Positions 1 to 64,000 of a DNA stretch of 64,000 bases are shown here, piece after piece (the first letter of the stretch is position 1; every line of letters begins with the position of its first letter). The translations under genes and the position numbers were made by a program. This DNA is from an uncultured Bacteroidota bacterium. GTDB taxonomy: Bacteria; Bacteroidota; Bacteroidia; Cytophagales; Cyclobacteriaceae. The DNA is taken from the NCBI GenBank assembly GCA_963837415.1, contig CAWING010000012.1, positions 532,417 through 596,416 on the forward strand, written 5' to 3'. Below the pieces are notes generated by a model. That model had not been told where the DNA came from. It worked only from the letters and a program-made list of their open reading frames with translations, and searched no databases.

Positions 1-82
1 ATTGTAAAGTAACTAACCAATTGTTAACCTTGAGCGATCGGAAAAAATTCAATGGAACATAGGATTAATGATAAGGTCCCAG

Positions 83-118
83 AAAAGCAAATGCCGAACG
101 GGGTTAACGTCCGGCATT
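83..118 (-). terminator. Intrinsic terminator downstream of ftsZ / dcw operon
   Basis: Minus strand AATGCCGGACG-TTAACCC-CGTTCGGCATT (11-bp stem with one G.U) followed by TGCTTTT. Confidence 0.6.
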
Positions 119-310
119 CTACTACCTGCGCTATTTGCTTAGCTTATTGCAAACAAAAAATGAGCGCAACATCAGTTTAAAAATTGGCATTCCAGCGCCG
201 GCAAAAAATATTTACCACCAACAACCACTACGAATGGAGTAAACACCAGTCACGCTATAATGCCATGCCTTTACAAATTATGGGACCCCGATATTAGCCT
301 CATAATTTTC

Positions 311-1855
311 TTAGTCCACGTTATCGTGCAAAAATTTATTGTTGCCCAATATATTGTTATCGTCATTTAAATTGTATTTGGAAATAAAGGGTTGAGAAGA
401 ATGTGGAACATCTTGCATTGATACACCTCTTCTGAGATAGGCAGGAAGCGCCCATTTTTCATTAAATTCTTCTTTCGTCATTTCTTGCTTCCTGGTTTGT
501 TTTATTTTCTCTTGCCTTTCCTTGGCTTGTTGCTGCAAACGTTGTTTGGTAGAACGTAACTCCATCATGCCTTCATCACTCACAACCTGATCACTATACT
601 GCTCCGTTACACCATCGAAATCATCATCGTTAAGGAGGCTATCTTCGCCTTCGTCTTCATCCTTTGCAGGTTCTTCTACTTTGTTAAATGGACCTGTGAA
701 TACTAGCTCACGCTCAAGCGGTTTTTCTTCTGTAACTTCTGGTTTGACGTCAGTCTTTTTTCTGACCTCAAGGTCATTGTTTTCATTGACAGAATTATCC
801 GGACTAAATAACCATCCTTGAGAACGGTCGAGGTCATGCACTTTCTTCTCTTGTTCTTTAAAACGCATTTTCGACTCACTTTGAAACCCGGTAGCAATAA
901 CAGTAACACGAATCCGGTCGCCGAGATCGGGGTCTACGCCATGTCCAAAAATCATCTCAGCATCTTCGCCCGCCTGATCCTGGATATATTGGGTGATTTC
1001 TGAAAGTTCATCCATTTGCAACTCTGCTTCTTCTCCCGATATGATTGACAGCAGAATTCGCTTCGCTCCCATAATATCGCGGTTGTCAAGAAGCGGCGAT
1101 GCAAGGGCACCTTCAGCGGCTTTTTTAGCGCGATTTTCACTGCGCGTTTCTGCTGACCCCATTACGGCGGCACCCGCATTATGCATTACAGTTCGGACAT
1201 CCTGAAAATCCACATTCACATAACCTGCCAACGTAATAATTTCAGCAATGCCTTTTGCCGCAGTTGTTAATATGTTATCAGCCTGAGCAAAAGCCTGACC
1301 AATAGAAAGATTTCCAAAAATTTCCCTCAGCTTATCATTTAGAATGACAATGACGGTATCACAATTCTGGCGAAGGGCCTCTAGACCCAGATCGGCCTGG
1401 CCCATCTTTTTCCTTCCTTCAAAAGAAAATGGCGCTGTGACAATTCCCACTGTAAGGATGTCCATATCTTTAGCAATTTTCGCGATTACAGGGGCAGCAC
1501 CGGTTCCAGTTCCGCCGCCCATACCAGCCGTTACAAAAAGCATTTTTGTACCGATAAGTAATTCACGAATTTGCTCCTTGCTTTCAAGCGCTGCATTTTT
1601 ACCAACTTCAGGGTTAGCACCACAGCCAAGTCCCTCTGTAAGGTTTGCACCGATTTGAAGCTTATGAGGCACCGGACTATTGCTGAGTGCCTGGTTATCC
1701 GTGTTACATACAATAAACTCAACATCTTTAATGCCTTGTTTATACATATGGTTCACGGCGTTGCTTCCTCCCCCTCCTACTCCAATCACTTTGATGATGG
1801 ACTGCAGGTTGTTAATTTTGGGGATCTCAAATTTGTAGGATCCTGTTTCAAACAT
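311..1855 (-). CDS. ftsZ: Cell division protein FtsZ
   Basis: IKVIGVGGGGSNAV, GMGGGTGTG tubulin signature; Bacteroidota-type C-terminus FLHDNVD. Confidence 0.99.
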   Translation of the reverse strand: MFETGSYKFEIPKINNLQSIIKVIGVGGGGSNAVNHMYKQGIKDVEFIVCNTDNQALSNSPVPHKLQIGANLTEGLGCGANPEVGKNAALESKEQIRELLIGTKMLFVTAGMGGGTGTGAAPVIAKIAKDMDILTVGIVTAPFSFEGRKKMGQADLGLEALRQNCDTVIVILNDKLREIFGNLSIGQAFAQADNILTTAAKGIAEIITLAGYVNVDFQDVRTVMHNAGAAVMGSAETRSENRAKKAAEGALASPLLDNRDIMGAKRILLSIISGEEAELQMDELSEITQYIQDQAGEDAEMIFGHGVDPDLGDRIRVTVIATGFQSESKMRFKEQEKKVHDLDRSQGWLFSPDNSVNENNDLEVRKKTDVKPEVTEEKPLERELVFTGPFNKVEEPAKDEDEGEDSLLNDDDFDGVTEQYSDQVVSDEGMMELRSTKQRLQQQAKERQEKIKQTRKQEMTKEEFNEKWALPAYLRRGVSMQDVPHSSQPFISKYNLNDDNNILGNNKFLHDNVD

Positions 1856-1903
1856 GGTTATTTTTTTAAGTGGTTGTTAAAATTAGATTTTAAAGATTCC
1901 ATT

Positions 1904-3211
1904 TCAGTACTCGTTCTTTCCATCCAGATCATCGATCAACAAACTTTTGGTCTTATTCAAAATATCGTTGAAAAAATTCCTGGAGGCCCCGATATGCTTT
2001 TTCCCTTTTGTAGCTTTTACTACTTCGCGAGCTTCTTTATAACGATCTTCTCTTTCATCAAGAGAGCGAAAACCTGAAAGTACCAGGCCGACAGCGGTTG
2101 CATACATCGGACTTTTTACCGATTCAATTTTGCTTTTGCCAAGGTGTTCATTCGGGTAACCGATACGTGTATCCATACCGGTCATGTATTCAACTAATTG
2201 TTTGAGATTGCTCAACTGAGCACCTCCACCGGTAATCACGATGCCACCCGCCAGTCGATTCTCAAATCCTGAACTGATGATTTCGGCATGCGCCATTTCT
2301 ATAACTTCTTCCATTCTTGCTTGTATGATATTGGAAAGATTTTTTACAGATATCTCTTTTGCAGCCCGGTTCCGGATACCCGGAATTGAAACGATTTCGT
2401 TTGGACTTGCTTCTTCCGCGATAGCTTTTCCAAAACGTGTTTTTAATTGCTCCGCTTGCTGAGGGAGCACCATAAGCCCTTGCTTAATATCATTCGTGAC
2501 AATATTACCGCCGAACGGTATCACCGCTGTATGGCGAATGATGTTATCATAGAATATTGCAATGTCCGTCGTTCCTCCTCCGATATCGATGAGACAAACT
2601 CCAGCCTCTTTCTCTTCATCATTCAGCACGGCAAGGCTAGAGGCCAACGGCTCAAGAATTAGGTCTTGGATTTCCAGCCCACCTCTGCGTATACATTTGT
2701 TTATATTATTTATAGCATTTGTTTGTGCCGTTATGATATGAAAATCAGCTTCTAGCCTTACGCCAGACATTCCTACGGGTTCTTTTATACCATCTTCATA
2801 ATCAACCATGTAATCCTGAGGCATGACATGTATGATTTGACTGCCAGGGGGAACAACCATGCGGTACATGTCCTGAGTGAGACGTTCTACGTCGTCAATT
2901 GTAATTTCATCTTCTTTGGAAGAACGCGTTATACCCCCATGCTGGATAAAGCTTCGTATATGCTGGCCCGCAATTCCGACATTCACTACCGCGATATCAA
3001 TGCCTGCCTGATCGCTAGCTTCGCGTATAGCTTTCTCTATCGCATATACTGTTTTATCGATATTGAAAACTATTCCTTTCACAACACCCTCTGATTCAGC
3101 CTTACCCATTCCTAGCACTTCGAGTTTGCCAAATTCATTTTTACGGCCGACTATCACACATATTTTCGTTGTGCCGATGTCAAGTCCGACTACAATTTTT
3201 TCCTGTTCCAT
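1904..3211 (-). CDS. ftsA: Cell division protein FtsA
   Basis: VGLDIGTTKI, IDIGGGTTD actin-like motifs; directly upstream of ftsZ. Confidence 0.98.
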   Translation of the reverse strand: MEQEKIVVGLDIGTTKICVIVGRKNEFGKLEVLGMGKAESEGVVKGIVFNIDKTVYAIEKAIREASDQAGIDIAVVNVGIAGQHIRSFIQHGGITRSSKEDEITIDDVERLTQDMYRMVVPPGSQIIHVMPQDYMVDYEDGIKEPVGMSGVRLEADFHIITAQTNAINNINKCIRRGGLEIQDLILEPLASSLAVLNDEEKEAGVCLIDIGGGTTDIAIFYDNIIRHTAVIPFGGNIVTNDIKQGLMVLPQQAEQLKTRFGKAIAEEASPNEIVSIPGIRNRAAKEISVKNLSNIIQARMEEVIEMAHAEIISSGFENRLAGGIVITGGGAQLSNLKQLVEYMTGMDTRIGYPNEHLGKSKIESVKSPMYATAVGLVLSGFRSLDEREDRYKEAREVVKATKGKKHIGASRNFFNDILNKTKSLLIDDLDGKNEY

Positions 3212-3248
3212 GGTTGTAAAGAGTTATAGTGGTTGTTTTTTTATTTTT

Positions 3249-4013
3249 TTATTCGGTTACGATTTGTCCTGCATATTCCAAATTCACCCGTTTATATCTA
3301 TTCCATCCTTTGCGTGGAAGAATTTCTTTATAGAAAATCATCAATTTTTTAAATTTGGTCTCTACGTCATCCGGCTTTCCAAATTCAATTCGTTCGTCGC
3401 CTACCTGAGGAAAAATTGTCACACGAGCTTTATTGTCGATGTCTAATTGAGCTATTTGTGCATTCCAAAAGCCATTTTCGCGGATGGTCTTTATAAGATC
3501 CAATATTTTCCGTGTCTCTTCCTTTTCATTCATATTATCTCGTTGGATCAACTGCGAAACATATTGCCCGCTAACAAGAATGACACGGGATGTAAATTTT
3601 TCAGAAACCGGCATCACTGTTCCATCCTCTGCGATATATCCGTCAGGCCCATCGTTTCGAACGATACGTGCGATTGGCCTTCGTAACTCCGCCCTCACAA
3701 CCAGATTGCCTTTCAAGTCGCTGTACAAGTCTGCATTTTTAACAAAAGGTTCTCGTTTAATTTTTTTCTCAATTCCCTTCAGATTAATACGATCGATACT
3801 TGTTCCCGTTAAATTCTCTTTGTTAAGCTGCATCAGACCAATAATATCTGCCTCGTCCAAAAAATGATTTTCCTGTCTGTTATCTATTTTAATCGTGATA
3901 TCCTTTATCGATACGTTATTTTGCTTTCGTTCTGAAAACGCGATGATTCCTACGATAATAAGCACCGCAGCGACAATCTTTAGCTCTCGCTTCAGGTTAA
4001 ACTTAAATTTCAT
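3249..4013 (-). CDS. ftsQ: Cell division protein FtsQ/DivIB
   Basis: Single N-terminal TM, POTRA-like region, C-terminal YKRVNLEYAGQIV; position between murC and ftsA. Confidence 0.9.
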   Translation of the reverse strand: MKFKFNLKRELKIVAAVLIIVGIIAFSERKQNNVSIKDITIKIDNRQENHFLDEADIIGLMQLNKENLTGTSIDRINLKGIEKKIKREPFVKNADLYSDLKGNLVVRAELRRPIARIVRNDGPDGYIAEDGTVMPVSEKFTSRVILVSGQYVSQLIQRDNMNEKEETRKILDLIKTIRENGFWNAQIAQLDIDNKARVTIFPQVGDERIEFGKPDDVETKFKKLMIFYKEILPRKGWNRYKRVNLEYAGQIVTE

Positions 4014-5398
4014 ATTTACTTATTAGCATTTTTTTTATAGGGTCCACAAAAGTATCAATATCGCCTGCCCCTACCGTTACAAGCACGTCTACGTCCACTG
4101 AGGTCCAGTTTTTCCATCAAATCATTTTTTCCACACCGTATCTTTACAGGGCTTGTTATATCCTTAAATATCAAATCAGAATCCACTCCAGGTATCGGAA
4201 GCTCACGTGCCGGATAAATATCCATGAGAAATAATTCATCAGCGAGGCTTAAGCTTTTTGAAAACCCATCCGCAAAATCGCGGGTGCGAGTAAATAAATG
4301 GGGCTGGAAAATGACAGTAAGCTTACGTCCTGGATACAACGATTTCATGGACTTTAAAAATGATTCGATCTCCGTGGGATGGTGCGCGTAGTCATCTACA
4401 TACACAATTCTCTTTGTTTTTATGATATATTCGAACCTCCTTTTCACTCCTGTAAAAGATTCAAGGGCCTTTTTTATTACCTGAGTAGATACACCACAAA
4501 GACTTGCCGCGATCGAAGCTGCAACTGCATTCTCGATATTGTGAAATCCGGGAACTCCAAGCTTAACATGTTCAACTTTATTAAAGCCTTGAAGGTTGAA
4601 CTCAAAAAATCCACCTTTAGCAATAATGTTGCCGGCAAAAAATTGTCCCCGGCTCATGCTGTAAGTATTTTTATTTACATGGCCTATATTACTTGATAGT
4701 AATTCTGCAATAGACTCGTGAATAATAAGAGATCCACCGCTATTGATTTGCTTAATAAAATCTTTGAATGATTCGATAAGACTGTCATGATCACCATAAA
4801 TATCAAGGTGATCAGCATCAGCGGAGGTAACTATCGCTATTTGCGGAAATAAGCGCAGGAAGGAACGATCGAATTCGTCCGCTTCTACAACAACGATGGT
4901 GCTGTCATTTACTTCTCCATGCATTACCAAATTGGAATTATAATTTGTTGTAATACCTCCTAAAAATCCTACCATATCCTTCCCGGCAACTTTTAGAATA
5001 TGGGCGATCATGGAGGACGTTGTAGTCTTTCCATGTGTACCTGCAACAGCAACCGTTTTATAATCGCGTGGTTATCAAGCCCAAGAACTTCGGACCGTTT
5101 AAGAATTGTATATCCATTATCCTTCAGGTAATTATACTCTGAATGATTTGAGGTATAGCGGGAGTAAAAATTACTAAAGTCTCTGCTTTTTGTTCCTTGA
5201 CCTCTCTTGGAATTTGGTCCACGCTGTCTTCAAAATGAATACGCATTCCTTCTTTGCTCAATTCATCTGTCAACGTAGTGGATGTACGGTCATAACCCGA
5301 CACGCTCAATCCTTTCTTCAAGAACCAACGCCCAATGCGCTCATACCGATACCTCCGATACCTAAAAAATAAATATTATGGTAATCTTCTAATTTCAC
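4003..5398 (-). CDS. murC: UDP-N-acetylmuramate--L-alanine ligase, split by several 1-nt frameshifts (probable sequencing errors)
   Basis: GTG start 5398 then YFLGIGGIGMSA; AVAGTHGKTTTS; VEADEFDRSF; DDYAHHPTE; fragments 5124-5321 and 4055-5011; corrected end VGAGDIDTFV...KYEI* at 4003. Confidence 0.9.
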
Positions 5399-5413
5399 TG
5401 GTTCCTGTTATCT

Positions 5414-6628
5414 CTATCTTTTTATTAACACCGCTTGAAAAGTTCCAGCATCCTGCTGATTCTGTTGTTTATAAAGATCAGATTGTTTGCCTGCAGGTAA
5501 ATTGCTTATTTCAGATTTTCCCGGAAGCAGTTTTTCAATTTCATTTACGATTTCAATTGTTGCATCTGGCTTAGCCAGTCTTGCTATGTTTTCTTTAAGT
5601 TTTGCTGAACGATGTTTATCAAAAATCAATTTGAGTGCTACATCTATTAAAGTTGAATTTGCTTCTTTATCTGTTACCATCAGGGCCGCATCTTTGTCGG
5701 TAAGCGCTTTTGCATTTTTTGTTTGATGATCCTCTGCTACGTTTGGGGATGGCACTAATACAGCTGGTTTCTTAGCAATGCAAATTTCAGAAACAGTCAA
5801 TGCCCCGGAACGTGAAATGATTATATCAGCGGCCGCATAGGCCAGATCCATTTCGCGCATAAAATCCTGAACACGGATTTTTCGCAAGTCATATTTTGCC
5901 AATCGCATTTTATAGGCTTCGTAATATCCTTTACCCGTTTGCCAAAGGACCTGTACCTGGGCCTCGATTAACTTATCAATTCCATTGATAACGCTTTCGT
6001 TAATGGTACGTGCGCCCTGACTGCCTCCAATTATAAGTATTGTTTTGTATTGCGGACTAAATGCAAAGTGAGCTAAAGCTTTGTCGCGTTTTAAGTCGAT
6101 GCTCAAAATATCTTTGCGTACAGGATTACCGGTCACCACAATTTTATCAGCGGGAAAATATTTCTCCATTCCTTCATAAGCAACGCATACCTTACTGGCC
6201 TTTTCAGCGACTTGTTTATTGGCTAAACCAGCAAAAGAATTTTGCTCCTGAATAACCGTAGGAATTCTATAGTGCGTTGCCGCTATCATAATCGGGCCAC
6301 TGGCATAACCACCGGTCCCGATGACTGCATGCGGCTTGAATTTTTTAATAAGCCGTCGGGCACGGAAGTAGCTCACAATAAGTTTTAAGGGAAATAATAG
6401 ATTTGATAACGTAAACCTTCGTTGCAAACCGCTGATCCATAATCCAATAATTTTATAACCAGCTTCCGGCACCCGTGTCATTTCCATCCTTCCCTCGGCG
6501 CCAACAAATAAAATCTCTGAATCGGGATACCGTCCACGGAATTCATTCGCAATAGCAATAGCAGGGAAAATGTGACCCCCTGTGCCTCCACCGCTAATGA
6601 TCAAACGATATGGTTGTGCCGTACTCAT
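5414..6628 (-). CDS. murG: Undecaprenyldiphospho-muramoylpentapeptide beta-N-acetylglucosaminyltransferase, with about 36-aa C-terminal extension
   Basis: SGGGTGGHIFPA, GTGGYASGP, GGSQGA, SRSGA, EDHQTKNA motifs. Confidence 0.97.
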   Translation of the reverse strand: MSTAQPYRLIISGGGTGGHIFPAIAIANEFRGRYPDSEILFVGAEGRMEMTRVPEAGYKIIGLWISGLQRRFTLSNLLFPLKLIVSYFRARRLIKKFKPHAVIGTGGYASGPIMIAATHYRIPTVIQEQNSFAGLANKQVAEKASKVCVAYEGMEKYFPADKIVVTGNPVRKDILSIDLKRDKALAHFAFSPQYKTILIIGGSQGARTINESVINGIDKLIEAQVQVLWQTGKGYYEAYKMRLAKYDLRKIRVQDFMREMDLAYAAADIIISRSGALTVSEICIAKKPAVLVPSPNVAEDHQTKNAKALTDKDAALMVTDKEANSTLIDVALKLIFDKHRSAKLKENIARLAKPDATIEIVNEIEKLLPGKSEISNLPAGKQSDLYKQQNQQDAGTFQAVLIKR

Positions 6629-6632
6629 TTTC

Positions 6633-7811
6633 TTATACAGCTTTTGCCGTAGCTAGGCTTCTATTTTCTCTTCCACCATCTTTTGTTTTCGATTCCCAAT
6701 CCTCACCTCGGTCACCCCGACTGACGCTGAGGATTATGCCAATAGCCAAGCCGGTAAACACCATGGATGTACCTCCCATAGATACTAAGGGTAAAGGCTG
6801 CCCCGTGATCGGGCCCAATCCAACTACTACACCCATATTTACCAAGCGCCTGACACACCAAGTCGAAACTCAATCCGGCGGAAAGCAATCCCCCAAATGC
6901 CCTGTCACTATTGTATGATGCTTTCATACCACGATGAAGAAGTATCAGGTATAGCATCAGTACGATGACACCTCCAATAATCCCATACTCCTCAATGACA
7001 ATAGCATAAATAAAATCGGAATAGGGATGAGGAAGAATATTCCGTTGGTCGCTATTACCAGGACCCTTACCAAAAATTCCGGCCGTAGCTACTGCGATTC
7101 TTCCATGTTTCGCCTGAAAGGGAAGCTCCTTTCCTTCAACAAATGCAGTAACGCGGCTTTTAACTGTTTCCCAGCGATCTCCAAATCGTAAAGCAACTGC
7201 TCCAGCCAACAGGCCAACAAAAATCAGCATGCCTAAGATATCTTACCGGAACACGGCCAATAAACATTAACAGCATACACGTACAAAAAAGTAACACCGC
7301 CGTCGAGACATTTGTCAATCCAATCAACGCGCATATCGTGCCGCACCAAAATAGAATTGGAATCAGCGATTCTTTTACATCATCAATATTTTGTTGGCGT
7401 TTTGACATCATACTGGCGATGTTGACAATCAGGGCAAGGCTTGCAAAGTCAGACGGTTGAAAAGAGCCAATGATGGGTACTTGGATCCAGCGCGCGGCTT
7501 CATTGATCGTGACACCGTTCGTAAACGTGTATATCAACAGTGGAATACAAATCCACAATGCAAATTTCGAGAGCTTTGAATAATAGCGATAGTCCACTCT
7601 GTGAGCAAACCACATAGCTGCTATCCCGATAAAAACGGTCAGCGTATGTTTTATCAGAAAGCTTTCCGGGACTTTCCGTGCGCTTATATGCCAGCGTGCC
7701 TATGGAGCTATAGACTACCAGAATACTAATGAGAGATAGCGCAAACACAACCGCCCAGATCACTCGATCCCCTTGTAAATTTTTATCCGCCCACGTTTTA
7801 ACGTTTTTCAT
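6633..7811 (-). CDS. ftsW: FtsW/RodA/SpoVE cell cycle protein, split by frameshifts
   Basis: ATG 7811 [19 protein letters not shown]; RWIQVPIIGSFQPSDFA; LPHPYSDFIYA; TGQPLPLVSMGGTS, spread over four reading frames. Confidence 0.88.
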
Positions 7812-9170
7812 ACTGTCTGCGTCCTCCACTTCTTTTTTTAAATCCAGTACTGCTTTTCTAAATTGATCACCACGATCTTCATAATTTTTAAAAAGATCAA
7901 AACTTGCACAGGCAGGAGAGAGCAAGACTACATCCCCGGCTTGAGCTACCTTCAGCGCGATCTGCACGAGCTCTGTTACACTTTGTGTTTCAAAGATTTG
8001 TTTTACTATCTCTCCAAAAGCTTTTTTCAGCTTAGCATTATCTTTGCCTAAGCAGATCAATACTTTTACTTTCTTCTTTACTTCATCCTTGATAATATTA
8101 TAATCATTACCCTTGTCCACACCACCCGCAATCCAAATCAACGGCTTATCATAACTGCCCAACCCGTACACAACGGAGTCTACATTGGTAGCTTTTGAAT
8201 CATTGACAAACTCAACACCTTTAATTGTTGCCACGGATTCAAGGCGGTGTGGTGCATTTTTAAAAGTCTTTAATCCAGACTTAATTGAACCCAGGGAGGC
8301 GCCAGCGATAAACGCAGCGGATACTGCGGCCATCGTATTGATCAGATTGTGCGGACCTTTCAGCGTTGTTTCAGACTGAGCTATTCTGAAAGCTTCGTTT
8401 AAACGGAAATTCATTTTCTCTCCATCAAAATGAACAGGTGCTTTAGATGATGGAACCAGTGAAACAGGAATTTGATTGGGGATAAGGGTCCGCCTGTTTA
8501 CTTCACGTTCAATTATCGGATCATTAACATAATAAATAAAATGCTGCTCCGGACCCATATTCTGAATCAGCTGAAATTTTGAGTTGACATAATTGTCGAG
8601 AGAATACTCATATCGATCGAGATGATCTGGAGTGATATTCAACAAAACGCCAATTTCGGGTTTAAACGTTTTGATGCAATCGAGTTGAAAACTGCTCATC
8701 TCCAAAACATACCAATCGTGCTTTTCCTTCGCCACCTGGCGAGCCATACTAAATCCAACGTTACCCGCAAGAGCTACACGGAAGCCTGACTCCTTCATTA
8801 AATGATAAGTCAACAGCGTTGTGGTAGTCTTACCGTTAGTTCCAGTAATGGCTATGATTTTTCCATCTGTATGCAGCGAAGCAAATTCTATTTCATCGAT
8901 AATCGAAAGCCCCGCTGTTTTGATCTTCTTAATAATATCTGCTTTTAAAGGAATGCCAGGGCTTTTAATGATGAGCGAAGCCGATAAAATTTTATCTTCT
9001 GAATGCTGATTTTCTTCGAACGGAATATTTTGAAGTTGAAGTTCACTTTTATAGTTATCCTTTATTGGGCCCTGATCGGAAACAAAAACATCAAAACCCT
9101 TGGCTTTCGCCAGCAAGGCTGCGCCTGTTCCACTTTCACCTGCTCCTAATATGGCTACTCTTTCGCTCAT
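7808..9170 (-). CDS. murD: UDP-N-acetylmuramoyl-L-alanine--D-glutamate ligase
   Basis: [40 protein letters not shown]; probable true stop is the TGA of an ATGA overlap at 7808-7811, missed because of a 1-nt indel. Confidence 0.93.
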
Positions 9171-10396
9171 CTAAGTTTTAATGTTGCCAAGGATATTATT
9201 GCCAGTAAAATTCCAACGATCCAAAAACGTGTTACAATCTTTGCTTCGTGAATATTTTTTTTCTGATAATGATGATGCAGCGGGGCCATTAAAAGAATTC
9301 TTCGCCCAGCACCGTATTTTTTCTTGGTGTATTTAAAATAGGATACCTGAAGAATTACTGACAGATTTTCGACTAAAAAAATGCCACAAAGAATAGGTAT
9401 TATGAGTTCTTTTCGCACGGCCAAAGCCAATACCGAAATGACACCCCCGAGTGTTAAGCTTCCTGTATCACCCATAAAGACTTGAGCAGGATAAGCGTTG
9501 TACCATAAAAATCCCAGGCAAGCCCCCACAAATGCAGTACAGAAGATTACCAATTCGCCCAAATTGGGTATATACATAACGTTGAGGTAGCTACTAAAGT
9601 CGACCCGACCAGACAAGTACGCCAGAATGGCGATCGTAATTCCGATAATTCCAGACGTACCTGCAGCAAGGCCGTCTATACCATCCGTGATATTTGCACC
9701 ATTTGAAACGGCTGTGATAATTAAAATAACAACGATTACATATACGATCCACGTATACTCCGAGGGCACAAAAGGAACTAAACTACTGTAGTCAAACTCG
9801 TTGTTCTTAAGAAACGGCACGGTGGTCTTTGTTGACTTGACGTCTTTATATCCTTCACGGCTTTCCTCATCATTCTGGGGGTTCTCTATGATAGCCGAGC
9901 TTGGGGCTGACGGATCCACTTCACGTACTACCACGTCTGTATTAAAATAAAGTGTAAGTCCGACGATCAACCCCAGGCCAATCTGTCCAACAATTTTAAA
10001 GCGTCCAGCCAGGCCCTTCTTATTCTTTTTAAATACTTTGATATAATCATCTAGAAATCCAATGAGACCCAGCCAACATGTTGCTACAATGAGCAGGATC
10101 ACATATATGTTGTCGAGCTTGGCTAATAAAAGTGTGGGAATCAAAATAGCAGTGATGATTATTATTCCTCCCATGGTGGGTGTACCTTTCTTTTGAATCT
10201 GCCCATCAAGTCCCAGATCGCGGATGTCTTCCCCTACTTGTTTTTTTCTCAATATGTTTATAAGATTCTTACCAAATGTAATGGTGATGAGCAACGAGAG
10301 AAACGCTGCCATACCCGCTCTGAATGAAATGTATTGGAATACACCTGCACCTGGGATGTCTAACTTGTTGAGATAATCAAAAAGGTAATACAGCAT
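9167..10396 (-). CDS. mraY: Phospho-N-acetylmuramoyl-pentapeptide transferase
   Basis: [38 protein letters not shown]. Confidence 0.98.
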
Positions 10397-10399
10397 CGT

Positions 10400-11864
10400 T
10401 TAGTTGCTCATCAGGTTTAACATTCTTTCCACTACTTCCCTATCGTCAAAAGGATATTTCACTCCCTTTATTTCCTGATAGGTCTCATGGCCTTTACCTG
10501 CAATGAGAATGATATCTTTTTCTTTGGCCATCATGCATGCAGTTTTGATTGCTTCTTCACGGTCAGCCATGACCAACGTTTTACGCACTTCGGTTGGCAT
10601 AATCCCAGCTTGCATTTCTTTAATGATCTCCATCGGATTTTCATCGCGCGGATTGTCTGAAGTCAGTACAACCTTATCACTCAGACGGCAGGCAATGGAA
10701 GCCATAAGAGGTCGTTTCGTTCTGTCCCGGTTTCCACCACAACCGACCACAGTAATTACCTGTTCATTTCCTGACCGAAACGTGCGAAATGGTTTCCAAT
10801 ACATTTTTCAATGCGTCAGGCGTGTGGGCATAGTCTACAATGGCAATAATCTTTGATCCGGGGAGCACCAATTCAAATCTTCCAACCGCTCCTTTTAACG
10901 CCGATAGCTGAACCAGAACTTCTTCCGAATCTTCTCCTAGTAAAACCGAGGCGCCGTATACAGCCAAGAGGTTGTACGCATTAAAATCACCGATTAACTT
11001 AAACCAAACATTTTTGCCTACAATTTCAAGTTCGAGACCTTCGATAGAATTTGTAATGATCTTCGCCTTAAAATCAACGATCTTCTTAAGTCCAAAAGAA
11101 TACTTTGTAGCTTTGGTATTCTGCATCATTACCATACCTCTTTTGTCATCTGCATTAACGAGGGCAAATGCGTCGTTACCTAGTTCATCAAAAAATTTTT
11201 TCTTGGCTTTAATGTAGTTCTCAAATGTTTTATGATAATCCAGGTGATCGTGTGTTATATTAGTGAAAATGCCACCAGCGAATTTTAATCCCGCAATCCG
11301 GTCTTGGTCGATAGCGTGAGAGCTTACTTCCATGAACACGTGAGTACAACCACTTTCTACCATCCGATTTAGTAATTCATTTAGCTGAACAGGATCCGGT
11401 GTTGTATGCGTAGAGGGTATGGTCTTATCAACAATTCGATTTTCGACAGTAGATATCAACCCAGGCCGATGACCTAAGACTCCGAAAAGCTTGTACAGCA
11501 AGGTGGCTACTGTTGTTTTACCATTTGTACCGGTCACTCCGGTTAGCTTGAGCTTTTCAGAAGGATTTGCAAAAAAGTTAGAGGCAATAATACCCAATGC
11601 CTGATTACTGTTTTTTACAGTAACGAAATTTATGTTGTCTGGAACTATGCCGGGTAACTTTTCACACACAACGGCAGCGGCACCTGCTTCAATCGCTTTT
11701 AAAATGTACTCGTGACCGTCTGATTGCGTTCCTTTGACAGCAACAAATAAAAAGCCGGGCTTTACGCTGCGTGAATCAAAACAAATGCCCTTGATCTCCA
11801 AACTCATGTCACCATAGCTTGACGTAAGGGATACTTTGTATAATATGTCTTTTAATTCGGGCAA
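10400..11864 (-). CDS. murE: UDP-N-acetylmuramoyl-L-alanyl-D-glutamate--2,6-diaminopimelate ligase, one frameshift near 10770-10800
   Basis: [53 protein letters not shown]. Confidence 0.93.
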
Positions 11865-11900
11865 ATTGGTTTACTCTTTATGCGGTCGCTGGTTTGTTGA

Positions 11901-13997
11901 TTATCCTAGTCTTATAAAAATCCTACTTCCTTTTTCGGCTCGTCTGCCTGGATACAATGATTGTTTTAACACTCTGCCTTTGCCCTCATAGGAAACTCTC
12001 AATCCTGAATTCTCAAGCAAATAGATTGCATCACGAAATGTCATCCCCAGAACATCGGGAACTATATCTTTACCCGTTATACTTTTTTTCCATTTCACAC
12101 CGCCACCTCCAACATGCGAAGATCGAACCCATTCTTCTTCTGTCTGGGAATGATTTGATATACCCAGCTCGTTACATACCATGGTCAGTTCGTGCTGATT
12201 ACCCGCGCGAATGACAGGGAAGACACCCTGCACAGCAAATTTTTTAACATCCATGGGCTGATGAAGATTAATGTCGCGGGCATATATATTATCAGCCATC
12301 TCTTTAAAGACTGGCGCAGCAACACTACTGCCATATTGGTACCATCCGCGTGGATTTTTAATGAGCACGATAGCGCTATACTTAGGGTCATGAGCCGGAA
12401 AATATCCCACAAAAGATGTGATATACTTTTTTGTATATCGTCCCTTATCCAAAATTTGAGCGGTACCTGTTTTTCCAGCAATTCGATAATGTGTACCCTT
12501 GATATTCTTTGCGGTTCCATTTTCAACTACACCCTCCAATAGTAACTTAAGCTTTTCAAGGGTTTTAGTGGAGCAGATTTTTTTATTGATTACCTCCGTT
12601 GTAAAAATATCTTCTTCCTCATCAGCGCGTTTTACCGATCTGAACAAATACAGGTTTGATCATTTCACCATCATTGGCAACCGCATTATACAACGCCAAT
12701 GTATGCAATGGAGTAATTTCGAAACCGTAACCATAAGCCATCCATGGCAGACTGATACCGCTCCATCCCTTTTGACCTGGTCGTTTGATTTTTGGAATAG
12801 GCTCGCCAACAATCTGAAGCCCTAACGGTTGGGATAACTTTAATCGATCGATATAATCAACAAACTTCTGAGGCCGCAAGCCGAAATGTTTATCGACCAG
12901 CTTCGCCATGGCCACATTTGATGAACGCTCAAAAGCTTCTTGAACCGATAACACTCCCATACCCACCTTCCTCATGATCGCGTACCGTTTTATTATAGAA
13001 ATCAAATTCACCATTTCCAGTATCGATGCTATCGCTTAGTTCTACCGGGCTATCTTCCAGTAGGGCAATCATCGTAACTAGTTTAAATGTTGACCCTGGC
13101 TCAAATAACTGTCCAGCCGCAAAATTGAATTTCTCATGAAAATTACCATGACCGTCAGAGCTCAAATTTGAAATGGCTTTGATGGCACCTGTCTTGACTT
13201 CCATCACGGCAATAAGTCCGTCCTCAGCATCGTGTTGCGTCATCGCTTTATACAAAGCAGTTTCTGCGACATCCTGAAGGTTAATATCCAATGTGGTTTG
13301 AACATCAAGACCATTAACAGCCTTGACATTGTTTGCATCAAATATGGGTTTCCAAACGCCGCCAGAAATTTTCTGATAATAAGCGTACCCGTCTTGCCCG
13401 CCTAGCTGCTTATTGAAACTGTACTCAAGTCCAACACCTTTTTCATTCTCGTTTACAAATCCGATTGTTCTGCGACTTAAGTTGGAAAACGGGCGATAGC
13501 GCACATCTACCTTTTCAAATATCGATCCGCCACGGAACCTGCCTTCACGGAAAATCGGCCAAGTCATCATTATCTTTTTATCCTGATAATCAATTTGCTT
13601 GCGATTAAGAATGATATATTGTTTACCAGCACTCCGCGCATCAAGGAGGATTCGTTTATAGTCGGTTTTCGATTTGTCTTTAAAAAATTTTGACAGGTTA
13701 AGCGCGAGGGAATCCACACCCTGTTTAAAGATATCGTCTTTGGGAAGTGTAGCATCAAAAGCTACTTTATAAAAAGGCAACGAAGTAGCTAGCAGGCTTC
13801 CATTGTCAGAATAAATATTACCTCGCGTCGCTTTTACTCGTTTTGTAGTCAAACGAAATACGTTCGCCCATTGCTGCCCATTTATCTCCCTCAACAAATT
13901 GAATATGCGCTATCTTAACAACTATTGCGACAGCAAAAAGAACCGCAAACAAAAATGCGACCCGAACTCTGAGTAATATGGATTTTTTAATATTCAC
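11901..13997 (-). CDS. ftsI: Penicillin-binding protein 3 / FtsI with C-terminal PASTA domain, split by about 3 frameshifts
   Basis: RGNIYS, EPGSTFK (SxxK), SSN (SxN), KTG motifs; PASTA-like VPDVLGM; GTG start overlaps the ftsL stop. Confidence 0.9.
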
Positions 13998-14375
13998 CTT
14001 CCTTCTACTTCTATTTTATAAGGGGGGGTTAAACTTTCTTTCAATTCAAGGGCTTTTACTTTTTTTGCTACCTCAGACTGTTTGCTTGCAAACATGAGAT
14101 CTGATTTTAACGTGGTATAGTCAGCTCGAAGGTCTTCCACTTCAGCCTGGATGCTATTGATCTTGCGCACGGTCTTTTCGCCGTAGTGTGTATTGCTGAT
14201 GTATATTAATCCCACCACCATAACAAAGAGAATTTTAGGCAGATACTTCACCGGGAAACCTTCTTCAAAATAATTTTCAAGCTTCAATCTTTTCTCAATG
14301 CCTGAAAAAATGGCTGCGGGTAAAGCCTTTGCTATTTTTGGTTTTCGTTTTGAGTTTAAACTTGTTCTCTGTCAT
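13994..14375 (-). CDS. ftsL: FtsL-like cell division protein, one frameshift near the 5' end
   Basis: TM plus coiled coil (YISNTH...VEDLRADY...SKQSEV); between rsmH and ftsI; ATG at 14375. Confidence 0.8.
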
Positions 14376-14381
14376 GACTTG

Positions 14382-14470
14382 TATCAGTTATCCGTTATCG
14401 TTATCAGTTATCCGTTATCGTTATCCGTTCATTTGTATTTGTATTACCATTAACGGATAACTGATAACGG
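14382..14470. repeat. Heptamer-periodic inverted repeat, GTTATC family
   Basis: CGTTATCAGTTATCCGTTA (14399-14417) is the perfect reverse complement of 14451-14469; 20-bp tandem duplication at 14382-14421. Confidence 0.9.
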
Positions 14471-15402
14471 CTATATCTTGTCCGCTATGCGCAACTTGGC
14501 GCTTCGCGCTCTGGTATTTTTTGCTATCTCCTCTTCTGTCGCTTCTATCGGTTTTCGATTCACAGCTTTAAAAGGTTTGATCTCATTACCAAAAAAATCT
14601 TTCTCTACTTCGCCAAATACTTTGCCTTTGTTGATGTAGTTCTTTACCATTCTATCTTCAAGCGAATGGTACGACATCACCACCAACCTTCCGTCTCTCA
14701 TAATACACTTCGCCACATTGGTGCAAAAAATCTTCAAGAGCTTTCATTTCTTCATTGACTTCTATGCGAAGCGCTTGAAACACCTGGGCGAAATATTTAT
14801 TCTCCTTACCTCTGGGAGCGATAGGTTGAAGCGTTGCTTTTAATCCTCTGTTCTCGCAAAAGTTTTTACCTTTCTTTGTTGAGTCATCAATCTGGCAGCA
14901 GTTTTTGCATTCTTCAATTCACCATACATGCCAAAGATTTTATGGAGTTGCTCTTCACTGTATTCATTCAATATCCTAGCTGCCGTAAGCGGTATCGTCT
15001 TTATCCATGCGCATATCCAACGGGCCATCAAATCGCGTGGAGAAACCACGTTCCGGAGAATCAATCTGGTGCGATGAAATACCTAGATCCGCTAGAATGC
15101 CGTTAACCTCAGTAATACCATGCAACTTCAAGTACCGTTTCATGTACATGAAATTGGTCTGACAAAATGTAAAAGAACGATTCTTGATTTTTTCTGCTTC
15201 CCTCTTAGCATCCTCATCCTGATCGAAAGCCAGCAGTCGTCCGTCTTTCAGGTTCTCAAGAATTTTTAAACTATGCCCTCCTCCTCCAAACGTTGCATCC
15301 ACATAAGTACCTCCCGGCCTGAATCTCTAACGCTTCAATACATTCGTTCAGCATCACAGGCTGATGATAGTTTCGAGATTCGAGCTCGGAGCTTTGAGTC
15401 AC
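14471..15402 (-). CDS. rsmH: 16S rRNA (cytosine1402-N4)-methyltransferase RsmH, split by frameshifts
   Basis: YHQPVMLNE, DATFGGGGHS, DLGISSHQ, PLDMRM, FQALRIEVN, SYHSLEDR, RARSAKLR; candidate GTG start at 15402. Confidence 0.9.
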
Positions 15403-15799
15403 GATTTTTCAACAGCTTTGATGAAACTTTGTAACATCTTTTGCTCTTCGTCAATGTGTTTTAGAAGTGTTCCAATTAAATCCGAATTACCAAACCTTAA
15501 TAATTCAATAATTAAAACCTGAGTCTCCAATTCATGTGTCGATCAAAGTGAGGTTTCGAGATAATTTTTATAATCCTTCCTACTAGTCTTAGCACTGCCT
15601 TCTGCAATATTTGACGGTATCGAAACTGCACATCTTGTTATTTGACTTCGCAACCCATATTTTTCTTCATCAGGAAGCTGTTTTGCTAATTTGTACGCCG
15701 CCACTACGATTTCTATTCCCTTTTGCCATACTTTCAATTTTTTATAATTTTTCATACATAGTTATCAACTCATAGCTCACAACTCATAACTCGTAACTT
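15368..15799 (-). mobile_element. Putative cassette: four-helix-bundle gene enclosed by inverted 5 x 7-bp GAGNT repeat arms
   Basis: Left arm TAGTTTC GAGATTC GAGCTCG GAGCTTT GAGTCAC (15368-15402); right arm TCAACTC ATAGCTC ACAACTC ATAACTC GTAACTT (15765-15799); interrupts the normally adjacent mraZ-rsmH pair. Mobility is inferred. Confidence 0.6.
15399..15755 (-). CDS. Four helix bundle protein (TIGR02436 / 23S rRNA-IVS protein family), 118 codons with an in-frame TGA at codon 71
   Basis: KLKVWQK...LPDEEKYGLRSQITRCAVSIPSNIAEG, then SL*STHELETQ...EEQKMLQSFIKAVEKS in the same frame; the TGA sits where the family has Gly (GS..E.ETQ). Confidence 0.88.
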
Positions 15800-15801
15800 A
15801 A

Positions 15802-16245
15802 TTATTCATTAAGGTGCTTTTCTGCCAGTTTTGAAAACTCACGTTGGTCCGTAATCAAGTGCTTCTCATACACAGTAGGATTCCAGACAACTACTTTGTT
15901 ACCCATACCGATCAATACCACATCTTTCTCAAGCTGAGCATAGGCGAGCATATTTTTCTGAATTAGAAATCGGCCATTTAAATCCAACTCAACGGAAGCA
16001 ACACTGGAAAAAAAGTTAAGCTGCAGCTGACGATACTCTTCATTAAACTCACTAAGACCAGAAACTTTTGAGAGTACTTTTTTGAACTCCAGTTGCGGAT
16101 AAATAATAAGGCATGGTTCAAACCCTCTTCGGATGATAAGCTCGTTGTTTCCCTCTTCAGGCAACTGGCTTTTAATCCGCGCAGGAAGAACGAGCCTTCC
16201 TTTAGGATCTAATTTGCTCTCATATTTTCCGGTGAAAAAGGTCAT
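15802..16245 (-). CDS. mraZ: Division/cell wall cluster transcriptional repressor MraZ
   Basis: Two DxxGR repeats (DPKGR, DLNGR); first gene of the dcw cluster. Confidence 0.95.
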   Translation of the reverse strand: MTFFTGKYESKLDPKGRLVLPARIKSQLPEEGNNELIIRRGFEPCLIIYPQLEFKKVLSKVSGLSEFNEEYRQLQLNFFSSVASVELDLNGRFLIQKNMLAYAQLEKDVVLIGMGNKVVVWNPTVYEKHLITDQREFSKLAEKHLNE

Positions 16246-16276
16246 AGACGTAGTGGTTGTCTCTAACTCGTAAAAG

Positions 16277-16350
16277 CAAACTTATATAATTTTGAACCAC
16301 TTTCAACCACTTTCATCCACTTTTTTACATTTTATCCCCATTATTTACCA
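16277..16350 (-). promoter_or_regulatory. dcw promoter with 10-bp-spaced GTGG MraZ boxes
   Basis: -7 element TAAGTTTG (16277-16284), TTG 19 nt upstream; GTGGATGAAA GTGGTTGAAA GTGGTTCAAA repeats at 16291-16320 plus degenerate units to 16350. Confidence 0.75.
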
Positions 16351-16510
16351 AAACATGAGTTAAAATGCTTTCACGGTCGACATAACTTTCAAATAGTCAG
16401 TTGACAGAAGAGCCAGGTGGTTCGAAGGTGCCCGAAGAAAAAGTTCGAAGATGTGACCTTCCTTGAGCCTACGGATTCTAGAGATAAATCATTGTCCAAC
16501 CTAAATCCTA

Positions 16511-17302
16511 ATGCTTATGAAAACTGAAATTGGAGTCTCCGACACATGGGACGATCTTGTGTTTGAAAACAAAAACAAAGAGTACGGAGCTTATCGTGTA
16601 AGAAAATCTTACTCGCAAAATATGATCAACGGGGTTGGACTCAGTGTTGCAGCAGCATGCTTGTTGATTGTTCTTCCTAACTTTTTATCACAAACAGAGA
16701 CTAAGGAAGCCGGTCCGCTTTCCAAACTTTTGCCTGAACTTCCTGTTGTCGAATTTTCTCAACCTCCCTCACTTGAAGTCCCACCTCCTGCGCAGCCGGT
16801 AACGCCTCCCCTGGCCGTAAACGCCAACCTAGCTCCCCAAGTAACAACTGAAACAGTTGAAACAGAACTTCCAACAAATGACGCGATAAATGCCTCCATG
16901 GTGGAACCAGGAATTGGCGATGGAATTTTACCTAACACACCCGGACCGGATATTTTATCCCAGCCCGTAATTGTCGAAACTGGAATTGTAGATTTTGCTG
17001 AGGTAATGCCTCAGTATGAAGGAGGACTGAAGGAGATGATGAAATTTCTTCAAAGAAAAATTAATTATCCTTTGAGGGCAATCCGTATGGAAACAGAGGG
17101 TACCGTGTTTGTGGCTTTTGTTGTAGACAAAGATGGAAAAGTTACAGACGTCAATGTTGTGAGAGGTATCAGTCCTGAATGCGACAAAGAAGCTGCCCGT
17201 GTGATCTCGTTAATGAAGTCGTGGACGCCTGGCATGCAGAATCATAGAGCTGTATCCGTGAGAATGACATTACCAATTAAGTTTCAACTCAAACAAGAGT
17301 AG
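16511..17302 (+). CDS. tonB: Energy transducer TonB
   Basis: DDLVFENKNKEYGAY N-terminus, TM, Pro-rich linker, TonB_C (YP..A...EGTVFVAFVVDKDG). Confidence 0.9.
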   Translation: MLMKTEIGVSDTWDDLVFENKNKEYGAYRVRKSYSQNMINGVGLSVAAACLLIVLPNFLSQTETKEAGPLSKLLPELPVVEFSQPPSLEVPPPAQPVTPPLAVNANLAPQVTTETVETELPTNDAINASMVEPGIGDGILPNTPGPDILSQPVIVETGIVDFAEVMPQYEGGLKEMMKFLQRKINYPLRAIRMETEGTVFVAFVVDKDGKVTDVNVVRGISPECDKEAARVISLMKSWTPGMQNHRAVSVRMTLPIKFQLKQE

Positions 17303-17356
17303 AGAAATTCAACTCAATCGCCACTGTGTTTCAGTGGTGATTCTTTTAAGTTACAC

Positions 17357-18493
17357 TTATTCTAAAGCTCTGAAATATTCTTCAGTATGCTCGCCCAGAT
17401 GTGGCGGCTTCAAAAGTGGTTTTGATTTTCCCGTAGGGGTGAGCCAACTAGTCGCTTTCGCTGCAAAATTTAGTATGCCCCTTATTCCTTCACTTTCAAT
17501 TATCAACTCCCTAGCCTCAGGCATCTCAAATACTTGCTGAACATTTTGAATTAGACCCGCTGGAACCTTTGCACGATGAATTTCCGCCAACAATTCATCC
17601 GACAAATATTGTCCGATGCGCGATTGTAATACTGAGTTAAGCTCAAGTCTCATCTCAACGCGTGATGCATTGGTCCTAAATTTCTCGTCCGTTCCCAGAG
17701 ACCCGATTTCAAGCAACGAGCATAAATCCTGGAACTGCCTGTCGCTGCCTATAGCCAACAATACTTCTTTTTTATCTTTGGTCTGAAAAACGTCACCATA
17801 TGGCGCTATGTTCGGATGCGAAGAACCTTGCTTCGTCGGAAGTTTATCGGCGACCAGCCAATTCGTAGCCTGATTTGCCAGGGAAGAGACGGCAGCCTGA
17901 ATTAGAGACACCTCAACGCAATCGCCTTTACCGGTTCGTTCCCGCTTCCATAACGCCAATAGAATTGCCTCTTTTAAATGATGACCTGCAAGTATATCCA
18001 TCAAAGCAACTGGCATTTTCAATGATTGGCCTCCAGGTTCCCCGTTCATTGAAATAAATCCAGCTTCAGCTTGTATGATGGCATCGTAGCCAACGCGAGG
18101 GTTATCGTTTCCATATCCGGTAATTTGGCCATAGATCAATTTTGGATTCAGAGTTGACAATGTTTCATAATCAACGCCAAGTTTCTCCGCATCGCCTGGC
18201 TTGTAGCTCGCAATAACAATGTCAGCTTTTCGAGCTAATGCGTGAACAATCTTTCGTTCATTCTCAAGATTAAGATCCAGCGCAACGGATTTCTTGCCCC
18301 AATTCACGGAGCAGAAATACGCAGAGCGATCATCGGTTTGCTCACCGGCCGCTTTCCAACTCCTGGTCACATCGCCTCCAGTAAGAGCATTCTCTATTTT
18401 TATTACTTCTGCCCCAAGTTCAGCAAAAAATTGACCTACACTTGGTCCTGCCAATACCGACGCCAGCTCCAATACTTTTAACTCGTCAAACAT
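17357..18493 (-). CDS. CaiB/BaiF family III CoA transferase
   Basis: VLELASVLAGP, LGAEVIKIE, NWGKKS, GYDAIIQA, PPHLGEHT. Confidence 0.92.
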   Translation of the reverse strand: MFDELKVLELASVLAGPSVGQFFAELGAEVIKIENALTGGDVTRSWKAAGEQTDDRSAYFCSVNWGKKSVALDLNLENERKIVHALARKADIVIASYKPGDAEKLGVDYETLSTLNPKLIYGQITGYGNDNPRVGYDAIIQAEAGFISMNGEPGGQSLKMPVALMDILAGHHLKEAILLALWKRERTGKGDCVEVSLIQAAVSSLANQATNWLVADKLPTKQGSSHPNIAPYGDVFQTKDKKEVLLAIGSDRQFQDLCSLLEIGSLGTDEKFRTNASRVEMRLELNSVLQSRIGQYLSDELLAEIHRAKVPAGLIQNVQQVFEMPEARELIIESEGIRGILNFAAKATSWLTPTGKSKPLLKPPHLGEHTEEYFRALE

Positions 18494-18683
18494 GACAGGA
18501 AGAATACTGATTTAATATCAAAATTCAAATTGATCTCTGAATGTCTTATACTGACCATAAACCTTAACCGTAAACGGTTGCAATAGGTGGGCCCAGCCCT
18601 TTAATGAATGTTCCGGAGTCATTCTCCTGAATTGTAAATGATTTCCCGCATTTTTGTGTTCTGTCGTTCAGAAAAACTTCAAT

Positions 18684-19922
18684 ATGAGACAAGCTTGCAT
18701 TGCCATCTTTTTTTGCATCCTACTAGCAGGCTGTTTTTTTGAAAAGGAAACTTCCGCGGATCTCAAACCCGGTATATGGCGTGCGACTGTAGAAATTCAA
18801 GGCAGGGAATTGCCTTTTAATTTTGAAGTTAAAAAAGTCAATTCAAAAGACATCAACATCTATTTGAGAAATGCGGATGAACGATTATTGCTGGACGAAG
18901 TAACAATTACAGGCGATTCCATTGACATTGTACTGCACGTGTTTGACGCGAATTTTAAAGCACGAATTAAAGGTGATACGCTGGAAGGACTTTTCATTAA
19001 AAACTATGCAACGGATTACAGGCTTCCATTTCGGGCGGTATACGGTCAAGCCTATCGTTTTGTAAAAAGTGCAAACCAGCTTGAGGTGCCCGACTTCAGC
19101 GGTAAATATGAAGTGAAATTTATCCATGAAGGAGACACTACACCTGCCGTTGCAATTTTTCATCAAGAGGGTGATAGCGTTACGGGCACCTTTCTGACAC
19201 CTATTGGCGATCATAGATATTTACAAGGAAATGTCGCTAATAGTACCTTGCAACTGAGCACATTTGATGGCAATTATGCTTACTTGTTTACGGCTACCAA
19301 ACTACTAGACGGAACTCTTTCAGGAAAATATTATTCAGGTAAAACCCTGATGCAATCGTGGATCGCAAGCAAAAATGATAATCCGACAATGCCCGACGCT
19401 GAAAAACTTACCTATCTTAAACCAGGATATGATCGGGTTTCTTTTAGCTTTCCCGATGTAAATGGAAATAAGATCAGCCTTACCGACGATAAGTACAAAA
19501 ATAAAGTGGTGGTACTCCAACTTACGGGAACGTGGTGCCCCAACTGCATGGATGAAACAAACTTCTTAGTACCTTGGTATAGGGAAAATAAAGATAGAGG
19601 TGTTGAAATTATTGGCCTGGCATACGAGCGCAAAGATGATTTTACCTATGCCAGTACCCAAGTTAAAAAAATGATTGATAAAATCGAAATCCCTTATGAT
19701 GTTGTGATCGCCGGTACGAATGTAAAAGCATCTGAAACTTTACCTATGCTAAATAAGGTGATGGCTTTTCCAACATCAATTTTTATCGGCAAAGATGGAA
19801 AAGTAAAAAAGATACATACTGGTTTTTCAGGGCCAAGCACTGGCGAGTACTACGAACAATTCAAACAGGAGTTTAACGAAACTATAAATGAACTTTTAGC
19901 TGAGAAGGTAGCGTTAAACTAG
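18684..19922 (+). CDS. TlpA-family disulfide reductase lipoprotein (thioredoxin-like)
   Basis: Lipobox LAGC after ATG 18684; WCPNC motif; AFPT cis-Pro loop. Confidence 0.85.
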   Translation: MRQACIAIFFCILLAGCFFEKETSADLKPGIWRATVEIQGRELPFNFEVKKVNSKDINIYLRNADERLLLDEVTITGDSIDIVLHVFDANFKARIKGDTLEGLFIKNYATDYRLPFRAVYGQAYRFVKSANQLEVPDFSGKYEVKFIHEGDTTPAVAIFHQEGDSVTGTFLTPIGDHRYLQGNVANSTLQLSTFDGNYAYLFTATKLLDGTLSGKYYSGKTLMQSWIASKNDNPTMPDAEKLTYLKPGYDRVSFSFPDVNGNKISLTDDKYKNKVVVLQLTGTWCPNCMDETNFLVPWYRENKDRGVEIIGLAYERKDDFTYASTQVKKMIDKIEIPYDVVIAGTNVKASETLPMLNKVMAFPTSIFIGKDGKVKKIHTGFSGPSTGEYYEQFKQEFNETINELLAEKVALN

Positions 19923-19956
19923 ATTGTGTATCTGATTAATCCATCGCATTTAAATC

Positions 19957-21189
19957 ATGGAGCCTCAAAATCAAGCGGCCGTAGGTAAAAATGAAGAACC
20001 TGTGTCAAAGGTAAAAGGGAAACGCGTGGTGGTAGGTTTATCCGGAGGCGTCGATTCCAGTGTAGCTGCTTATCTCTTAAAAAAGGAGGGTTATGAGGTT
20101 ATCGGTATGTTCATGAAGAACTGGCACGATGACTCGGTGACAATTAGCAAAGAATGTCCCTGGCTTGATGATAGCAACGATGCCATGATCGTGGCGCAAC
20201 ATTTGGGAATACCCTTTCAAGCGATCGACCTAAGCAAAGAGTACAAAGAACGAATTGTAGACTACATGTTTGCTGAATATCAACAAGGTCGAACTCCAAA
20301 TCCTGATATACTTTGCAACCGGGAAATCAAGTTTGATATTTTTCTGAACACAGCAATAAAGATCGGCGCCGACTATGTTGCTACCGGCCATTATACGCGC
20401 AAAGCGGAAATAGAAAAAGATGGAAAGATAATTTATCGATTGCTCAGCGGAAAAGATGCTAACAAAGACCAGAGTTATTTTTTATGTCAGCTTACACAAA
20501 GTCAGTTGTCAAAATCTATATTTCCCATCGGCGAATTGCTGAAGCCTGAGGTTAGGGAAATCGCCAGGCAACAAAATTTGGTCACCGCGGATAAAAAAGA
20601 TTCACAAGGGTTATGTTTTGTAGGCAAAGTACATTTGCCCGATTTTTTGCAACAACGCCTCGAAACTAAAAAAGGGAAAGTGATCGAGATCCCATTTGAT
20701 TCCCCAATTTTCAAAAATGGTTTCGATTCAACAGATCTGAAAAATATTTCTTCACGTTATGATCTGGCACCGGAACAAGGGGAAATAATTGGTGAGCACA
20801 AAGGCGCCCACTATTATACCATCGGACAACGCAAAGGGTTAAACCTCGGTGGGAATGAGAAACCTCTATTTATCATTGGTACTGATACGAAAGAAAATAT
20901 TATTTACACCGGAATGGGCGACGATCATCCGGGTTTATATCGCAAGGGATTGTTTATCCCTAAAGGTGATGAGCATTGGATCCGCGAAGATTTGAAATTA
21001 ACAGTAGGTGAATCAAAAAAATACTCAGCGCGCGTACGCTATCGCCAACGTCTTGTGACTTGCTTATTGAGTCAACGTTCAGAAGGGCTTTACATTATTT
21101 TTGACACGCCGCAGAAAAGTATAACCCCTGGTCAGTTTGCTGCTTGGTATGATGGGGAAGAATTAATTGGATCTGGAGTCATCAGCTGA
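19957..21189 (+). CDS. mnmA: tRNA 2-thiouridine(34) synthase MnmA
   Basis: [38 protein letters not shown]. Confidence 0.97.
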
Positions 21190-21201
21190 ATTCGTTAGAA
21201 A

Positions 21202-21762
21202 TTATTCATCAAATCCACTAACTCCACCGGAGACAATATATTTCATCGCCGCGGGACCCGAAACGTCTAAAGGAGTAATGCGATCCCTGGGAATAATATA
21301 ATGCAATCCAGAAAAAGCATAGGAATGAGGTAAGTATACGGATACCATATCTTTCAATCCAAGTTCCGAGAGATCATCTTGTGTTATGAAACCAATCTGG
21401 TATAATTTATTTTCTTTATTAACTTCTACTAGCACCGGTTTATTAAATTTTTTCTTTTCTCCAACAAAAGCATTCAGCAAATCTTTTAAGGAAGAATAAA
21501 TTAGTTTCACAAAAGGTATTTTATTCATGCCTCGGTCAAACCAGTTCGAAAAGGTTTGAAAAGCGAAGTTGGTTGTCAGGTATCCAAATCCTGTAATGGC
21601 AAAAAGTATGATAGCAAATCCCAATCCCGTATAGGGAAGATTCAGAAGCTTGTCCAGCCAGCTGAAAGATACGTAGATGAAATAAGCGGTGGCTACCAAA
21701 GGAACGATAAAAAGAGTTCCACTAAAAAAATAACGAATGATTCGTTTTAATGTGCTGTCCAT
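21202..21762 (-). CDS. DUF502 family membrane protein
   Basis: Probable start MDSTLK at 21762; two TMs, IPFVKLIYSS, VYLPHSYAFSG, IVSGG. Confidence 0.8.
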   Translation of the reverse strand: MDSTLKRIIRYFFSGTLFIVPLVATAYFIYVSFSWLDKLLNLPYTGLGFAIILFAITGFGYLTTNFAFQTFSNWFDRGMNKIPFVKLIYSSLKDLLNAFVGEKKKFNKPVLVEVNKENKLYQIGFITQDDLSELGLKDMVSVYLPHSYAFSGLHYIIPRDRITPLDVSGPAAMKYIVSGGVSGFDE

Positions 21763-21990
21763 AACTTTAATTAAAATTACTTTCCTTTTGGGTATTTTCG
21801 TTCTTTTTTTCCTTTTTATGATGAGAAAAAGCCGAGAATGTAAACTCGTTAATACAGTAATATCTAATCCGAGAAGTGTTTTTGGATATTCTTCAAGTTC
21901 GCTCGAGATGAAACAACGGAAAGGCAAGCAATTGATGTCAATTCAAAAAACCAAATACATGTCGTAAATACAAATTTGGCTCCTATTAAC

Positions 21991-22680
21991 TTAAGAGGTT
22001 CCAATCATCTTGGCTAATGCTAGTCGTATTACTTCCTCAACCTGTTCCTCAAGTGTGATATGAGTAGTGTCAATGGGTATCGCATCTTCCGCTTGCCTCA
22101 ATGGGCTTTCAGCGCGGGTGGTGTCGATTTTATCGCGTTGCACGATATTACTTATTACATCATCCAGATCGACTAAGCGGTCATGGTCAAGCAATTCCCT
22201 TTGACGTCGAAAAGCGCGTACCAGCAAATCCGCTGTCATAAAGAGTTTCAATTCAGCTTGCGGAAATACCACTGTGCCGATATCGCGTCCGTCCATTACA
22301 ACTGCTTTTTCCTTGCCCATTTTTCGTTGCTGATCCACCATGGAGGCCCTGACTTCTTTAATGGCACTTACCACGCTTACGCGTTCTGATACTCGCATGC
22401 TCCGTATAGCCTTTTCTACATTAAGACCATTGAGATAGGTTTCAGTTACTTTTTTTGAATTAACCTTAAATGAAATAGTGATTTCGTGAAGGGCTCTTGA
22501 TATTTCCTTCGGATTAGTCAAGGCAACGTGATGTTCCATAAAATATAATGTAACGGCGCGATACATGGCTCCCGAGTCTATATATTTATAACCAAGATTA
22601 TTCGCCACCATTTTTGCTGTACTGCTTTTTCCGCAAGCTGAATAGCCGTCAATAGCAACTACAATTTTACGAAGATTCAT
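21991..22680 (-). CDS. cmk: Cytidylate kinase
   Basis: AIDGYSACGKSS, DSGAMYRA, DGRDIGTVVFP, RDKID..R..SPL. Confidence 0.96.
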   Translation of the reverse strand: MNLRKIVVAIDGYSACGKSSTAKMVANNLGYKYIDSGAMYRAVTLYFMEHHVALTNPKEISRALHEITISFKVNSKKVTETYLNGLNVEKAIRSMRVSERVSVVSAIKEVRASMVDQQRKMGKEKAVVMDGRDIGTVVFPQAELKLFMTADLLVRAFRRQRELLDHDRLVDLDDVISNIVQRDKIDTTRAESPLRQAEDAIPIDTTHITLEEQVEEVIRLALAKMIGTS

Positions 22681-22814
22681 CAGCAATCTTTTTGAGGACA
22701 GGGAATCGGTTTTCCAGGTTTTAATTTCTTATGCTTGGTGGAATGATGTGATGCACAAGTTGAAATCAGGAGAACGATAGATGTTATGAATAAAAATCTT
22801 TGTAGTCGCTTCAC
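22680..22814 (-). CDS. Small (44 aa) putative secreted protein or lipoprotein
   Basis: GTG start, basic N-terminus, hydrophobic stretch ending ISTC, C-terminal PCPQKDC; TGATG overlap with cmk. Confidence 0.5.
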   Translation of the reverse strand: MKRLQRFLFITSIVLLISTCASHHSTKHKKLKPGKPIPCPQKDC

Positions 22815-22872
22815 GGTTTTTATATACTTGGTTGATTCTCTCAAAAATAGATAATTGAACGGGCTGTACAAC

Positions 22873-23562
22873 TTAGCCTTCCAGCTTATTTTGATATCCC
22901 AGTTTAAACCCAATCTTTTGGCCTGCACCCAACTCTTGGGCGCGTTCCATTTTTTGATGCAGCGTTACAGAGCGCACTTCAGGGAACGGTGGAGCAATTA
23001 AATCATTGTCGATAGCGATCATGAGCGCATGTTGAACTATGGTATTGAGATCACTTAAGGTAATCGAGTTTTCGGATATTTTATTGAACCTCTCTTTCAA
23101 TCCACCCTGGCCTTCAACAAGAAATTTGTTTTCGTGATTGATCAACAGCCGGGCAACGAGATAACCAGGGTCGTTGATTCTGCCAAATTTTACTGAGTCA
23201 GCCATAAAATTGTAAATCATGATCTGACCAAAATAGCGGTTGACGGCATTCTCTTTGATATATGGATCCTTCATCACGTCGTGTGTTTCATCAAACGTAA
23301 CGACATTGGTGTGAAGAACGAAGATCAGCAAGTCGCCTGCAAGTTTTACTTCAAATTCCTGCTCACTGGTAAATTTGAAATGAACGGTAACATCATCATC
23401 TGTAACGTGCGTTTTCTTGATCAATTCCGTTGTCATGCGCTGAGCTTCTTTGGCAAGTTCTTCGAAAGCAGCTACAATGTGCTTATAAGCCGCTTGTTTT
23501 GCCGTGGATTTACTCTCTAACAGGCGTTGAATATGATCGAGATTATTTTCGTGATCAGTCAT
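22873..23562 (-). CDS. Hypothetical protein
   Basis: 229-aa ORF with normal composition, co-oriented with cmk. Confidence 0.75.
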   Translation of the reverse strand: MTDHENNLDHIQRLLESKSTAKQAAYKHIVAAFEELAKEAQRMTTELIKKTHVTDDDVTVHFKFTSEQEFEVKLAGDLLIFVLHTNVVTFDETHDVMKDPYIKENAVNRYFGQIMIYNFMADSVKFGRINDPGYLVARLLINHENKFLVEGQGGLKERFNKISENSITLSDLNTIVQHALMIAIDNDLIAPPFPEVRSVTLHQKMERAQELGAGQKIGFKLGYQNKLEG

Positions 23563-23668
23563 ATTTGGGTAACTAAGTAGGCAAAAGTTTGTTAAACTTT
23601 ATACAAAACTTCTTTTAAACTTTCTGAAAGTATAGCCAGATCGTAAATTGACGGAAAAATAAACAAGC

Positions 23669-23956
23669 ATGGAAACAAATAACGAAGGAAAGAACGAGAA
23701 AAAGTTTAAAAACTTTGGCAAGAAGGTCGACGGATTCATGTCTGAATTAAATGAGGCAGCGGAAAAGCTTCAGAAAGAATTTCGGGAAAAGTATGAAGAA
23801 CTTAAATCAACCGCCGAAACTTTAAAAAAAGAATCAGAAAACAAAGATCGCTGGAAGGAAGTTGAGGAAAGTCTTAAAAAAGCAAGCGATGAATTCGCAA
23901 ATGCCTTCAAAGCTGCCTTCAGGAAAAGAGATCCTGAAAATCCTCCAACCGAATAG
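23669..23956 (+). CDS. Hypothetical charged helical protein
   Basis: 95-aa Lys/Glu-rich ORF with AT-rich leader and a downstream hairpin. Confidence 0.7.
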   Translation: METNNEGKNEKKFKNFGKKVDGFMSELNEAAEKLQKEFREKYEELKSTAETLKKESENKDRWKEVEESLKKASDEFANAFKAAFRKRDPENPPTE

Positions 23957-23958
23957 CT

Positions 23959-23986
23959 GTAACCGATGGCCTACTCCATCGGTTAC
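23959..23986. terminator. Hairpin between convergent genes
   Basis: GTAACCGATGG-CCTACT-CCATCGGTTAC, perfect 11-bp stem. Confidence 0.65.
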
Positions 23987-23990
23987 GCAC

Positions 23991-25397
23991 TCAAATTTTT
24001 ATCAACTTCCATTTACCTTGTCTGAAAATCAAGACAGCTACAACAGCCATCAGTGATTCAGCAATAGGAATTGCAGAGAACACTCCGGTGGTTCCTGCCT
24101 TGAACCCAATGGCTAAAGCATAAGCCAACGGAATCTGGAAAATCCAAAAACCAAAAAAACTTATTATCGTAGGCGTACGAGTATCTCCTGCCCCATTAAA
24201 GGACTGGTTAACTACCATACCATACGCATAGAAAATATAGCCAAGCGAAACAATCTGCAAACATTGAATGCCATTTTCCAATACATTTTTATCTGAAGTA
24301 AAGAGCTCAAGGATTGGACGTGCGAAAATAAAAAACACACAGGTGACAATGGCTAAAAAAATCATGTTAAAAAAGGCAGCCCGCCATACGGATTTTTCTG
24401 CGCGTTCGGGATGCCCAGCACCTAAATTCTGACCAACTAGCGTAGCTGCAGCATTCGCCATACCCCAGGCGGGAAGAATAGCAAAAACGATTACGCGAAT
24501 AGCAATTGTATATCCTGCTACAGCCGCGCTTCCAAACTCAGACATGATGCGCACCAGAAATATCCAACTGGCAGAGCCTATTAAAAACTGGCTTGTTCCC
24601 CCAGCTGAAACCTTCACCAAACGACCGATGATGTTCCATTTAATTCCAATATTCGCGGAATGGAGCTTAATCAAACCTCTTCCTCTGAATAGATGATACA
24701 GTTGAAATAAAACCCCGATTCCTCTTCCTATGTTCGTGGCAATTCCTGCTCCCTCTACACCAAAAGCAGGGATTGGGCCGACGCCAAAAATGAAGATCGG
24801 GTCTAAAATAATATTCATCAAATTCGCAATGATGAGTGCCCGCATCGCGATAAATGCATCTCCTGCTCCACGAAAAATTCCATTGATAAGGAATAAAAGC
24901 ATGATGCTCAGATTACCGATAAACATCCAACGGGTATATCCTGAATTTTTTTCGATCGATTGTTCACTAGCGCCCATAACGCGCAGGATATCATCAGAAA
25001 AGAAAATACCAACCAAGGTGATAACAAATGACAACCCTAACCCTATGTAGATCGCTTGGACTGCGGCAACTTGCGCCCCTTTTAGATCTTTCTCACCAAC
25101 CCGTCGGGCTACCATAGCCGTGGCACCCATGCTTAGTCCCATGGCCAGAGAATATATTAAAGTAAGGACGGATTCTGTTAGCCCAATGGTAGCAACTGCA
25201 TCATTGTCATGCAAACGACTTACAAAATAGACATCGACTACAGCAAACAATGCTTCCATGCTCATTTCGAAGATCATTGGAATCGATAAAAGGATTATAG
25301 CTTTATCAATACTACCTGAAGTATAATCCTGAGAATCGCCCTTTACAGCTTGCTTAAAAAGACGAATAAATGAAATGAGTTTAGTTAAACCTGACAT
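23991..25397 (-). CDS. MATE family efflux transporter
   Basis: Multi-TM; LSIPMIFEM..EALFAVVD, FRGAGD, NIILDPIFIFG, GAGDTRTP. Confidence 0.93.
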   Translation of the reverse strand: MSGLTKLISFIRLFKQAVKGDSQDYTSGSIDKAIILLSIPMIFEMSMEALFAVVDVYFVSRLHDNDAVATIGLTESVLTLIYSLAMGLSMGATAMVARRVGEKDLKGAQVAAVQAIYIGLGLSFVITLVGIFFSDDILRVMGASEQSIEKNSGYTRWMFIGNLSIMLLFLINGIFRGAGDAFIAMRALIIANLMNIILDPIFIFGVGPIPAFGVEGAGIATNIGRGIGVLFQLYHLFRGRGLIKLHSANIGIKWNIIGRLVKVSAGGTSQFLIGSASWIFLVRIMSEFGSAAVAGYTIAIRVIVFAILPAWGMANAAATLVGQNLGAGHPERAEKSVWRAAFFNMIFLAIVTCVFFIFARPILELFTSDKNVLENGIQCLQIVSLGYIFYAYGMVVNQSFNGAGDTRTPTIISFFGFWIFQIPLAYALAIGFKAGTTGVFSAIPIAESLMAVVAVLIFRQGKWKLIKI

Positions 25398-25421
25398 TCA
25401 ATAACGATTTAAAGATGAATA

Positions 25422-25452
25422 GAAAGAAAAAGAAACTTCAGAATTGAAGTTT
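25422..25452 (-). terminator. Putative attenuator terminator in the MATE 5' leader
   Basis: AAACTTCA-ATTC-TGAAGTTT followed by CTTTTTCTTTC, about 25 nt before the MATE ATG; the stem is AT-rich. Confidence 0.5.
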
Positions 25453-25478
25453 AGAAAAGATGCTTGGACGTACCAAAC

Positions 25479-25496
25479 TTAAAATATGAGAATCAT
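25479..25496 (-). CDS. Putative leader peptide MILIF (uORF)
   Basis: ATG ATT CTC ATA TTT TAA upstream of the hairpin and the MATE gene; resembles the MsrDL leader MYLIFM. Confidence 0.5.
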   Translation of the reverse strand: MILIF

Positions 25497-25641
25497 AGGC
25501 GTTAAAGAATGCGCGTAAATTAATGCTTACGATAAAGGTGCAATAAAGTTTAGATTATTTTCGAGAATGTCTATTATTTTTAGAAACTATAAAAAAGGGA
25601 ACCTCATCGGCTCCTATCTTATTAAAAAGTTTCAAAAAAAT

Positions 25642-26355
25642 TTAATCCTTCTGCACCGTACTTGCTCCTGAAATATCTGATATCACTGTGGGGTTACCAC
25701 GGTATAAAACTGAACTTGCACCACTTACAGTAGCGTTTAGTTCATCCGTTACTGCAACTTTTCCTTCGCTGGAGCCCGACACATTAATAGTTGCTTCTCT
25801 TACCGGATAATCGAAAGCTTTAAGAGCGGATGCACCGGAAACTTCAGCATTTAATGCATCGCCTGAACCATGAAGTACAAGACTCGACGCACCAGCCACC
25901 ACGAGGTCTATTGCATCATAGTCAGCATCAAGCTGAGAAACGGAAGAACCGGAAAGGTAAAAATTAAGATTTTCCTCACTTTCAAAACCGGTGATTCTGG
26001 AAACACTCGCACCTGAAAAATTTACCCCCTTTAATCGGGGCATCGTAATGGTTACATAGGTATCGTGGTGCCGGTTAGCATTGTCGTCAAACTTAACGAT
26101 GAGTGTATTTCCTGTTTTATATACATCCAGATCATCAATATTTCTTCGGTCACCCCTGATTTGTACACTAAATGTATTTGCTTGTTCCACCACGATATTA
26201 AAGAAGCTTCCCATTTCCAGGCGATCGAAATCAACGATGGGAAATTCCTTCCGTGTTTCTTGCAAAGGTCCGGGATCCTCTCGCCAACAGGAAGTTAGAA
26301 TGGAGGATAGAACGATAAAAAAAAATCTTGCAGGGATTTTTAAGCGTCTCAACAT
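25642..26355 (-). CDS. Head GIN domain (DUF2807) lipoprotein
   Basis: Lipobox LTSC; repeated SGAS/SGSS beta-helix units; YRGNP. Confidence 0.85.
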   Translation of the reverse strand: MLRRLKIPARFFFIVLSSILTSCWREDPGPLQETRKEFPIVDFDRLEMGSFFNIVVEQANTFSVQIRGDRRNIDDLDVYKTGNTLIVKFDDNANRHHDTYVTITMPRLKGVNFSGASVSRITGFESEENLNFYLSGSSVSQLDADYDAIDLVVAGASSLVLHGSGDALNAEVSGASALKAFDYPVREATINVSGSSEGKVAVTDELNATVSGASSVLYRGNPTVISDISGASTVQKD

Positions 26356-26421
26356 AAATTTAATTGTTGTTTCGCTAAAGACAATTGAATTAGGTTAAAC
26401 CCCTACGCCTTTCGGCAACAA

Positions 26422-27789
26422 TTAAATTTTATCTGTCTGGGATATCGAAATGGTTTTAATGTTCACAAATTCCCTGATACCAAATTCAGATAATTCCCGA
26501 CCGTACCCTGATTTTTTTACCCCACCGAAAGGTAATCTAACATCAGATCGCATTAATGAATTAATTAAAACTGAGCCCGAATCTATTTCCCGAGCTATCC
26601 GTTCGCCTTTTTTTAAATCCTGCGTCCAGACCGTAGCACCCAAGCCATACCGTGTTTGATTTGCCAGACCAATCGCGTCCTCTTCATTTTTGGCTCCTAT
26701 TACCGCCGCCAAAGGACCAAAAGTTTCTTCATCAAAAGCCGGCATTCCAGGTTGAACGTTATCTAGTAAAGCCGCTTGAAAATTGCAGCCATCTCTCTTG
26801 CCGCCGCATAGAAGTTTTGCACCTTTCTCCACAGATTTTTTTAGTTGTACTTCAATTTTTTCGGCAAGATCAAGGCGGGCAAGCGGACCAAGCGTTGTTT
26901 TTTCGTCGAACGGGTCACCTTGTATTAACGCTTTGATACTTTCTTCAAACCGAGCTACGAATTCTTTCTTTATATCGTCGAGAACAATAAATCGTTTAGC
27001 AGCAATGCATGACTGACCGACATTTTGCATACGCGACTGTGTTGCAATTTTTACAGTTCGATCCAGATCAGCATCAGATAAGACAATAAAGGCATCGCTT
27101 CCGCCAAGTTCAAGCACCGTTTTCTTAATGTTTTTACCCGCAATGGAAGCAACTTGTGAACCTGCGAGTTCGCTTCCCGTGAGTGCCACACCTTGTACTA
27201 TGTTCGAAGATATGATATCCTCCACGAGGTTCACATCGATAACCAAACTCTGAAAAGCACCTTGAGGAAAACCTGCTTCCAGAAAAATTTTTTCAATCTG
27301 TAAGGAGCACGTTGTAACATTGGGAGCATGTTTTAGCAAGCCAACATTACCTGCCATAAGAGCTGGAGCGGCAAATCTGAATACTTGCCAAAAGGGAAAA
27401 TTCCAAGGCATAATCGCTAACACGGCGCCAACTGGTTGGAATGCGATGATGCTTTTACGAGCTTCCGTAGTAATATGTTGATCGTCCAGGAACTGCTCAG
27501 CATGTTGAGCAAAAAACTCACAGGCGGTAGCGCTTTTCTCAACCTCTGCCCGTGCTTCGGACAAAAGCTTACCCATTTCTAAGGTAATCGTTCGAGCATA
27601 TTCCTCTTTATTTTGACGAATGATTGCTGCTGCCTTCAGCATCAATGCGCTTCGATGTGCATACGAAGTTTTTTTCCAATCTCTAAATGCGTTGGATGCT
27701 ATGTTAAGTTTTTCATGTACTTCAGCAGGGCCTATCAATGGAAACTCACCAACAAGGGATTGATCAAAAGGGTGTATGGACTTAAACAT
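26422..27789 (-). CDS. NAD-dependent succinate-semialdehyde dehydrogenase (ALDH family)
   Basis: MPWNFPFWQ, LKHA, TGS, LELGGSD, GQSCIAAKR, EETFGP, PFGGVKKSGYGRE. Confidence 0.92.
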   Translation of the reverse strand: MFKSIHPFDQSLVGEFPLIGPAEVHEKLNIASNAFRDWKKTSYAHRSALMLKAAAIIRQNKEEYARTITLEMGKLLSEARAEVEKSATACEFFAQHAEQFLDDQHITTEARKSIIAFQPVGAVLAIMPWNFPFWQVFRFAAPALMAGNVGLLKHAPNVTTCSLQIEKIFLEAGFPQGAFQSLVIDVNLVEDIISSNIVQGVALTGSELAGSQVASIAGKNIKKTVLELGGSDAFIVLSDADLDRTVKIATQSRMQNVGQSCIAAKRFIVLDDIKKEFVARFEESIKALIQGDPFDEKTTLGPLARLDLAEKIEVQLKKSVEKGAKLLCGGKRDGCNFQAALLDNVQPGMPAFDEETFGPLAAVIGAKNEEDAIGLANQTRYGLGATVWTQDLKKGERIAREIDSGSVLINSLMRSDVRLPFGGVKKSGYGRELSEFGIREFVNIKTISISQTDKI

Positions 27790-27822
27790 GGGATCTTAAA
27801 TTTATTCAGTAACTGCAAAACG

Positions 27823-27856
27823 AAAAAAAGAAAAGCCAGGTTCGATGCCTGACTTT
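27823..27856 (-). terminator. Intrinsic terminator of rplM-rpsI-rpsB-tsf
   Basis: AAAGTCAGG-CATCGAA-CCTGGCTTT followed by TCTTTTTTT. Confidence 0.75.
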
Positions 27857-27882
27857 GTGTTTAATGGTCCTTGATTTTGAAT

Positions 27883-27960
27883 GCTTCAAGCCTCAAGCTT
27901 TAAGCTGCAAGTTGTTCGATTCAATGAAAGGCTTGCAGCTTGCTGCTTGGAGCTTGTAGC
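27883..27960. repeat. Heptamer-periodic inverted repeat, AAGCT family
   Basis: GCTTCAA GCCTCAA GCTTTAA GCTGCAA versus TTGCAGC TTGCTGC TTGGAGC TTGTAGC. Confidence 0.88.
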
Positions 27961-27989
27961 CGTAGGACATGTTGATTAAAAGGAACTTG

Positions 27990-28823
27990 TTAACCGATAG
28001 TGACTCGCTTAAATTCGGCAACAGTTAATCCTTTTGAAACACTGTCCAGGTATTGCGCTACAGTTTTGGAATTATCCTTTACAAATGCCTGATGCAATAA
28101 GGTGCTTTCTTTAAAAAACTTGTTAAGCTTGCCTTGAGCAATTTTCTCCACCATGTTTGCCGGCTTTCCTTCAGCCAGAATTTGCGCCTTGGCAATCTCC
28201 AATTCTTTGTCTATGATACTTCTATCGACAGACTTCTCATCAACAGCAACAGGATTCATCGCTGCAATTTGCATCCCTACATCTTTACCGGCTTCAGTGA
28301 CGTCCTTACCATTTATACCTTTTAATGAAACTAAAACACCAAGTTTTGATCCAACGTGGATATAGGGGACCACAGTTTCACCTTTCATGTGAATGTATTC
28401 ACTCACTTCTATTTTTTCGCCAATCTTACCAACCAATTCAACAATCTTATCATTTAAGGTAAGGGATCCTGCATTTAGATTCAGCAATGCTTCTTTATCA
28501 GCGGGCTTATTGCTGAAAGCAGTTTCGGCTATAAGTTTGCCTAATGATTGAAACTCCTCATTCTTAGCTACAAAATCAGTTTCACAATTAAGCGCAATAA
28601 GAACAGCTTCTTTTTTATCATCGCTTACCTTGATAAACACTGAGCCTTCTTTTGCGTCTCTGTCCGAACGGGAAGCAGAAACTTTCTGTCCTTTTTTTCT
28701 TAAGATCTCAATGGCTTTTTCAAAATCTCCTTCTGCTTCGGTGAGTGCTTTTTTACAATCCATCATACCGGCACCCGTCATTTGCCGGAGTTTATTTACA
28801 TCTTGTGCTGAAATAGCTGACAT
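27990..28823 (-). CDS. tsf: Translation elongation factor Ts
   Basis: LRQMTGAGMMDCKKAL, NCETDFVA. Confidence 0.98.
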   Translation of the reverse strand: MSAISAQDVNKLRQMTGAGMMDCKKALTEAEGDFEKAIEILRKKGQKVSASRSDRDAKEGSVFIKVSDDKKEAVLIALNCETDFVAKNEEFQSLGKLIAETAFSNKPADKEALLNLNAGSLTLNDKIVELVGKIGEKIEVSEYIHMKGETVVPYIHVGSKLGVLVSLKGINGKDVTEAGKDVGMQIAAMNPVAVDEKSVDRSIIDKELEIAKAQILAEGKPANMVEKIAQGKLNKFFKESTLLHQAFVKDNSKTVAQYLDSVSKGLTVAEFKRVTIG

Positions 28824-28925
28824 AGTTATTTTGATTTAGAATTTACACTTGGCCTAAAATAAACCGTCCTACCAGCTTAAGAATTTGCAAAGCGGCAGGA
28901 CGATTAAAACTTTCTATTGTTAATA

Positions 28926-29696
28926 TTACTTTGCTTCTTCTACCGGTTCGTCAACTCTTCTTTTTTCGTCTTCATCTTTCTTGTGAGCTGCATCTTCTTT
29001 GTCTTTCTTGCGCTCCATCAATGATTCTTCAATTACCTTGGCTATATATTTAGTCAGTATTGAAATAGATTTAAAAGCATCATCATTAGCCGGCACGGGG
29101 AAGTCAACTCCGGAAGGATCCGAGTTGGTGTCTACCAACGCAAATACCGGTATATTTAATTTTTGTGCTTCGGTCACAGCGATATGTTCGCGCTTTACAT
29201 CAATTACAAAAAGAGCGGCGGGCAACCTGTTAAGATCAGCAATACCACCGAGCAATTTTTCAAGTTTAGCTTTCTCGCGAGTGACCATTAAACGCTCGCG
29301 CTTTGCAAGGTTGTTGAAGGCATCGTCCTTTATTAACTTATCAATTTGCGCGAGTTTCTTCAATGACTTTCTGATCGTAGCAAAGTTGGTAAGCATACCT
29401 CCTAGCCAGCGCTCGGTTACAAAAGGCATGTTCAACCGCTTTGCCTCCTCCGTAACGATATCTTTAGCCTGTTTTTTAGTAGCTACGAACATGATTTTGC
29501 GACCCGAGCGAACAATGTTCTTCAGCGCAAAAGTAGCTTCGTCCAGCTGCGTTAAGGTCTTATTCAGGTCAATGATGTGGATACCATTGTTTTCCATAAA
29601 GATGAACTCTGCCATCTTTGGATTCCACTTACGGGTAAGGTGACCAAAGTGAACCCCCGCATCCAATAATTCCTGATATGTTAATTTTTCAGCCAT
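28926..29696 (-). CDS. rpsB: 30S ribosomal protein S2
   Basis: AGVHFGH, WNPKM, RWLGGMLTN, DTNSDP, PANDD. Confidence 0.99.
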   Translation of the reverse strand: MAEKLTYQELLDAGVHFGHLTRKWNPKMAEFIFMENNGIHIIDLNKTLTQLDEATFALKNIVRSGRKIMFVATKKQAKDIVTEEAKRLNMPFVTERWLGGMLTNFATIRKSLKKLAQIDKLIKDDAFNNLAKRERLMVTREKAKLEKLLGGIADLNRLPAALFVIDVKREHIAVTEAQKLNIPVFALVDTNSDPSGVDFPVPANDDAFKSISILTKYIAKVIEESLMERKKDKEDAAHKKDEDEKRRVDEPVEEAK

Positions 29697-29716
29697 TCTA
29701 TTTTTTACGTATTATT

Positions 29717-30103
29717 CTATCGCTTGCTAAACTGAAATTTCCTTCTTGCTTTTCTACGTCCTGGTTTCTTACGTTCTACCATACGCGAATCACGGGTCAT
29801 GAAACCTTCTTTTCTTAGCACTGGTTTGTTTTCAGCATTGATTTCAACAAGTGCACGGGCAATCCCTAAACGCACAGCTTCCGCTTGTCCCGTTACGCCG
29901 CCACCTTCAACGTTTACAGTTACATCGTAACTGCTTTCCAATTTCAAAGCAGCTAACGCTTGCTTCGCCAGGGTTTGGTGAATCTCAGAAAGAAAATATT
30001 CTTTTAGCTCCCGGTCATTTATTATTATATCTCCTTTACCAGGTTTCACATATACTCTGGCAATTGATGTTTTTCGTCTTCCAATTGTATTTGTAATCTG
30101 CAT
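29717..30103 (-). CDS. rpsI: 30S ribosomal protein S9
   Basis: GRRKTS, GGGVTGQA, ERKKPG, QFSKR. Confidence 0.99.
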   Translation of the reverse strand: MQITNTIGRRKTSIARVYVKPGKGDIIINDRELKEYFLSEIHQTLAKQALAALKLESSYDVTVNVEGGGVTGQAEAVRLGIARALVEINAENKPVLRKEGFMTRDSRMVERKKPGRRKARRKFQFSKR

Positions 30104-30105
30104 GT

Positions 30106-30549
30106 TCAGAATTTTAATTCTTTAGGTTGTTGTGCTACGTGGGGATGTTCAGTTCCCGCATACACATGCAGACTTCTGAAGAGTTCACTACCCAATCTGT
30201 TTTTAGGAAGCATGCCGCGAACTGCATGTTCGACAAGGCGCTCGGGGTGTTTAGAACGAATGAGTGTAGGAGTGTGCTCACGCTGGCCACCTGGATAACC
30301 CGAATGGGTAAAAATAACCCTGTCAGTCCATTTCTTACCTGTCATTCTAACTTTCTCTGCGTTTATAACAATAACATTGTCACCGCAATCCACGTGAGGA
30401 CTGTAGCTTGTTTTGTGTTTGCCACGAATAATACGGGCTACTTGGCTCGCTACACGACCTAAAACCTGTGAATTTGCATCCACGACAAACCAACCTTTCT
30501 CGACGGTGGCCTTATTGGCGTAGCTTGTTTTATAGCTATTGTGATCCAT
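30106..30549 (-). CDS. rplM: 50S ribosomal protein L13
   Basis: LGRVAS, GKHK, PHVDCGD, AVRGMLPKN, HPHVAQQP. Confidence 0.99.
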   Translation of the reverse strand: MDHNSYKTSYANKATVEKGWFVVDANSQVLGRVASQVARIIRGKHKTSYSPHVDCGDNVIVINAEKVRMTGKKWTDRVIFTHSGYPGGQREHTPTLIRSKHPERLVEHAVRGMLPKNRLGSELFRSLHVYAGTEHPHVAQQPKELKF

Positions 30550-30579
30550 TTTTTATGATATAAATCAAATTAAATACCT

Positions 30580-30631
30580 ACCCCCTTTCAAAAAGGGACA
30601 CAAAGGTAAATTGCCGCCCCGGGAAATGCAA
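30580..30631 (-). promoter_or_regulatory. rplM promoter and 5' leader hairpin
   Basis: TTG-N20-TACCTTTG (-33/-7) followed by CCCTTT-TTG-AAAGGG hairpin. Confidence 0.6.
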
Positions 30632-30755
30632 GCTGCTTTTACAATTTTGTCAGATGACGAAGTTTCTTGAAATCCTCAAATCAAGCCGTAAAACGAGCTT
30701 TTTACATTATGCTAAGCAACCGCGCTCAAATTTTTCTCCCGCTTGATAGCAAAGT

Positions 30756-31191
30756 TTAAAATTTAGCAGACCTCGCTTTCATCTCCTCCTTGGACAATTC
30801 TTCAAGAACCTGTGCAATCCACATTGATGGCCTGAGGGGTCTTTGAAGCCACCTTCGCGATAACCATAAAATCGGTCGCCAGGTTCCATTATAACGAGTG
30901 CACCTCGTTCAAGAGCTCGCTTAAAAACGGCATTGGCGTTATGAACAAAAATGTATACCATACTTTGATCGGGATACCCAGGTTGGGCCTTTCCTATAAT
31001 AATGACTGAATCGTCAAGACGATTTCTGCGTGACGGATAGAGCCATCAGCTGACGAAAGTTTTTCCGTGATTTCAGCGTCAAATACTTCGCTGAGAAAAT
31101 CAAGGAGATTCTCAATTTCATTTACCATCAGGTACGGACAAACACGGGAGTATCCTCGTGGTGCCGGGTTTTGCAACGTTTTCTTTTCCAT
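30756..31191 (-). CDS. VOC / PhnB-like glyoxalase family protein, frameshifted
   Basis: VCPYLMV, FDAEI...DGSIRHAE, RALERGA, DRFYGYREGGFKDPSGHQ; corrected end ...KARSAKF* at 30756. Confidence 0.8.
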
Positions 31192-31241
31192 AGCTTTTAA
31201 AGTTTAATGACTTAAAAGTGGATGAAAAGAAGAAAGCGAGA

Positions 31242-31257
31242 TTGGATAAATACGACA
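31242..31257 (-). promoter_or_regulatory. Candidate AraC-type operator TGTCG-N-CAA upstream of the VOC gene
   Basis: Minus strand TGTCGTATTTATCCAA about 50 nt upstream of the ATG; assignment to the AraC regulator is inferred. Confidence 0.35.
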
Positions 31258-31348
31258 TGACCGTTCACAATAATTCCTGGCACAGCAATCTGGTCGCAAC
31301 AGTGCATAGATGACTTAATCAAACACCCCTCGAATTCATTTGACATCC

Positions 31349-31364
31349 TGGCAATCCTGTTGCA
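31349..31364 (+). promoter_or_regulatory. Sigma54-like -24/-12 element
   Basis: TGGCAATCCTGTTGCA has exact GG-N10-GC spacing, 140 nt upstream of the ABC permease. Confidence 0.35.
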
Positions 31365-31504
31365 GGGTATATTTTAAAATTATTTAATCTAAATTTCCTT
31401 AATTAATGAATCAATATTCAAGCCGGCTGAAGCTCATGGCTGGCACACGAGAGTAAAAAAGGAAGGACAAATATTATTTCCATTCATCCTAAATTACAAT
31501 TGCT

Positions 31505-33880
31505 ATGGTTCGAAGTTTTTTAATAGCAGCTATCAGAAATCTTAAAAAGAACAGGTTGTACTCCATCATTAATGTTTTGGGTCTGGCTCTAGGCATTGCT
31601 TGTTGTTTGGTCATTTTTGTGATCGTTAAGTATGAGACGTCGTTTGATGACTATCACAGCAAAGCAGAGCGCATTTATCGGGTAAACCTGGAACGGGCAA
31701 CAGATGAGGGATGGGAGTTTTATGGCAACAATTATACGCCGCTGGCGGAAGCTATTCGAAGCGAGGTCACGGGGCTGGAGGCAGTTACAGGTGTGTACTG
31801 TTTGCAAGTTTACCAGTTCTCCAAAGACGAAAACCTGTTCGAGGGTAAGTATGCGTTCTTTGTCGACCAGCACTATATGGATGTGTTTGACGTCGCGTGG
31901 ATCGCGGGCAACCCACAACACGCGTTAACTGCTCCTAATACGGCCGTGGTGACAGATGTTTTTGCAGAGAAATTCCTGGGAGGAATAGCCCATGCGTTAG
32001 GCAGCACGTTTATGCTGGAGAATAAACTAACACTTACTGTATCGGGCATTGTACGCAACCCTCCAACTAATACAGATCACCCATACAGCATACTCATTTC
32101 GTATCCCACACTACCAGAATTTATTCCAGGAAGTACGGATAATTGGGAGAATCTGGGTGGGGGAGCAACTTACGTGGTGTTTAAAGAGAACACGCAAAAG
32201 GAACAGGTGTATGCTCAGCTCCGCAGGATCATGGACAAGCACCTGAACCCTGAATTGGCAAAAAAGTCCACCTTCTTCCTGATGGCCCTTAACGACAACC
32301 ACGACCGCAATTACGATTACTCCAGCTTTACATATGATTTCCCTGTGCCAGTCATGGTGATCTTATCTATCGTGGCGGGAATGATTGCATTTATTGCATG
32401 CATCAACTTTGTGAACCTAGCTACCGCGCAGTCGCTGCGGCGCGCCAGGGAAGTGGGCATCCGCAAAACCATCGGCAGCAGTCGTAAGCAACTAGTGGGA
32501 CAGTTTATGACAGAAGCCTTTGTGATCACGCTCCTGGCTGTGATCGTTGGTATAGGGCTGGCGAAAATCGGGATGGCGCTGCTGAGCGAACAATTTGGTG
32601 GTTATCTGCAGCTTGACGTGTTGTGGGAACCTGTCACACTCGTGTTCATTGCAGTTATTACTGTGGTGATAAGTGTACTTGCAGGTTTTTATCCTGCCAT
32701 TATTTTATCTGGGTACAGGCCCATGCTGGCCCTGCGGTCACATCACAGCAACGGAAGATCAAAAGGTTTTTCATTGAGAAAAGTATTGATAGTGGTACAG
32801 TTCGCCGGTGCACAGATACTCATCCTGGTCACGATTATCATGCTCAACCAGATCAGCCATTTCAGGAACCGTCCCATTAGCTATAATCCCAAAGCCGTAG
32901 TGTTATTCCCTTATCTACGCGGCAATGAAGCGCAGCAGCATGCGCGCCTCGGCAATGAACTGAAGAACGTGCCTGGAATGATCAGCTATACATTTTCATA
33001 CGATTTACCCGGCGGCGGCAACCCCGTGGAGTTTTACAACAAGGAAAAGGAGCAAAGCAAGCATGCCGGATTTATCAATTATGGTGATACATCATTCATC
33101 CACACCTATGGTATGAAACTGATTGCCGGCAGAAATTTATCCGTAGAGCAGGCATCTGTTGAAGTGGTGGTGAATGAAGCCCTGATGAAAACGCTCGGGA
33201 TAATAAATCCACAGGAAGCGATCGGCGTAATGTACACTGTGAATGATCACGAAGTAATGATTCGCGGCGTAATCCGTGATTTTTATACGCAAACCATGAG
33301 CAACCGCGTAGACCCGGTGATGGTTCAGTATGATCCGACAAAGTTTAGCGGTGTGGCTATGCGTATTTCAACCGACCACATAACCGAAACCATAGCTGCA
33401 GTAGAGAAAGCATGGCGTGTAGCATATCCAGGCTTCCTTTGCAAATATCAGTTCATGGATGACAAGCTGGACCGCGCATATGGTTTCTTTAATACTATCT
33501 TCACCTTCCTGGGCGCAGCCTCTTTTCTGGCTATCTTTATTGGCTGCCTGGGGCTGTTCGGACTGGTATCGTTTATGGCCGTGCAGCGTACCAAAGAGAT
33601 CGGCATCCGCAAAGTATTCGGCGCCACCGTGCCGAACATAATGATGATGTTTACCAAAGAATCAGCCGTACTCATCGTGATCGCCTTTGTAGGCGCAGCA
33701 CCGCTGGCTCATGTAGTGGGAATTGCTATGCTCATGGAGCTCCCTGAGCGCGTAACGCCTGGCCTGGAGATTTTCCTGGTCACGCTGCTGGCATCTCTGT
33801 TCATTGCATTGCTTACGGTGGCGCATCGTGCGTTCAGCGCTGCTGTTCAGAATCCGACGGATAGTCTGAGAAACGAATAA
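31505..33880 (+). CDS. ABC transporter permease (duplicated MacB-PCD/FtsX domains)
   Basis: INVLGLALGIA, ACINFVNL..A..LRRAREVGIRK, GCLGLFGL...QRTKEIGIRKVFGA, NPTDSLRNE. Confidence 0.93.
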   Translation: MVRSFLIAAIRNLKKNRLYSIINVLGLALGIACCLVIFVIVKYETSFDDYHSKAERIYRVNLERATDEGWEFYGNNYTPLAEAIRSEVTGLEAVTGVYCLQVYQFSKDENLFEGKYAFFVDQHYMDVFDVAWIAGNPQHALTAPNTAVVTDVFAEKFLGGIAHALGSTFMLENKLTLTVSGIVRNPPTNTDHPYSILISYPTLPEFIPGSTDNWENLGGGATYVVFKENTQKEQVYAQLRRIMDKHLNPELAKKSTFFLMALNDNHDRNYDYSSFTYDFPVPVMVILSIVAGMIAFIACINFVNLATAQSLRRAREVGIRKTIGSSRKQLVGQFMTEAFVITLLAVIVGIGLAKIGMALLSEQFGGYLQLDVLWEPVTLVFIAVITVVISVLAGFYPAIILSGYRPMLALRSHHSNGRSKGFSLRKVLIVVQFAGAQILILVTIIMLNQISHFRNRPISYNPKAVVLFPYLRGNEAQQHARLGNELKNVPGMISYTFSYDLPGGGNPVEFYNKEKEQSKHAGFINYGDTSFIHTYGMKLIAGRNLSVEQASVEVVVNEALMKTLGIINPQEAIGVMYTVNDHEVMIRGVIRDFYTQTMSNRVDPVMVQYDPTKFSGVAMRISTDHITETIAAVEKAWRVAYPGFLCKYQFMDDKLDRAYGFFNTIFTFLGAASFLAIFIGCLGLFGLVSFMAVQRTKEIGIRKVFGATVPNIMMMFTKESAVLIVIAFVGAAPLAHVVGIAMLMELPERVTPGLEIFLVTLLASLFIALLTVAHRAFSAAVQNPTDSLRNE

Positions 33881-33950
33881 ATCAATGTGTTTGCGACTTT
33901 GAACTGCTTTGTGTTCTACAGACACAGATTACGACTCAAGAAAATTTTGA

Positions 33951-34733
33951 CTAGTAAGGAAGTTGTATAAAATTATCGGCTACGTTCTGTGTCGAAAGTC
34001 TAAAGTATTGTTTTGGAGAAATGCCCGAGAACTCTTTAAACTCGCGGATAAAATGAGATTGATCGAAATAACCTGCTGCGTAAGCCAGATCAGTCATTGT
34101 ATTTTCCGTATTCGTTCTTGCCAAGCGCAAGGAAGCTTGAAATCGCATGAGTCGCGAAAAGAGCTTGGGTGAAAAACCTGCTTCTTCCTTAAACCTTCGT
34201 TCCAATTGCCGGTTTGAAATTCCCGCCAACTGCGATAGTGTATCAAGCTCTACGTTTCCTCCTTGACTAATTACATATTGAACACATGCCTGAAATCTTC
34301 CGTGAGTAGTTGTTGCTCTTTTTAATTTATCATGCAGAAAACTAATCACAACACTAATTCTCTGCTCATCGGTTGGTGCCTCAAATAAACGTTCCTGAAG
34401 TTCCTTAAGTGCTTCACCCCCTAACGTATCCATGGTTACCTGCCGATGAATTAATTCCTTAGCCGGAAGATTAAAAAGCAATGACAACGCATACGGATGC
34501 AGGTACACACCCATCATTTTGAATTTGCCCGGTATACTAAATTCTTTGTGTTCCGTAGTCTGTCCATTAATTGCTCCATACTGACTGTTAAAAAAGAAAA
34601 TGAGCCCTGGAAAACCTTCTGCTAACAACTTATATTGAACAGGTTTCCCCAATGCGCCATTATATTCCAGGATCCAGAAAAATCGAACTATGCCGCTAAG
34701 AGTTGAAGGGGGATGGATTTCGCGGTAGTGCAT
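33951..34733 (-). CDS. AraC family transcriptional regulator (DUF6597-like N-terminus plus HTH_18)
   Basis: ISNRQLERRF...GFSPK..RLMRF; AGYFDQSHFIREFKEFSG. Confidence 0.92.
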   Translation of the reverse strand: MHYREIHPPSTLSGIVRFFWILEYNGALGKPVQYKLLAEGFPGLIFFFNSQYGAINGQTTEHKEFSIPGKFKMMGVYLHPYALSLLFNLPAKELIHRQVTMDTLGGEALKELQERLFEAPTDEQRISVVISFLHDKLKRATTTHGRFQACVQYVISQGGNVELDTLSQLAGISNRQLERRFKEEAGFSPKLFSRLMRFQASLRLARTNTENTMTDLAYAAGYFDQSHFIREFKEFSGISPKQYFRLSTQNVADNFIQLPY

Positions 34734-34754
34734 GCATAAAGATAGTGTTTTTAG

Positions 34755-34867
34755 AAGTGTTGGAGCGTTGTCCGACGGACTCCGGACTCCTTCGGAGAAG
34801 TTCTAAGTGTTGGAGGACACACCATCCAGTTTTGCCCTTCGTACCTCGTCATTTGTACCTCGTACTT
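34755..34867. repeat. Composite repeat: 11-bp direct repeat around palindromes plus an orphan heptamer arm
   Basis: AAGTGTTGGAG at 34755 and 34805; inside, GTCCGACGGAC, GGACTCC x2, CTCCTTCGGAG; CTTCGTA CCTCGTC ATTTGTA CCTCGTA at 34837-34864. Confidence 0.65.
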
Positions 34868-35587
34868 TCAATTGTTAATCTCCAATTGTTTTATCAACAC
34901 TTCCATATCCTTCGGATAAGGTGCTTCCACGATTTGGACATCATCTGATCTATTTTTGAACTCAAGGGAAAATGCATGCAACGCCATGCGCTTCATTAAG
35001 GGTTGTTCTTCTGTCTCTTTCTTTAAATTGAAATTTCTTTTTACGTGTGATAAAAAAAATGGCTTACCACCGTAAAGTTCATCGCCCGTGATAGGAGCAC
35101 CTAAAACCGAAAGATGCAATCTGATTTGATGCATTCGACCTGTTACTGGCTTACATGCAATAAGGGTGTGATGACGATATGATTTTACAGAGGTGAAATA
35201 AGTCTGTGCTGGTTTGCCTTCACGCTTGCTGATTTTTGCTATTCCATCGTCTTGTTTTAAGATGGGTTGGTCAACAAGCGTTTCTTCAAACTGGTGCACG
35301 CCATCAATAACGGCGTGATATAATTTAACAACCTGTCGCTTTTCAAATTGTATGCTTAAATGGCGGTAGGCTTCCGGATTCTTAGCGATCGCCAATACAC
35401 CTGAGGTATCTTTATCGAGCCGGTGGCATACCTGGGCATCCGCTATATACGTTCTGGCTAAGCGCAGAAGGTTAACTTTTTCATTTCGATCCTCCAGTGT
35501 GGATAAAAAAGGTGGCTTATTAACCAGCACGTAGTCTTCGTCTTCGAACAGAACAATGTCTTCAAACTTTATCTTGGAATGTTTCAA
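34868..35587 (-). CDS. RluA family pseudouridine synthase
   Basis: VNKPP, HRLDKDTSG, TGRMHQIRLH, LHA motifs. Confidence 0.95.
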   Translation of the reverse strand: MKHSKIKFEDIVLFEDEDYVLVNKPPFLSTLEDRNEKVNLLRLARTYIADAQVCHRLDKDTSGVLAIAKNPEAYRHLSIQFEKRQVVKLYHAVIDGVHQFEETLVDQPILKQDDGIAKISKREGKPAQTYFTSVKSYRHHTLIACKPVTGRMHQIRLHLSVLGAPITGDELYGGKPFFLSHVKRNFNLKKETEEQPLMKRMALHAFSLEFKNRSDDVQIVEAPYPKDMEVLIKQLEINN

Positions 35588-36660
35588 TGCTTTTCAGTCT
35601 TACTTGTTTCCTGTGAATCGCCACTTTCAGGTTTAACACGGGGCAGTCGAAAACTAAAAATAGAACCTTTTCCCGGTGTACTTTCAACTTCCGGCTTTGT
35701 ATTATGGCCATCGAGAATATGCTTCACAATAGCCAGGCCCAAACCTGTACCCCCTTTTTCGCGGCTTCGGCTCTTATCTACCCTGTAAAACCGTTCAAAA
35801 ATCCGGGCTTGGTGATCCTGGGGAATTCCCTCACCAAAATCTCGTATCGATGTAACAATGCTTTTTTTACTTACGTCAAATGTCACAACGACTTCAGAGT
35901 CATCGTAAGAATGTTTGATTGCGTTGGAGATAAGGTTTGTCATAACCTGGTTGATGCGTTGCCAATCGGCATAAACAAAAACTTTTTGCGTGTCGCTCTC
36001 AATGCGCAAGGTTACATCTTTTTTATCGGCCTTCCCTTCAAACTGCTCAAAAACTTCTTCTGTTAATTTATACAAGTCGATGATTTCGAAATGCATTTTG
36101 ATCTGACCCGTTTCAATATGCGACAGCGTAAGCAAATCCTGTACTAACACATCCAATCCATCCAGGCTCTTAGCTGCTTTTTTTAAAAATTTTGTGCGTA
36201 CGGTCTTATCGTTAACTGCGCCGTCCAATAGGGTATGAACAAATCCTTGTGCAGCAAAGATGGGCGTTTTAAGCTCGTGAGAAACGTCGGCAATAAATTC
36301 CTTTCGAAAGGCTTCGAGCTTTCTTAATTCATCAATTTCTTTTTGCTTCAGATCTGCAAAGGAGTAAATTTCTTCATTTATGGTTTTTAAAGGATTGAGC
36401 GCTGCTGATTTTTGTCTGTCAATTTTGGAGAGCTCTTTTTTCTTCAGCTTGTCCATTAATTTATAGATCTTGTTGATCTCCCTGAATATGAGAAATTCCA
36501 AGACCACAAAGATGAGAAGGTAGGAAACAGAAAAGCTTATTATAAAAGCTACGAGCAGTGCGCTTAAATCTACACTTTTGAAAAGAGATAAGAACAGGGA
36601 AGTGATAAGTGCGATACATACCGCAAGCAAAAGGGCCAATCCCCGTGAACTGTAAACCAT
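35584..36660 (-). CDS. PhoR-like sensor histidine kinase
   Basis: Two TMs; FIADVSHELKTP; NLISNAIK; FERFYRVDKSRSR..GGTGLGLAIVKH. Confidence 0.93.
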   Translation of the reverse strand: MVYSSRGLALLLAVCIALITSLFLSLFKSVDLSALLVAFIISFSVSYLLIFVVLEFLIFREINKIYKLMDKLKKKELSKIDRQKSAALNPLKTINEEIYSFADLKQKEIDELRKLEAFRKEFIADVSHELKTPIFAAQGFVHTLLDGAVNDKTVRTKFLKKAAKSLDGLDVLVQDLLTLSHIETGQIKMHFEIIDLYKLTEEVFEQFEGKADKKDVTLRIESDTQKVFVYADWQRINQVMTNLISNAIKHSYDDSEVVVTFDVSKKSIVTSIRDFGEGIPQDHQARIFERFYRVDKSRSREKGGTGLGLAIVKHILDGHNTKPEVESTPGKGSIFSFRLPRVKPESGDSQETSKTEKH

Positions 36661-36670
36661 GCACTAAGAT

Positions 36671-36789
36671 AGTTATCCGTAGCAGTTATCCGTTAATCGT
36701 AATCCGTTATCGGTTAAAGTTATTGGGTTACCCATGTTGTGGAATGCCTAGTATAGATCAACTCGCGATTAACTATTAACGGATAACTA
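36671..36789. repeat. Heptamer-periodic inverted repeat, GTTATC family
   Basis: AGTTATCCGTTAAT (36684-36697) pairs perfectly with 36775-36788; the right arm contains the response regulator TAG stop. Confidence 0.88.
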
Positions 36790-37476
36790 ATTCTGGGCGA
36801 ACTTGTATCCTACTCCCTTTACAGTAGTAATATAATCATCGCCAATCTTCTCACGAACTTTCCGAATATGTACGTCAACTGTTCTTGCCAGCACATATAC
36901 ATCTGAGCCCCATATATTTTGGAGTAAATCTTCGCGGCTAAATACTTTGTTTGGATTCTGGGCTAAAAAGTAGAGCAACTCAAATTCTTTTTTAGGAAGG
37001 TTTATTTCTTTGCCGTTTACCTTTATAGTATAGCTCGTTCTATCAATAGTAAGATCACCAATCGTTATAATACTTGAGGGAGATGATTTTTTTGAATCCC
37101 TTCTGAAGAGGGCGCTTATTCTGCTCATGAGAGCGCGAGGCTTAATTGGCTTCGTGATATAGTCATCGGCTCCAATATCAAAAGCCGCTACTTCAGAATA
37201 TTCTTCCGAGCGGGCGGTAAGAAATACGACAAACATTTTTTGCAACTCTGGCAAATCCCGAAGGAGTCTGCAAGTTTCTACTCCATCCATTTTCGGCATC
37301 ATGATATCGAGGAGCACAAGGTCAGGCACGAATTTTTTTGCAATGTCTACCGCCTTCGCACCATCAAGCGCGGTTTTTACTTCATACCCGTTCTTTTCGA
37401 GGTTGTATTTCAGAAGTTCCAGGATCGGTTCTTCATCATCAACGACAAGCACTTTGTGCATCTGCCTGTTTCCCAT
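36787..37476 (-). CDS. OmpR/PhoB family response regulator
   Basis: VVDDE, LLDIMMP, GADDYITKP, RTVDVHIRK, TVKGVGYK. Confidence 0.95.
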   Translation of the reverse strand: MGNRQMHKVLVVDDEEPILELLKYNLEKNGYEVKTALDGAKAVDIAKKFVPDLVLLDIMMPKMDGVETCRLLRDLPELQKMFVVFLTARSEEYSEVAAFDIGADDYITKPIKPRALMSRISALFRRDSKKSSPSSIITIGDLTIDRTSYTIKVNGKEINLPKKEFELLYFLAQNPNKVFSREDLLQNIWGSDVYVLARTVDVHIRKVREKIGDDYITTVKGVGYKFAQN

Positions 37477-37537
37477 AGATAAACTATTTGGTCAAAAATA
37501 GGTAGAAAACAGGGTTTTAAAAATGTACAATGCTTTA

Positions 37538-37582
37538 TTAACAATTCCTTAATAGATTGAAAAAGTTAAACCATCATTAAAC
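37538..37582. promoter_or_regulatory. Candidate OmpR/PhoB-type binding sites (11-bp-spaced TTAA repeats)
   Basis: TTAACA/TTAATA at 37538/37549 and TTAAAC/TTAAAC at 37566/37577, upstream of a TATTTTTG -7 element. Confidence 0.35.
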
Positions 37583-37621
37583 TAAATTCTTACTCAACAT
37601 TTTCAATCACTTTGGTATGGA

Positions 37622-38683
37622 TTAAAGGAAAGGATACTTATTGCTTAGATAGCTGATGTAGACCTTCAAATTACTATCAAACCTGGTTTTCCATTCCTCT
37701 ATAAAGATAGTCTGCTTAGCCTGATATTGCCGGAAGTTCATAAAGTAGGCATTGTTGGGCAGTTTTTCTTTGAATCGCGAAGACGGTTTTTTTGTTAGAG
37801 CCAGTGATAATGTGTCCAACGATCCAACCACCTTGCGAATCAGACCTTCCTTTAGTAATCGTTTTCTACTAACGGGGTCTTCATCGTTCATATTTGCATA
37901 CAAGCTATCCAACTTGCCCGCCCCGCGTAACATATGGTTAACAAACTTCAGGTAGTCTTCGTCCTCTTGTAGATAATTCCGGTACTCTTTCGACGTTTCG
38001 CCATATTTAAAGATAAGAAACTGCTCTGCACCCCGGTCTCCAATAAAAGTGGACAGGTTTTCATTAAACTCGACACTATCCTTTACAAAGATCGTTGCAT
38101 GCGACATCTCATGAATAATAAGATTGGCAAGATCACCTTCACTACGCATCAACATCTTACTCAGGATTGGATCCGTAAACCATCCTAATGTTGACCATCC
38201 CCCCGGATTACGAATGATAACATCCCATCCTTCTTTTTCAAGCGCCTGCTTCAGCCTTACCGCTCGCTCCTTCTTAAAAAAACCTTTGTAGGGAACTGAT
38301 CCCAGAATCGGAAACCTCCACTCCTTGGGTTTTAATTGAAATGGTTCACTCGCCAACACTACCCACATAACTTCTTTCCCTTTTTGGTCGTAGAGTGTTT
38401 TATAATTTTCAGTGTCCTTTAGTCCGAGGGAATCAATAGCAAATTTTCTGATCTCTGTAATAAGCTCGAGTCTTGCCTTAAGAGAGTCTGGAAATGTTGG
38501 ATCCTTTAAATATTCCTCTACTGATTTAGCGTTCCAAATAATGTTAAGCTGACCATAACCCTGCTGCAGGCCATAGGTGACCAACTCCCAATAGATTATT
38601 ATCAGTGCGATAAGGATAGCAAGGAGTCCCCATAAAATCCTTTTGAATATTTTACGAACGCCTATCCTCATAGACTTAGACAA
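37622..38683 (-). CDS. Putative zinc aminopeptidase (DUF2265-like)
   Basis: W.FP..G.VPYKGFF, STLGWF.DP, LIIHEMSH (HExxH), FNE. Confidence 0.85.
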   Translation of the reverse strand: MSKSMRIGVRKIFKRILWGLLAILIALIIIYWELVTYGLQQGYGQLNIIWNAKSVEEYLKDPTFPDSLKARLELITEIRKFAIDSLGLKDTENYKTLYDQKGKEVMWVVLASEPFQLKPKEWRFPILGSVPYKGFFKKERAVRLKQALEKEGWDVIIRNPGGWSTLGWFTDPILSKMLMRSEGDLANLIIHEMSHATIFVKDSVEFNENLSTFIGDRGAEQFLIFKYGETSKEYRNYLQEDEDYLKFVNHMLRGAGKLDSLYANMNDEDPVSRKRLLKEGLIRKVVGSLDTLSLALTKKPSSRFKEKLPNNAYFMNFRQYQAKQTIFIEEWKTRFDSNLKVYISYLSNKYPFL

Positions 38684-39055
38684 GGAACTTTTTTGAACCC
38701 TAAAACGACTCCATCAAGTGTGAAAGAAAGTCTTACTGAATTCATTTTAGAGAAAATTGAATGAAATAAAAGTTGCAATATAAATGCTTTGACACTAGTT
38801 GTCATTTCGCAATTACAAAAGTCAACTCATTGAATGCAATTTATTTAGGTAATATAAGCTAAAGCAATAAAGCAATAACTCGGATTTTGGCTGTGATTAT
38901 CTGTGTGTATCTAGTTTTTATTTTAGGAGTGAAGTAGTAATTTCAACCTCATAATCCGTTGACAGTAAGCTTTAGGTTTTAAAATAATTACCATCCTATC
39001 CCTTATTCTTTCAATCGATTTTTTTGAATTTGTAACATAAACATGAATAATAGAT

Positions 39056-40084
39056 ATGAGCGATGCTAAAGAAAAACTGAAAGCTCTTCAGTTAACACTT
39101 GATAAACTTGAAAAAACCTACGGCAAAGGAACCGTAATGAAACTCAGTGATGAAAAGGTAATGGACGTACCCGCCATTTCAACAGGTTCGCTAGGGCTAG
39201 ACATTGCCTTAGGCATCGGAGGCATTCCACGTGGAAGAGTTACCGAAATTTATGGGCCTGAATCTTCCGGAAAAACAACATTGACTATGCATTGTATTGC
39301 CGAAGCACAAAAGAAAGGTGGCCTCGCTGCATTTATTGATGCTGAACATGCTTTTGATAAAGCCTATGCGGAAAAGTTAGGAATTGATACCGAAAATCTA
39401 TTAATCTCTCAACCTGATAATGGGGAACAAGCCCTTGAAATTGCAGATCATTTAATTCGCTCCGGAGCCATTGATATTATTGTAATCGACTCCGTTGCTG
39501 CTCTGGTCCCTAAAGCTGAGCTCGAAGGTGAAATGGGTGAGAGTAAAATGGGACTACAAGCGCGGCTCATGTCACAAGCTTTGAGAAAGCTTACTGGCAC
39601 CATCAACAAGACTGGATGTGCATGCGTCTTTATCAATCAGCTTCGCGAAAAGATCGGTATCATGTTCGGTAACCCCGAAACGACGACTGGTGGAAATGCA
39701 TTAAAATTTTATGCATCTGTTCGATTAGACATTCGAAGGATCGGTCAGATAAAAGAAGCTGCCGATGATATTACCGGGAACCGTGTAAAAGTGAAGGTTG
39801 TAAAAAATAAAGTAGCACCTCCTTTTAAAGTGGTAGAATTCGACATCATGTATGGACGAGGTATTTCCAAAGCTGGTGAAATCGTCGACTTAGGGGTGGA
39901 ATTAAATGTTGTTCAGAAAGCCGGCTCTTGGTTTTCTTATGGAGGCAACAAATTGGGTCAGGGACGTGACGCGGTAAAACAACTTATTGAAGATAATCCG
40001 GAGTTAATGGACGAGCTTGAGAAAAAAATAAAAGAGAAAATTTCAAGTGACGAAGGGAAAAAGGTTTTGGAAGAAAAAGTGTGA
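39056..40084 (+). CDS. recA: Recombinase RecA
   Basis: [41 protein letters not shown]. Confidence 0.99.
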
Positions 40085-40094
40085 CCTCGTTAAA

Positions 40095-40146
40095 GTGTTG
40101 AGGCCAGTGTATCACATTGTTATTCAGACCTCAATACTTCTTTTTT
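40095..40146 (+). terminator. Probable recA terminator
   Basis: GTGTTGAGG...CCTCAATAC stem followed by TTCTTTTTT. Confidence 0.5.
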
Positions 40147-40317
40147 AATTTTTTATAAATCAATGCGTAGCCTTGCCAAATCGCGCTTATCTCCACCTAC
40201 TTAAGGATATTTTCAGGAGGCTTTCTCTTTGTATCTAGGCTACCCGTTAGTTAAATAACGACTCCAATTTCCGCTTGGTTACAAGGGAAATAGTATGCAA
40301 TTAAATATTCAATTTAA

Positions 40318-41579
40318 TCAGGCACGGATAGCGATTACCGGATCCAGGCGGGCCGCTAGCGCAGCAGGTACAATTCCTGAAACCAATCCAATTACAGAAG
40401 ACACACCCAACCCCAGTACAATATTCTTTACAGTAAGCGTTACCACAAGGCTTCCCATCGGAATAAAGGTTATCAAGTAAACAAGAAACAATCCTGCCAA
40501 CCCTCCGATAAGACTTAAGAAAATTGCTTCAAATAAGAATTGAAATAAAATAAAGTAATTTTTTGCACCCACTGATTTCTGTAAGCCGATAATGCTGGTC
40601 CTTTCTTTTACGGATACAAACATGATGTTGGCTATACCAAAGCCTCCGACTAAAATGGAAAAACCGCCGATTATCCAACCTGCCAATCCGACAACATCGA
40701 AAGCTCCACTAATCACATTCGCAATTGCTTCAGGTCGGTTAAGTACAAAGTTATCTTTTTCGGTAGGTCGCAAACCGCGCCTTACCCTAAGCATGCCCCT
40801 TACTTCATTTTCCAATTCAACCAAACCAACATCAACTTCATTCCCCTTCACACCGATACGTGAAGTAAGTTCATTGGGCTGTCCTGTTCCCGTTTGAAAT
40901 AATCTTCTGAATGATTGGTAAGGGATTACCGTATTGTAATCGTTGCTGGGTGTTCCCATAAAACTTTGACCCTCCTTCTTTATGACGCCAATCACAACGT
41001 ACTTCAGATTTTTGATCTTTATTGTTTTCCCAATCGGATCTTCCCCGTTAGGGAACAGAGCCTGGGCAACTTCGTGTCCAATGAGCGCAACATTTCTGCC
41101 AGCTTCTACCTCTTCGCCTGTAAAATATCTTCCTTGTTCAACATTTACCTCAAATACCACATCATAACCCTCGCTCCCCCCATTAACCGAATTTGTCCGA
41201 TACTATTGTTGTCACGCTTAACAGTTGAATTTCCCTTGCCTGCAAAAATGGTAATGCCATTTTCATTATTCAAATTAGCTTTTAAAAATTTATATTCATT
41301 ATACGATGCATTAGGACGTTGCCAAAAATCCCACCAACGGTATTCACCATCATTATCAGCGGTAAAGGGCCACTTTTCAATGTAGATTACTCCGGTGCCT
41401 AAAAAATTAAGACTGTCTTTGATATTCTTTTCAAGCGAATCAACGATTGTCAATACGGAAATGATTGCGAAAATTCCAACGGTTACCCCAAGTAATGATA
41501 ATATGGTACGAAGTACATTTGATTTTAATGCTTTCCAGGCAAAGCGGAAACTCTCGTAAATCTGACTTAAAGTCTTCAT
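40318..41579 (-). CDS. ABC transporter permease (MacB/FtsX-like), one frameshift near 41165
   Basis: LRTILSLLGVTVGIF; GGFGIANIMFVSVKERT; AARLDPVIAIR. Confidence 0.88.
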
Positions 41580-41585
41580 GAGGAT

Positions 41586-41722
41586 AGTTAATCGTTATCA
41601 GTTATCAGTTATCAGTTATCTGTTATCTGTTAATGGTTAATCGTTTAATAGTGATACATCTAAAGCTCACACCCTCTCCATGATTAATCGGTAACAATTA
41701 CCTATTAACGGATAACGGTTAG
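41586..41722. repeat. Heptamer-periodic inverted repeat, GTTATC family (9 left units, 6 right units)
   Basis: AGTTAAT CGTTATC AGTTATC x3 TGTTATC TGTTAAT GGTTAAT CGTTTAA versus TGATTAA TCGGTAA CAATTAC CTATTAA CGGATAA CGGTTAG. Confidence 0.9.
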
Positions 41723-41894
41723 CCAGGTTAGTCGATAGTTTCTGAATGAAATTACTTTCAAAAGACTTAAAAATGGACTTTTTGTTACAGTATTTAAAAA
41801 CCTCAAGTGTTTTGTCGCAAAAGTCAAATATTGCCTTATTTTTGCAACCTCTTAAAAATTTAGCCTTTATTGGGCATCTTTTGCACAAACGAAT

Positions 41895-42941
41895 ATGAAG
41901 TTATCAGAATTCAAATTTGACCTTCCGCACAATTTAATTGCGCTTGATCCAGCAGAGAATCGGGACGAATCGCGGTTGATGGTCATTCATAAGGACACTG
42001 GGAAGATGGAACATAAAATCTTCAAAGATATTGTCAATTATTTTGGAGATGGCGATGTCATGGTAGGTAACGATACCATGGTATTTCCAGCCCGCCTGTA
42101 TGGACGTAAAGAAAAAACAGGGGCGAAGATTGAAGTTTTTTTACTTCGTGAGCTTAATGCTGAGATGCATTTGTGGGATGTGTTGGTTGATCCCGCCCGG
42201 AAAATCAGAGTAGGAAACAAACTTTACTTTGGCAACGGCGACCTGGTTGCAGAAGTAATCGATAACACTACTTCGCGTGGACGAACAATCCGGTTTTTAT
42301 TTGATGGTGATTCAACGGCTTTCGATAAAGTTGTGGAAACTTTGGGCGAAACTCCGCTTCCGAAGTATATAAAACGGAAAGTCAAAGCAGAGGACAAAGA
42401 GCGATTTCAAACCATTTTTGCTAAAAACAAAGGCGCTGTCTCCGCTCCTACGGCGGGCCTTCACTATACACGTCAATTGTTGAAGCGTCTTCAGATTAAA
42501 GGTGTGGAGATGGCATTTATAACACTCCATATTGGACTGGGCACATTCAGACCTGTTGATGTTGAGGATCTGACCAAACACAAAATGGATTCGGAGAATT
42601 TTATCGTTGGAGATGAGGCCGTGGCCATTGTGAACCGGGCTCTTGAAAATAAGAATCGAGTATGCGCTATTGGGACTACCACTATGCGTGCATTGGAATC
42701 GGCAGTGTCGGCAAACAATAGATTAAAGGCGCGCGAAGGCTGGACTGATAAATTCATTTTCCCTCCCTACGATTTTAAGATCTGCAATGCGATGGTGACC
42801 AACTTCCATATGCCTGAGTCCACCTTGTTGATGATGGCCTCTGCTTTTGCAGGCTATGACTTGGCGATGGAGGCTTATACTTTAGCTAAGAAGGAGAAGT
42901 ATAAGTTCCTTACTTATGGTGACGCTATGTTGATTATTTAG
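41895..42941 (+). CDS. queA: tRNA preQ1(34) S-adenosylmethionine ribosyltransferase-isomerase
   Basis: [51 protein letters not shown]. Confidence 0.97.
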
Positions 42942-42945
42942 TGAC

Positions 42946-43100
42946 CGTTATCTGTTATCCGTTAATAGTTATCCGTTAGACGCAGGCAGGGAATTGGGTT
43001 TGGAACCCCTCTAAAAATTAATCGGTATTCGTATTTGGTTGTGAGTTTTAAAAAATAGCACGTATTCACAATTAACGGATAGCGATTAACGGACCACGGA
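42946..43100. repeat. Heptamer-periodic inverted repeat, GTTATC family, with an 88-nt spacer
   Basis: CGTTATC TGTTATC CGTTAAT AGTTATC CGTTAGA versus CAATTAA CGGATAG CGATTAA CGGACCA. Confidence 0.85.
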
Positions 43101-43101
43101 C

Positions 43102-43350
43102 CTAAAGCTGCTTTGTGAGGTAAAGAAAAAGGGAGATGGCCACGGGATAGATCAGAAAATACTGAAGGGTTGGAGCAAAAATTCCGATAAACATTCCCAC
43201 CGGAGCCAACAAGAGCATAATTCCCCCGGTTACAATCAGAATCTTCTTTGATTTTTCCATGGGTTGCTTTGCTACGATCAACATCCGATAAATCAGGAAT
43301 GTAACGACAGCAACATTAAATGCGATCAAAAGAAACCTCAGCACAATCAT
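43102..43350 (-). CDS. Small hypothetical membrane protein (3 TM)
   Basis: 82-aa hydrophobic ORF. Confidence 0.65.
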   Translation of the reverse strand: MIVLRFLLIAFNVAVVTFLIYRMLIVAKQPMEKSKKILIVTGGIMLLLAPVGMFIGIFAPTLQYFLIYPVAISLFLYLTKQL

Positions 43351-43374
43351 TGTTTTGAGTATTTTAGTAAATCT

Positions 43375-44064
43375 ATGAATTCTAAAGAATATGCCGTTAT
43401 CGTGGCAGGTGGAAAGGGAACACGCATTAAAAGCAAAATCCCTAAACAGTTTTTAGAATTGAATGGGCTTCCTGTGCTAATGCATACTATTCTTGCTTTT
43501 TACCGATACTCAAAAAAAATTTCTATAGTCGTTGTGTTAGCCGAAGACGATTTTGATACATGGCATTCGCTGTGCAAACAACACAATTTTACCAACGACA
43601 TTATTCTTCAGAGCGGAGGGGAAACCCGCTTTCAATCTGTTAAAAAAGGTCTGGATAAAATTGATGGTGATGGTCTAGTGGCTATTCATGATGGTGTCCG
43701 TCCGTTGGTAAGCGAAAATATCATCGGAGCATCTTTCCAACTTGCGGCTGTTCATCAAACTGCCATAGCGGCCGTACGGCTAAAAGAATCCATACGCGTC
43801 ACCGATCAAGATACCACAAAGGCAGCTGATCGTTCAAGATTCAGATTGATTCAAACTCCTCAGACATTTATGGTTTCAATTATCAAGAAAGCCTATGAAA
43901 TGAGAGAAGACGCAAGTTTGACTGATGATGCCAGCGTAGCGGAACGGTCCGGCCATGCCATTTCCCTTTTTGAAGGCAGTTATGAAAACATAAAAATTAC
44001 GACAGCAGAAGATTTAATTGTTGCTGAGGCCTTGTTGAAAGCAAGACAAAATTTAATCGCCTAA
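43375..44064 (+). CDS. ispD: 2-C-methyl-D-erythritol 4-phosphate cytidylyltransferase
   Basis: VAGGKGTR..S.IPKQF, IHDGVRP, QTPQ, TDDASV, NIKITT. Confidence 0.95.
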   Translation: MNSKEYAVIVAGGKGTRIKSKIPKQFLELNGLPVLMHTILAFYRYSKKISIVVVLAEDDFDTWHSLCKQHNFTNDIILQSGGETRFQSVKKGLDKIDGDGLVAIHDGVRPLVSENIIGASFQLAAVHQTAIAAVRLKESIRVTDQDTTKAADRSRFRLIQTPQTFMVSIIKKAYEMREDASLTDDASVAERSGHAISLFEGSYENIKITTAEDLIVAEALLKARQNLIA

Positions 44065-44065
44065 A

Positions 44066-44095
44066 ATAAAAAGCCGGCTAAAACCGGCCTTTTAT
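44066..44095. terminator. Bidirectional terminator
   Basis: AAAAAGCCGG-CTAAAA-CCGGCCTTTT between convergent genes. Confidence 0.65.
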
Positions 44096-44116
44096 AACAT
44101 TTACTTGAATTACATT

Positions 44117-44338
44117 TTAATACTCATCCTCATTAAAGAAGAAATCCTCTTTAGTAGGATAATCCGGCCATATTTCCTCAATGCTTTCATACGGTTGACC
44201 GTCATCTTCAAGTTCCTGGAGGTTTTCTACCACTTCCAAGGGCGCACCTGACCGAATGGAATAATCAATCAGCTCATCCTTTGTAGCAGGCCATGGCGCA
44301 TCTTCCAAATAAGAGGCAAGTTCGAGGGTCCAATACAT
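44117..44338 (-). CDS. DUF2795 domain protein
   Basis: MYWTLELASYLEDAPWPATKDELIDY, a conserved Bacteroidota small protein. Confidence 0.92.
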   Translation of the reverse strand: MYWTLELASYLEDAPWPATKDELIDYSIRSGAPLEVVENLQELEDDGQPYESIEEIWPDYPTKEDFFFNEDEY

Positions 44339-44620
44339 AATTTAAGTCCTCCTTTAATTTTCGCAAAAATAGAATTTAATTAATCAAAACAAACTTTATT
44401 TTCCTGTTCGTTTATCAGATGCCAAAAGTTGGATTTTTTAAATCTGAATTTCGGGCAAAATGTAACTGCTTTAAGCCCTGCAAGGTTACACGTGCGAGAG
44501 AATTTTTGCCATATTTGCGGCCTAATTTCGGTTGGATGTGGGATAATCTACGTTTGGATTTTAATCTAGCTGGTTATTCGTCATATCCCTGATCGATCAC
44601 ATCAACTCATAAAAATAAAA

Positions 44621-46303
44621 ATGGCTGACGAAAAAATTATCTTCTCCATGGCAGGAGTCAATAAGATTTACCCGCCAAGTAAACAAGTTCTAAAAAACAT
44701 TTACCTCTCTTTTTTCTATGGAGCAAAAATAGGGGTGCTAGGTTTGAATGGATCGGGTAAATCATCTTTGCTAAGAATAATCGCTGGCATAGACAAAGAG
44801 TTTCAGGGCGAAGTTGTGTCTGATCTCAGTTTTTCGGTTGGTTTATTGGAGCAGGAACCACAGCTGGACAACACCAAAACAGTTAAAGAGATCGTGGAGG
44901 AGGGTGTTAAATATGTTGTGGGCCTTTTAAAAGAATTTGAAACTATCAATGAAAAGTTTGGGGATCCGGCCATTATGGATGATCCCGATGCAATGGATAA
45001 ACTCATCACAAAGCAAGGTGAGATTCAGGAAAAGCTGGATGCTGCAAATGCCTGGGAACTCGACAACAAGCTGGAGCGCGCCATGGATGCCTTGAGGTGT
45101 CCTCCGCCGGAAGCCAGAATTGAGTACTTGTCGGGTGGTGAAAAAAGACGAGTTGCATTGTGTCGCCTCCTATTGCAAGAACCTGACGTTTTGTTACTTG
45201 ATGAGCCTACTAACCATTTAGATGCTGAGTCAGTGTATTGGCTTGAACAACATTTAAAACAATACAAAGGGACAGTCATCGCGGTTACTCACGACCGCTA
45301 TTTCCTCGACAATGTAGCTGGGTGGATCCTTGAGTTAGATCGGGGCGAAGGGATTCCGTGGAAAGGAAATTATTCCTCATGGTTGGAACAAAAATCAAAA
45401 CGTTTAGCACAGGAAGAGAAAACTGAGTCTAAACGGCAAAAAGCGCTGGCACGCGAATTAGAATGGGTGCGCATGAATCCGAAAGGCCGGCAAGCCAAAG
45501 GAAAAGCGCGACTAAGCGCCTACGAAAAATTATTAAGTCAGGAAACGCGTGATAAAGAAGAAAAGTTGGAATTATTTATCCCGCCTGGGCCACGATTAGG
45601 GAATAAGGTTATAGAAGCTAATGGTGTTTCCAAAGCTTATGGCGATAAACTGTTGTATGAAAACTTAACATTTTCTCTTCCTCCTGCGGGAATTGTTGGC
45701 ATCATCGGTCCTAACGGAGCGGGTAAGACCACCCTTTTTAAAATGATAATCGGCAAAGAAAAACCCGATGCCGGCACATTTCAGGTAGGTGAAACTGTAC
45801 AAATAGCCTATGTCGATCAGGAGCATGATGACTTAAAATCAGAGGAGACCGTATGGCAGGCCATTTCCAACGGTAATGAGCTGATGGAATTAGGTGGAAA
45901 ACAAATCAACTCAAGAATGTATGTTGGTAAATTCAACTTCAACGGAAATGATCAACAAAAAAAGGTTAAGGAACTTTCGGGTGGTATGCGCAATCGCGTT
46001 CACCTGGCAATTGCCTTGAAGCAGGGAGGAAACTTATTGCTCCTGGATGAGCCTACTAACGATCTAGATATAAATACCTTGAGGGCATTAGAAGAAGCGC
46101 TTGAGAATTTTGGAGGTTGTGCCGTGATCATCTCTCACGATCGCTGGTTTCTTGATAGAGTCTGCACGCACATTCTAGCCTTCGAAGGAGATTCTCAAGT
46201 GTTTTGGTATGAAGGGGGTTTCAGTGAGTATGAAGAGAATAAAAAGAAACGCCTGGGTGATGACCAGCCGCATAGGATTAGGTATAAGAAGTTGGTGAAG
46301 TGA
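44621..46303 (+). CDS. ettA: Energy-dependent translational throttle protein EttA (ABC-F)
   Basis: GAKIGVLGLNGSGKS, two ABC domains, ELEWVR..PKGRQAK linker. Confidence 0.95.
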   Translation: MADEKIIFSMAGVNKIYPPSKQVLKNIYLSFFYGAKIGVLGLNGSGKSSLLRIIAGIDKEFQGEVVSDLSFSVGLLEQEPQLDNTKTVKEIVEEGVKYVVGLLKEFETINEKFGDPAIMDDPDAMDKLITKQGEIQEKLDAANAWELDNKLERAMDALRCPPPEARIEYLSGGEKRRVALCRLLLQEPDVLLLDEPTNHLDAESVYWLEQHLKQYKGTVIAVTHDRYFLDNVAGWILELDRGEGIPWKGNYSSWLEQKSKRLAQEEKTESKRQKALARELEWVRMNPKGRQAKGKARLSAYEKLLSQETRDKEEKLELFIPPGPRLGNKVIEANGVSKAYGDKLLYENLTFSLPPAGIVGIIGPNGAGKTTLFKMIIGKEKPDAGTFQVGETVQIAYVDQEHDDLKSEETVWQAISNGNELMELGGKQINSRMYVGKFNFNGNDQQKKVKELSGGMRNRVHLAIALKQGGNLLLLDEPTNDLDINTLRALEEALENFGGCAVIISHDRWFLDRVCTHILAFEGDSQVFWYEGGFSEYEENKKKRLGDDQPHRIRYKKLVK

Positions 46304-46311
46304 TTGAGGAG

Positions 46312-46403
46312 TGTTGTCAGGTAATCGTCATTCCTTATTCGGGGTGTGAGTGTGTTTACTACCACCTTTCTCACGAATAACTATTAACGGATAACGTATA
46401 ACC
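46312..46403. repeat. Degenerate heptamer inverted repeat, GTTATC family
   Basis: Right arm CGAATAA CTATTAA CGGATAA CGTATAA; decayed left arm TGTTGTC AGGTAAT CGTCATT CCTTATT CG. Confidence 0.7.
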
Positions 46404-46442
46404 TAATTGAGTTTGAGAAGGATGGTGATTAACTTTACTGGA

Positions 46443-46661
46443 ATGAAAGGAATTAATTATCTCACGGATCAGAAGGGTAAAAAAACCGCTGTTGTTATTG
46501 ACTTAAAACAATACGGCGAGGCCATAGAAGATTTTCTCGATAGCCTTCAAGCGGCAGCCCGCTCCCACGAGCCAAGTGTTGATTTTGAAAAGACCGTTAC
46601 CCGAATTATTAAAGCTAAATCAAAACGTGGCGTATCAAATCAAAATAAAAAAATCAGCTGA
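46443..46661 (+). CDS. Putative RelB-like antitoxin
   Basis: 72 aa, YLTDQKGKKTAVVID...IEDFLD; overlaps the start of the downstream RelE. Confidence 0.65.
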   Translation: MKGINYLTDQKGKKTAVVIDLKQYGEAIEDFLDSLQAAARSHEPSVDFEKTVTRIIKAKSKRGVSNQNKKIS

Positions 46662-46884
46662 AAAGGAATAGAAAAATTGCCATTAACGGCCATTCTCATG
46701 CTAAGACCAAAAATTGTTGGGTTGGCAAATAACCCATTTCCATCAGGCTTCAAAAAACTAAAAGGTTTTACAAATCAATTTAGAATTAGAATTGGTGATT
46801 ACCGTGTAATTTATAGTATCAATCCGCGCGAATCTTTAATCGAAATTCTAAAAATAGGTGATCGCAAAAAATATTTATGAATAG
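46627..46884 (+). CDS. RelE/ParE family toxin, homopolymer frameshift(s)
   Basis: GTG start MAYQIKIKKSAEKE, then NPFPSGFKKLKG...FRIRIGDYRVIYSI...IGDRK. Confidence 0.85.
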
Positions 46885-46893
46885 ATTCACAAT

Positions 46894-47263
46894 ATGCGTG
46901 GTCTTTATACAATAATCCTTTTAATTCTATCTAACGCCTTCATGACGTTTGCCTGGTATGGACATCTTAAATTCAAGGAATTTAAGTGGGGCCAGAGCTT
47001 ACCGCTCCTTGCTGTTATTCTCATTAGTTGGGGCATTGCTTTTTTTGAATATCTCTTACAGGGTTCCTGCCAATAGATTGGGATTTAAAAATTATGGAGG
47101 GCCTTTTTCTCTGGTGGAATTGAAAGTTGTCCAGGAAGTAATAACACTTGTTGTCTTTGTTGTTTTTTCAATTGTCTTTTTTAAGACCGAAACCTTTCGC
47201 CTGAATCACCTAATCGGATTTATTTTTTTAGTGCTGGCCGTTTATTTTATATTTAAAAGGTAA
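46894..47263 (+). CDS. DMT family protein (DUF486-like), one frameshift
   Basis: SNAFMTFAWYGHLK, SWGIAFFEY, VPANRLG, LKVVQEVITL. Confidence 0.85.
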
Positions 47264-47270
47264 GTCAGCG

Positions 47271-47340
47271 CCGTTAATACTATCCGTGAATCGTCCTTGA
47301 GAATGTGGATTAACCATTAACGGATAACGATTAACGGTTA
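47271..47340. repeat. Heptamer inverted repeat, GTTATC family
   Basis: CCGTTAA TACTAT CCGTGAA versus GGATTAA CCATTAA CGGATAA CGATTAA CGGTTA; includes the TAA stop of the acyltransferase. Confidence 0.8.
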
Positions 47341-48258
47341 CACTACTTCCTCTCCCGGCTTTGTCTTCCATCGCTCATGCATCCATACCCATTGCTCCGG
47401 ATGCTGCCGTATGACATCTTCTATAAAATGGGTGAGTACCTGCGTATTGGACACTATATCTGCCTCCTCCTCACCCGTTATTGTAATCGGTATTTCAGGT
47501 AAAATGTGCATATGTTGTTTCCAATCTTTGCCCAGATAAACATACGTTGGAACGATGGCTGCGCCTGTTTTCATTGCGAGTACAGTAGCGCCTACGGGAG
47601 TAGCAGCGGGCTTCCCAAAGAAATTTACAAACCTGCTTTTTACTTTCGTATCTTGATCAATCAATAAAGCAACGGAGCCGCCGGACTTTAGGACTTTGAT
47701 CAACCGAAAAGTTTCCTTTCCTCTTTGAATAGCAATAGCTCCATGCATATTGCGATAATCCCAAAGCAATTCATTTAAACGCTCATCCTTTAATGGGGTT
47801 CCAATAATGTTTGGGTTGAGACCGCGCAAAGCCATGTTGCTTACCTGTAAATCGAACGCACCAAGGTGGCAGGTTAAAAAAATAACACCTTTGCCCTTTT
47901 TAATCGCATTCTCATAATTTTCTAATCCGTGCGTAACTAGAAAATTTTCAAGGTCGGCCAATGTTCTTACGCGAGTCGCCCGAAGCATCTCTCCGGTATT
48001 TTTTCCCAACATTTCAAACATATTTGCTGCTAATGTTTTTACATCCTTTTCAGTTTTTCCTTCGAAGGCATAAGACAGATTCTTTATAACAAGTTTGCGC
48101 GTTTGAGCCGCGAATAAATAGGCTGCCCTTCCTAAAACGCCGCAGAATCTTAGCCACATAGTTCGCGGCATGAGATTAGACAGGAAGATCAAAAACTGCA
48201 CAAATCGGTATACAATTGTATACCTTATCTTCCTTCTCATTTTTTTTGCGTTCGACAT
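47338..48258 (-). CDS. Lipid A biosynthesis lauroyl/myristoyl acyltransferase (LpxL/HtrB family)
   Basis: HLGAFD (HxxxxD), LLIDQD, FFGKPA, PEQWVWMHERWK. Confidence 0.88.
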   Translation of the reverse strand: MSNAKKMRRKIRYTIVYRFVQFLIFLSNLMPRTMWLRFCGVLGRAAYLFAAQTRKLVIKNLSYAFEGKTEKDVKTLAANMFEMLGKNTGEMLRATRVRTLADLENFLVTHGLENYENAIKKGKGVIFLTCHLGAFDLQVSNMALRGLNPNIIGTPLKDERLNELLWDYRNMHGAIAIQRGKETFRLIKVLKSGGSVALLIDQDTKVKSRFVNFFGKPAATPVGATVLAMKTGAAIVPTYVYLGKDWKQHMHILPEIPITITGEEEADIVSNTQVLTHFIEDVIRQHPEQWVWMHERWKTKPGEEVV

Positions 48259-48384
48259 GGGGCCGTTAAGATAAGATTTTAAGATTTTTGGAATTATATT
48301 TAATCACGATTGATCACCATCCATTTTAAATTTTAATCACCATCTTAGTATCTATCTGCAAGATAGGCTTACTAACTTCAATCT

Positions 48385-48888
48385 ATGAAAACTCTTTATA
48401 TTATACGCCACGCTAAATCCAGTTGGGCAAATCCTGACCAGCAGGATTTTGAAAGAGGATTAAACGACCGTGGTAAACGAGATGCGCCTCGTATGGGCAC
48501 GCGGTTGAAAGAAAAAAATATTTATCCGGATCAAATGCTAAGCAGCACAGCCAAACGTGCCCTCTCCACCGCAAAGAGGATTGCTAAAATTCTGAATTAT
48601 CCGAAAGATAAGATTAAAGTTAATCGCGAGCTATACCATGCTGATGAAGAAACTGTATTATCCGTAGTTCAGAACCTGAATAACAAACACGATACTGTTT
48701 TTATATATGGACATAATCCCGGATTGACTGATTTTGTTAATACCCTCATGGATGAAGAAGGTAGTATTGACAATATACCTACCTGTGGGGTTGTGGCCTT
48801 TGCTCTTCCAATTGAATCCTGGAAAGAAGTCTCGTGGGGTCGAGGGAAAATGTTATTCTTCGATTATCCTAAAAGAGATGACAAGTAA
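48385..48888 (+). CDS. sixA: SixA-like histidine phosphatase
   Basis: RHAKS, DFERGL..RG, SS.AKRA..TA, GHNP, IPTCG. Confidence 0.85.
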   Translation: MKTLYIIRHAKSSWANPDQQDFERGLNDRGKRDAPRMGTRLKEKNIYPDQMLSSTAKRALSTAKRIAKILNYPKDKIKVNRELYHADEETVLSVVQNLNNKHDTVFIYGHNPGLTDFVNTLMDEEGSIDNIPTCGVVAFALPIESWKEVSWGRGKMLFFDYPKRDDK

Positions 48889-48965
48889 GTTAAGAGTTTC
48901 GAGTTTAAAGTTTCGAATGATCAAGCAGTCACAACTCTCAACTTTAAACTCGAAACTAGAAACTA
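48887..48965. repeat. Heptamer inverted repeat, GAGTT family, without cargo
   Basis: AGTTTCGAGTTTAAAGTT (48895-48912) is the perfect reverse complement of 48940-48957; the outer units overlap the sixA and hslU stop codons. Confidence 0.92.
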
Positions 48966-50372
48966 AAGTATGTATTCACTCAAGTCTCTATTCTTAATTA
49001 GACCTTGAAGTCTGGATTTTACCATTTCTGCGTCAATTTCTATTCGGGTATGTTGTGCTATCTTGTCAGGTACGTCAAAAAGGAACTCATTTAATAACTT
49101 GCTCATTACAGTGTGAAGCCTTCGGGCGCCAATATTTTCTAACTCGGCATTAATGGCAAAGGCCGTACTTGCGATTTCTTCAACGGCGTCGTCGGTAAAA
49201 ACCACTTCTACATCTTCAGCCTCGAAAAGGGCCGAGTATTGTTTGGTCAATGCATTCTTTGGCTCTTTTAATATTCTTATAAAATCTTCTTTTGTAAGAT
49301 TATCCAACTCAACACGAATAGGAAACCTACCCTGTAACTCAGGGATGAGATCAGATGGTTTGGAAATATGGAAAGCTCCCGCAGCCACAAATAATACGTG
49401 ATCCGTTTTTATTACTCCGTACTTTGTATTCACCGAACTTCCTTCTACGATTGGAAGCAAGTCCCGCTGCACGCCCTCACGGCTTACATCCGGACCACCA
49501 CCACCTTTTTTGCTACTTCCCGATGCAATCTTATCGATCTCATCAATGAAAATAATTCCGGCCTCTTCGGCCCTCCGGATAGCTTCCTCTTTCACCTCAT
49601 CCATATCGATAAGTTTAGAAGCTTCTTCTTCCAATAAAATTTTCCGGGCCTCCGCTACCGTTACCTTTCGTTTCTTACTTTTCTTCGGCAACATACCATT
49701 GATCATTTCTTGCAGATTCATCATCGAAACTTCGTCCATCATGCCTGCACCGACCATTCCTACATTTGCGCCATTACCACCTTTTATATTTATCTCTATT
49801 TTCCGGTCCTCCATTTCGCCTCTCCTGATTTTTTCCCGGAAATGATTGCGCGTTTTTTCATTTAGCTCCATATCTCCTTCGGGAATTCCCTGAGTGTTGG
49901 GCTCCGGTGTTGACGAGAATCCGGTATTTCTTGCAGGTTGTTGACGCAACGGAGGAATTAAAGCATCAAGGATAATATCCTCGACGGCCTGAGCCGCTTT
50001 CTCCCTGACAGCCTCTTTTTTACTTGCTTTTACCAAAGTGACAGATTGCTCTACTAAATCACGCACCATGCTTTCTACATCCCGCCCTACATAACCAACT
50101 TCTGTAAATTTTGAAGCCTCGACTTTTACAAAGGGTGCATCTGCTATTTTAGCGAGTCTCCTTGCAATTTCCGTTTTACCGACTCCCGTCGCGCCAATCA
50201 TGAGAATGTTATTTGGAATAATTTCATTTTGAATCTCAGATTTTACATGCATCCTGCGCCAGCGATTTCTTAAAGCAATGGCTACATTTCTTTTTGCCTC
50301 GTACTGACCGATAATATATTTATCAAGTTCTTCAACGATTTGTTGCGGGGTTAAATATTTGGAATGGATCAT
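48963..50372 (-). CDS. hslU: ATP-dependent protease ATPase subunit HslU
   Basis: ALRNRWRR, GATGVGKTE, KFTEVGYVGRD, DEIDK, GVQRDLLP, ELQGRFPIRVEL. Confidence 0.97.
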   Translation of the reverse strand: MIHSKYLTPQQIVEELDKYIIGQYEAKRNVAIALRNRWRRMHVKSEIQNEIIPNNILMIGATGVGKTEIARRLAKIADAPFVKVEASKFTEVGYVGRDVESMVRDLVEQSVTLVKASKKEAVREKAAQAVEDIILDALIPPLRQQPARNTGFSSTPEPNTQGIPEGDMELNEKTRNHFREKIRRGEMEDRKIEINIKGGNGANVGMVGAGMMDEVSMMNLQEMINGMLPKKSKKRKVTVAEARKILLEEEASKLIDMDEVKEEAIRRAEEAGIIFIDEIDKIASGSSKKGGGGPDVSREGVQRDLLPIVEGSSVNTKYGVIKTDHVLFVAAGAFHISKPSDLIPELQGRFPIRVELDNLTKEDFIRILKEPKNALTKQYSALFEAEDVEVVFTDDAVEEIASTAFAINAELENIGARRLHTVMSKLLNEFLFDVPDKIAQHTRIEIDAEMVKSRLQGLIKNRDLSEYIL

Positions 50373-50379
50373 AAGTTTT

Positions 50380-51381
50380 TTATCTGGATAATATGTCTTC
50401 TATGTTCTTTGAAATTGTAAAGGCATAACCTGCCTGGCCTACTACATACGCACTTCGACTAAATAAAAATTCTACGGATCGTACACGGGCAGAAAATCCG
50501 AATGATATACCGGCAATCCCTCCTGTATTTTCCAGTTTCAATTCCTGATGAACAAGATAATTATAACCGATCATCAGATTCACATTTCGATGTGCCAGCA
50601 CTTCTACGCCAAGATTTACATGTCTTAATATTTTATTCACGGTTCCGGGCTCATCTATGCTATTATCAGGGTTATAATATGAACCATATGCGTTGGCCAG
50701 ATTATATGCTGTTAAAGAGAAACGCAAGGGCATATGTTCTGGTTTTATAGTAATGCCTAATCGGACATCAAAAGGCAGCTGAGAACCACTTGTTGATGTA
50801 TATTCAGATAAAACAATGCCCATATTTTTAATTGTCAATCCCACGGTGAAATAATGATGCGGATGAATAAATAATCCACCTACATCCATCATTATTGCAC
50901 TGGCTCTGTATCCCGCAAGAGATGAAAATGCCATTTTAATGGTGGCACCCATTCGAAAATTTGACACCTGATGGCTTTTGCTTATAAAAAGTGCCGTTTC
51001 ACTTGATTTATAATCTCCCAGCTCAACTCCTGTGGCATCATAACCTTTTATTTTCCCATAGCTAAGATGCTGCGCTCCAAATGCCAAAGACCCAATATTT
51101 TTAAACTGGTGTGCATATGAAACCAAAGTCTGTCCAACATCGGCGACGTAAAATTGATAGCTCGCTGATGCAAAACCTGAAAGTGTATCACTAAGCAAAA
51201 CAGGATTAGATGTTGCAAAATTAACATCACGGTCTGCCAGGGAAACGTTAACTCCACCTAAAGCGGCTAAGCGCGCATTGTTTGGAACATTCAGAAACTC
51301 AAAGGATTTCTTACCTCCAAGCTGGGCAAAAACAGTAGCCGGGATTATACAAAGCAGGCAAATGAATAATTTATTCATCAT
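50380..51381 (-). CDS. porQ: Type IX secretion system protein PorQ
   Basis: Signal peptide, FLN.P..ARLAALGG, beta-barrel pattern, KPEHMPLRFS; downstream of lon as is usual in Bacteroidota. Confidence 0.8.
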   Translation of the reverse strand: MMNKLFICLLCIIPATVFAQLGGKKSFEFLNVPNNARLAALGGVNVSLADRDVNFATSNPVLLSDTLSGFASASYQFYVADVGQTLVSYAHQFKNIGSLAFGAQHLSYGKIKGYDATGVELGDYKSSETALFISKSHQVSNFRMGATIKMAFSSLAGYRASAIMMDVGGLFIHPHHYFTVGLTIKNMGIVLSEYTSTSGSQLPFDVRLGITIKPEHMPLRFSLTAYNLANAYGSYYNPDNSIDEPGTVNKILRHVNLGVEVLAHRNVNLMIGYNYLVHQELKLENTGGIAGISFGFSARVRSVEFLFSRSAYVVGQAGYAFTISKNIEDILSR

Positions 51382-51442
51382 AAAGAGCCTGCAAATTAAT
51401 TCAAATATACTTACTGCTATTGTCAGGCGAGCTTAACTTATA

Positions 51443-53902
51443 TCAGGCTGATGCTTTGATTTCTGAAAATGTAAACTTCATTTGTTGTTTTACTTTGTCC
51501 TTCATCAATGCAACCTTTAACACCCCATCAACTGAATCTACATAATGAAAGGTCAATCCTTTGATATAATGCTTTTCAATTTCATCAATATCACGCTTGT
51601 TTTTAGCGCTCAGGATTATTTCTTTTATTCCGCTACGTTTCGCTGCCAGAATTTTTTCCTTGATACCACCTACGGGCAACACCTTTCCGCGCAGTGTAAT
51701 TTCTCCCGTCATAGCTACGTTGGCTTTTATTTTACGTTGCGTGTAAATCGAAGCCAGCGAAGTGAACATGGTTATGCCAGCCGAAGGACCATCCTTTGGA
51801 ACAGCTCCTGCAGGAACGTGAATATGTAAATCGTACTGCTGAAAAACCCGGTGGTCTATTCCAAGTGATTCAGCATCCGACTTCAGGTAAGATAACGCAG
51901 CCATAGCAGACTCCTTCATTACGTCTCCCAATTGGCCCGATATTGTAAGCGCGCCCTTTCCCCTGCTCAGGCTAGATTCTACAAATAGAATTTCACCCCC
52001 TACTTGAGTCCACGCAAGACCTGTAACAACTCCGGCTATATCATTTCCCTGATAAAGTTCCTCATCGAAAATTTCAGCACCCAAAACTTTACGAACTGTC
52101 TCCTCCGTAACCATCTTGTCAAATGGTTCTTCCAATGCTATTGATTTTGCAATGCTTCGAACAAGGGATCCAATTTTACGTTCAAGGTTTCTAACTCCAG
52201 ACTCACGTGTATAGCTATCGATCAACTTGGCAATAGCTGCTTTTGTAATTTTAATTTGTGAGGCTTTTAACCCGTGTTCTTTGAGTTGTTTAGGCACAAG
52301 ATGTTTTACAGCAATTTCAACTTTTTCCTCCAGCGTGTAGCCTGTCACTTCGATGATCTCCATTCTATCGCGTAACGCTGGATGTATTGTATCAAGGGAA
52401 TTGGCGGTAGCTATGAAAAGGACTTTCGATAAATCGTAATCCACCTCCAAATAGTTGTCGCCAAAGGAATTATTTTGTTCCGGATCGAGCACTTCTAACA
52501 TAGCCGATGAAGGATCGCCCCGAAAATCGGATTTAATTTTATCAATCTCATCCAGTATAAAAACAGGATTGGAAGACTGGGATTTTTTAATATTCTGTAA
52601 AATTTTTCCGGGCATGGCACCCACATAGGTTTTCCGGTGACCTCTAATTTCAGCCTCATCATGAACCCCGCCCAGTGACATGCGAACATACTTGCGTTGA
52701 AGCGCTTTTGCGATAGACTTTCCTAATGAGGTTTTACCGACACCTGGCGGGCCGTAAAGACAGAGGATCGGTCCTTTCATATCTTTTTTTAGCTTGAGCA
52801 CAGCCAGATATTCCAGTATCCTGGTTTTCACTTTTGTGAGGCCAAAATGATCATGATCCAATATTTTTTTAGCCCGCTTAAGATCAAAATCATCATTCGT
52901 ATATTCATTCCATGGCAAATCCAGCATGAATTCCACGTAGTTCATTGCCACTGGATATTCAGCAGCCATCGGATTAATTCTCAGTAGTTTGTCCAGCTCC
53001 TTGCTGAAATGCACAGCAACAGGTTTGGGCCATTTTTTACCTTCACTCCGTTTACGAAGTTTCTCCACCTCTTTATCTGGTCCATCAAAACCGAGTTCAT
53101 CCTGTAAAACTTTTATCTGCTGCCGCAGAAAATAATCGCGTTGCTGCTGGTCAATATCCGTATGGACCTTCCGTTGTATTTCGTGCTTAATTTCCAGCAT
53201 CTGAATATCTTTCAGCATATACTGCAAGAGCAGTGTACTGCGATCGATAATATTCTGTGTTTCCAGAATTTTTTGCTTATCAGATACTTCTACATTTAAA
53301 TTGGAAGAAAGAAAATTAACCAGGAACGACATGCTGGAAATATTATCCAATGCAACCTGAGCCTCTATCGGAATTTCAGGATTTAGTTTTAAAATTTTTG
53401 TCGCCGCATCTTTCAGTGATTGTACCAATGCTTTTGCTTCTTTGCTATTCGCATTTATCATTGGCTCGGCCTGAAGCTCCACCTGTGCGGTGAGATAAGG
53501 CTCTTCCTGCACAAATTCTTTTATAGAGAATCGATTTTTTCCCTGGATGATGATGGTGGTATTTCCATCCGGTAGCACCAGCATTTTTATGATACGGGCA
53601 ACGGTACCTGTTCTGTATAAATCCTCAAGCGTTGGTTCTTCAGCCATTGGATTCTTTTGGGCAACAACACCAATGATACGATTACCCTGGTAGGCTTTCT
53701 TTACCAATTTGATTGATTTTTGCCGTCCTACAGTTATGGGAATAACGACACCAGGAAACAGCACTGTATTTTTAATCGGGAGTATAGAAAGTTCACCCGG
53801 TAAATCCTCAGGCTTTAAATCGGAATCCTGCTCCGGATTAATCAGTTGAATTAGATCCTCCGAGTCTTCCTGGATGAGCTGTATTGGTTTTGTTTCAAAC
53901 AT
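51443..53902 (-). CDS. lon: Endopeptidase La
   Basis: [33 protein letters not shown]. Confidence 0.98.
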
Positions 53903-53909
53903 ATTCTAC

Positions 53910-53983
53910 GTGTCAGATTGACACAACCTTCCTTAGAACGTTTTAGAAGTGCATCAGTCGTGCTAAAGACAATAGTAGTGCCA
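53910..53983 (-). promoter_or_regulatory. lon upstream elements: GTGTCA-N3-TGACAC palindrome and sigma54-like TGGCAC-N5-TTG
   Basis: Perfect 6-3-6 palindrome at 53910-53924; minus-strand TGGCACTACTATTGTC at 53968-53983. Confidence 0.4.
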
Positions 53984-54054
53984 AGAGAGTTGTAAAAGAA
54001 ACAAAATAGTATCAACTTTATCCACTTGGCATTATTTTTACCAAAAAAGGTTCG

Positions 54055-56022
54055 GTGAAAACCTATTTTTTAATCTTTATCGTGGCCTTTTGGCTCTTAG
54101 TTCACGCTCCCTCAATGGCTCAAAAGCCAACAAAAAAATTTAAAAAAGGTGGAGTAGTGCAGCTTAATGATAGCCTGACAAGTTTCAGTCAATCTGACAT
54201 TTTTGTTTTTCCCAACATAAATAAAATCAAGTATTATCGCGACGAAGCGAAGTTGGAAAGAATCAAAGTGTTAGGTCCTGCGGGTGATTTTGAACAAGAA
54301 TATATCGAGCTGAAATCGTATGTCAAAAATTTCGGCCCTCAAAATTTTTCCAGGGATATCCACCTTCTTTGGGATTTAGCCAGACTTTCTCAAAAGCTGG
54401 GCCCGCCAGGAGAAGCTGTACTGCTATATAAACTGGTGCTTAAACATTCGCCTCAATCTATTGACGGAAAGAAAGTCAGAAACGAGTTTGACAGCCTTAC
54501 AAAAAATGAGAAAGACTTATATGTACCCTTGGCGCAATATTATGAGCTCGTAGCTTACCGAAAGGAAATTGATACATTGAAACCTCCACAGGGCGTGTTG
54601 TTAAACATGGGAGAAGCTATTAATTCAGACAAAGCTGATTATGGTGCAACTATTGGAAATGTAGACAACGTATTATTGTTCACTTCCAAACGCAACCCTC
54701 ATACCGACCCGCTCAATAAAACCTATAACGAAGATTTGTTTTATTCATTAAGGGTAGACCGCTCCTGGGGATTTGCTGAGGAGTTTAAAAATATAAATTC
54801 ACGTTATAACGAAGGTTCGGCCTGCTTAAGCAATGATGGCAGACAACTTTATTTTGCACGATGCAATTCGCCCGATTCCTACGGAAGCTGCGATTTATTC
54901 GTTGCGGATCTTAGGACCGACAGTACCTGGGGAGACATACGCAATTTGGGCCCACGCATAAATACGCACGGCTGGGATTCGCATCCTTCTCTTTCCCACT
55001 CCGGAGATACACTATTCTTTGCTTCCGATCGGATAGGCGGTTTTGGATATTCCGACATTTACTATTCTGTCCGAGACGCTACCGGAGCTTGGCAAAAGGC
55101 GTTGAACTTGGGGCCGATCATCAACACACGGGGAGCTGAGGTAAGTCCATTTTTTCATCACAAATTTAATGTATTGTACTTCAGTTCAAATGGACAACCA
55201 TTGACGTTTGGAGATTTTGACATCTATAAAGTTTATCAGGGAGCCCAGACATGGAATGAACCGAAAAATATCGGACCTCTCGTTAACGGTGTGGGTAGTG
55301 AATATTATTTTACTATCGATTCACAATCTGATTACCTCTATTACGCCAGGTCTCCTGAAGAGGATATCAATAATCTTGATCTGCATTCCTTTCCCGTGCC
55401 AATGGAAGCGCAACCCGAGGCTATAGCGCACATACAAGGATCGCTACTAAATTCTGAAACTAAGAAACCCTTTAAGGGGATCGTATCCATTATTGACTTG
55501 GACAAAGGGGTGGAGGTAGCTCCCAAATTTCTCCGTGAAGATGGATCTTTTGATTTCGATCTTATAAACAAACGTAATTATTTGCTGATCATCCAAGGAG
55601 ATGATTTTTTCCGTATTGAGGAATTATTCTTTATGGATGGCGATATGGAAATGAACCGTGAGGCTGAACCCATTGAAAGTAAAATCGCTTTTGAGTCCTT
55701 GGAGTTCGAAAACGGCAAGGCGGATATACTTCCGGTCATGCGTAAAGATTTGGACAAACTCGCCAACTTTCTCATTGATCATCCTAAATTTAAACTCAAT
55801 ATTTCAGGTCATACCGACTCTCAAGGAAATGAAGACTCCAACCTCCGTCTATCCCAAGCACGTGCCGATGCCATTAAAGCATATTTAATTTATGAGTTTA
55901 AAATCGAGGCCGCTAGAATTGAAGCACATGGATATGGAAGTGCAAAACCGATTACCGAGGAAAAATCAGAAAGTGAACGGAAGCTAAACCGGAGAGTTGA
56001 GTTCGACATCTTCCGAGAATGA
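54055..56022 (+). CDS. OmpA family protein with PD40 (WD40-like) repeats, PorE-like
   Basis: Signal peptide; repeated NLG..IN...xD..P motifs; C-terminal GHTD...N..LSQARA...NRRVEF. Confidence 0.88.
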   Translation: MKTYFLIFIVAFWLLVHAPSMAQKPTKKFKKGGVVQLNDSLTSFSQSDIFVFPNINKIKYYRDEAKLERIKVLGPAGDFEQEYIELKSYVKNFGPQNFSRDIHLLWDLARLSQKLGPPGEAVLLYKLVLKHSPQSIDGKKVRNEFDSLTKNEKDLYVPLAQYYELVAYRKEIDTLKPPQGVLLNMGEAINSDKADYGATIGNVDNVLLFTSKRNPHTDPLNKTYNEDLFYSLRVDRSWGFAEEFKNINSRYNEGSACLSNDGRQLYFARCNSPDSYGSCDLFVADLRTDSTWGDIRNLGPRINTHGWDSHPSLSHSGDTLFFASDRIGGFGYSDIYYSVRDATGAWQKALNLGPIINTRGAEVSPFFHHKFNVLYFSSNGQPLTFGDFDIYKVYQGAQTWNEPKNIGPLVNGVGSEYYFTIDSQSDYLYYARSPEEDINNLDLHSFPVPMEAQPEAIAHIQGSLLNSETKKPFKGIVSIIDLDKGVEVAPKFLREDGSFDFDLINKRNYLLIIQGDDFFRIEELFFMDGDMEMNREAEPIESKIAFESLEFENGKADILPVMRKDLDKLANFLIDHPKFKLNISGHTDSQGNEDSNLRLSQARADAIKAYLIYEFKIEAARIEAHGYGSAKPITEEKSESERKLNRRVEFDIFRE

Positions 56023-56043
56023 TAATTTTGATTTACAGGATAA

Positions 56044-56072
56044 TTTCGCTGACGAAAAACACGCCAGCGAAA
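56044..56072. terminator. Hairpin between convergent genes
   Basis: TTTCGCTGACG-AAAAACA-CGCCAGCGAAA. Confidence 0.65.
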
Positions 56073-56085
56073 CCAACACTGGCAC

Positions 56086-56925
56086 CTAATTTCCTGATGA
56101 TGCTTTATTTTTCCTCACGAAAATATCACCGTTATAATTCTTCAGCGTTATTTCGGGTCCGCCACCATTAATATCACCACGCTTCCATTCGTCAATAACT
56201 ACTTTATAAACTCCTGCTTTTACATCTTTCTTCTGGACGGGGCCGGCCTCTTTAAAATTTACGTCAAAATCAGAATATATGTCTCCCTGTTCAGTTTTCA
56301 TTTTCAGCGACGCCTTTAGGGCTGAGGGGAATGTGACGTTTATATCGCCGTTGTACGTCGTAAATGACATCGGTGTACCTTCAGTCACTTTATTAAAAGT
56401 AACTTCGATCTCTCCGTTATAGGTTGTTGCTACCACCGAACCAGAAATATTGAGGGCCGTGATTTCTCCGTTGTGATTGGTGAGTTCAATTGAACCTTGA
56501 ATGTTTTCGGCCACCAAATTGCCATCGTTGTGAGTCTTTGCCTCAAGATCCATATTGGCAGGTAACTCAATCTCCAGGTTAAGTTTATTATTCCACGACC
56601 CTGAGTGCACCGTTATTGTGTTGCCATTTTCAACTACTTCCAGATCCATACCTCCTCCTCCGATCCTCTTAAGACCATCTTTGGTTTTACCTTTTTCATC
56701 GCCGTCATCCTGGGCCGCGGAATATCTCACGAGTATATCTTTCCGCGCAGTGCCTTTTACGGTTACTGACCCATAATTGATATGAGCCTTCAATTTCCCC
56801 CGTTTCCCAGGCTCACTCAATGGGACTGAAAACTCACTTTCGGTTTGACTAAAAGTTGTGAAAGAAGTAAGAAATAACACAAGGGTGATTAAGGGAGTAG
56901 CAATAATTAGAACGTACTTTTTCAT
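56086..56925 (-). CDS. DUF4097 beta-strand repeat (adhesin-like) exported protein
   Basis: Signal peptide; repeated T.NG.I units. Confidence 0.82.
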   Translation of the reverse strand: MKKYVLIIATPLITLVLFLTSFTTFSQTESEFSVPLSEPGKRGKLKAHINYGSVTVKGTARKDILVRYSAAQDDGDEKGKTKDGLKRIGGGGMDLEVVENGNTITVHSGSWNNKLNLEIELPANMDLEAKTHNDGNLVAENIQGSIELTNHNGEITALNISGSVVATTYNGEIEVTFNKVTEGTPMSFTTYNGDINVTFPSALKASLKMKTEQGDIYSDFDVNFKEAGPVQKKDVKAGVYKVVIDEWKRGDINGGGPEITLKNYNGDIFVRKNKASSGN

Positions 56926-56997
56926 GATTGTATAATGCTTTAAAAATTATTTTTTTTTGTTGTGATCTTTTCTATTCACGATTTCAATACCAGGCAG

Positions 56998-57894
56998 TCA
57001 ATTTATTTTTTCCTTCAGGTAAACATTTCCATTGAAGGTCTCAAAATCCAAGTAAGCACCACCCGATCCGATTTTAAATCGGTTGCCATTTATTTTATAT
57101 TTCATTCCTTGATCATGATTCTTTTTTTCTACCAGGGCGGGAAGAGGTTCAAGCCGATCGATGTTAGTATAAAAGCTGCCGTTGAAACTTTCAAAACTCA
57201 TGCTTGCAGCAAGCCCTTTCTGAAACAATGCGTTGATGTCGCCGTTCAGGGAATAAAATCGGCAATCACGCTGAGGGTTTTGTGCGTACTCCACGTCTAC
57301 ATCTCCGTTGATTGTACTTGCGTGAGCTTCTCGCATAAGATTCTGAAGCCGAATGCTCCCATTTATATTATTGGCAGAGACCACCCCTTTTACATTTTCA
57401 ACTACGATATCACCATCATTAATGGTACTGACAGATAAGTTTAATGAAGAAGGGATTTTGACTGTAAAGTCCATGCTATAGCCATAACTTTCATTACAGT
57501 TCTGACAATTGTTCATCCATGAATAACCCCAGTCTTTGTCCGTACTCGAATGCTTTCGAGGGCGTCTGGTGTTTTTTTCGAACGTCGTGCATAGACCATC
57601 TATATAAAGGATAATGGTGTCGGCAAGATCGATTACGCCAAGTTGAATTTCCGCTTTCCCTTTTTCAAGACGTTCTGGAGTTTTTGCATTTATATTTTTA
57701 GTGACCTCAACCAGAATTTTATCTCCCTCGTAAGCCTGTACTTTAATATCTCCATTTACGTTCGCGATCATCAAAGCGTTATCGACGCTTTTCTTTTCGA
57801 AGGTAAATTCCTTTACAATTTTTTCTGTATGCGTCTGGGCGTTAAGCAGCGTTGTAATACCCATGACAAACATTAATACTAATTTTTGTCTCAT
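56998..57894 (-). CDS. DUF4097 beta-strand repeat exported protein
   Basis: Start MRQKL at 57894; signal peptide; NVNGDI, TINGDV, SLNGDI, TFNGNV repeats. Confidence 0.8.
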   Translation of the reverse strand: MRQKLVLMFVMGITTLLNAQTHTEKIVKEFTFEKKSVDNALMIANVNGDIKVQAYEGDKILVEVTKNINAKTPERLEKGKAEIQLGVIDLADTIILYIDGLCTTFEKNTRRPRKHSSTDKDWGYSWMNNCQNCNESYGYSMDFTVKIPSSLNLSVSTINDGDIVVENVKGVVSANNINGSIRLQNLMREAHASTINGDVDVEYAQNPQRDCRFYSLNGDINALFQKGLAASMSFESFNGSFYTNIDRLEPLPALVEKKNHDQGMKYKINGNRFKIGSGGAYLDFETFNGNVYLKEKIN

Positions 57895-57925
57895 CGTTTT
57901 AATGATTTTAAATTCCAACTCGATG

Positions 57926-58705
57926 TTAGATTACCTGAATACTTTCCTGAATTTTCTTTTTGATATCGGATGGGGTTTCACCATCCTCCAGAATTTTCTT
58001 AAGTTCTTTAACCGCACCCTTCTCCTGCAATTCTGCCATAAGTTCTGCAAGGGCTACCTGTACTAGGGGCGACTTCTGCTCAGCGATGGATCGAACCAGC
58101 AACTCACGCACGCGACTGTCTTTACTATATGCCCTCAATGCATCCAGCGCCGCCAGACGAACACTCACGTTCTCGTCATTATTGAGGGTCTTTAGCAAGG
58201 CATCTGTTACCTTTTGACTAGCCTGATCCATTTCGTGAGTGAGATTAACTGCTTTCAACCGGTCGGTTGCCGATTCCTTCTCCAGTAACGACAACATCAT
58301 CATCTCTTTGAGGTCGCTAATTTCTCTTCCCAGATAGACGATCTGTTCGTCTTTTTTCGTTGGAGACCTTAAGACGTAACCTATTGCTAGACCCAGGAGC
58401 AACGTTATGGATGCAAAAGCCAAACGGGGGGCAAATTCAGGCCAGGAAAAAAAGCTTTTCCAGTTGAATATTTTGTCCTTATTCTTCTCCATCTTCAACA
58501 TCTGATGGAATTTGTCATCCAGGTCAAGCGAGGGAACTGGAGTCTCCAATTTAAAAAGTTGGTTTTCTAACTTTTCAAATCCTTCTAAGTCTTCCAGCTT
58601 AATTCCTCCGTGCTCGATCAGATTCTCGATTTCTTTCAAGTCATCTGGAGTTGCTCCACCTGAGTTATACTTATAAAGTAATCCTTGAATTTTTTCCGCC
58701 TCCAT
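57926..58705 (-). CDS. Membrane-bound anti-sigma factor with HEAT repeats
   Basis: Start MEAEK at 58705; TM; SATDRLKAV, DENVSVRLAALDAL, PLVQVAL. Confidence 0.8.
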   Translation of the reverse strand: MEAEKIQGLLYKYNSGGATPDDLKEIENLIEHGGIKLEDLEGFEKLENQLFKLETPVPSLDLDDKFHQMLKMEKNKDKIFNWKSFFSWPEFAPRLAFASITLLLGLAIGYVLRSPTKKDEQIVYLGREISDLKEMMMLSLLEKESATDRLKAVNLTHEMDQASQKVTDALLKTLNNDENVSVRLAALDALRAYSKDSRVRELLVRSIAEQKSPLVQVALAELMAELQEKGAVKELKKILEDGETPSDIKKKIQESIQVI

Positions 58706-58707
58706 AA

Positions 58708-59283
58708 TTACACGTGTTTTTCCAATTGCGTATATACAGCCTTTAATTCCTGCATTGCCCTGAAAACTTTTACTTTCACTGCACCCTCCGAACACCCCAT
58801 AATTTCACCGATCTCCTTATATTTTTTTTCCTGAAACTTACTAAGCAAGAGTATTTCTCTTTTATCCTCCGATAATTTGTCTAAGGCCATAGACAAAAGA
58901 TTTAGCTCGTCATCTCTTTGAAATTCAGTCGCTCTGTTATCTTCCGATCCTAGCCTGTCTTGCCAATTTTCTATTGAATCTTTTAGGCGAATCTTGTTTT
59001 TTCGGAAATTGTCGTGATTCACATTGCGCGCGATATGAAACATCCATGTTTTGAAGTCACCCTCCCCTCGAAAAAGATAACGGTATTTCAAGATCCGGTA
59101 AAAAACGTTTTGCACTAAATCTTCACTCAGATCCGAATCTTTATTCATCCCATAGAAGAAGCCAAACAACGGCTTCTTATAGCGTGCGAATAACAAGCCT
59201 AGTGTGTCCAGATGGCCATCTCTAACCTTGATCATCAAGGCATTATCAGTCAGTGCTTCCAAATGGGGCGATAAAGTTTTCAA
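58708..59283 (-). CDS. ECF RNA polymerase sigma factor
   Basis: SEDLVQNVF, FKTWMFHIARN, YKEIGEIMGCSEGAVKVKVFRA. Confidence 0.93.
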   Translation of the reverse strand: MKTLSPHLEALTDNALMIKVRDGHLDTLGLLFARYKKPLFGFFYGMNKDSDLSEDLVQNVFYRILKYRYLFRGEGDFKTWMFHIARNVNHDNFRKNKIRLKDSIENWQDRLGSEDNRATEFQRDDELNLLSMALDKLSEDKREILLLSKFQEKKYKEIGEIMGCSEGAVKVKVFRAMQELKAVYTQLEKHV

Positions 59284-59288
59284 AAGGG

Positions 59289-59316
59289 GAAACTTAGGCT
59301 TTTAAGAAAGGTTACA
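59289..59316 (-). promoter_or_regulatory. Candidate ECF autoregulatory promoter
   Basis: TGTAACC-N16-GTTTC ending 5 nt before the TTG start. Confidence 0.45.
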
Positions 59317-59533
59317 AGGTTAAAGGTAAGCTTTCTATAAATTTGTTGGAGGGGCCCGGGAGGTGGTCTCCTAGCAAAAATAGCGGGGTTGAAATCTACC
59401 TTGGATATGTATTGATCTATAAAAAATTCTTATCCTGATGGGAGTGTGGCAGATTTAGAAAAAGAAAGTAGTACACTTCCTCCATCCCATTCTAAAATGG
59501 CAATTTAGGTGATAGACACGAACCTATTATGTA

Positions 59534-60130
59534 TTACGGATTTCTGGAGTGAAGTTTATTCCGTTCATCCTGGAGCTCGCGTGATAGTTTCGTTTGTCTT
59601 TCCATTGCCCGTTGTTTGTACTCCTCAAACTCATGCGTTAAAGCACCCACGGCAAGGTTTCGCTCGCTCAAAGAATTGCTTTGCAATTTCATTCTTCCTA
59701 TCACCAGCCCTAACATTACCAGCAATCCTGCGATAATGACGGCAACTGTTGTGATAAAAGTCCCTTTGTTAAACTCGATGCCCAGAACATTGATGTGGGT
59801 ACTGGCGTGTTGAATCTCTTCCATGGACTTTTCTTTTGCCTTCAGCCCTTGGATGGACTGGTTCAGTTCTCCTTTTAGTTTGTTGATATTTTGTTGAGCC
59901 ACTTGAAATGCAGCCTCTTTTGCTGCGATCGTATCCTGTGCAATTTTCCAAACCCCGTCAAGTACAGACTCCTTAACAACTTTATAAGCACCGTAAGACT
60001 GAGATTTCCCCTTCATGTACAAAAACCGTTCTCGCAAGGAAGGGTTCTCTTGCAGGGTTTCCGGATCAGATTGAGAAAAGGAAACTTGAAAAGCCAACAA
60101 CCAAACCAACAGAACAAATAGCATTCTCAT
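59534..60130 (-). CDS. Hypothetical exported coiled-coil protein with a C-terminal TM
   Basis: Signal peptide, YKVVK motif, coiled coil, TM, KLSRELQDERNK. Confidence 0.75.
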   Translation of the reverse strand: MRMLFVLLVWLLAFQVSFSQSDPETLQENPSLRERFLYMKGKSQSYGAYKVVKESVLDGVWKIAQDTIAAKEAAFQVAQQNINKLKGELNQSIQGLKAKEKSMEEIQHASTHINVLGIEFNKGTFITTVAVIIAGLLVMLGLVIGRMKLQSNSLSERNLAVGALTHEFEEYKQRAMERQTKLSRELQDERNKLHSRNP

Positions 60131-60259
60131 ATCTCAATTATTTTTTGGTAAAACAAGCTTAAAACTACTGTTCAAGGTAAACACAGTTAAAGTTTAACTG
60201 TTTCAACACCCCTATTAAATCGACAAAAGTCCTCGTTAAGCGATTAAAGGTAGTAATTT

Positions 60260-62224
60260 TTATTTTCTCTTCTTGAAAACCAACTCTGTCTGCTGGACGG
60301 CTATAACCCTATTAAATAATTCCTTCACAAAATGATATTCATTTGACGTAAACACTGGTTTTGCAATTAGCAAAGAGTTATTCACTGTAAGCTTATTTGC
60401 CGCATTTTGAATTTCAAATATGTAACGTCCTCCGTTTTGAGGAAGAGTTAAACCGACCTTGGGAGGTATTCCGTCTATTTCGTACTCTGACGGATACTCA
60501 AGACTAAAGATCATTATTTTTTCCCGGGGCGCTCCGAAATCCACAGGATATAGACGCTCGGAAGATCTAAAGCTATTTGTTTTCAAGGGCTCAATAAAAA
60601 AGGGATTGAACAAAAAATTATTACTATTGAGCGAATCATAACCTTCAATTTCAACCTCCAGTTTTACAACGACTGGTTTTTTCAGGTCTTCGGAATTTTC
60701 GATTTGAAATTTTTTAATAGTTACACTATTCAGGCTATTGGCCACATGGTCTATATATTCCTGCTGACTGCGGAACTTGTTTATCTTCTTTCGTTCCAGT
60801 ACAGCATCGTAGCCTAAATAAGAATATTGAATGGATCCTCGTATTAGACCATCTTTACCCAAGACGAGAGTGATGACAGATAGCGTCTTTTCTTTATCGG
60901 AAGGTTTTATATCGTACCAATACGATTCCTTATCGCCGAGCACCCGTCCTTTTCCATTGAGGCAGCGAACAGGGATTAAACCAAAGGGATGGAAATCGTC
61001 AGTAGCGTCCAGCAAATAAACTTTGTCATTAATATTAAGCTTAGCAACTACATAATTAAATTCACTTAGCACAGGATAGAGTTCAGTGGCCAGGCCGTTA
61101 TCACGTGTGGATAACAGCATTGGCTCTACGTTGAGATTCGCAAACTTTAAAGCAGCAATAAGCGATAAATTAATATCCCCAACGTTTCCTGTTTTAGATT
61201 CAAAAGCTTTTTTAATCCCAAACTCGCTATACTTGCCATACACATCATTCCAGCGGTACCAACCTTTTATAAAATCGTAAATTTTTTGTGCCTTTAGCAA
61301 CTCATTGGTTTCGCCAATAATTATTTGCTCTACCTGATTATCTACGATGTCTTTTCCTCGTTTTATTTGTAATCCAAAATCAACACTTCTTCGCATTTCC
61401 TCGTCTGCATCTTTCCATTCTTTAGTAATCTTATTCGTTCGTCCATCAAAATATTTTATTTCAGATAATTCAAAATTTAACACCGATAGAAAATTTGATT
61501 TTGCTGTCATAAATTCTTCCTCTTGAAAGGCAGGAATATTTTTCATTCCGTATTTCAAACGTGTACAATCTGCCCGACCACCAGAAAAGCAGTCCTTAAC
61601 AATCGAACTTTCATTTTTTGATAAAGTTTGAAACCCTCGTAATGAAATGTTGTAGACATAATTGGCGGGGATCAGACACCAAAATTCACTGTTGATTTTT
61701 GGGATATCGCACTGAAATTCCCAGGACCGAAAATTATAGAAAAAAGGAGATTCCAGTTTGTAAAATACTTCAATGACACTACCAACCTGAACGTTGGGTA
61801 TTGCAAATTTCTTTGCGTTATAATTCTTATTAATATCTTCAGAAAAGATATTTTTTGAATCCAATTTCATTTCCCGTATGGAGCCGTTTTCTACGTTAAA
61901 CGAAGAGGCTTTTACGGTTAAAATTTTTTCAATGCGGCTATCGTTTTTTCTTAAGAAAATTTGAAAATTAGCCTGTGATAGGCCCCCTTTTTTTAAAATT
62001 TTAATCTTGGTATGATATTCAAAAATAAGGTTGTTATCATTGTCGTTGTCCACGTAGGCTTCTCCAAATTCATCTAATATAAGGGCCACTGCAGCCGTAT
62101 CTTTATCGTAATTCTTAATATCCAATTCACGATAAGTAGCTTGACCATACGGAAAACCATTACCCTGAGCATAACTTATAAAATGTAGACAAAGGAATGG
62201 GAACGCTATTAAAAGATGTCGCAT
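60260..62224 (-). CDS. DUF3857 / transglutaminase-like domain protein
   Basis: DTAAVALILD, KIKIL, PNVQVGSVIE, WEFQCDIP, GN..DINL.L, STRDNG, FNYVV, LLDAT. Confidence 0.85.
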   Translation of the reverse strand: MRHLLIAFPFLCLHFISYAQGNGFPYGQATYRELDIKNYDKDTAAVALILDEFGEAYVDNDNDNNLIFEYHTKIKILKKGGLSQANFQIFLRKNDSRIEKILTVKASSFNVENGSIREMKLDSKNIFSEDINKNYNAKKFAIPNVQVGSVIEVFYKLESPFFYNFRSWEFQCDIPKINSEFWCLIPANYVYNISLRGFQTLSKNESSIVKDCFSGGRADCTRLKYGMKNIPAFQEEEFMTAKSNFLSVLNFELSEIKYFDGRTNKITKEWKDADEEMRRSVDFGLQIKRGKDIVDNQVEQIIIGETNELLKAQKIYDFIKGWYRWNDVYGKYSEFGIKKAFESKTGNVGDINLSLIAALKFANLNVEPMLLSTRDNGLATELYPVLSEFNYVVAKLNINDKVYLLDATDDFHPFGLIPVRCLNGKGRVLGDKESYWYDIKPSDKEKTLSVITLVLGKDGLIRGSIQYSYLGYDAVLERKKINKFRSQQEYIDHVANSLNSVTIKKFQIENSEDLKKPVVVKLEVEIEGYDSLNSNNFLFNPFFIEPLKTNSFRSSERLYPVDFGAPREKIMIFSLEYPSEYEIDGIPPKVGLTLPQNGGRYIFEIQNAANKLTVNNSLLIAKPVFTSNEYHFVKELFNRVIAVQQTELVFKKRK

Positions 62225-62286
62225 AAACTGGTTTAGAGATTAGAGATCCCTATCTATTCCCTTTAAGGAACAAGCGTAACCTTGGG

Positions 62287-62934
62287 TTAAGGTGTCAACA
62301 ACTTAAAGGCGTGTGACCACTGATTGTTAAGAAATCCCGGAATACACCAAAGTATACACAACGGTTCAATTGCGCGGGCAGCTTCGGCTTTACCCATATC
62401 GGCAATTTCCCATCCGAATAGATCTAAAATGTGAGAAGTTTCCTCCTTAGAAGCGTCATTATTGCCGCAGATAAACATGGTGGGTTTTCCTCCAGGCAGA
62501 GAGGGATTTACCATCTGCGCATTTCCGACGCTATTAAAAGCTTTAACAAAGTTGGCCTCGGGTGCCAATTTCTGTAGTCTTTCCATCAATGAATATTCTA
62601 ACGTCGTAAAATATTTCAGCACTCCGTTTTCTGGCGGAGCTTCGGATATTGGATTGGTCGTGTCGAGAATGGTTTTACCTTTTAGATTCGACGCAATAGA
62701 TTTTACTAAGGCTTCTGCACCATTCCCTTTTACAGCGAGCACTGCAATGTCGGCGAACTTTGAAGCTTCTTCAAAACTTCCAAGCTTCGCATCCACGTTT
62801 TTACTTTGCCAACTACTAAGCTTTTTCGTGTCGCGGCTTCCAACCATTACTTCATAACCATGTTTTAGAAATCCGCTTGCCAGAACTTGGCCTACCTGAC
62901 CAGATCCAAGAACACCAATTTTAGTTTTAGCCAT
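62287..62934 (-). CDS. NADPH-dependent F420 reductase-like oxidoreductase
   Basis: GSGQVG Rossmann motif, DTTNP, VKAFN, GND, D.G....AR..E. Confidence 0.85.
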   Translation of the reverse strand: MAKTKIGVLGSGQVGQVLASGFLKHGYEVMVGSRDTKKLSSWQSKNVDAKLGSFEEASKFADIAVLAVKGNGAEALVKSIASNLKGKTILDTTNPISEAPPENGVLKYFTTLEYSLMERLQKLAPEANFVKAFNSVGNAQMVNPSLPGGKPTMFICGNNDASKEETSHILDLFGWEIADMGKAEAARAIEPLCILWCIPGFLNNQWSHAFKLLTP

Positions 62935-62942
62935 AGTAATTT

Positions 62943-63011
62943 CAGATTTTAGCTTGACGATTTTAGATTTGATTCAATTTCCAATTTAATCGTACCCAAT
63001 CTACAATCGTA
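62943..63011. repeat. Heptamer inverted repeat, AGATT family
   Basis: CAGATTT TAGCTTG ACGATTT TAGATTT versus AATCGTA ... AATCTAC AATCGTA. Confidence 0.7.
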
Positions 63012-63013
63012 AT

Positions 63014-63526
63014 ATGCTAAAAATAGGACTGCTATCCGATACTCATGGCTATCTTGATCCAAAAGTTTTTGATCACTTTAAGTATTGCGATGAACTATGG
63101 CATGCCGGTGACATCGGGAATTCAACCGTTGCAGATGCGTTGGAAAAGTTTAAACCTTTGCGCGCAATTTTTGGAAATATTGATGATAAAAACTTACGGG
63201 AAAGATATCCTGAAGATTTGTTTTTCACATGCGAAGAAGTTAACATTTGGATGACACACATTGGTGGTATACCTCCAAACTATAATGAAAGGGTAAAAAA
63301 AATTTTAAAGCACAAAACTCCTGATCTTTTTATTTGCGGACACTCCCATATTCTAAGAGTCAAACGCGATCCTAATTTTAGCAACATGCTTTATGTAAAT
63401 CCAGGTGCTGCAGGAAATCAGGGATTTCATCCTATAAAAACGCTGGTACGATTTGAAGTAAATCAAAATAAAATTGAAAATATGGAAGTTATTGAAATAG
63501 GAAAAAGAGGAGCAATAAGCCTATGA
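63014..63526 (+). CDS. Metallophosphoesterase (YfcE family)
   Basis: SDTHG, HAGDIG, GNID, CGHSH, NPG. Confidence 0.9.
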   Translation: MLKIGLLSDTHGYLDPKVFDHFKYCDELWHAGDIGNSTVADALEKFKPLRAIFGNIDDKNLRERYPEDLFFTCEEVNIWMTHIGGIPPNYNERVKKILKHKTPDLFICGHSHILRVKRDPNFSNMLYVNPGAAGNQGFHPIKTLVRFEVNQNKIENMEVIEIGKRGAISL

Positions 63527-63622
63527 GTAAAATTCTGATAGGCTGTAAATTTCCATGTGAGACAGCTGTTCACTATGCTATGATGCTACTTTGACCTAAC
63601 CTGCGAGAACCTATTGGTAAGG

Positions 63623-64000
63623 CTAGACGTACTGGTTTAACATAACAGGCATCACCAGCATCAGAATGTCTTCACTGTTATCCTTTTCAGCGGGTAAGAT
63701 TACACCTGCTTTATTTGGAGCAGACATCGTCAGTTTGATTTTAGTCGAATCCATATTGGTGAGCATCTCGATCAAAAATTTAGCATTGAATCCTATTTCA
63801 ATATCTTCTCCGTCGTGCTCACAGGAAAGCCTTTCGTTTGCTTCATTGGAAAAATCTAAGTCCTCAGCGGAGATTTGCAGTTCACTACCTGTTATTTTTA
63901 ACCTTACCTGATGTGTGGTTTTATTAGCGTATATAGAAATACGTTTCAATGCCCCTAATAAATCACTTCGCTCAATCATCATTTGAATGTTATTCTGCGT
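63623..64000 (-). CDS. dnaN: DNA polymerase III beta clamp, 3' part (truncated by the window edge)
   Basis: ALKRISIYANKTT, SAEDLDFSNEA, IGFNAKFL, MLVMP. Confidence 0.95.
   Translation of the reverse strand, partial: TQNNIQMMIERSDLLGALKRISIYANKTTHQVRLKITGSELQISAEDLDFSNEANERLSCEHDGEDIEIGFNAKFLIEMLTNMDSTKIKLTMSAPNKAGVILPAEKDNSEDILMLVMPVMLNQYV

Follow-up and report, generated by a model that had tools for sequence, protein, structure and literature searches.

The window analyzed here, the whole 64,000-nucleotide stretch of DNA taken from a soil Cytophagales genome, contains ten two-armed elements built of inverted arrays of short tandem units; these hairpins are intergenic. All ten had been proposed in an earlier note on this DNA, and each is present at the coordinates given there. 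One holds a gene: between mraZ and rsmH, a loaded cassette (15369–15798, minus strand) consists of two 31-nt arms (15369–15399 and 15768–15798) made of GAGNTNN-type units around a TIGR02436 four-helix-bundle gene (15411–15731, minus strand; E = 9e-30), as the note had said of a single copy. This cargo gene, interrupted by one in-frame TGA, runs in the same direction as the dcw operon, and its protein matches the pentameric X. campestris protein PDB 2gsc (5 chains; E = 4e-16). The start codon of rsmH is apparently supplied by an arm. No TIGR02436 ORF lies inside any of the other nine elements.

These nine, listed without strand, comprise strong hairpins starting at 14382, 27883, 36671, 41586, 42946, and 48887 (fold z −6.0 to −2.8) and weaker ones at 47271, 62943, and 46312. 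The GTTATCN family accounts for a hairpin at 14382–14472, lying between the 3′ end of rsmH and a minus-strand ORF upstream (about seven units in the left arm, 14382–14429, and about three in the right, 14451–14470, by TRF), in which 14399–14417 and 14451–14469 form a core paired at 19 of 19 positions (fold −27.5 kcal/mol, z −6.0); for two hairpins around queA, one upstream of it (41586–41720, by TRF; 20/24 paired, z −3.0) and one beginning 5 nt past its stop codon (42946–43095; 19/21 paired, z −2.8); and for hairpins at 36671–36790 (20/22 paired, z −3.9) and 47271–47340 (21/25 paired, z −2.8), whose right arms overlap the stop codons of a phoB-like regulator gene (36787–37476, minus strand; ORF table, NCBIfam) and of a minus-strand gene at 47338–48258 (ORF table), respectively. 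Another GTTATCN hairpin, past the ettA stop codon (46312–46403), is eroded, with an intact right arm and a degenerate left arm, and folds no better than shuffled sequence (16/21 paired, z −0.8). The AAGCNNN family is represented at 27883–27960 (4 + 4 units and a 20-nt loop by TRF; 23/29 paired, −40.6 kcal/mol, z −5.5), and a weak TAGATTK-family hairpin lies between divergent genes (62943–63011; core 12/13 paired, z −2.8). Finally, an AGTTTNN-family hairpin (48887–48965; core 18/18 paired, z −5.7) fills the convergent spacer between a sixA-like gene and the next gene, overlapping both stop codons. The stop-codon overlaps that had been claimed at 36787, 47338, 48886, and 48963 all agree with the ORF table. 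As for two supposed orphan arms, the one at 34837–34866 (no strand assigned) is real: it has the right-arm orientation (CGTACCT units) of the GGTACGA family, its unit being that of the genome's F4 family, and its partner was not found nearby. The other, near 5478, is not supported: it falls within an ORF, with no array detected there by TRF or by the scan. A tRNA scan of the window gave no matches, nor did Rfam at gathering thresholds, and the window holds no rRNA. Intrinsic terminators (G+C-rich stem followed by a T run) were considered and rejected, with none of the hairpins between 36000 and 49500 called terminator-like and a terminator count equal to that of shuffles.

Strict lag-7 arrays number six in the window, whereas 50 second-order Markov simulations gave 0.34 on average and never more than 2. 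A genome-wide lag-7 and inverted-repeat scan likewise upheld the view that these patterns are not due to chance: lags 7, 8, and 14 gave 106, 46, and 56 arrays, respectively, compared to 0–8 at the other lags tested. About 80% of array bases fall in non-coding DNA, which makes up 16% of the genome, i.e., an approximately five-fold enrichment. About nine unit families coexist, 8-nt units included, and a strict scan (score of at least 28; null 99th percentile, 24) returned 159 paired hairpins, an undercount since the same scan recovers 3 of the 10 window elements. The rsmH and DMT genes are broken and completeness is 79.6%, indications of indel errors in the assembly that might lend some color to an origin in low-complexity AT-rich sequence or assembly artefact. 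We regard that origin as practically negligible: it is refuted by the simulated counts, the lag-specific excess, and fold z-scores reaching −6, and it sits poorly with the recurrence of this build across dozens of independent genomes and with contigs from other samples that cover two of the hairpin stretches.

Across the genome, the elements sit in short gene spacers with a median gap of 6–11 nt to the preceding stop codon, as expected from the gene-boundary location described earlier. Of 144 elements, 35 lie in convergent spacers (background, 554 of 3569) and 13 in divergent ones (background, 652 of 3569). Gene-less hairpins outnumber loaded ones by about 15 to 1. The commonest family, GTTATCN (24 elements), has no loaded member in this 79.6% complete assembly, and neither does TAGATTK; a loaded GTTAATC cassette is present in a congener. 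Roughly half of the arrays lack an inverted partner within 600 nt. Among 123 elements, loops are unrelated to one another, a few pairs excepted, and a blastx search of the 123 short loops and the long loops against 38 cargo proteins yielded only matches from the repeat arms, apart from two weak hits with E values of 0.015 and 0.036.

Such a landscape could be read as one of self-standing simple-sequence repeats, in which slippage would favor 7–8-nt units, fold-back copying would make the second arm, the hairpins would act as REP-like stabilizers or processing sites at message 3′ ends, and the small genes would be passengers that preferentially land, or are kept, within hairpins already there. 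The preponderance of gene-less hairpins, their unrelated loops lacking cargo remnants, and the unpaired half of the arrays all favor this reading, as do the variation in unit number (between genomes G002 and G006, and among Coxiella strains), the gene-free heptamer repeats of Xanthomonas, Nostoc, and Beggiatoaceae (PMC4692102, PMC4679880), and the position just behind stop codons, as in Xanthomonas. However, within a family (GGTACGA, for instance) the order of unit variants in the arms is common across loci, which points to the copying of whole arms rather than to independent slippage, and with the polarity, cargo, and allele data presented below we consider the slippage reading unlikely.

In all of the approximately nine families, the AG-first unit occupies the 5′ arm of either strand. 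Polarity was scored by in-phase AG/CT or by unit orientation per family, G+T content proving a poor measure (99 to 56) and GT/AC dinucleotides being confounded by the palindromic GTAC. Periodic AG marks 98 left arms vs 20 right arms genome-wide, and the shared polarity that had been noted thus holds in the window and beyond it. No unit family has its reverse complement as left arm, except in the GC-rich 8-mer family, where a few such units read as junctions of neighboring elements; elsewhere, apparent reversals come down to such junctions, to the self-palindromic AAGCTT unit, or to repeats of a Y1 transposase gene. AG-anchored units carry T at +1, +2, and +3 in 54%, 68%, and 53% of cases. The G-N-T core proposed in the earlier note is therefore not invariant, with T at +2 in only 68% of units, and AG-first is a better description of a polarity that itself stands. 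Similarly, mismatches between arms do concentrate at the variable positions, but only modestly: Watson–Crick pairing is 0.79–0.82 at unit positions 5–6 vs 0.89–0.94 at positions 2–4.

Because an inverted repeat is its own reverse complement, inversion cannot flip this polarity; that it is shared would thus reflect either a single ancestry or one partner that reads a given strand. G-depletion upstream of start codons fails as a cause for the GTTATCC unit, in which the 3′ arm is the G-richer one; a telomere-fusion-like origin and the binding of T-rich heptamers by cold-shock proteins were also considered. The earlier interpretation of the elements as structure-recognized RNA or single-stranded DNA is upheld in part: period, polarity, and site forms agree with it, recognition by structure would be a conjecture, and the mismatches, which have no G-U wobble preference on the transcribed strand, give no sign of an RNA-level fold. 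In gene-less hairpins, 72 wobble-compatible mismatches fell on the sense strand and 71 on the antisense strand; loaded cassettes gave 57 and 69, with no RNA-strand bias in either set. Selection on an RNA stem explains these even counts no better, and perhaps less well, than pairing maintained at the DNA level or conversion between arms.

We then consider the cargo. The TIGR02436/PF05635 four-helix-bundle protein is a relative of S23p and of Avd, a protein of diversity-generating retroelements, and GxxExxY is a PD-(D/E)XK protein. Of eight TIGR02436 matches in this genome, seven lie between periodic inverted arms belonging to six unit families, and each of these six families also has 8–31 gene-less members. 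Among 82 TIGR02436 loci from other Bacteroidota and congeners, inverted arms (score of at least 26) flank 65, whereas shifted controls have them in 4 of 162 cases. At these 65 armed loci the best internal period is 7 in 47, 8 in 17, and 6 in 1, arms typically measure about 31 nt (median), i.e., 4–5 units, and the polarity at Bacteroidota loci is AG-first in 42 and CT-first in 3. Cargo genes are co-oriented with both neighbors at 35 loci and opposed to both at 8. GxxExxY genes are enriched inside arms as well, with a second arm type, CRCARAG, so that the enrichment suggested in the earlier note was found for both families. Slippage alone leaves unexplained a single polarity across about nine families and, at 42 to 3, across the phylum, and two unrelated gene families with an arm type each would not be predicted by passive landing.

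The same data raise the question of a REPIN-RAYT-like partnership, in which each four-helix paralogue would act in trans on the hairpins of its own unit, by binding their single-stranded repeats or by assisting in their copying, gene-less copies being non-autonomous and dependent on one resident master per family. This would agree with seven loaded cassettes spread over six families that each have gene-less members; with genomes G082 and G138, where each of 17 and 13 copies, respectively, has its own unit; with the recurrence of the AGTTTNN, GGTACGA, AGTGTTGA, and GAAAATTG families alongside loaded cassettes in congeners; and with 31-nt arms of about 4–5 units in a protein family of homopentamers. 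Such a lifestyle is also available in the genome, in the form of Y1 (RAYT-like) genes with adjoining inverted repeats. We nonetheless find the partnership quite improbable: the one-master-per-family pattern is not significant (P = 0.13 for at least six distinct families in seven draws), common ancestry of gene and arms would produce it with no action in trans, two families have no master in this assembly, and the four-helix-bundle cargo protein has no known catalytic activity. All eight Y1_Tnp matches lie outside the window, six are adjoined by inverted repeats of another kind, most repeats beside Y1 genes being short G+C-rich palindromes, and no heptamer array was found within 1.5 kb of any of the eight. 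For the elements themselves, searches yielded no enzyme, target-site duplication, or moving copy.

A history of gene loss can be followed at the mraZ–rsmH site across the genus, where empty, loaded, and decayed alleles coexist, in line with the loaded and empty forms that had been postulated. The site is empty in congeners G001 and G010 (spacers of ~5 nt) and loaded in G000, G007, G017, G002, and G006, while in G013 and G018 an internally deleted gene persists between retained arms. Some gene-less hairpins are therefore relics: at least some are cassette remains. This decayed gene between intact arms, seen directly, is a further point against slippage. Cassettes at the site use different units in different congeners, and an arm resembles its partner (0.68–0.76) more than the orthologous arm (0.40–0.48), figures that rest on G007, G017, and G018, automatic arm finding having picked internal matches in G000, G002, and G013. 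This supports the earlier claim that shape and period are kept and sequence is not: the two arms of an element evolve together, so that its units drift in sequence without loss of period, complementarity, or AG-first polarity. Unit number differs even between the close genomes G002 and G006, and comparison of empty and loaded alleles revealed no target-site duplication.

Orthologous sites around queA were also informative. The 41586 hairpin is absent from the orthologous 29–57-nt spacer of other species (L001 and L002), and the spacer orthologous to the 42946 hairpin is 38 nt in L002, these species lacking the queA hairpins at ~77% nucleotide identity. As the earlier note would have it, the queA elements thus appear, from this sequence comparison, to be insertions relative to the other species. 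Metagenome contigs from other samples, ~93% identical, span both queA hairpin stretches unbroken; apparent joints in metagenome contigs proved to be cross-matches between GTTATC arms of other elements. Among the public runs listed, no RNA run contains this DNA.

ORF-bearing intervening sequences (IVSs) of 23S rRNA, which are found in Leptospira among others, offer one comparison. That of Coxiella burnetii has an S23p ORF and a 28-bp terminal stem (Warrier et al. 2016, PMC4990558), with tandem GACAGAT heptamers before the ORF, variable in number between strains, and an RNase III cut at the first repeat (PMC4990558). In the account of Lin 2006 given in PMC4990558, the S23p family is homopentameric. 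The cassettes resemble this IVS in gene family (S23p/PF05635/TIGR02436) and in having the gene in the loop of a terminal-inverted-repeat stem; moreover, the Coxiella 5′ arm is built of these heptamers, whose sequence contains AG-A-T, and the ORF there is decaying. In contrast, the cassette here sits between mraZ and rsmH rather than in a 23S/16S rRNA helix, most copies are gene-less, and many unit families, together with 8-nt units, share one genome; RNase III cleavage, known from Coxiella, would apply here by analogy.

With at least three tandem 7-nt copies, a mostly intergenic location, and an excess over other periods, the arrays also qualify as heptamer simple-sequence repeats. Published examples include GGGAATC repeats in Xanthomonas, where 70–75 sites are convergent inverted pairs lying nearer the upstream ORF (Rehm et al. 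2015, PMC4692102), TAACTGA repeats in Beggiatoaceae, cyanobacteria, and Bacteroidetes (MacGregor 2015, PMC4679880), and STRR hairpins between the cyanobacterial hupS and hupL genes (PMC2670836). Reverse-complementing TAACTGA gives a rotation of the AGTTATC unit found here. The likeness extends to intergenic, tandem, number-variable 7-nt units. However, published cases have one unit per genome (CCCCAGT, GGGAATC, or TAACTGA), no gene link, and G-quadruplex or translational-control proposals, whereas about nine families of one polarity are tied here to two small gene families. With REPIN-RAYT systems (Bertels and Rainey 2011, PMC3116915) the elements share abundant intergenic hairpin doublets, one resident repeat-flanked gene per family, long persistence, and vertical inheritance, but the resident gene is not a Y1 transposase and the arms are tandem repeats instead of a single palindrome. 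Like MITEs they are short, non-coding, and intergenic, with inverted ends and many copies; unlike MITEs, their interiors are not conserved, the mraZ–rsmH site shows no target-site duplication, and no matching autonomous transposon was found.

Taken together, we favor, with a probability of roughly 0.6, the reading that the window elements belong to a genome-wide set of short-tandem-repeat hairpins built like cassette arms, that some are cassette remains, and that the cassettes are of the rRNA-IVS kind. In this view, a full cassette consists of a single small gene flanked by a pair of inverted arrays with 7- or 8-nt units. There are two classes, one carrying the TIGR02436/PF05635 four-helix bundle and the other GxxExxY with CRCARAG-type arms. 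The insert would be transcribed with its host genes, its arms would pair into a long imperfect stem, and RNase III, by analogy with the Coxiella IVS, would cut that stem and loop the insert out, which could make it tolerable in operons. Once the gene was lost, the stem would stay at the message 3′ end, where it would be neutral or of slight use. Because loops are unrelated apart from a few pairs, mraZ–rsmH is the single site at which derivation from loaded cassettes is demonstrated. Going further, the four-helix-bundle pentamer might be the sequence-specific partner of its own arms, with one subunit per 7–8-nt unit on the AG-first strand, acting in trans on the gene-less hairpins of its family, an extension that we hold to be a long shot.

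The scale seen here is unusually large, with hundreds of hairpins in about nine unit families, and what is new is the element census, the statistics on polarity, and the series of alleles. For annotation, arms overlap stop codons and, at rsmH, seem to provide a start codon. AG-first polarity and the 7–8-nt period set quantitative constraints on any mechanism, and, with no wobble signature at the RNA level, the RNase III model should not simply be assumed. If the pentamer partnership were true, it would account for the 7–8-nt period, for arms of 4–5 units, for the constant polarity, and for each gene copy having a unit of its own, and a genome would harbor several protein–repeat partnerships, REPIN/RAYT-like but based on a non-enzymatic, Avd-related binder. 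Three features have gone unexplained for decades, namely the excess of heptamer repeats, the gene-bearing rRNA IVSs, and the TIGR02436 and GxxExxY families; the analysis shows a link between heptamer repeats, rRNA IVS genes, and these small multi-copy genes as parts of one system.

The ten two-armed elements named in an earlier note, each made of two inverted arms of tandem 7-nt units, were all present in the window, where strict period-7 arrays numbered 6 against a mean of 0.34 and a maximum of 2 in 50 Markov simulations. Six of these elements were strong, with RNA fold z of -6.0 to -2.8 and 18/18 to 23/29 positions paired; two more, at 47271 and 62943, were weaker, and the one at 46312 was eroded (fold z -0.8). 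Of two proposed orphan arms, the one at 34837 was real but the one near 5478 was unsupported. None of the hairpins in 36000-49500 resembled an intrinsic terminator. Directly after the eroded hairpin lie an antitoxin-like ORF and a truncated RelE/ParE-like ORF (46407-46880), a block wholly absent from the orthologous spacer of two queA-region loci from other species (L001 and L002).

Next, we extended the period-7 and inverted-repeat scan to the whole genome, as the earlier note had proposed, and found a clear period-7/8 excess. The assembly (5.73 Mb, 14 contigs, 41% G+C) derives from a Cytophagales bacterium that shares 92% QueA protein identity with Chryseolinea serpens. Periods 7, 8, and 14 yielded 106, 46, and 56 arrays, respectively, when scanned over a fixed 21 positions, and every remaining period from 4 to 15 yielded 0-8; a looser scan returned 433 merged arrays. 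Of the bases in these merged arrays, about 80% were non-coding by crude gene calls, a fraction that makes up 16% of the genome. An inverted-partner scan identified 159 paired elements at scores ≥28 (null 99th percentile, 24), which is an undercount since just 3 of the 10 window elements were recovered. The elements form about nine unit families: GTTATCN (24 paired elements), AGTTTNN (31), AAGCNNN (20), GGTACGA (10), GTCCAYR (13), TAGATTK (7), the 8-nt AGTGTTTA (12), GAARATTG / TTGAAAT (8), and the G+C-rich 8-nt GCGCARAG (16). Loops were mostly 2-211 nt long, with a second group of ~290-620 nt that includes the gene-bearing copies. The 144 short-loop elements occupied 35 convergent, 96 tandem, and 13 divergent spacers (background: 554, 2363, and 652), at a median gap of 6-11 nt from the preceding stop codon.

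An inverted repeat reads identically on either strand, so the unit orientation on the 5' arm is intrinsic to the element. The fixed polarity noticed in the window extended genome-wide: periodic AG marked 98 left arms vs 20 right arms, with periodic CT as the mirror image, and the reverse complement of any unit was absent from left arms, the G+C-rich 8-mer family supplying the few exceptions. Apparent reversals were traced to junctions of neighboring elements, the self-palindromic AAGCTT unit, or repeats of a Y1 transposase gene. Two finer features of the earlier description, a G-N-T core and periodic internal loops, were real but modest: in AG-anchored units, T occupied the three following positions at frequencies of 54%, 68%, and 53%, and arm pairing was 0.89-0.94 at unit positions 2-4 vs 0.79-0.82 at positions 5-6.

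These arms are linked to two gene families, whose enrichment inside arms the earlier note had proposed to test. Periodic inverted arms, drawn from six unit families, enclose seven of the eight TIGR02436 (four-helix-bundle) matches in the genome, and the remaining match is an armless fragment. TIGR02436 was present in 92 of 121 Bacteroidota genomes sampled, and for 82 loci (one each from 29 genomes, most copies of two further genomes, and five congeners) inverted arms with a score ≥26 were found at 65, vs 4 of 162 shifted control positions. Arms had a best internal period of 7 at 47 of these loci, 8 at 17, and 6 at one, never 5 or 9-11; 42 were AG-first in polarity against 3 that were CT-first, and median arm length was 31 nt. 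Nearly every copy within a genome carries a private unit, and the gene has the orientation of both neighbors in 35 loci and the opposite in 8. The five GxxExxY matches in this genome are enclosed by G+C-rich arms of a different type, with CRCARAG-bearing loci at contig positions C11:5718-8258, C11:67218-67788, C8:151032-151588, and C14:126400-126682, all outside the window and encoding PD-(D/E)XK proteins. GxxExxY genes occurred in 59 of 101 genomes, and across Bacteroidota their arms bear the CRCARAG motif every 8-11 nt; these arms are conserved in sequence, whereas those of the four-helix-bundle genes are not.

Comparison of orthologous sites revealed elements gained, lost, and decayed. Related species with nucleotide identities of about 70-77% keep the gene order around queA and lack both hairpins that flank it in the window (spacers of 29-57 nt and 38 nt vs 171 and about 160 nt); metagenome contigs ~93% identical to the window span both hairpin stretches unbroken. 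The mraZ-rsmH site forms an allelic series within the genus, and bears out the proposal of loaded (gene-bearing) and empty forms: the spacer is empty (about 5 nt) in G001 and G010, unrelated (170-220 nt) in six genomes, and holds gene and arms in the window genome, G007, G017, G002, and G006, while in G013 and G018 the arms are retained around an internally deleted gene (loops of about 110 and 200 nt). Hence, at least some short-loop hairpins are descendants of loaded cassettes. A 220-nt mraZ-rsmH spacer without repeats is conserved in four congeners (L129-L132, from G004, G016, G003, and G008), vs about 5 nt in two others.

The units at this site are GAGNTNN in the window, CAAGCTN in G007, and CAGGCTT in G017, and each arm is more similar to its partner (0.68-0.76) than to its ortholog (0.40-0.48), in line with the earlier view that shape is kept and sequence is free. 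The arms thus undergo concerted evolution preserving period, pairing, and polarity. In the closely related G002 and G006 (L134 and L135), the arms have grown into long arrays whose higher-order period is 14/21 nt and differ by many units, indicating rapid expansion and contraction. The rsmH ATG lies inside the last arm unit in G017, and in the window the sole in-frame rsmH start is a GTG overlapping the stop codon of the TIGR02436 gene.

Several observations bear on how copies arise. Within a family, the order of unit variants is common to different loci, implying that entire arms were copied or homogenized. Except in the G+C-rich family and a few pairs, loops show no relation between elements; no cargo remnants were detectable in loops, and no target duplication was seen between empty and loaded alleles. 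Three GTCCAT-family hairpins (two at C9:40943-41992, flanking a 249-aa ORF, and one at C3:142053-142198) share loop sequence: the C9 pair is 93% identical over 86 nt, and the C3 copy matches it at about 90-93% across 29 nt, one of the few signs of recent whole-hairpin copying. At C8:152557-153131, like these outside the window, three G+C-rich 8-mer hairpins stand in tandem at ~228-nt spacing with identical 64-nt loops, and a 55-61-aa ORF runs through them. Seven loaded cassettes in six families, with 8-31 gene-less members per family, are suggestive of a master cassette with gene-less dependants, but this pattern was not significant (P = 0.13). No loaded GTTATCN copy is present in this assembly, but the congener G018 has one. 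Frameshifts or stop codons split rsmH (14471-15302), a DMT-like gene (46894-47263), the RelE-like fragment (46677-46880), and the TIGR02436 gene (15411-15731); whether assembly indel errors from long reads or real pseudogenes, these, with an estimated completeness of 79.6%, limit conclusions on absent loaded copies.

The nearest conceptual parallel is REPIN-RAYT systems (PMC3116915). Six of eight Y1 transposase (RAYT-like) matches (C4:38723, C8:109287, C10:16686, C2:733002, C14:88381, and C13:164486, all outside the window) adjoin inverted repeats of another kind, mostly short G+C-rich palindromes and in one case an 8-mer repeat of the CCTTATTA type, and look like classical REP-RAYT modules coexisting with the heptamer hairpins. 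No heptamer array occurred within 1.5 kb of the eight matches, so RAYT-type enzymes are not an obvious driver.

Among experimental precedents, the Coxiella burnetii IVS comes closest: an S23p gene lies within a 28-bp terminal stem, tandem GACAGAT heptamers of strain-variable copy number form the 5' side, and the first repeat is the site of RNase III cleavage (PMC4990558). In its 5' arm, too, the unit carries AG. The best available mechanism by homology would be a stem of paired arms cut by RNase III in the transcript, to which we give less than even odds. Selection on the transcript predicts more sense-strand G-U-compatible mismatches than antisense-only ones. Counts were 72 vs 71 for gene-less hairpins in tandem spacers and 57 vs 69 for loaded cassettes, so that the wobble test adds no support to RNase III processing; arm pairing may be maintained at the DNA level instead, e.g., by conversion between arms.

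Heptamer repeats without genes are known from Xanthomonas (70-75 convergent pairs, nearer the upstream ORF; PMC4692102) and cyanobacteria (STRR hairpins; PMC2670836), and TAACTGA repeats from Beggiatoaceae, cyanobacteria, and five Bacteroidetes (PMC4679880); we found no paper linking heptamer hairpins in general to TIGR02436 and GxxExxY genes. Taken together, the heptamer-periodic inverted repeats are confirmed, and the initial account of what they are was largely right, while that of how they act and move is unproven. New from this window are the negative wobble test, the whole-genome census, the polarity statistics, a second (GxxExxY) arm class, and an allelic series that includes a decayed gene.

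Follow-up and report, generated by a model that had tools for sequence, protein, structure and literature searches.

Why should a small gene bracketed by two inverted arrays of heptamers stand between mraZ and rsmH, two genes that are normally adjacent? The question is raised by a locus in a 64,000-nt stretch of DNA (the window, in whose coordinates all positions are given here), in which a cassette read on the minus strand has mraZ, rsmH, ftsL and ftsI as neighbours (Table 1). Its upstream arm begins 2 nt past the mraZ stop codon (15802-15804, minus strand), runs from 15799 to 15765 through the units AAGTTAC, GAGTTAT, GAGTTGT, GAGCTAT and GAGTTGA, and has its final base 9 nt 5' of the cassette ATG (at 15755, minus strand). 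The downstream arm reads GTGACTC, AAAGCTC, CGAGCTC, GAATCTC and GAAACTA from 15402 to 15368; these NNARCTC units are the reverse complement of the RAGYTNN units upstream, and the arm codes for the only in-frame start of rsmH, a GTG, and for the first 11 residues of RsmH. The cassette gene ends in a TGA (15399-15401) that shares bases with this GTG (GTGA). The answer favoured here, with moderate confidence, is that the locus is one instance of a cassette with a wide distribution, in which inverted arrays of 4-5 heptamers enclose a PF05635 gene and which would be inserted in the sense direction in an operon spacer, transcribed with mraZ and rsmH, and enclosed by a stem like that of the intervening sequences (IVS) of 23S rRNA, its heptamers setting a register for the protein.

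Table 1. Features of the mraZ-rsmH region, in window coordinates.
Feature	Position	Strand	Description	Evidence
mraZ	15802..16245	-	intact upstream neighbour, same transcription direction	PF02381, 1.2e-23
Upstream arm	15765..15799	-	five RAGYTNN heptamers	TRF period 7, 4.6 copies; pairing tests
Cassette gene	15399..15755	-	PF05635/TIGR02436 gene, predicted four-helix bundle, 118 codons plus stop	profile matches, homology to PDB 2GSC
In-frame TGA	15543..15545	-	codon 71	Gly (GS motif) in 5/7 aligned relatives
Downstream arm	15368..15402	-	five NNARCTC heptamers	translation and pairing tests
rsmH	14471..15402	-	downstream neighbour, at least five frame pieces in this assembly	reading frames, related-strain contigs
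Gene-less heptamer hairpin	14382..14470	.	GTTATCN / TAACGGA family	rsmH-ftsL spacer; one of the genome's 159

The two arms are complementary at the DNA level at 23 of 31 positions, a score equalled by 8 of 5000 shuffles, and the corresponding RNA duplex has an energy of -32.2 kcal/mol (shuffles, -14.3 +/- 3.5; none of 2000 as low), being predicted to consist of 4-6-bp helices with small internal loops every 7 nt. In a fold of the whole locus (466 nt) the arms are paired in the minimum-energy and centroid structures alike. A first-pass annotation of this DNA had the ORF looped out by a long stem with a heptamer period, and complementarity, duplex energy and whole-locus fold all bear out that anatomy; in the 12-mer pairing that it offered as an example, 11 of the 12 positions pair. 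The terminal inverted repeats make a stem that encloses the ORF, as in an ORF-bearing IVS. A search of Rfam gave no match to the cassette, and the neighbouring hairpin (14375-14481) gave only sub-threshold miRNA-like matches. The cassette was also considered as a terminator or as a unit with its own sigma-70 promoter, both of which are unsupported, since no terminator-like or strong promoter-like site lies inside it on its strand.

The product, with the in-frame TGA read through, matches PF05635 (1.9e-33; 115.3 bits, cut-off 33.8; covering positions 1-105 of the 106 in the profile) and TIGR02436 (2.3e-31; 108.3 bits, cut-off 24), so that the family assignment made from the letters alone is upheld by both models. 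In an eight-sequence alignment N49, I50, E52, G53, S72 and E75 are invariant, and the conserved NIAEG and GS..E motifs are present. The nearest solved relative is XCC0516 (PDB 2GSC; 3.7e-21 over residues 4-103), 2RLD is also related, and homology to these structures, whose entries contain five chains each, would suggest a four-helix-bundle fold and a homo-oligomer. The TGA at codon 71 would be a nonsense mutation or else an error of the assembly; its recoding as glycine was rejected because the gene's own stop is TGA and the in-frame stops of other copies mix TAA, TAG and TGA. The assembly (14 contigs, 79.6% marker completeness) breaks rsmH and ftsI (12622-13897) each into several reading frames. 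Comparison with contigs of related strains from soil-metagenome DNA (four runs; the segment 15405-15740, which includes the TGA, lies outside their coverage) shows that the rsmH frame is broken where the sequences differ by 1-nt indels, at 14705, 14843/14845, 14998 and 15315/15316, and the rsmH frameshifts are probably assembly errors or private to the strain. This match, together with the completeness and the contig number, suggests indel errors in ftsI and rsmH rather than real pseudogenes.

Comparison of the cassette gene with its closest relative (L036, 85% identical) gives a dN/dS ratio of 0.055, and other close pairs give values of about 0.05-0.13, four pairs with the copy L078 being left out of these figures on account of a stop at codon 10; by these ratios the protein of intact copies is evidently under strong purifying selection. 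At 72 of 76 loci the gene is read in the same direction as the genes on either side. In-frame stops are frequent among the copies of the family, which may be kept while useful and decay afterwards. The suggestion that the gene may simply be cargo has become unlikely, because intact copies combine purifying selection with an almost constant sense orientation. A recent transfer, for which the 89% identity of L078 to copies in other orders might have spoken, was discarded as an artefact because its early stop left 9 codons for comparison.

The history of the site can be followed within the genus, where an intact orthologue with arms occupies the mraZ-rsmH spacer in G002, G006, G007 and G017, and decayed remnants lie there in G005, G013 and G018. 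The cassette is absent from a heptamer-free spacer in G003, G004, G008, G012 and G016, and mraZ and rsmH are adjacent in G001, G010 and G011, the last of which retains two heptamers. The two genes stand 8-24 nt apart in cassette-free relatives, with no hairpin between them, and are adjacent in other families of the order. These comparisons agree with the earlier statement that mraZ and rsmH normally adjoin each other, and they dispose of the objection that the gene might be a fixed member of the dcw cluster. Judging from the compared genomes, the cassette is a resident of the mraZ-rsmH site in many Cytophagales that has repeatedly decayed or been lost. This makes the site a useful one, with intact, decayed and empty states in a single genus and an arm that supplies the start of a housekeeping gene.

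The same arrangement extends well beyond this site. Species-level genomes across Bacteroidota supplied 78 P0001-like loci, of which 30 are situated between mraZ and rsmH and the others occupy different sites, for example upstream of hemE, cysS, hisI or dinB (as read from the downstream sequence). The period-7 score in the 110-nt flanks of the 78 loci averages 14.6/21 on both sides, whereas periods 4-6 and 8-11 average about 9/21; both flanks pass at 25 loci and at least one flank at 57, compared with none and 8 (one flank) of 51 control ORFs taken from the same loci. The L007-like subfamily, sampled across the order, is armed too, and at least one flank passes in 25 of 40 further copies from the genus. 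Heptamer arms, mostly inverted, also accompany about 7 of 10 copies on cyanobacterial plasmids, which are located between cas6 and cas4, cmr2 and cmr3, or two ribonucleotide reductase genes. The package of gene plus arms is common for this family in Bacteroidota and cyanobacteria. Cassette protein identity follows MraZ identity weakly (r = 0.19, Mantel 1/2000), a correlation that would establish neither strict co-descent nor swapping of cassettes. The PF05635 family is reportedly listed among CRISPR-associated genes, and the placement of L148, L149 and L154, plasmid copies with cas6 and cas4, or cmr2 and cmr3, as neighbours, probably explains that listing.

Eight PF05635 genes are present in the genome, and inverted arms can be seen by eye at all eight, each with its own unit (RAGYT, AAGCTTT, GAGTTTC, GTCSACR, GAGTGTT, GAAATTT, GTACGAR and GGTATAG). 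Under a numeric criterion (p7 of at least 15 on both flanks), 6 of the 8 have period-7 arrays on both sides, as do 19 of 4678 crude genes (0.4%); the first-pass annotation had held that armless paralogues would speak against its reading, and the flanks of all paralogues proved to carry arms. Tandem arrays of period 7 are the most numerous in the genome (676, against 149 of period 6 and 324 of period 8; 409, 28 and 90, respectively, with at least 3.5 copies), and an independent scan gave 95 of period 7, 30 of period 8 and 0-3 for each other period, the merged total being about 750 heptamer arrays with 177 canonical units. There are 184 inverted pairs of arrays, 159 of which have loops shorter than 150 nt and constitute gene-less hairpins. 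These are intergenic in 156 cases, between tandem, convergent and divergent genes alike. Their loops are unique in sequence, and a search of 90 of them with the family HMM gave no gene remnants beyond random controls. The order of the variable units is mirrored between the arms of gene-less hairpins (42 versus 2, p = 1e-10) in an exhaustive unit-permutation test, which replaced an earlier, poorly designed held-out register test on half of the blocks that had given no signal. TAACTGA/TAACGGA arrays are plentiful in this genome, and GTTATCN, GGTAATC and GATTKTA are large array families that have no cognate gene in it.

Gene-less hairpins are 20 times commoner than armed genes, which would be natural if the hairpin worked independently of the protein, its arms being an mRNA stabiliser, a processing site or a translational-coupling device for rsmH, with the ORF tolerated in the loop. 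The overlap of the downstream arm with the rsmH start and the lack of terminator-like or strong promoter-like sites on the cassette strand fit such a role as well. It would nevertheless leave unexplained why PF05635 genes are so often doubly armed when other genes hardly ever are, why the ORF is under purifying selection and shows an orientation bias, and why the period is strictly 7 nt; moreover, in cassette-free relatives mraZ and rsmH adjoin each other and no hairpin separates them. A hairpin of this kind is regarded as quite improbable.

Complementarity between arms scores 13.4 within a locus, 8.9 between loci and 7.1 after shuffling. The base beside the AGYT core has its complement in the opposite arm at 35 of 42 classifiable loci, and the G and A classes of this core-adjacent position split 19/1/0/11 (Fisher 1.4e-7, for loci that are non-independent). 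The arms of the window belong to the YGAG:CTCR class and those of its genus relatives to CAAG:CTTG; the soil strains, at about 95% identity in the flanking genes, are of the other arm class and possess an ordinary rsmH ATG just past the arm. The complementarity is real and is preserved while the unit changes. Polymerase slippage in AT-rich spacers, which would make heptamer arrays as a by-product devoid of function, could draw on the over-representation of heptamers among bacterial repeats, for which slippage has been proposed as the cause (PMC4692102), and on the quick change of copy number and units between strains. Slippage, though, yields direct arrays rather than mirrored arms with matching unit order, does not yield covariation between arms about 400 nt apart, and does not account for an enrichment around one protein family in two phyla, with Coxiella added by the literature. 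This reading is already disfavoured and is judged very improbable indeed; neither slippage by itself nor a hairpin that works without the protein accounts well for the data.

The mismatches within arms comprise 101 G:U and 108 A:C pairs and 250 transversions, and since G:U does not exceed A:C, selection on the sense RNA is not evident; complementarity may be preserved through the DNA itself or through repeated copying of one arm from the other. The arm core is specific to the subfamily, AGCY being found in 57 of 78 P0001-like loci and in 1 of 30 L007-like loci, and the units of the L007 subfamily vary widely. Gene and array type are also associated. Arrays of four AGTTTNN units occur in 14 of 40 genomes of the genus and a paralogue with AGTTT arms (at least 51% identity) in 12, of which 10 have both, 2 the paralogue only and 4 the arrays only, with 24 genomes lacking either (Fisher 6e-5, a significance that the kinship of the genomes overstates). 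Genomes with AGTTT-type arrays have 8.9 PF05635 genes on average, against 4.0 in those without. Where the AGTTT paralogue has arms of the GTTC type (G176, G181, G189 and G001), the dispersed arrays are of the GTTC type too, and overall arm type and dispersed-array type are concordant in 9 cases, discordant in 2 (G010 and G017) and mixed in 1. Elsewhere in the genus there are genes armed with GTTATCC and GGTAATC units; the dependence of arrays on a gene is not strict, because arrays of both kinds are numerous here and no such gene is present. The earlier proposal that the protein acts in trans on the empty copies thus has correlative backing from these comparisons of genomes.

REPIN-RAYT systems consist of a gene lying between inverted repeat elements, with gene-less doublets of these elements dispersed in intergenic regions by the hundreds and a separate repeat family for each gene lineage. 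The main rival to the IVS-like cassette is a comparable partnership at the DNA level, in which a PF05635 lineage would maintain or spread its own hairpin family, the armed gene being the master copy and the arms acting as DNA hairpins or cruciforms. As in REPIN-RAYT, inverted elements stand on both sides of the gene, and their family also supplies hundreds of hairpins scattered over intergenic regions; the co-occurrence of AGTTT arrays with their paralogue, the matching change to GTTC, the cognate genes of other array families elsewhere in the genus, the difference in arms between strains with nearly identical flanking genes, and the absent G:U bias, which fits a DNA-level symmetry, are all in line with it. 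The flanked gene is, however, a PF05635 member and not a Y1 (RAYT) transposase, and its product, 118 aa long and presumably a helical bundle, contains no known motif of a nuclease or transposase; instead of conserved palindromes, the repeats form periodic arrays whose loops are unique. Since the loops of the gene-less hairpins are unique and contain no gene remnants, these hairpins are not copies of one element, and no target-site duplication was seen. The relatedness of the compared genomes inflates the significance of the co-occurrence, and three large array families here have no cognate gene. The sense-orientation bias points to expression from the host mRNA, although it does not separate action on DNA from action on RNA. 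On balance a DNA-level partnership is possible, though rather unlikely. A MITE was rejected, the hairpin loops being unique, with no shared internal sequence, and the arm ends showing no target-site duplication.

Returning to the IVS-like cassette, the closest published counterpart is the 23S IVS of Coxiella burnetii, which contains an ORF of the same family, a 28-bp stem and tandem heptamers, is cut by RNase III at the first repeat and has been demonstrated to be excised (Warrier et al. 2016, PMC4990558); the analogy drawn in the first-pass annotation agrees with this case. As in the ORF-bearing IVS of Coxiella burnetii (helix 45) and Leptospira, with their S23p ORF, a same-family ORF lies inside the loop of an inverted-repeat stem. 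GACAGAT heptamers in 2-4 tandem copies are found just upstream of the IVS ORF (PMC4990558), the cassette being likewise flanked by heptamers, and in both elements copy number differs between strains and the ORF is often decaying. Unlike an IVS, which is inserted in a 23S rRNA helix (25 or 45), the cassette occupies the mRNA spacer that separates two protein genes; both of its arms are composed wholly of heptamers, and its protein is under purifying selection. Excision by RNase III has been demonstrated for the IVS and would be a prediction for the cassette. By this analogy, the cassette is an IVS-like element sitting in an mRNA.

Kinship to Avd, the four-helix-bundle accessory protein of diversity-generating retroelements, had also been put forward. 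A distant relationship holds: the cassette protein, like Avd, would be a small four-helix bundle, its sequence is remotely similar (NF033474, E 1.2e-4), and the five chains in 2GSC and 2RLD are consistent with the pentamer reported for Avd. Identity with Avd does not, as the cassette protein scores 22.4 bits against a cut-off of 80 in the equivalog model, the whole genome gives no RVT_1 (reverse transcriptase) match above cut-off, and no template/variable repeat pair is present. The dispersed arrays, for their part, resemble the partnerless intergenic arrays described for GGGAATC in Xanthomonas (70-75 convergent pairs) and GGGGAYT in Nostoc (PMC4692102), and for TAACTGA in Beggiatoaceae, cyanobacteria and Bacteroidetes (PMC4679880), being tandem 7-mers that are nearly all intergenic, often form convergent stem-loop pairs and vary fast between close relatives. 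Neither report names a partner protein family, and G-quadruplexes or the binding of S1, Csp or CsrA have been proposed (PMC4692102, PMC4679880). Unlike those arrays, the ones described here bracket PF05635 genes, and the literature search retrieved no paper linking the PF05635 family to heptamer arrays in general. Xanthomonas campestris, of the genus with GGGAATC arrays, also encodes a PF05635 protein, the XCC0516 of PDB 2GSC.

A mechanism can be sketched from these likenesses. In the polycistronic RNA the arms would close a stem of about 35 bp, made of 4-6-bp helices broken every 7 nt, with the ORF looped out; this stem would be a likely substrate of RNase III, whose gene is present in the genome, as in the ORF-bearing 23S rRNA IVS. 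The stem would hide the rsmH start, the GTG lying within the arm, so that translation of rsmH would need either completion of the cassette ORF through the GTGA overlap or cleavage. The 7-nt period, of which RNase III has no need, would most simply be the binding register of the protein; the two related crystal entries contain five chains each, and arms peak at about 4 units (range 3-5.5). The protein may recognise, in every unit of the arms around its own gene, a core of 4-5 nt, and probably does the same in gene-less arrays of that family. Several observations weigh against this preferred reading: an internal loop every 7 nt would make the stem a poorer RNase III substrate than IVS stems, the wide variation of units in the L007 subfamily leaves sequence-specific reading unproven, and both the missing G:U excess and the large array families here that have no cognate gene sit uneasily with it.

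The PF05635 family is large and has been without a function since its discovery in rRNA intervening sequences, and heptamer arrays have been a puzzle of their own in the genomes of cyanobacteria, Xanthomonas, Beggiatoa and Bacteroidetes; the gene-array association gives both one testable hypothesis, that a five-chain helical-bundle protein reads 7-nt repeats. In its strongest form, which is tentative and which we would sooner doubt than accept, PF05635 proteins would be ring-shaped readers of tandem heptamers, with a lineage-specific core of 4-5 nt, each encoded in one hairpin and acting in trans on hundreds of gene-less ones. If true, this idea would cover together the 23S intervening sequences, the TAACTGA arrays, the Xanthomonas GGGAATC arrays and the cyanobacterial STRR, which we take to belong among the partnerless intergenic heptamer arrays, and it would amount to a gene-repeat partnership comparable to REPIN-RAYT, minus the transposase. 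This genome, with 8 differently armed paralogues and about 750 arrays, is a convenient test bed. New in the present analysis are the genus series at mraZ-rsmH, the covariation of the arms, the orientation bias with the dN/dS values, the finding that G:U mismatches are not favoured, and the way in which arrays accompany their cognate paralogue.

Some further arrangements were observed in passing. The paralogue L006 (G000:C12:429300-430100) has three arms, a hairpin (arm, 52-nt loop, arm) directly upstream and a third arm past the gene, and its first arm could pair with either of the other two. At L001 and L002 (G000 C13:966800-967800 and C2:243100-244000) ordinary genes, by eye from the translation a SCO1/SenC-like gene and nuoE, have arrays of a single unit family on either side, so that adjacent spacers can share an array family although no cassette gene separates them. 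Other spacers of the window contain more heptamer arrays and hairpins (27883-27960, 41586-41639, 42945-42978, 47311-47337 and 48894-48965), with units of the GCTTCAA/GCTTGCA, GTTATCA, CCGTTAT and GAGTTTC/AAACTAG families. Upstream of mraZ, at 16291-16323, there are three direct repeats with a 10-bp period (GTGGNTGAAA on the strand of the gene), which presumably correspond to the usual MraZ operator repeats of dcw promoters. The copy L152, on a plasmid of the high-GC organism Gemmatirosa kalamazoonensis, has no inverted heptamers and is accompanied instead by octamer arrays (CTCCTGCC) in direct orientation, and a secondary excess of period-8 arrays is seen in the present genome too.
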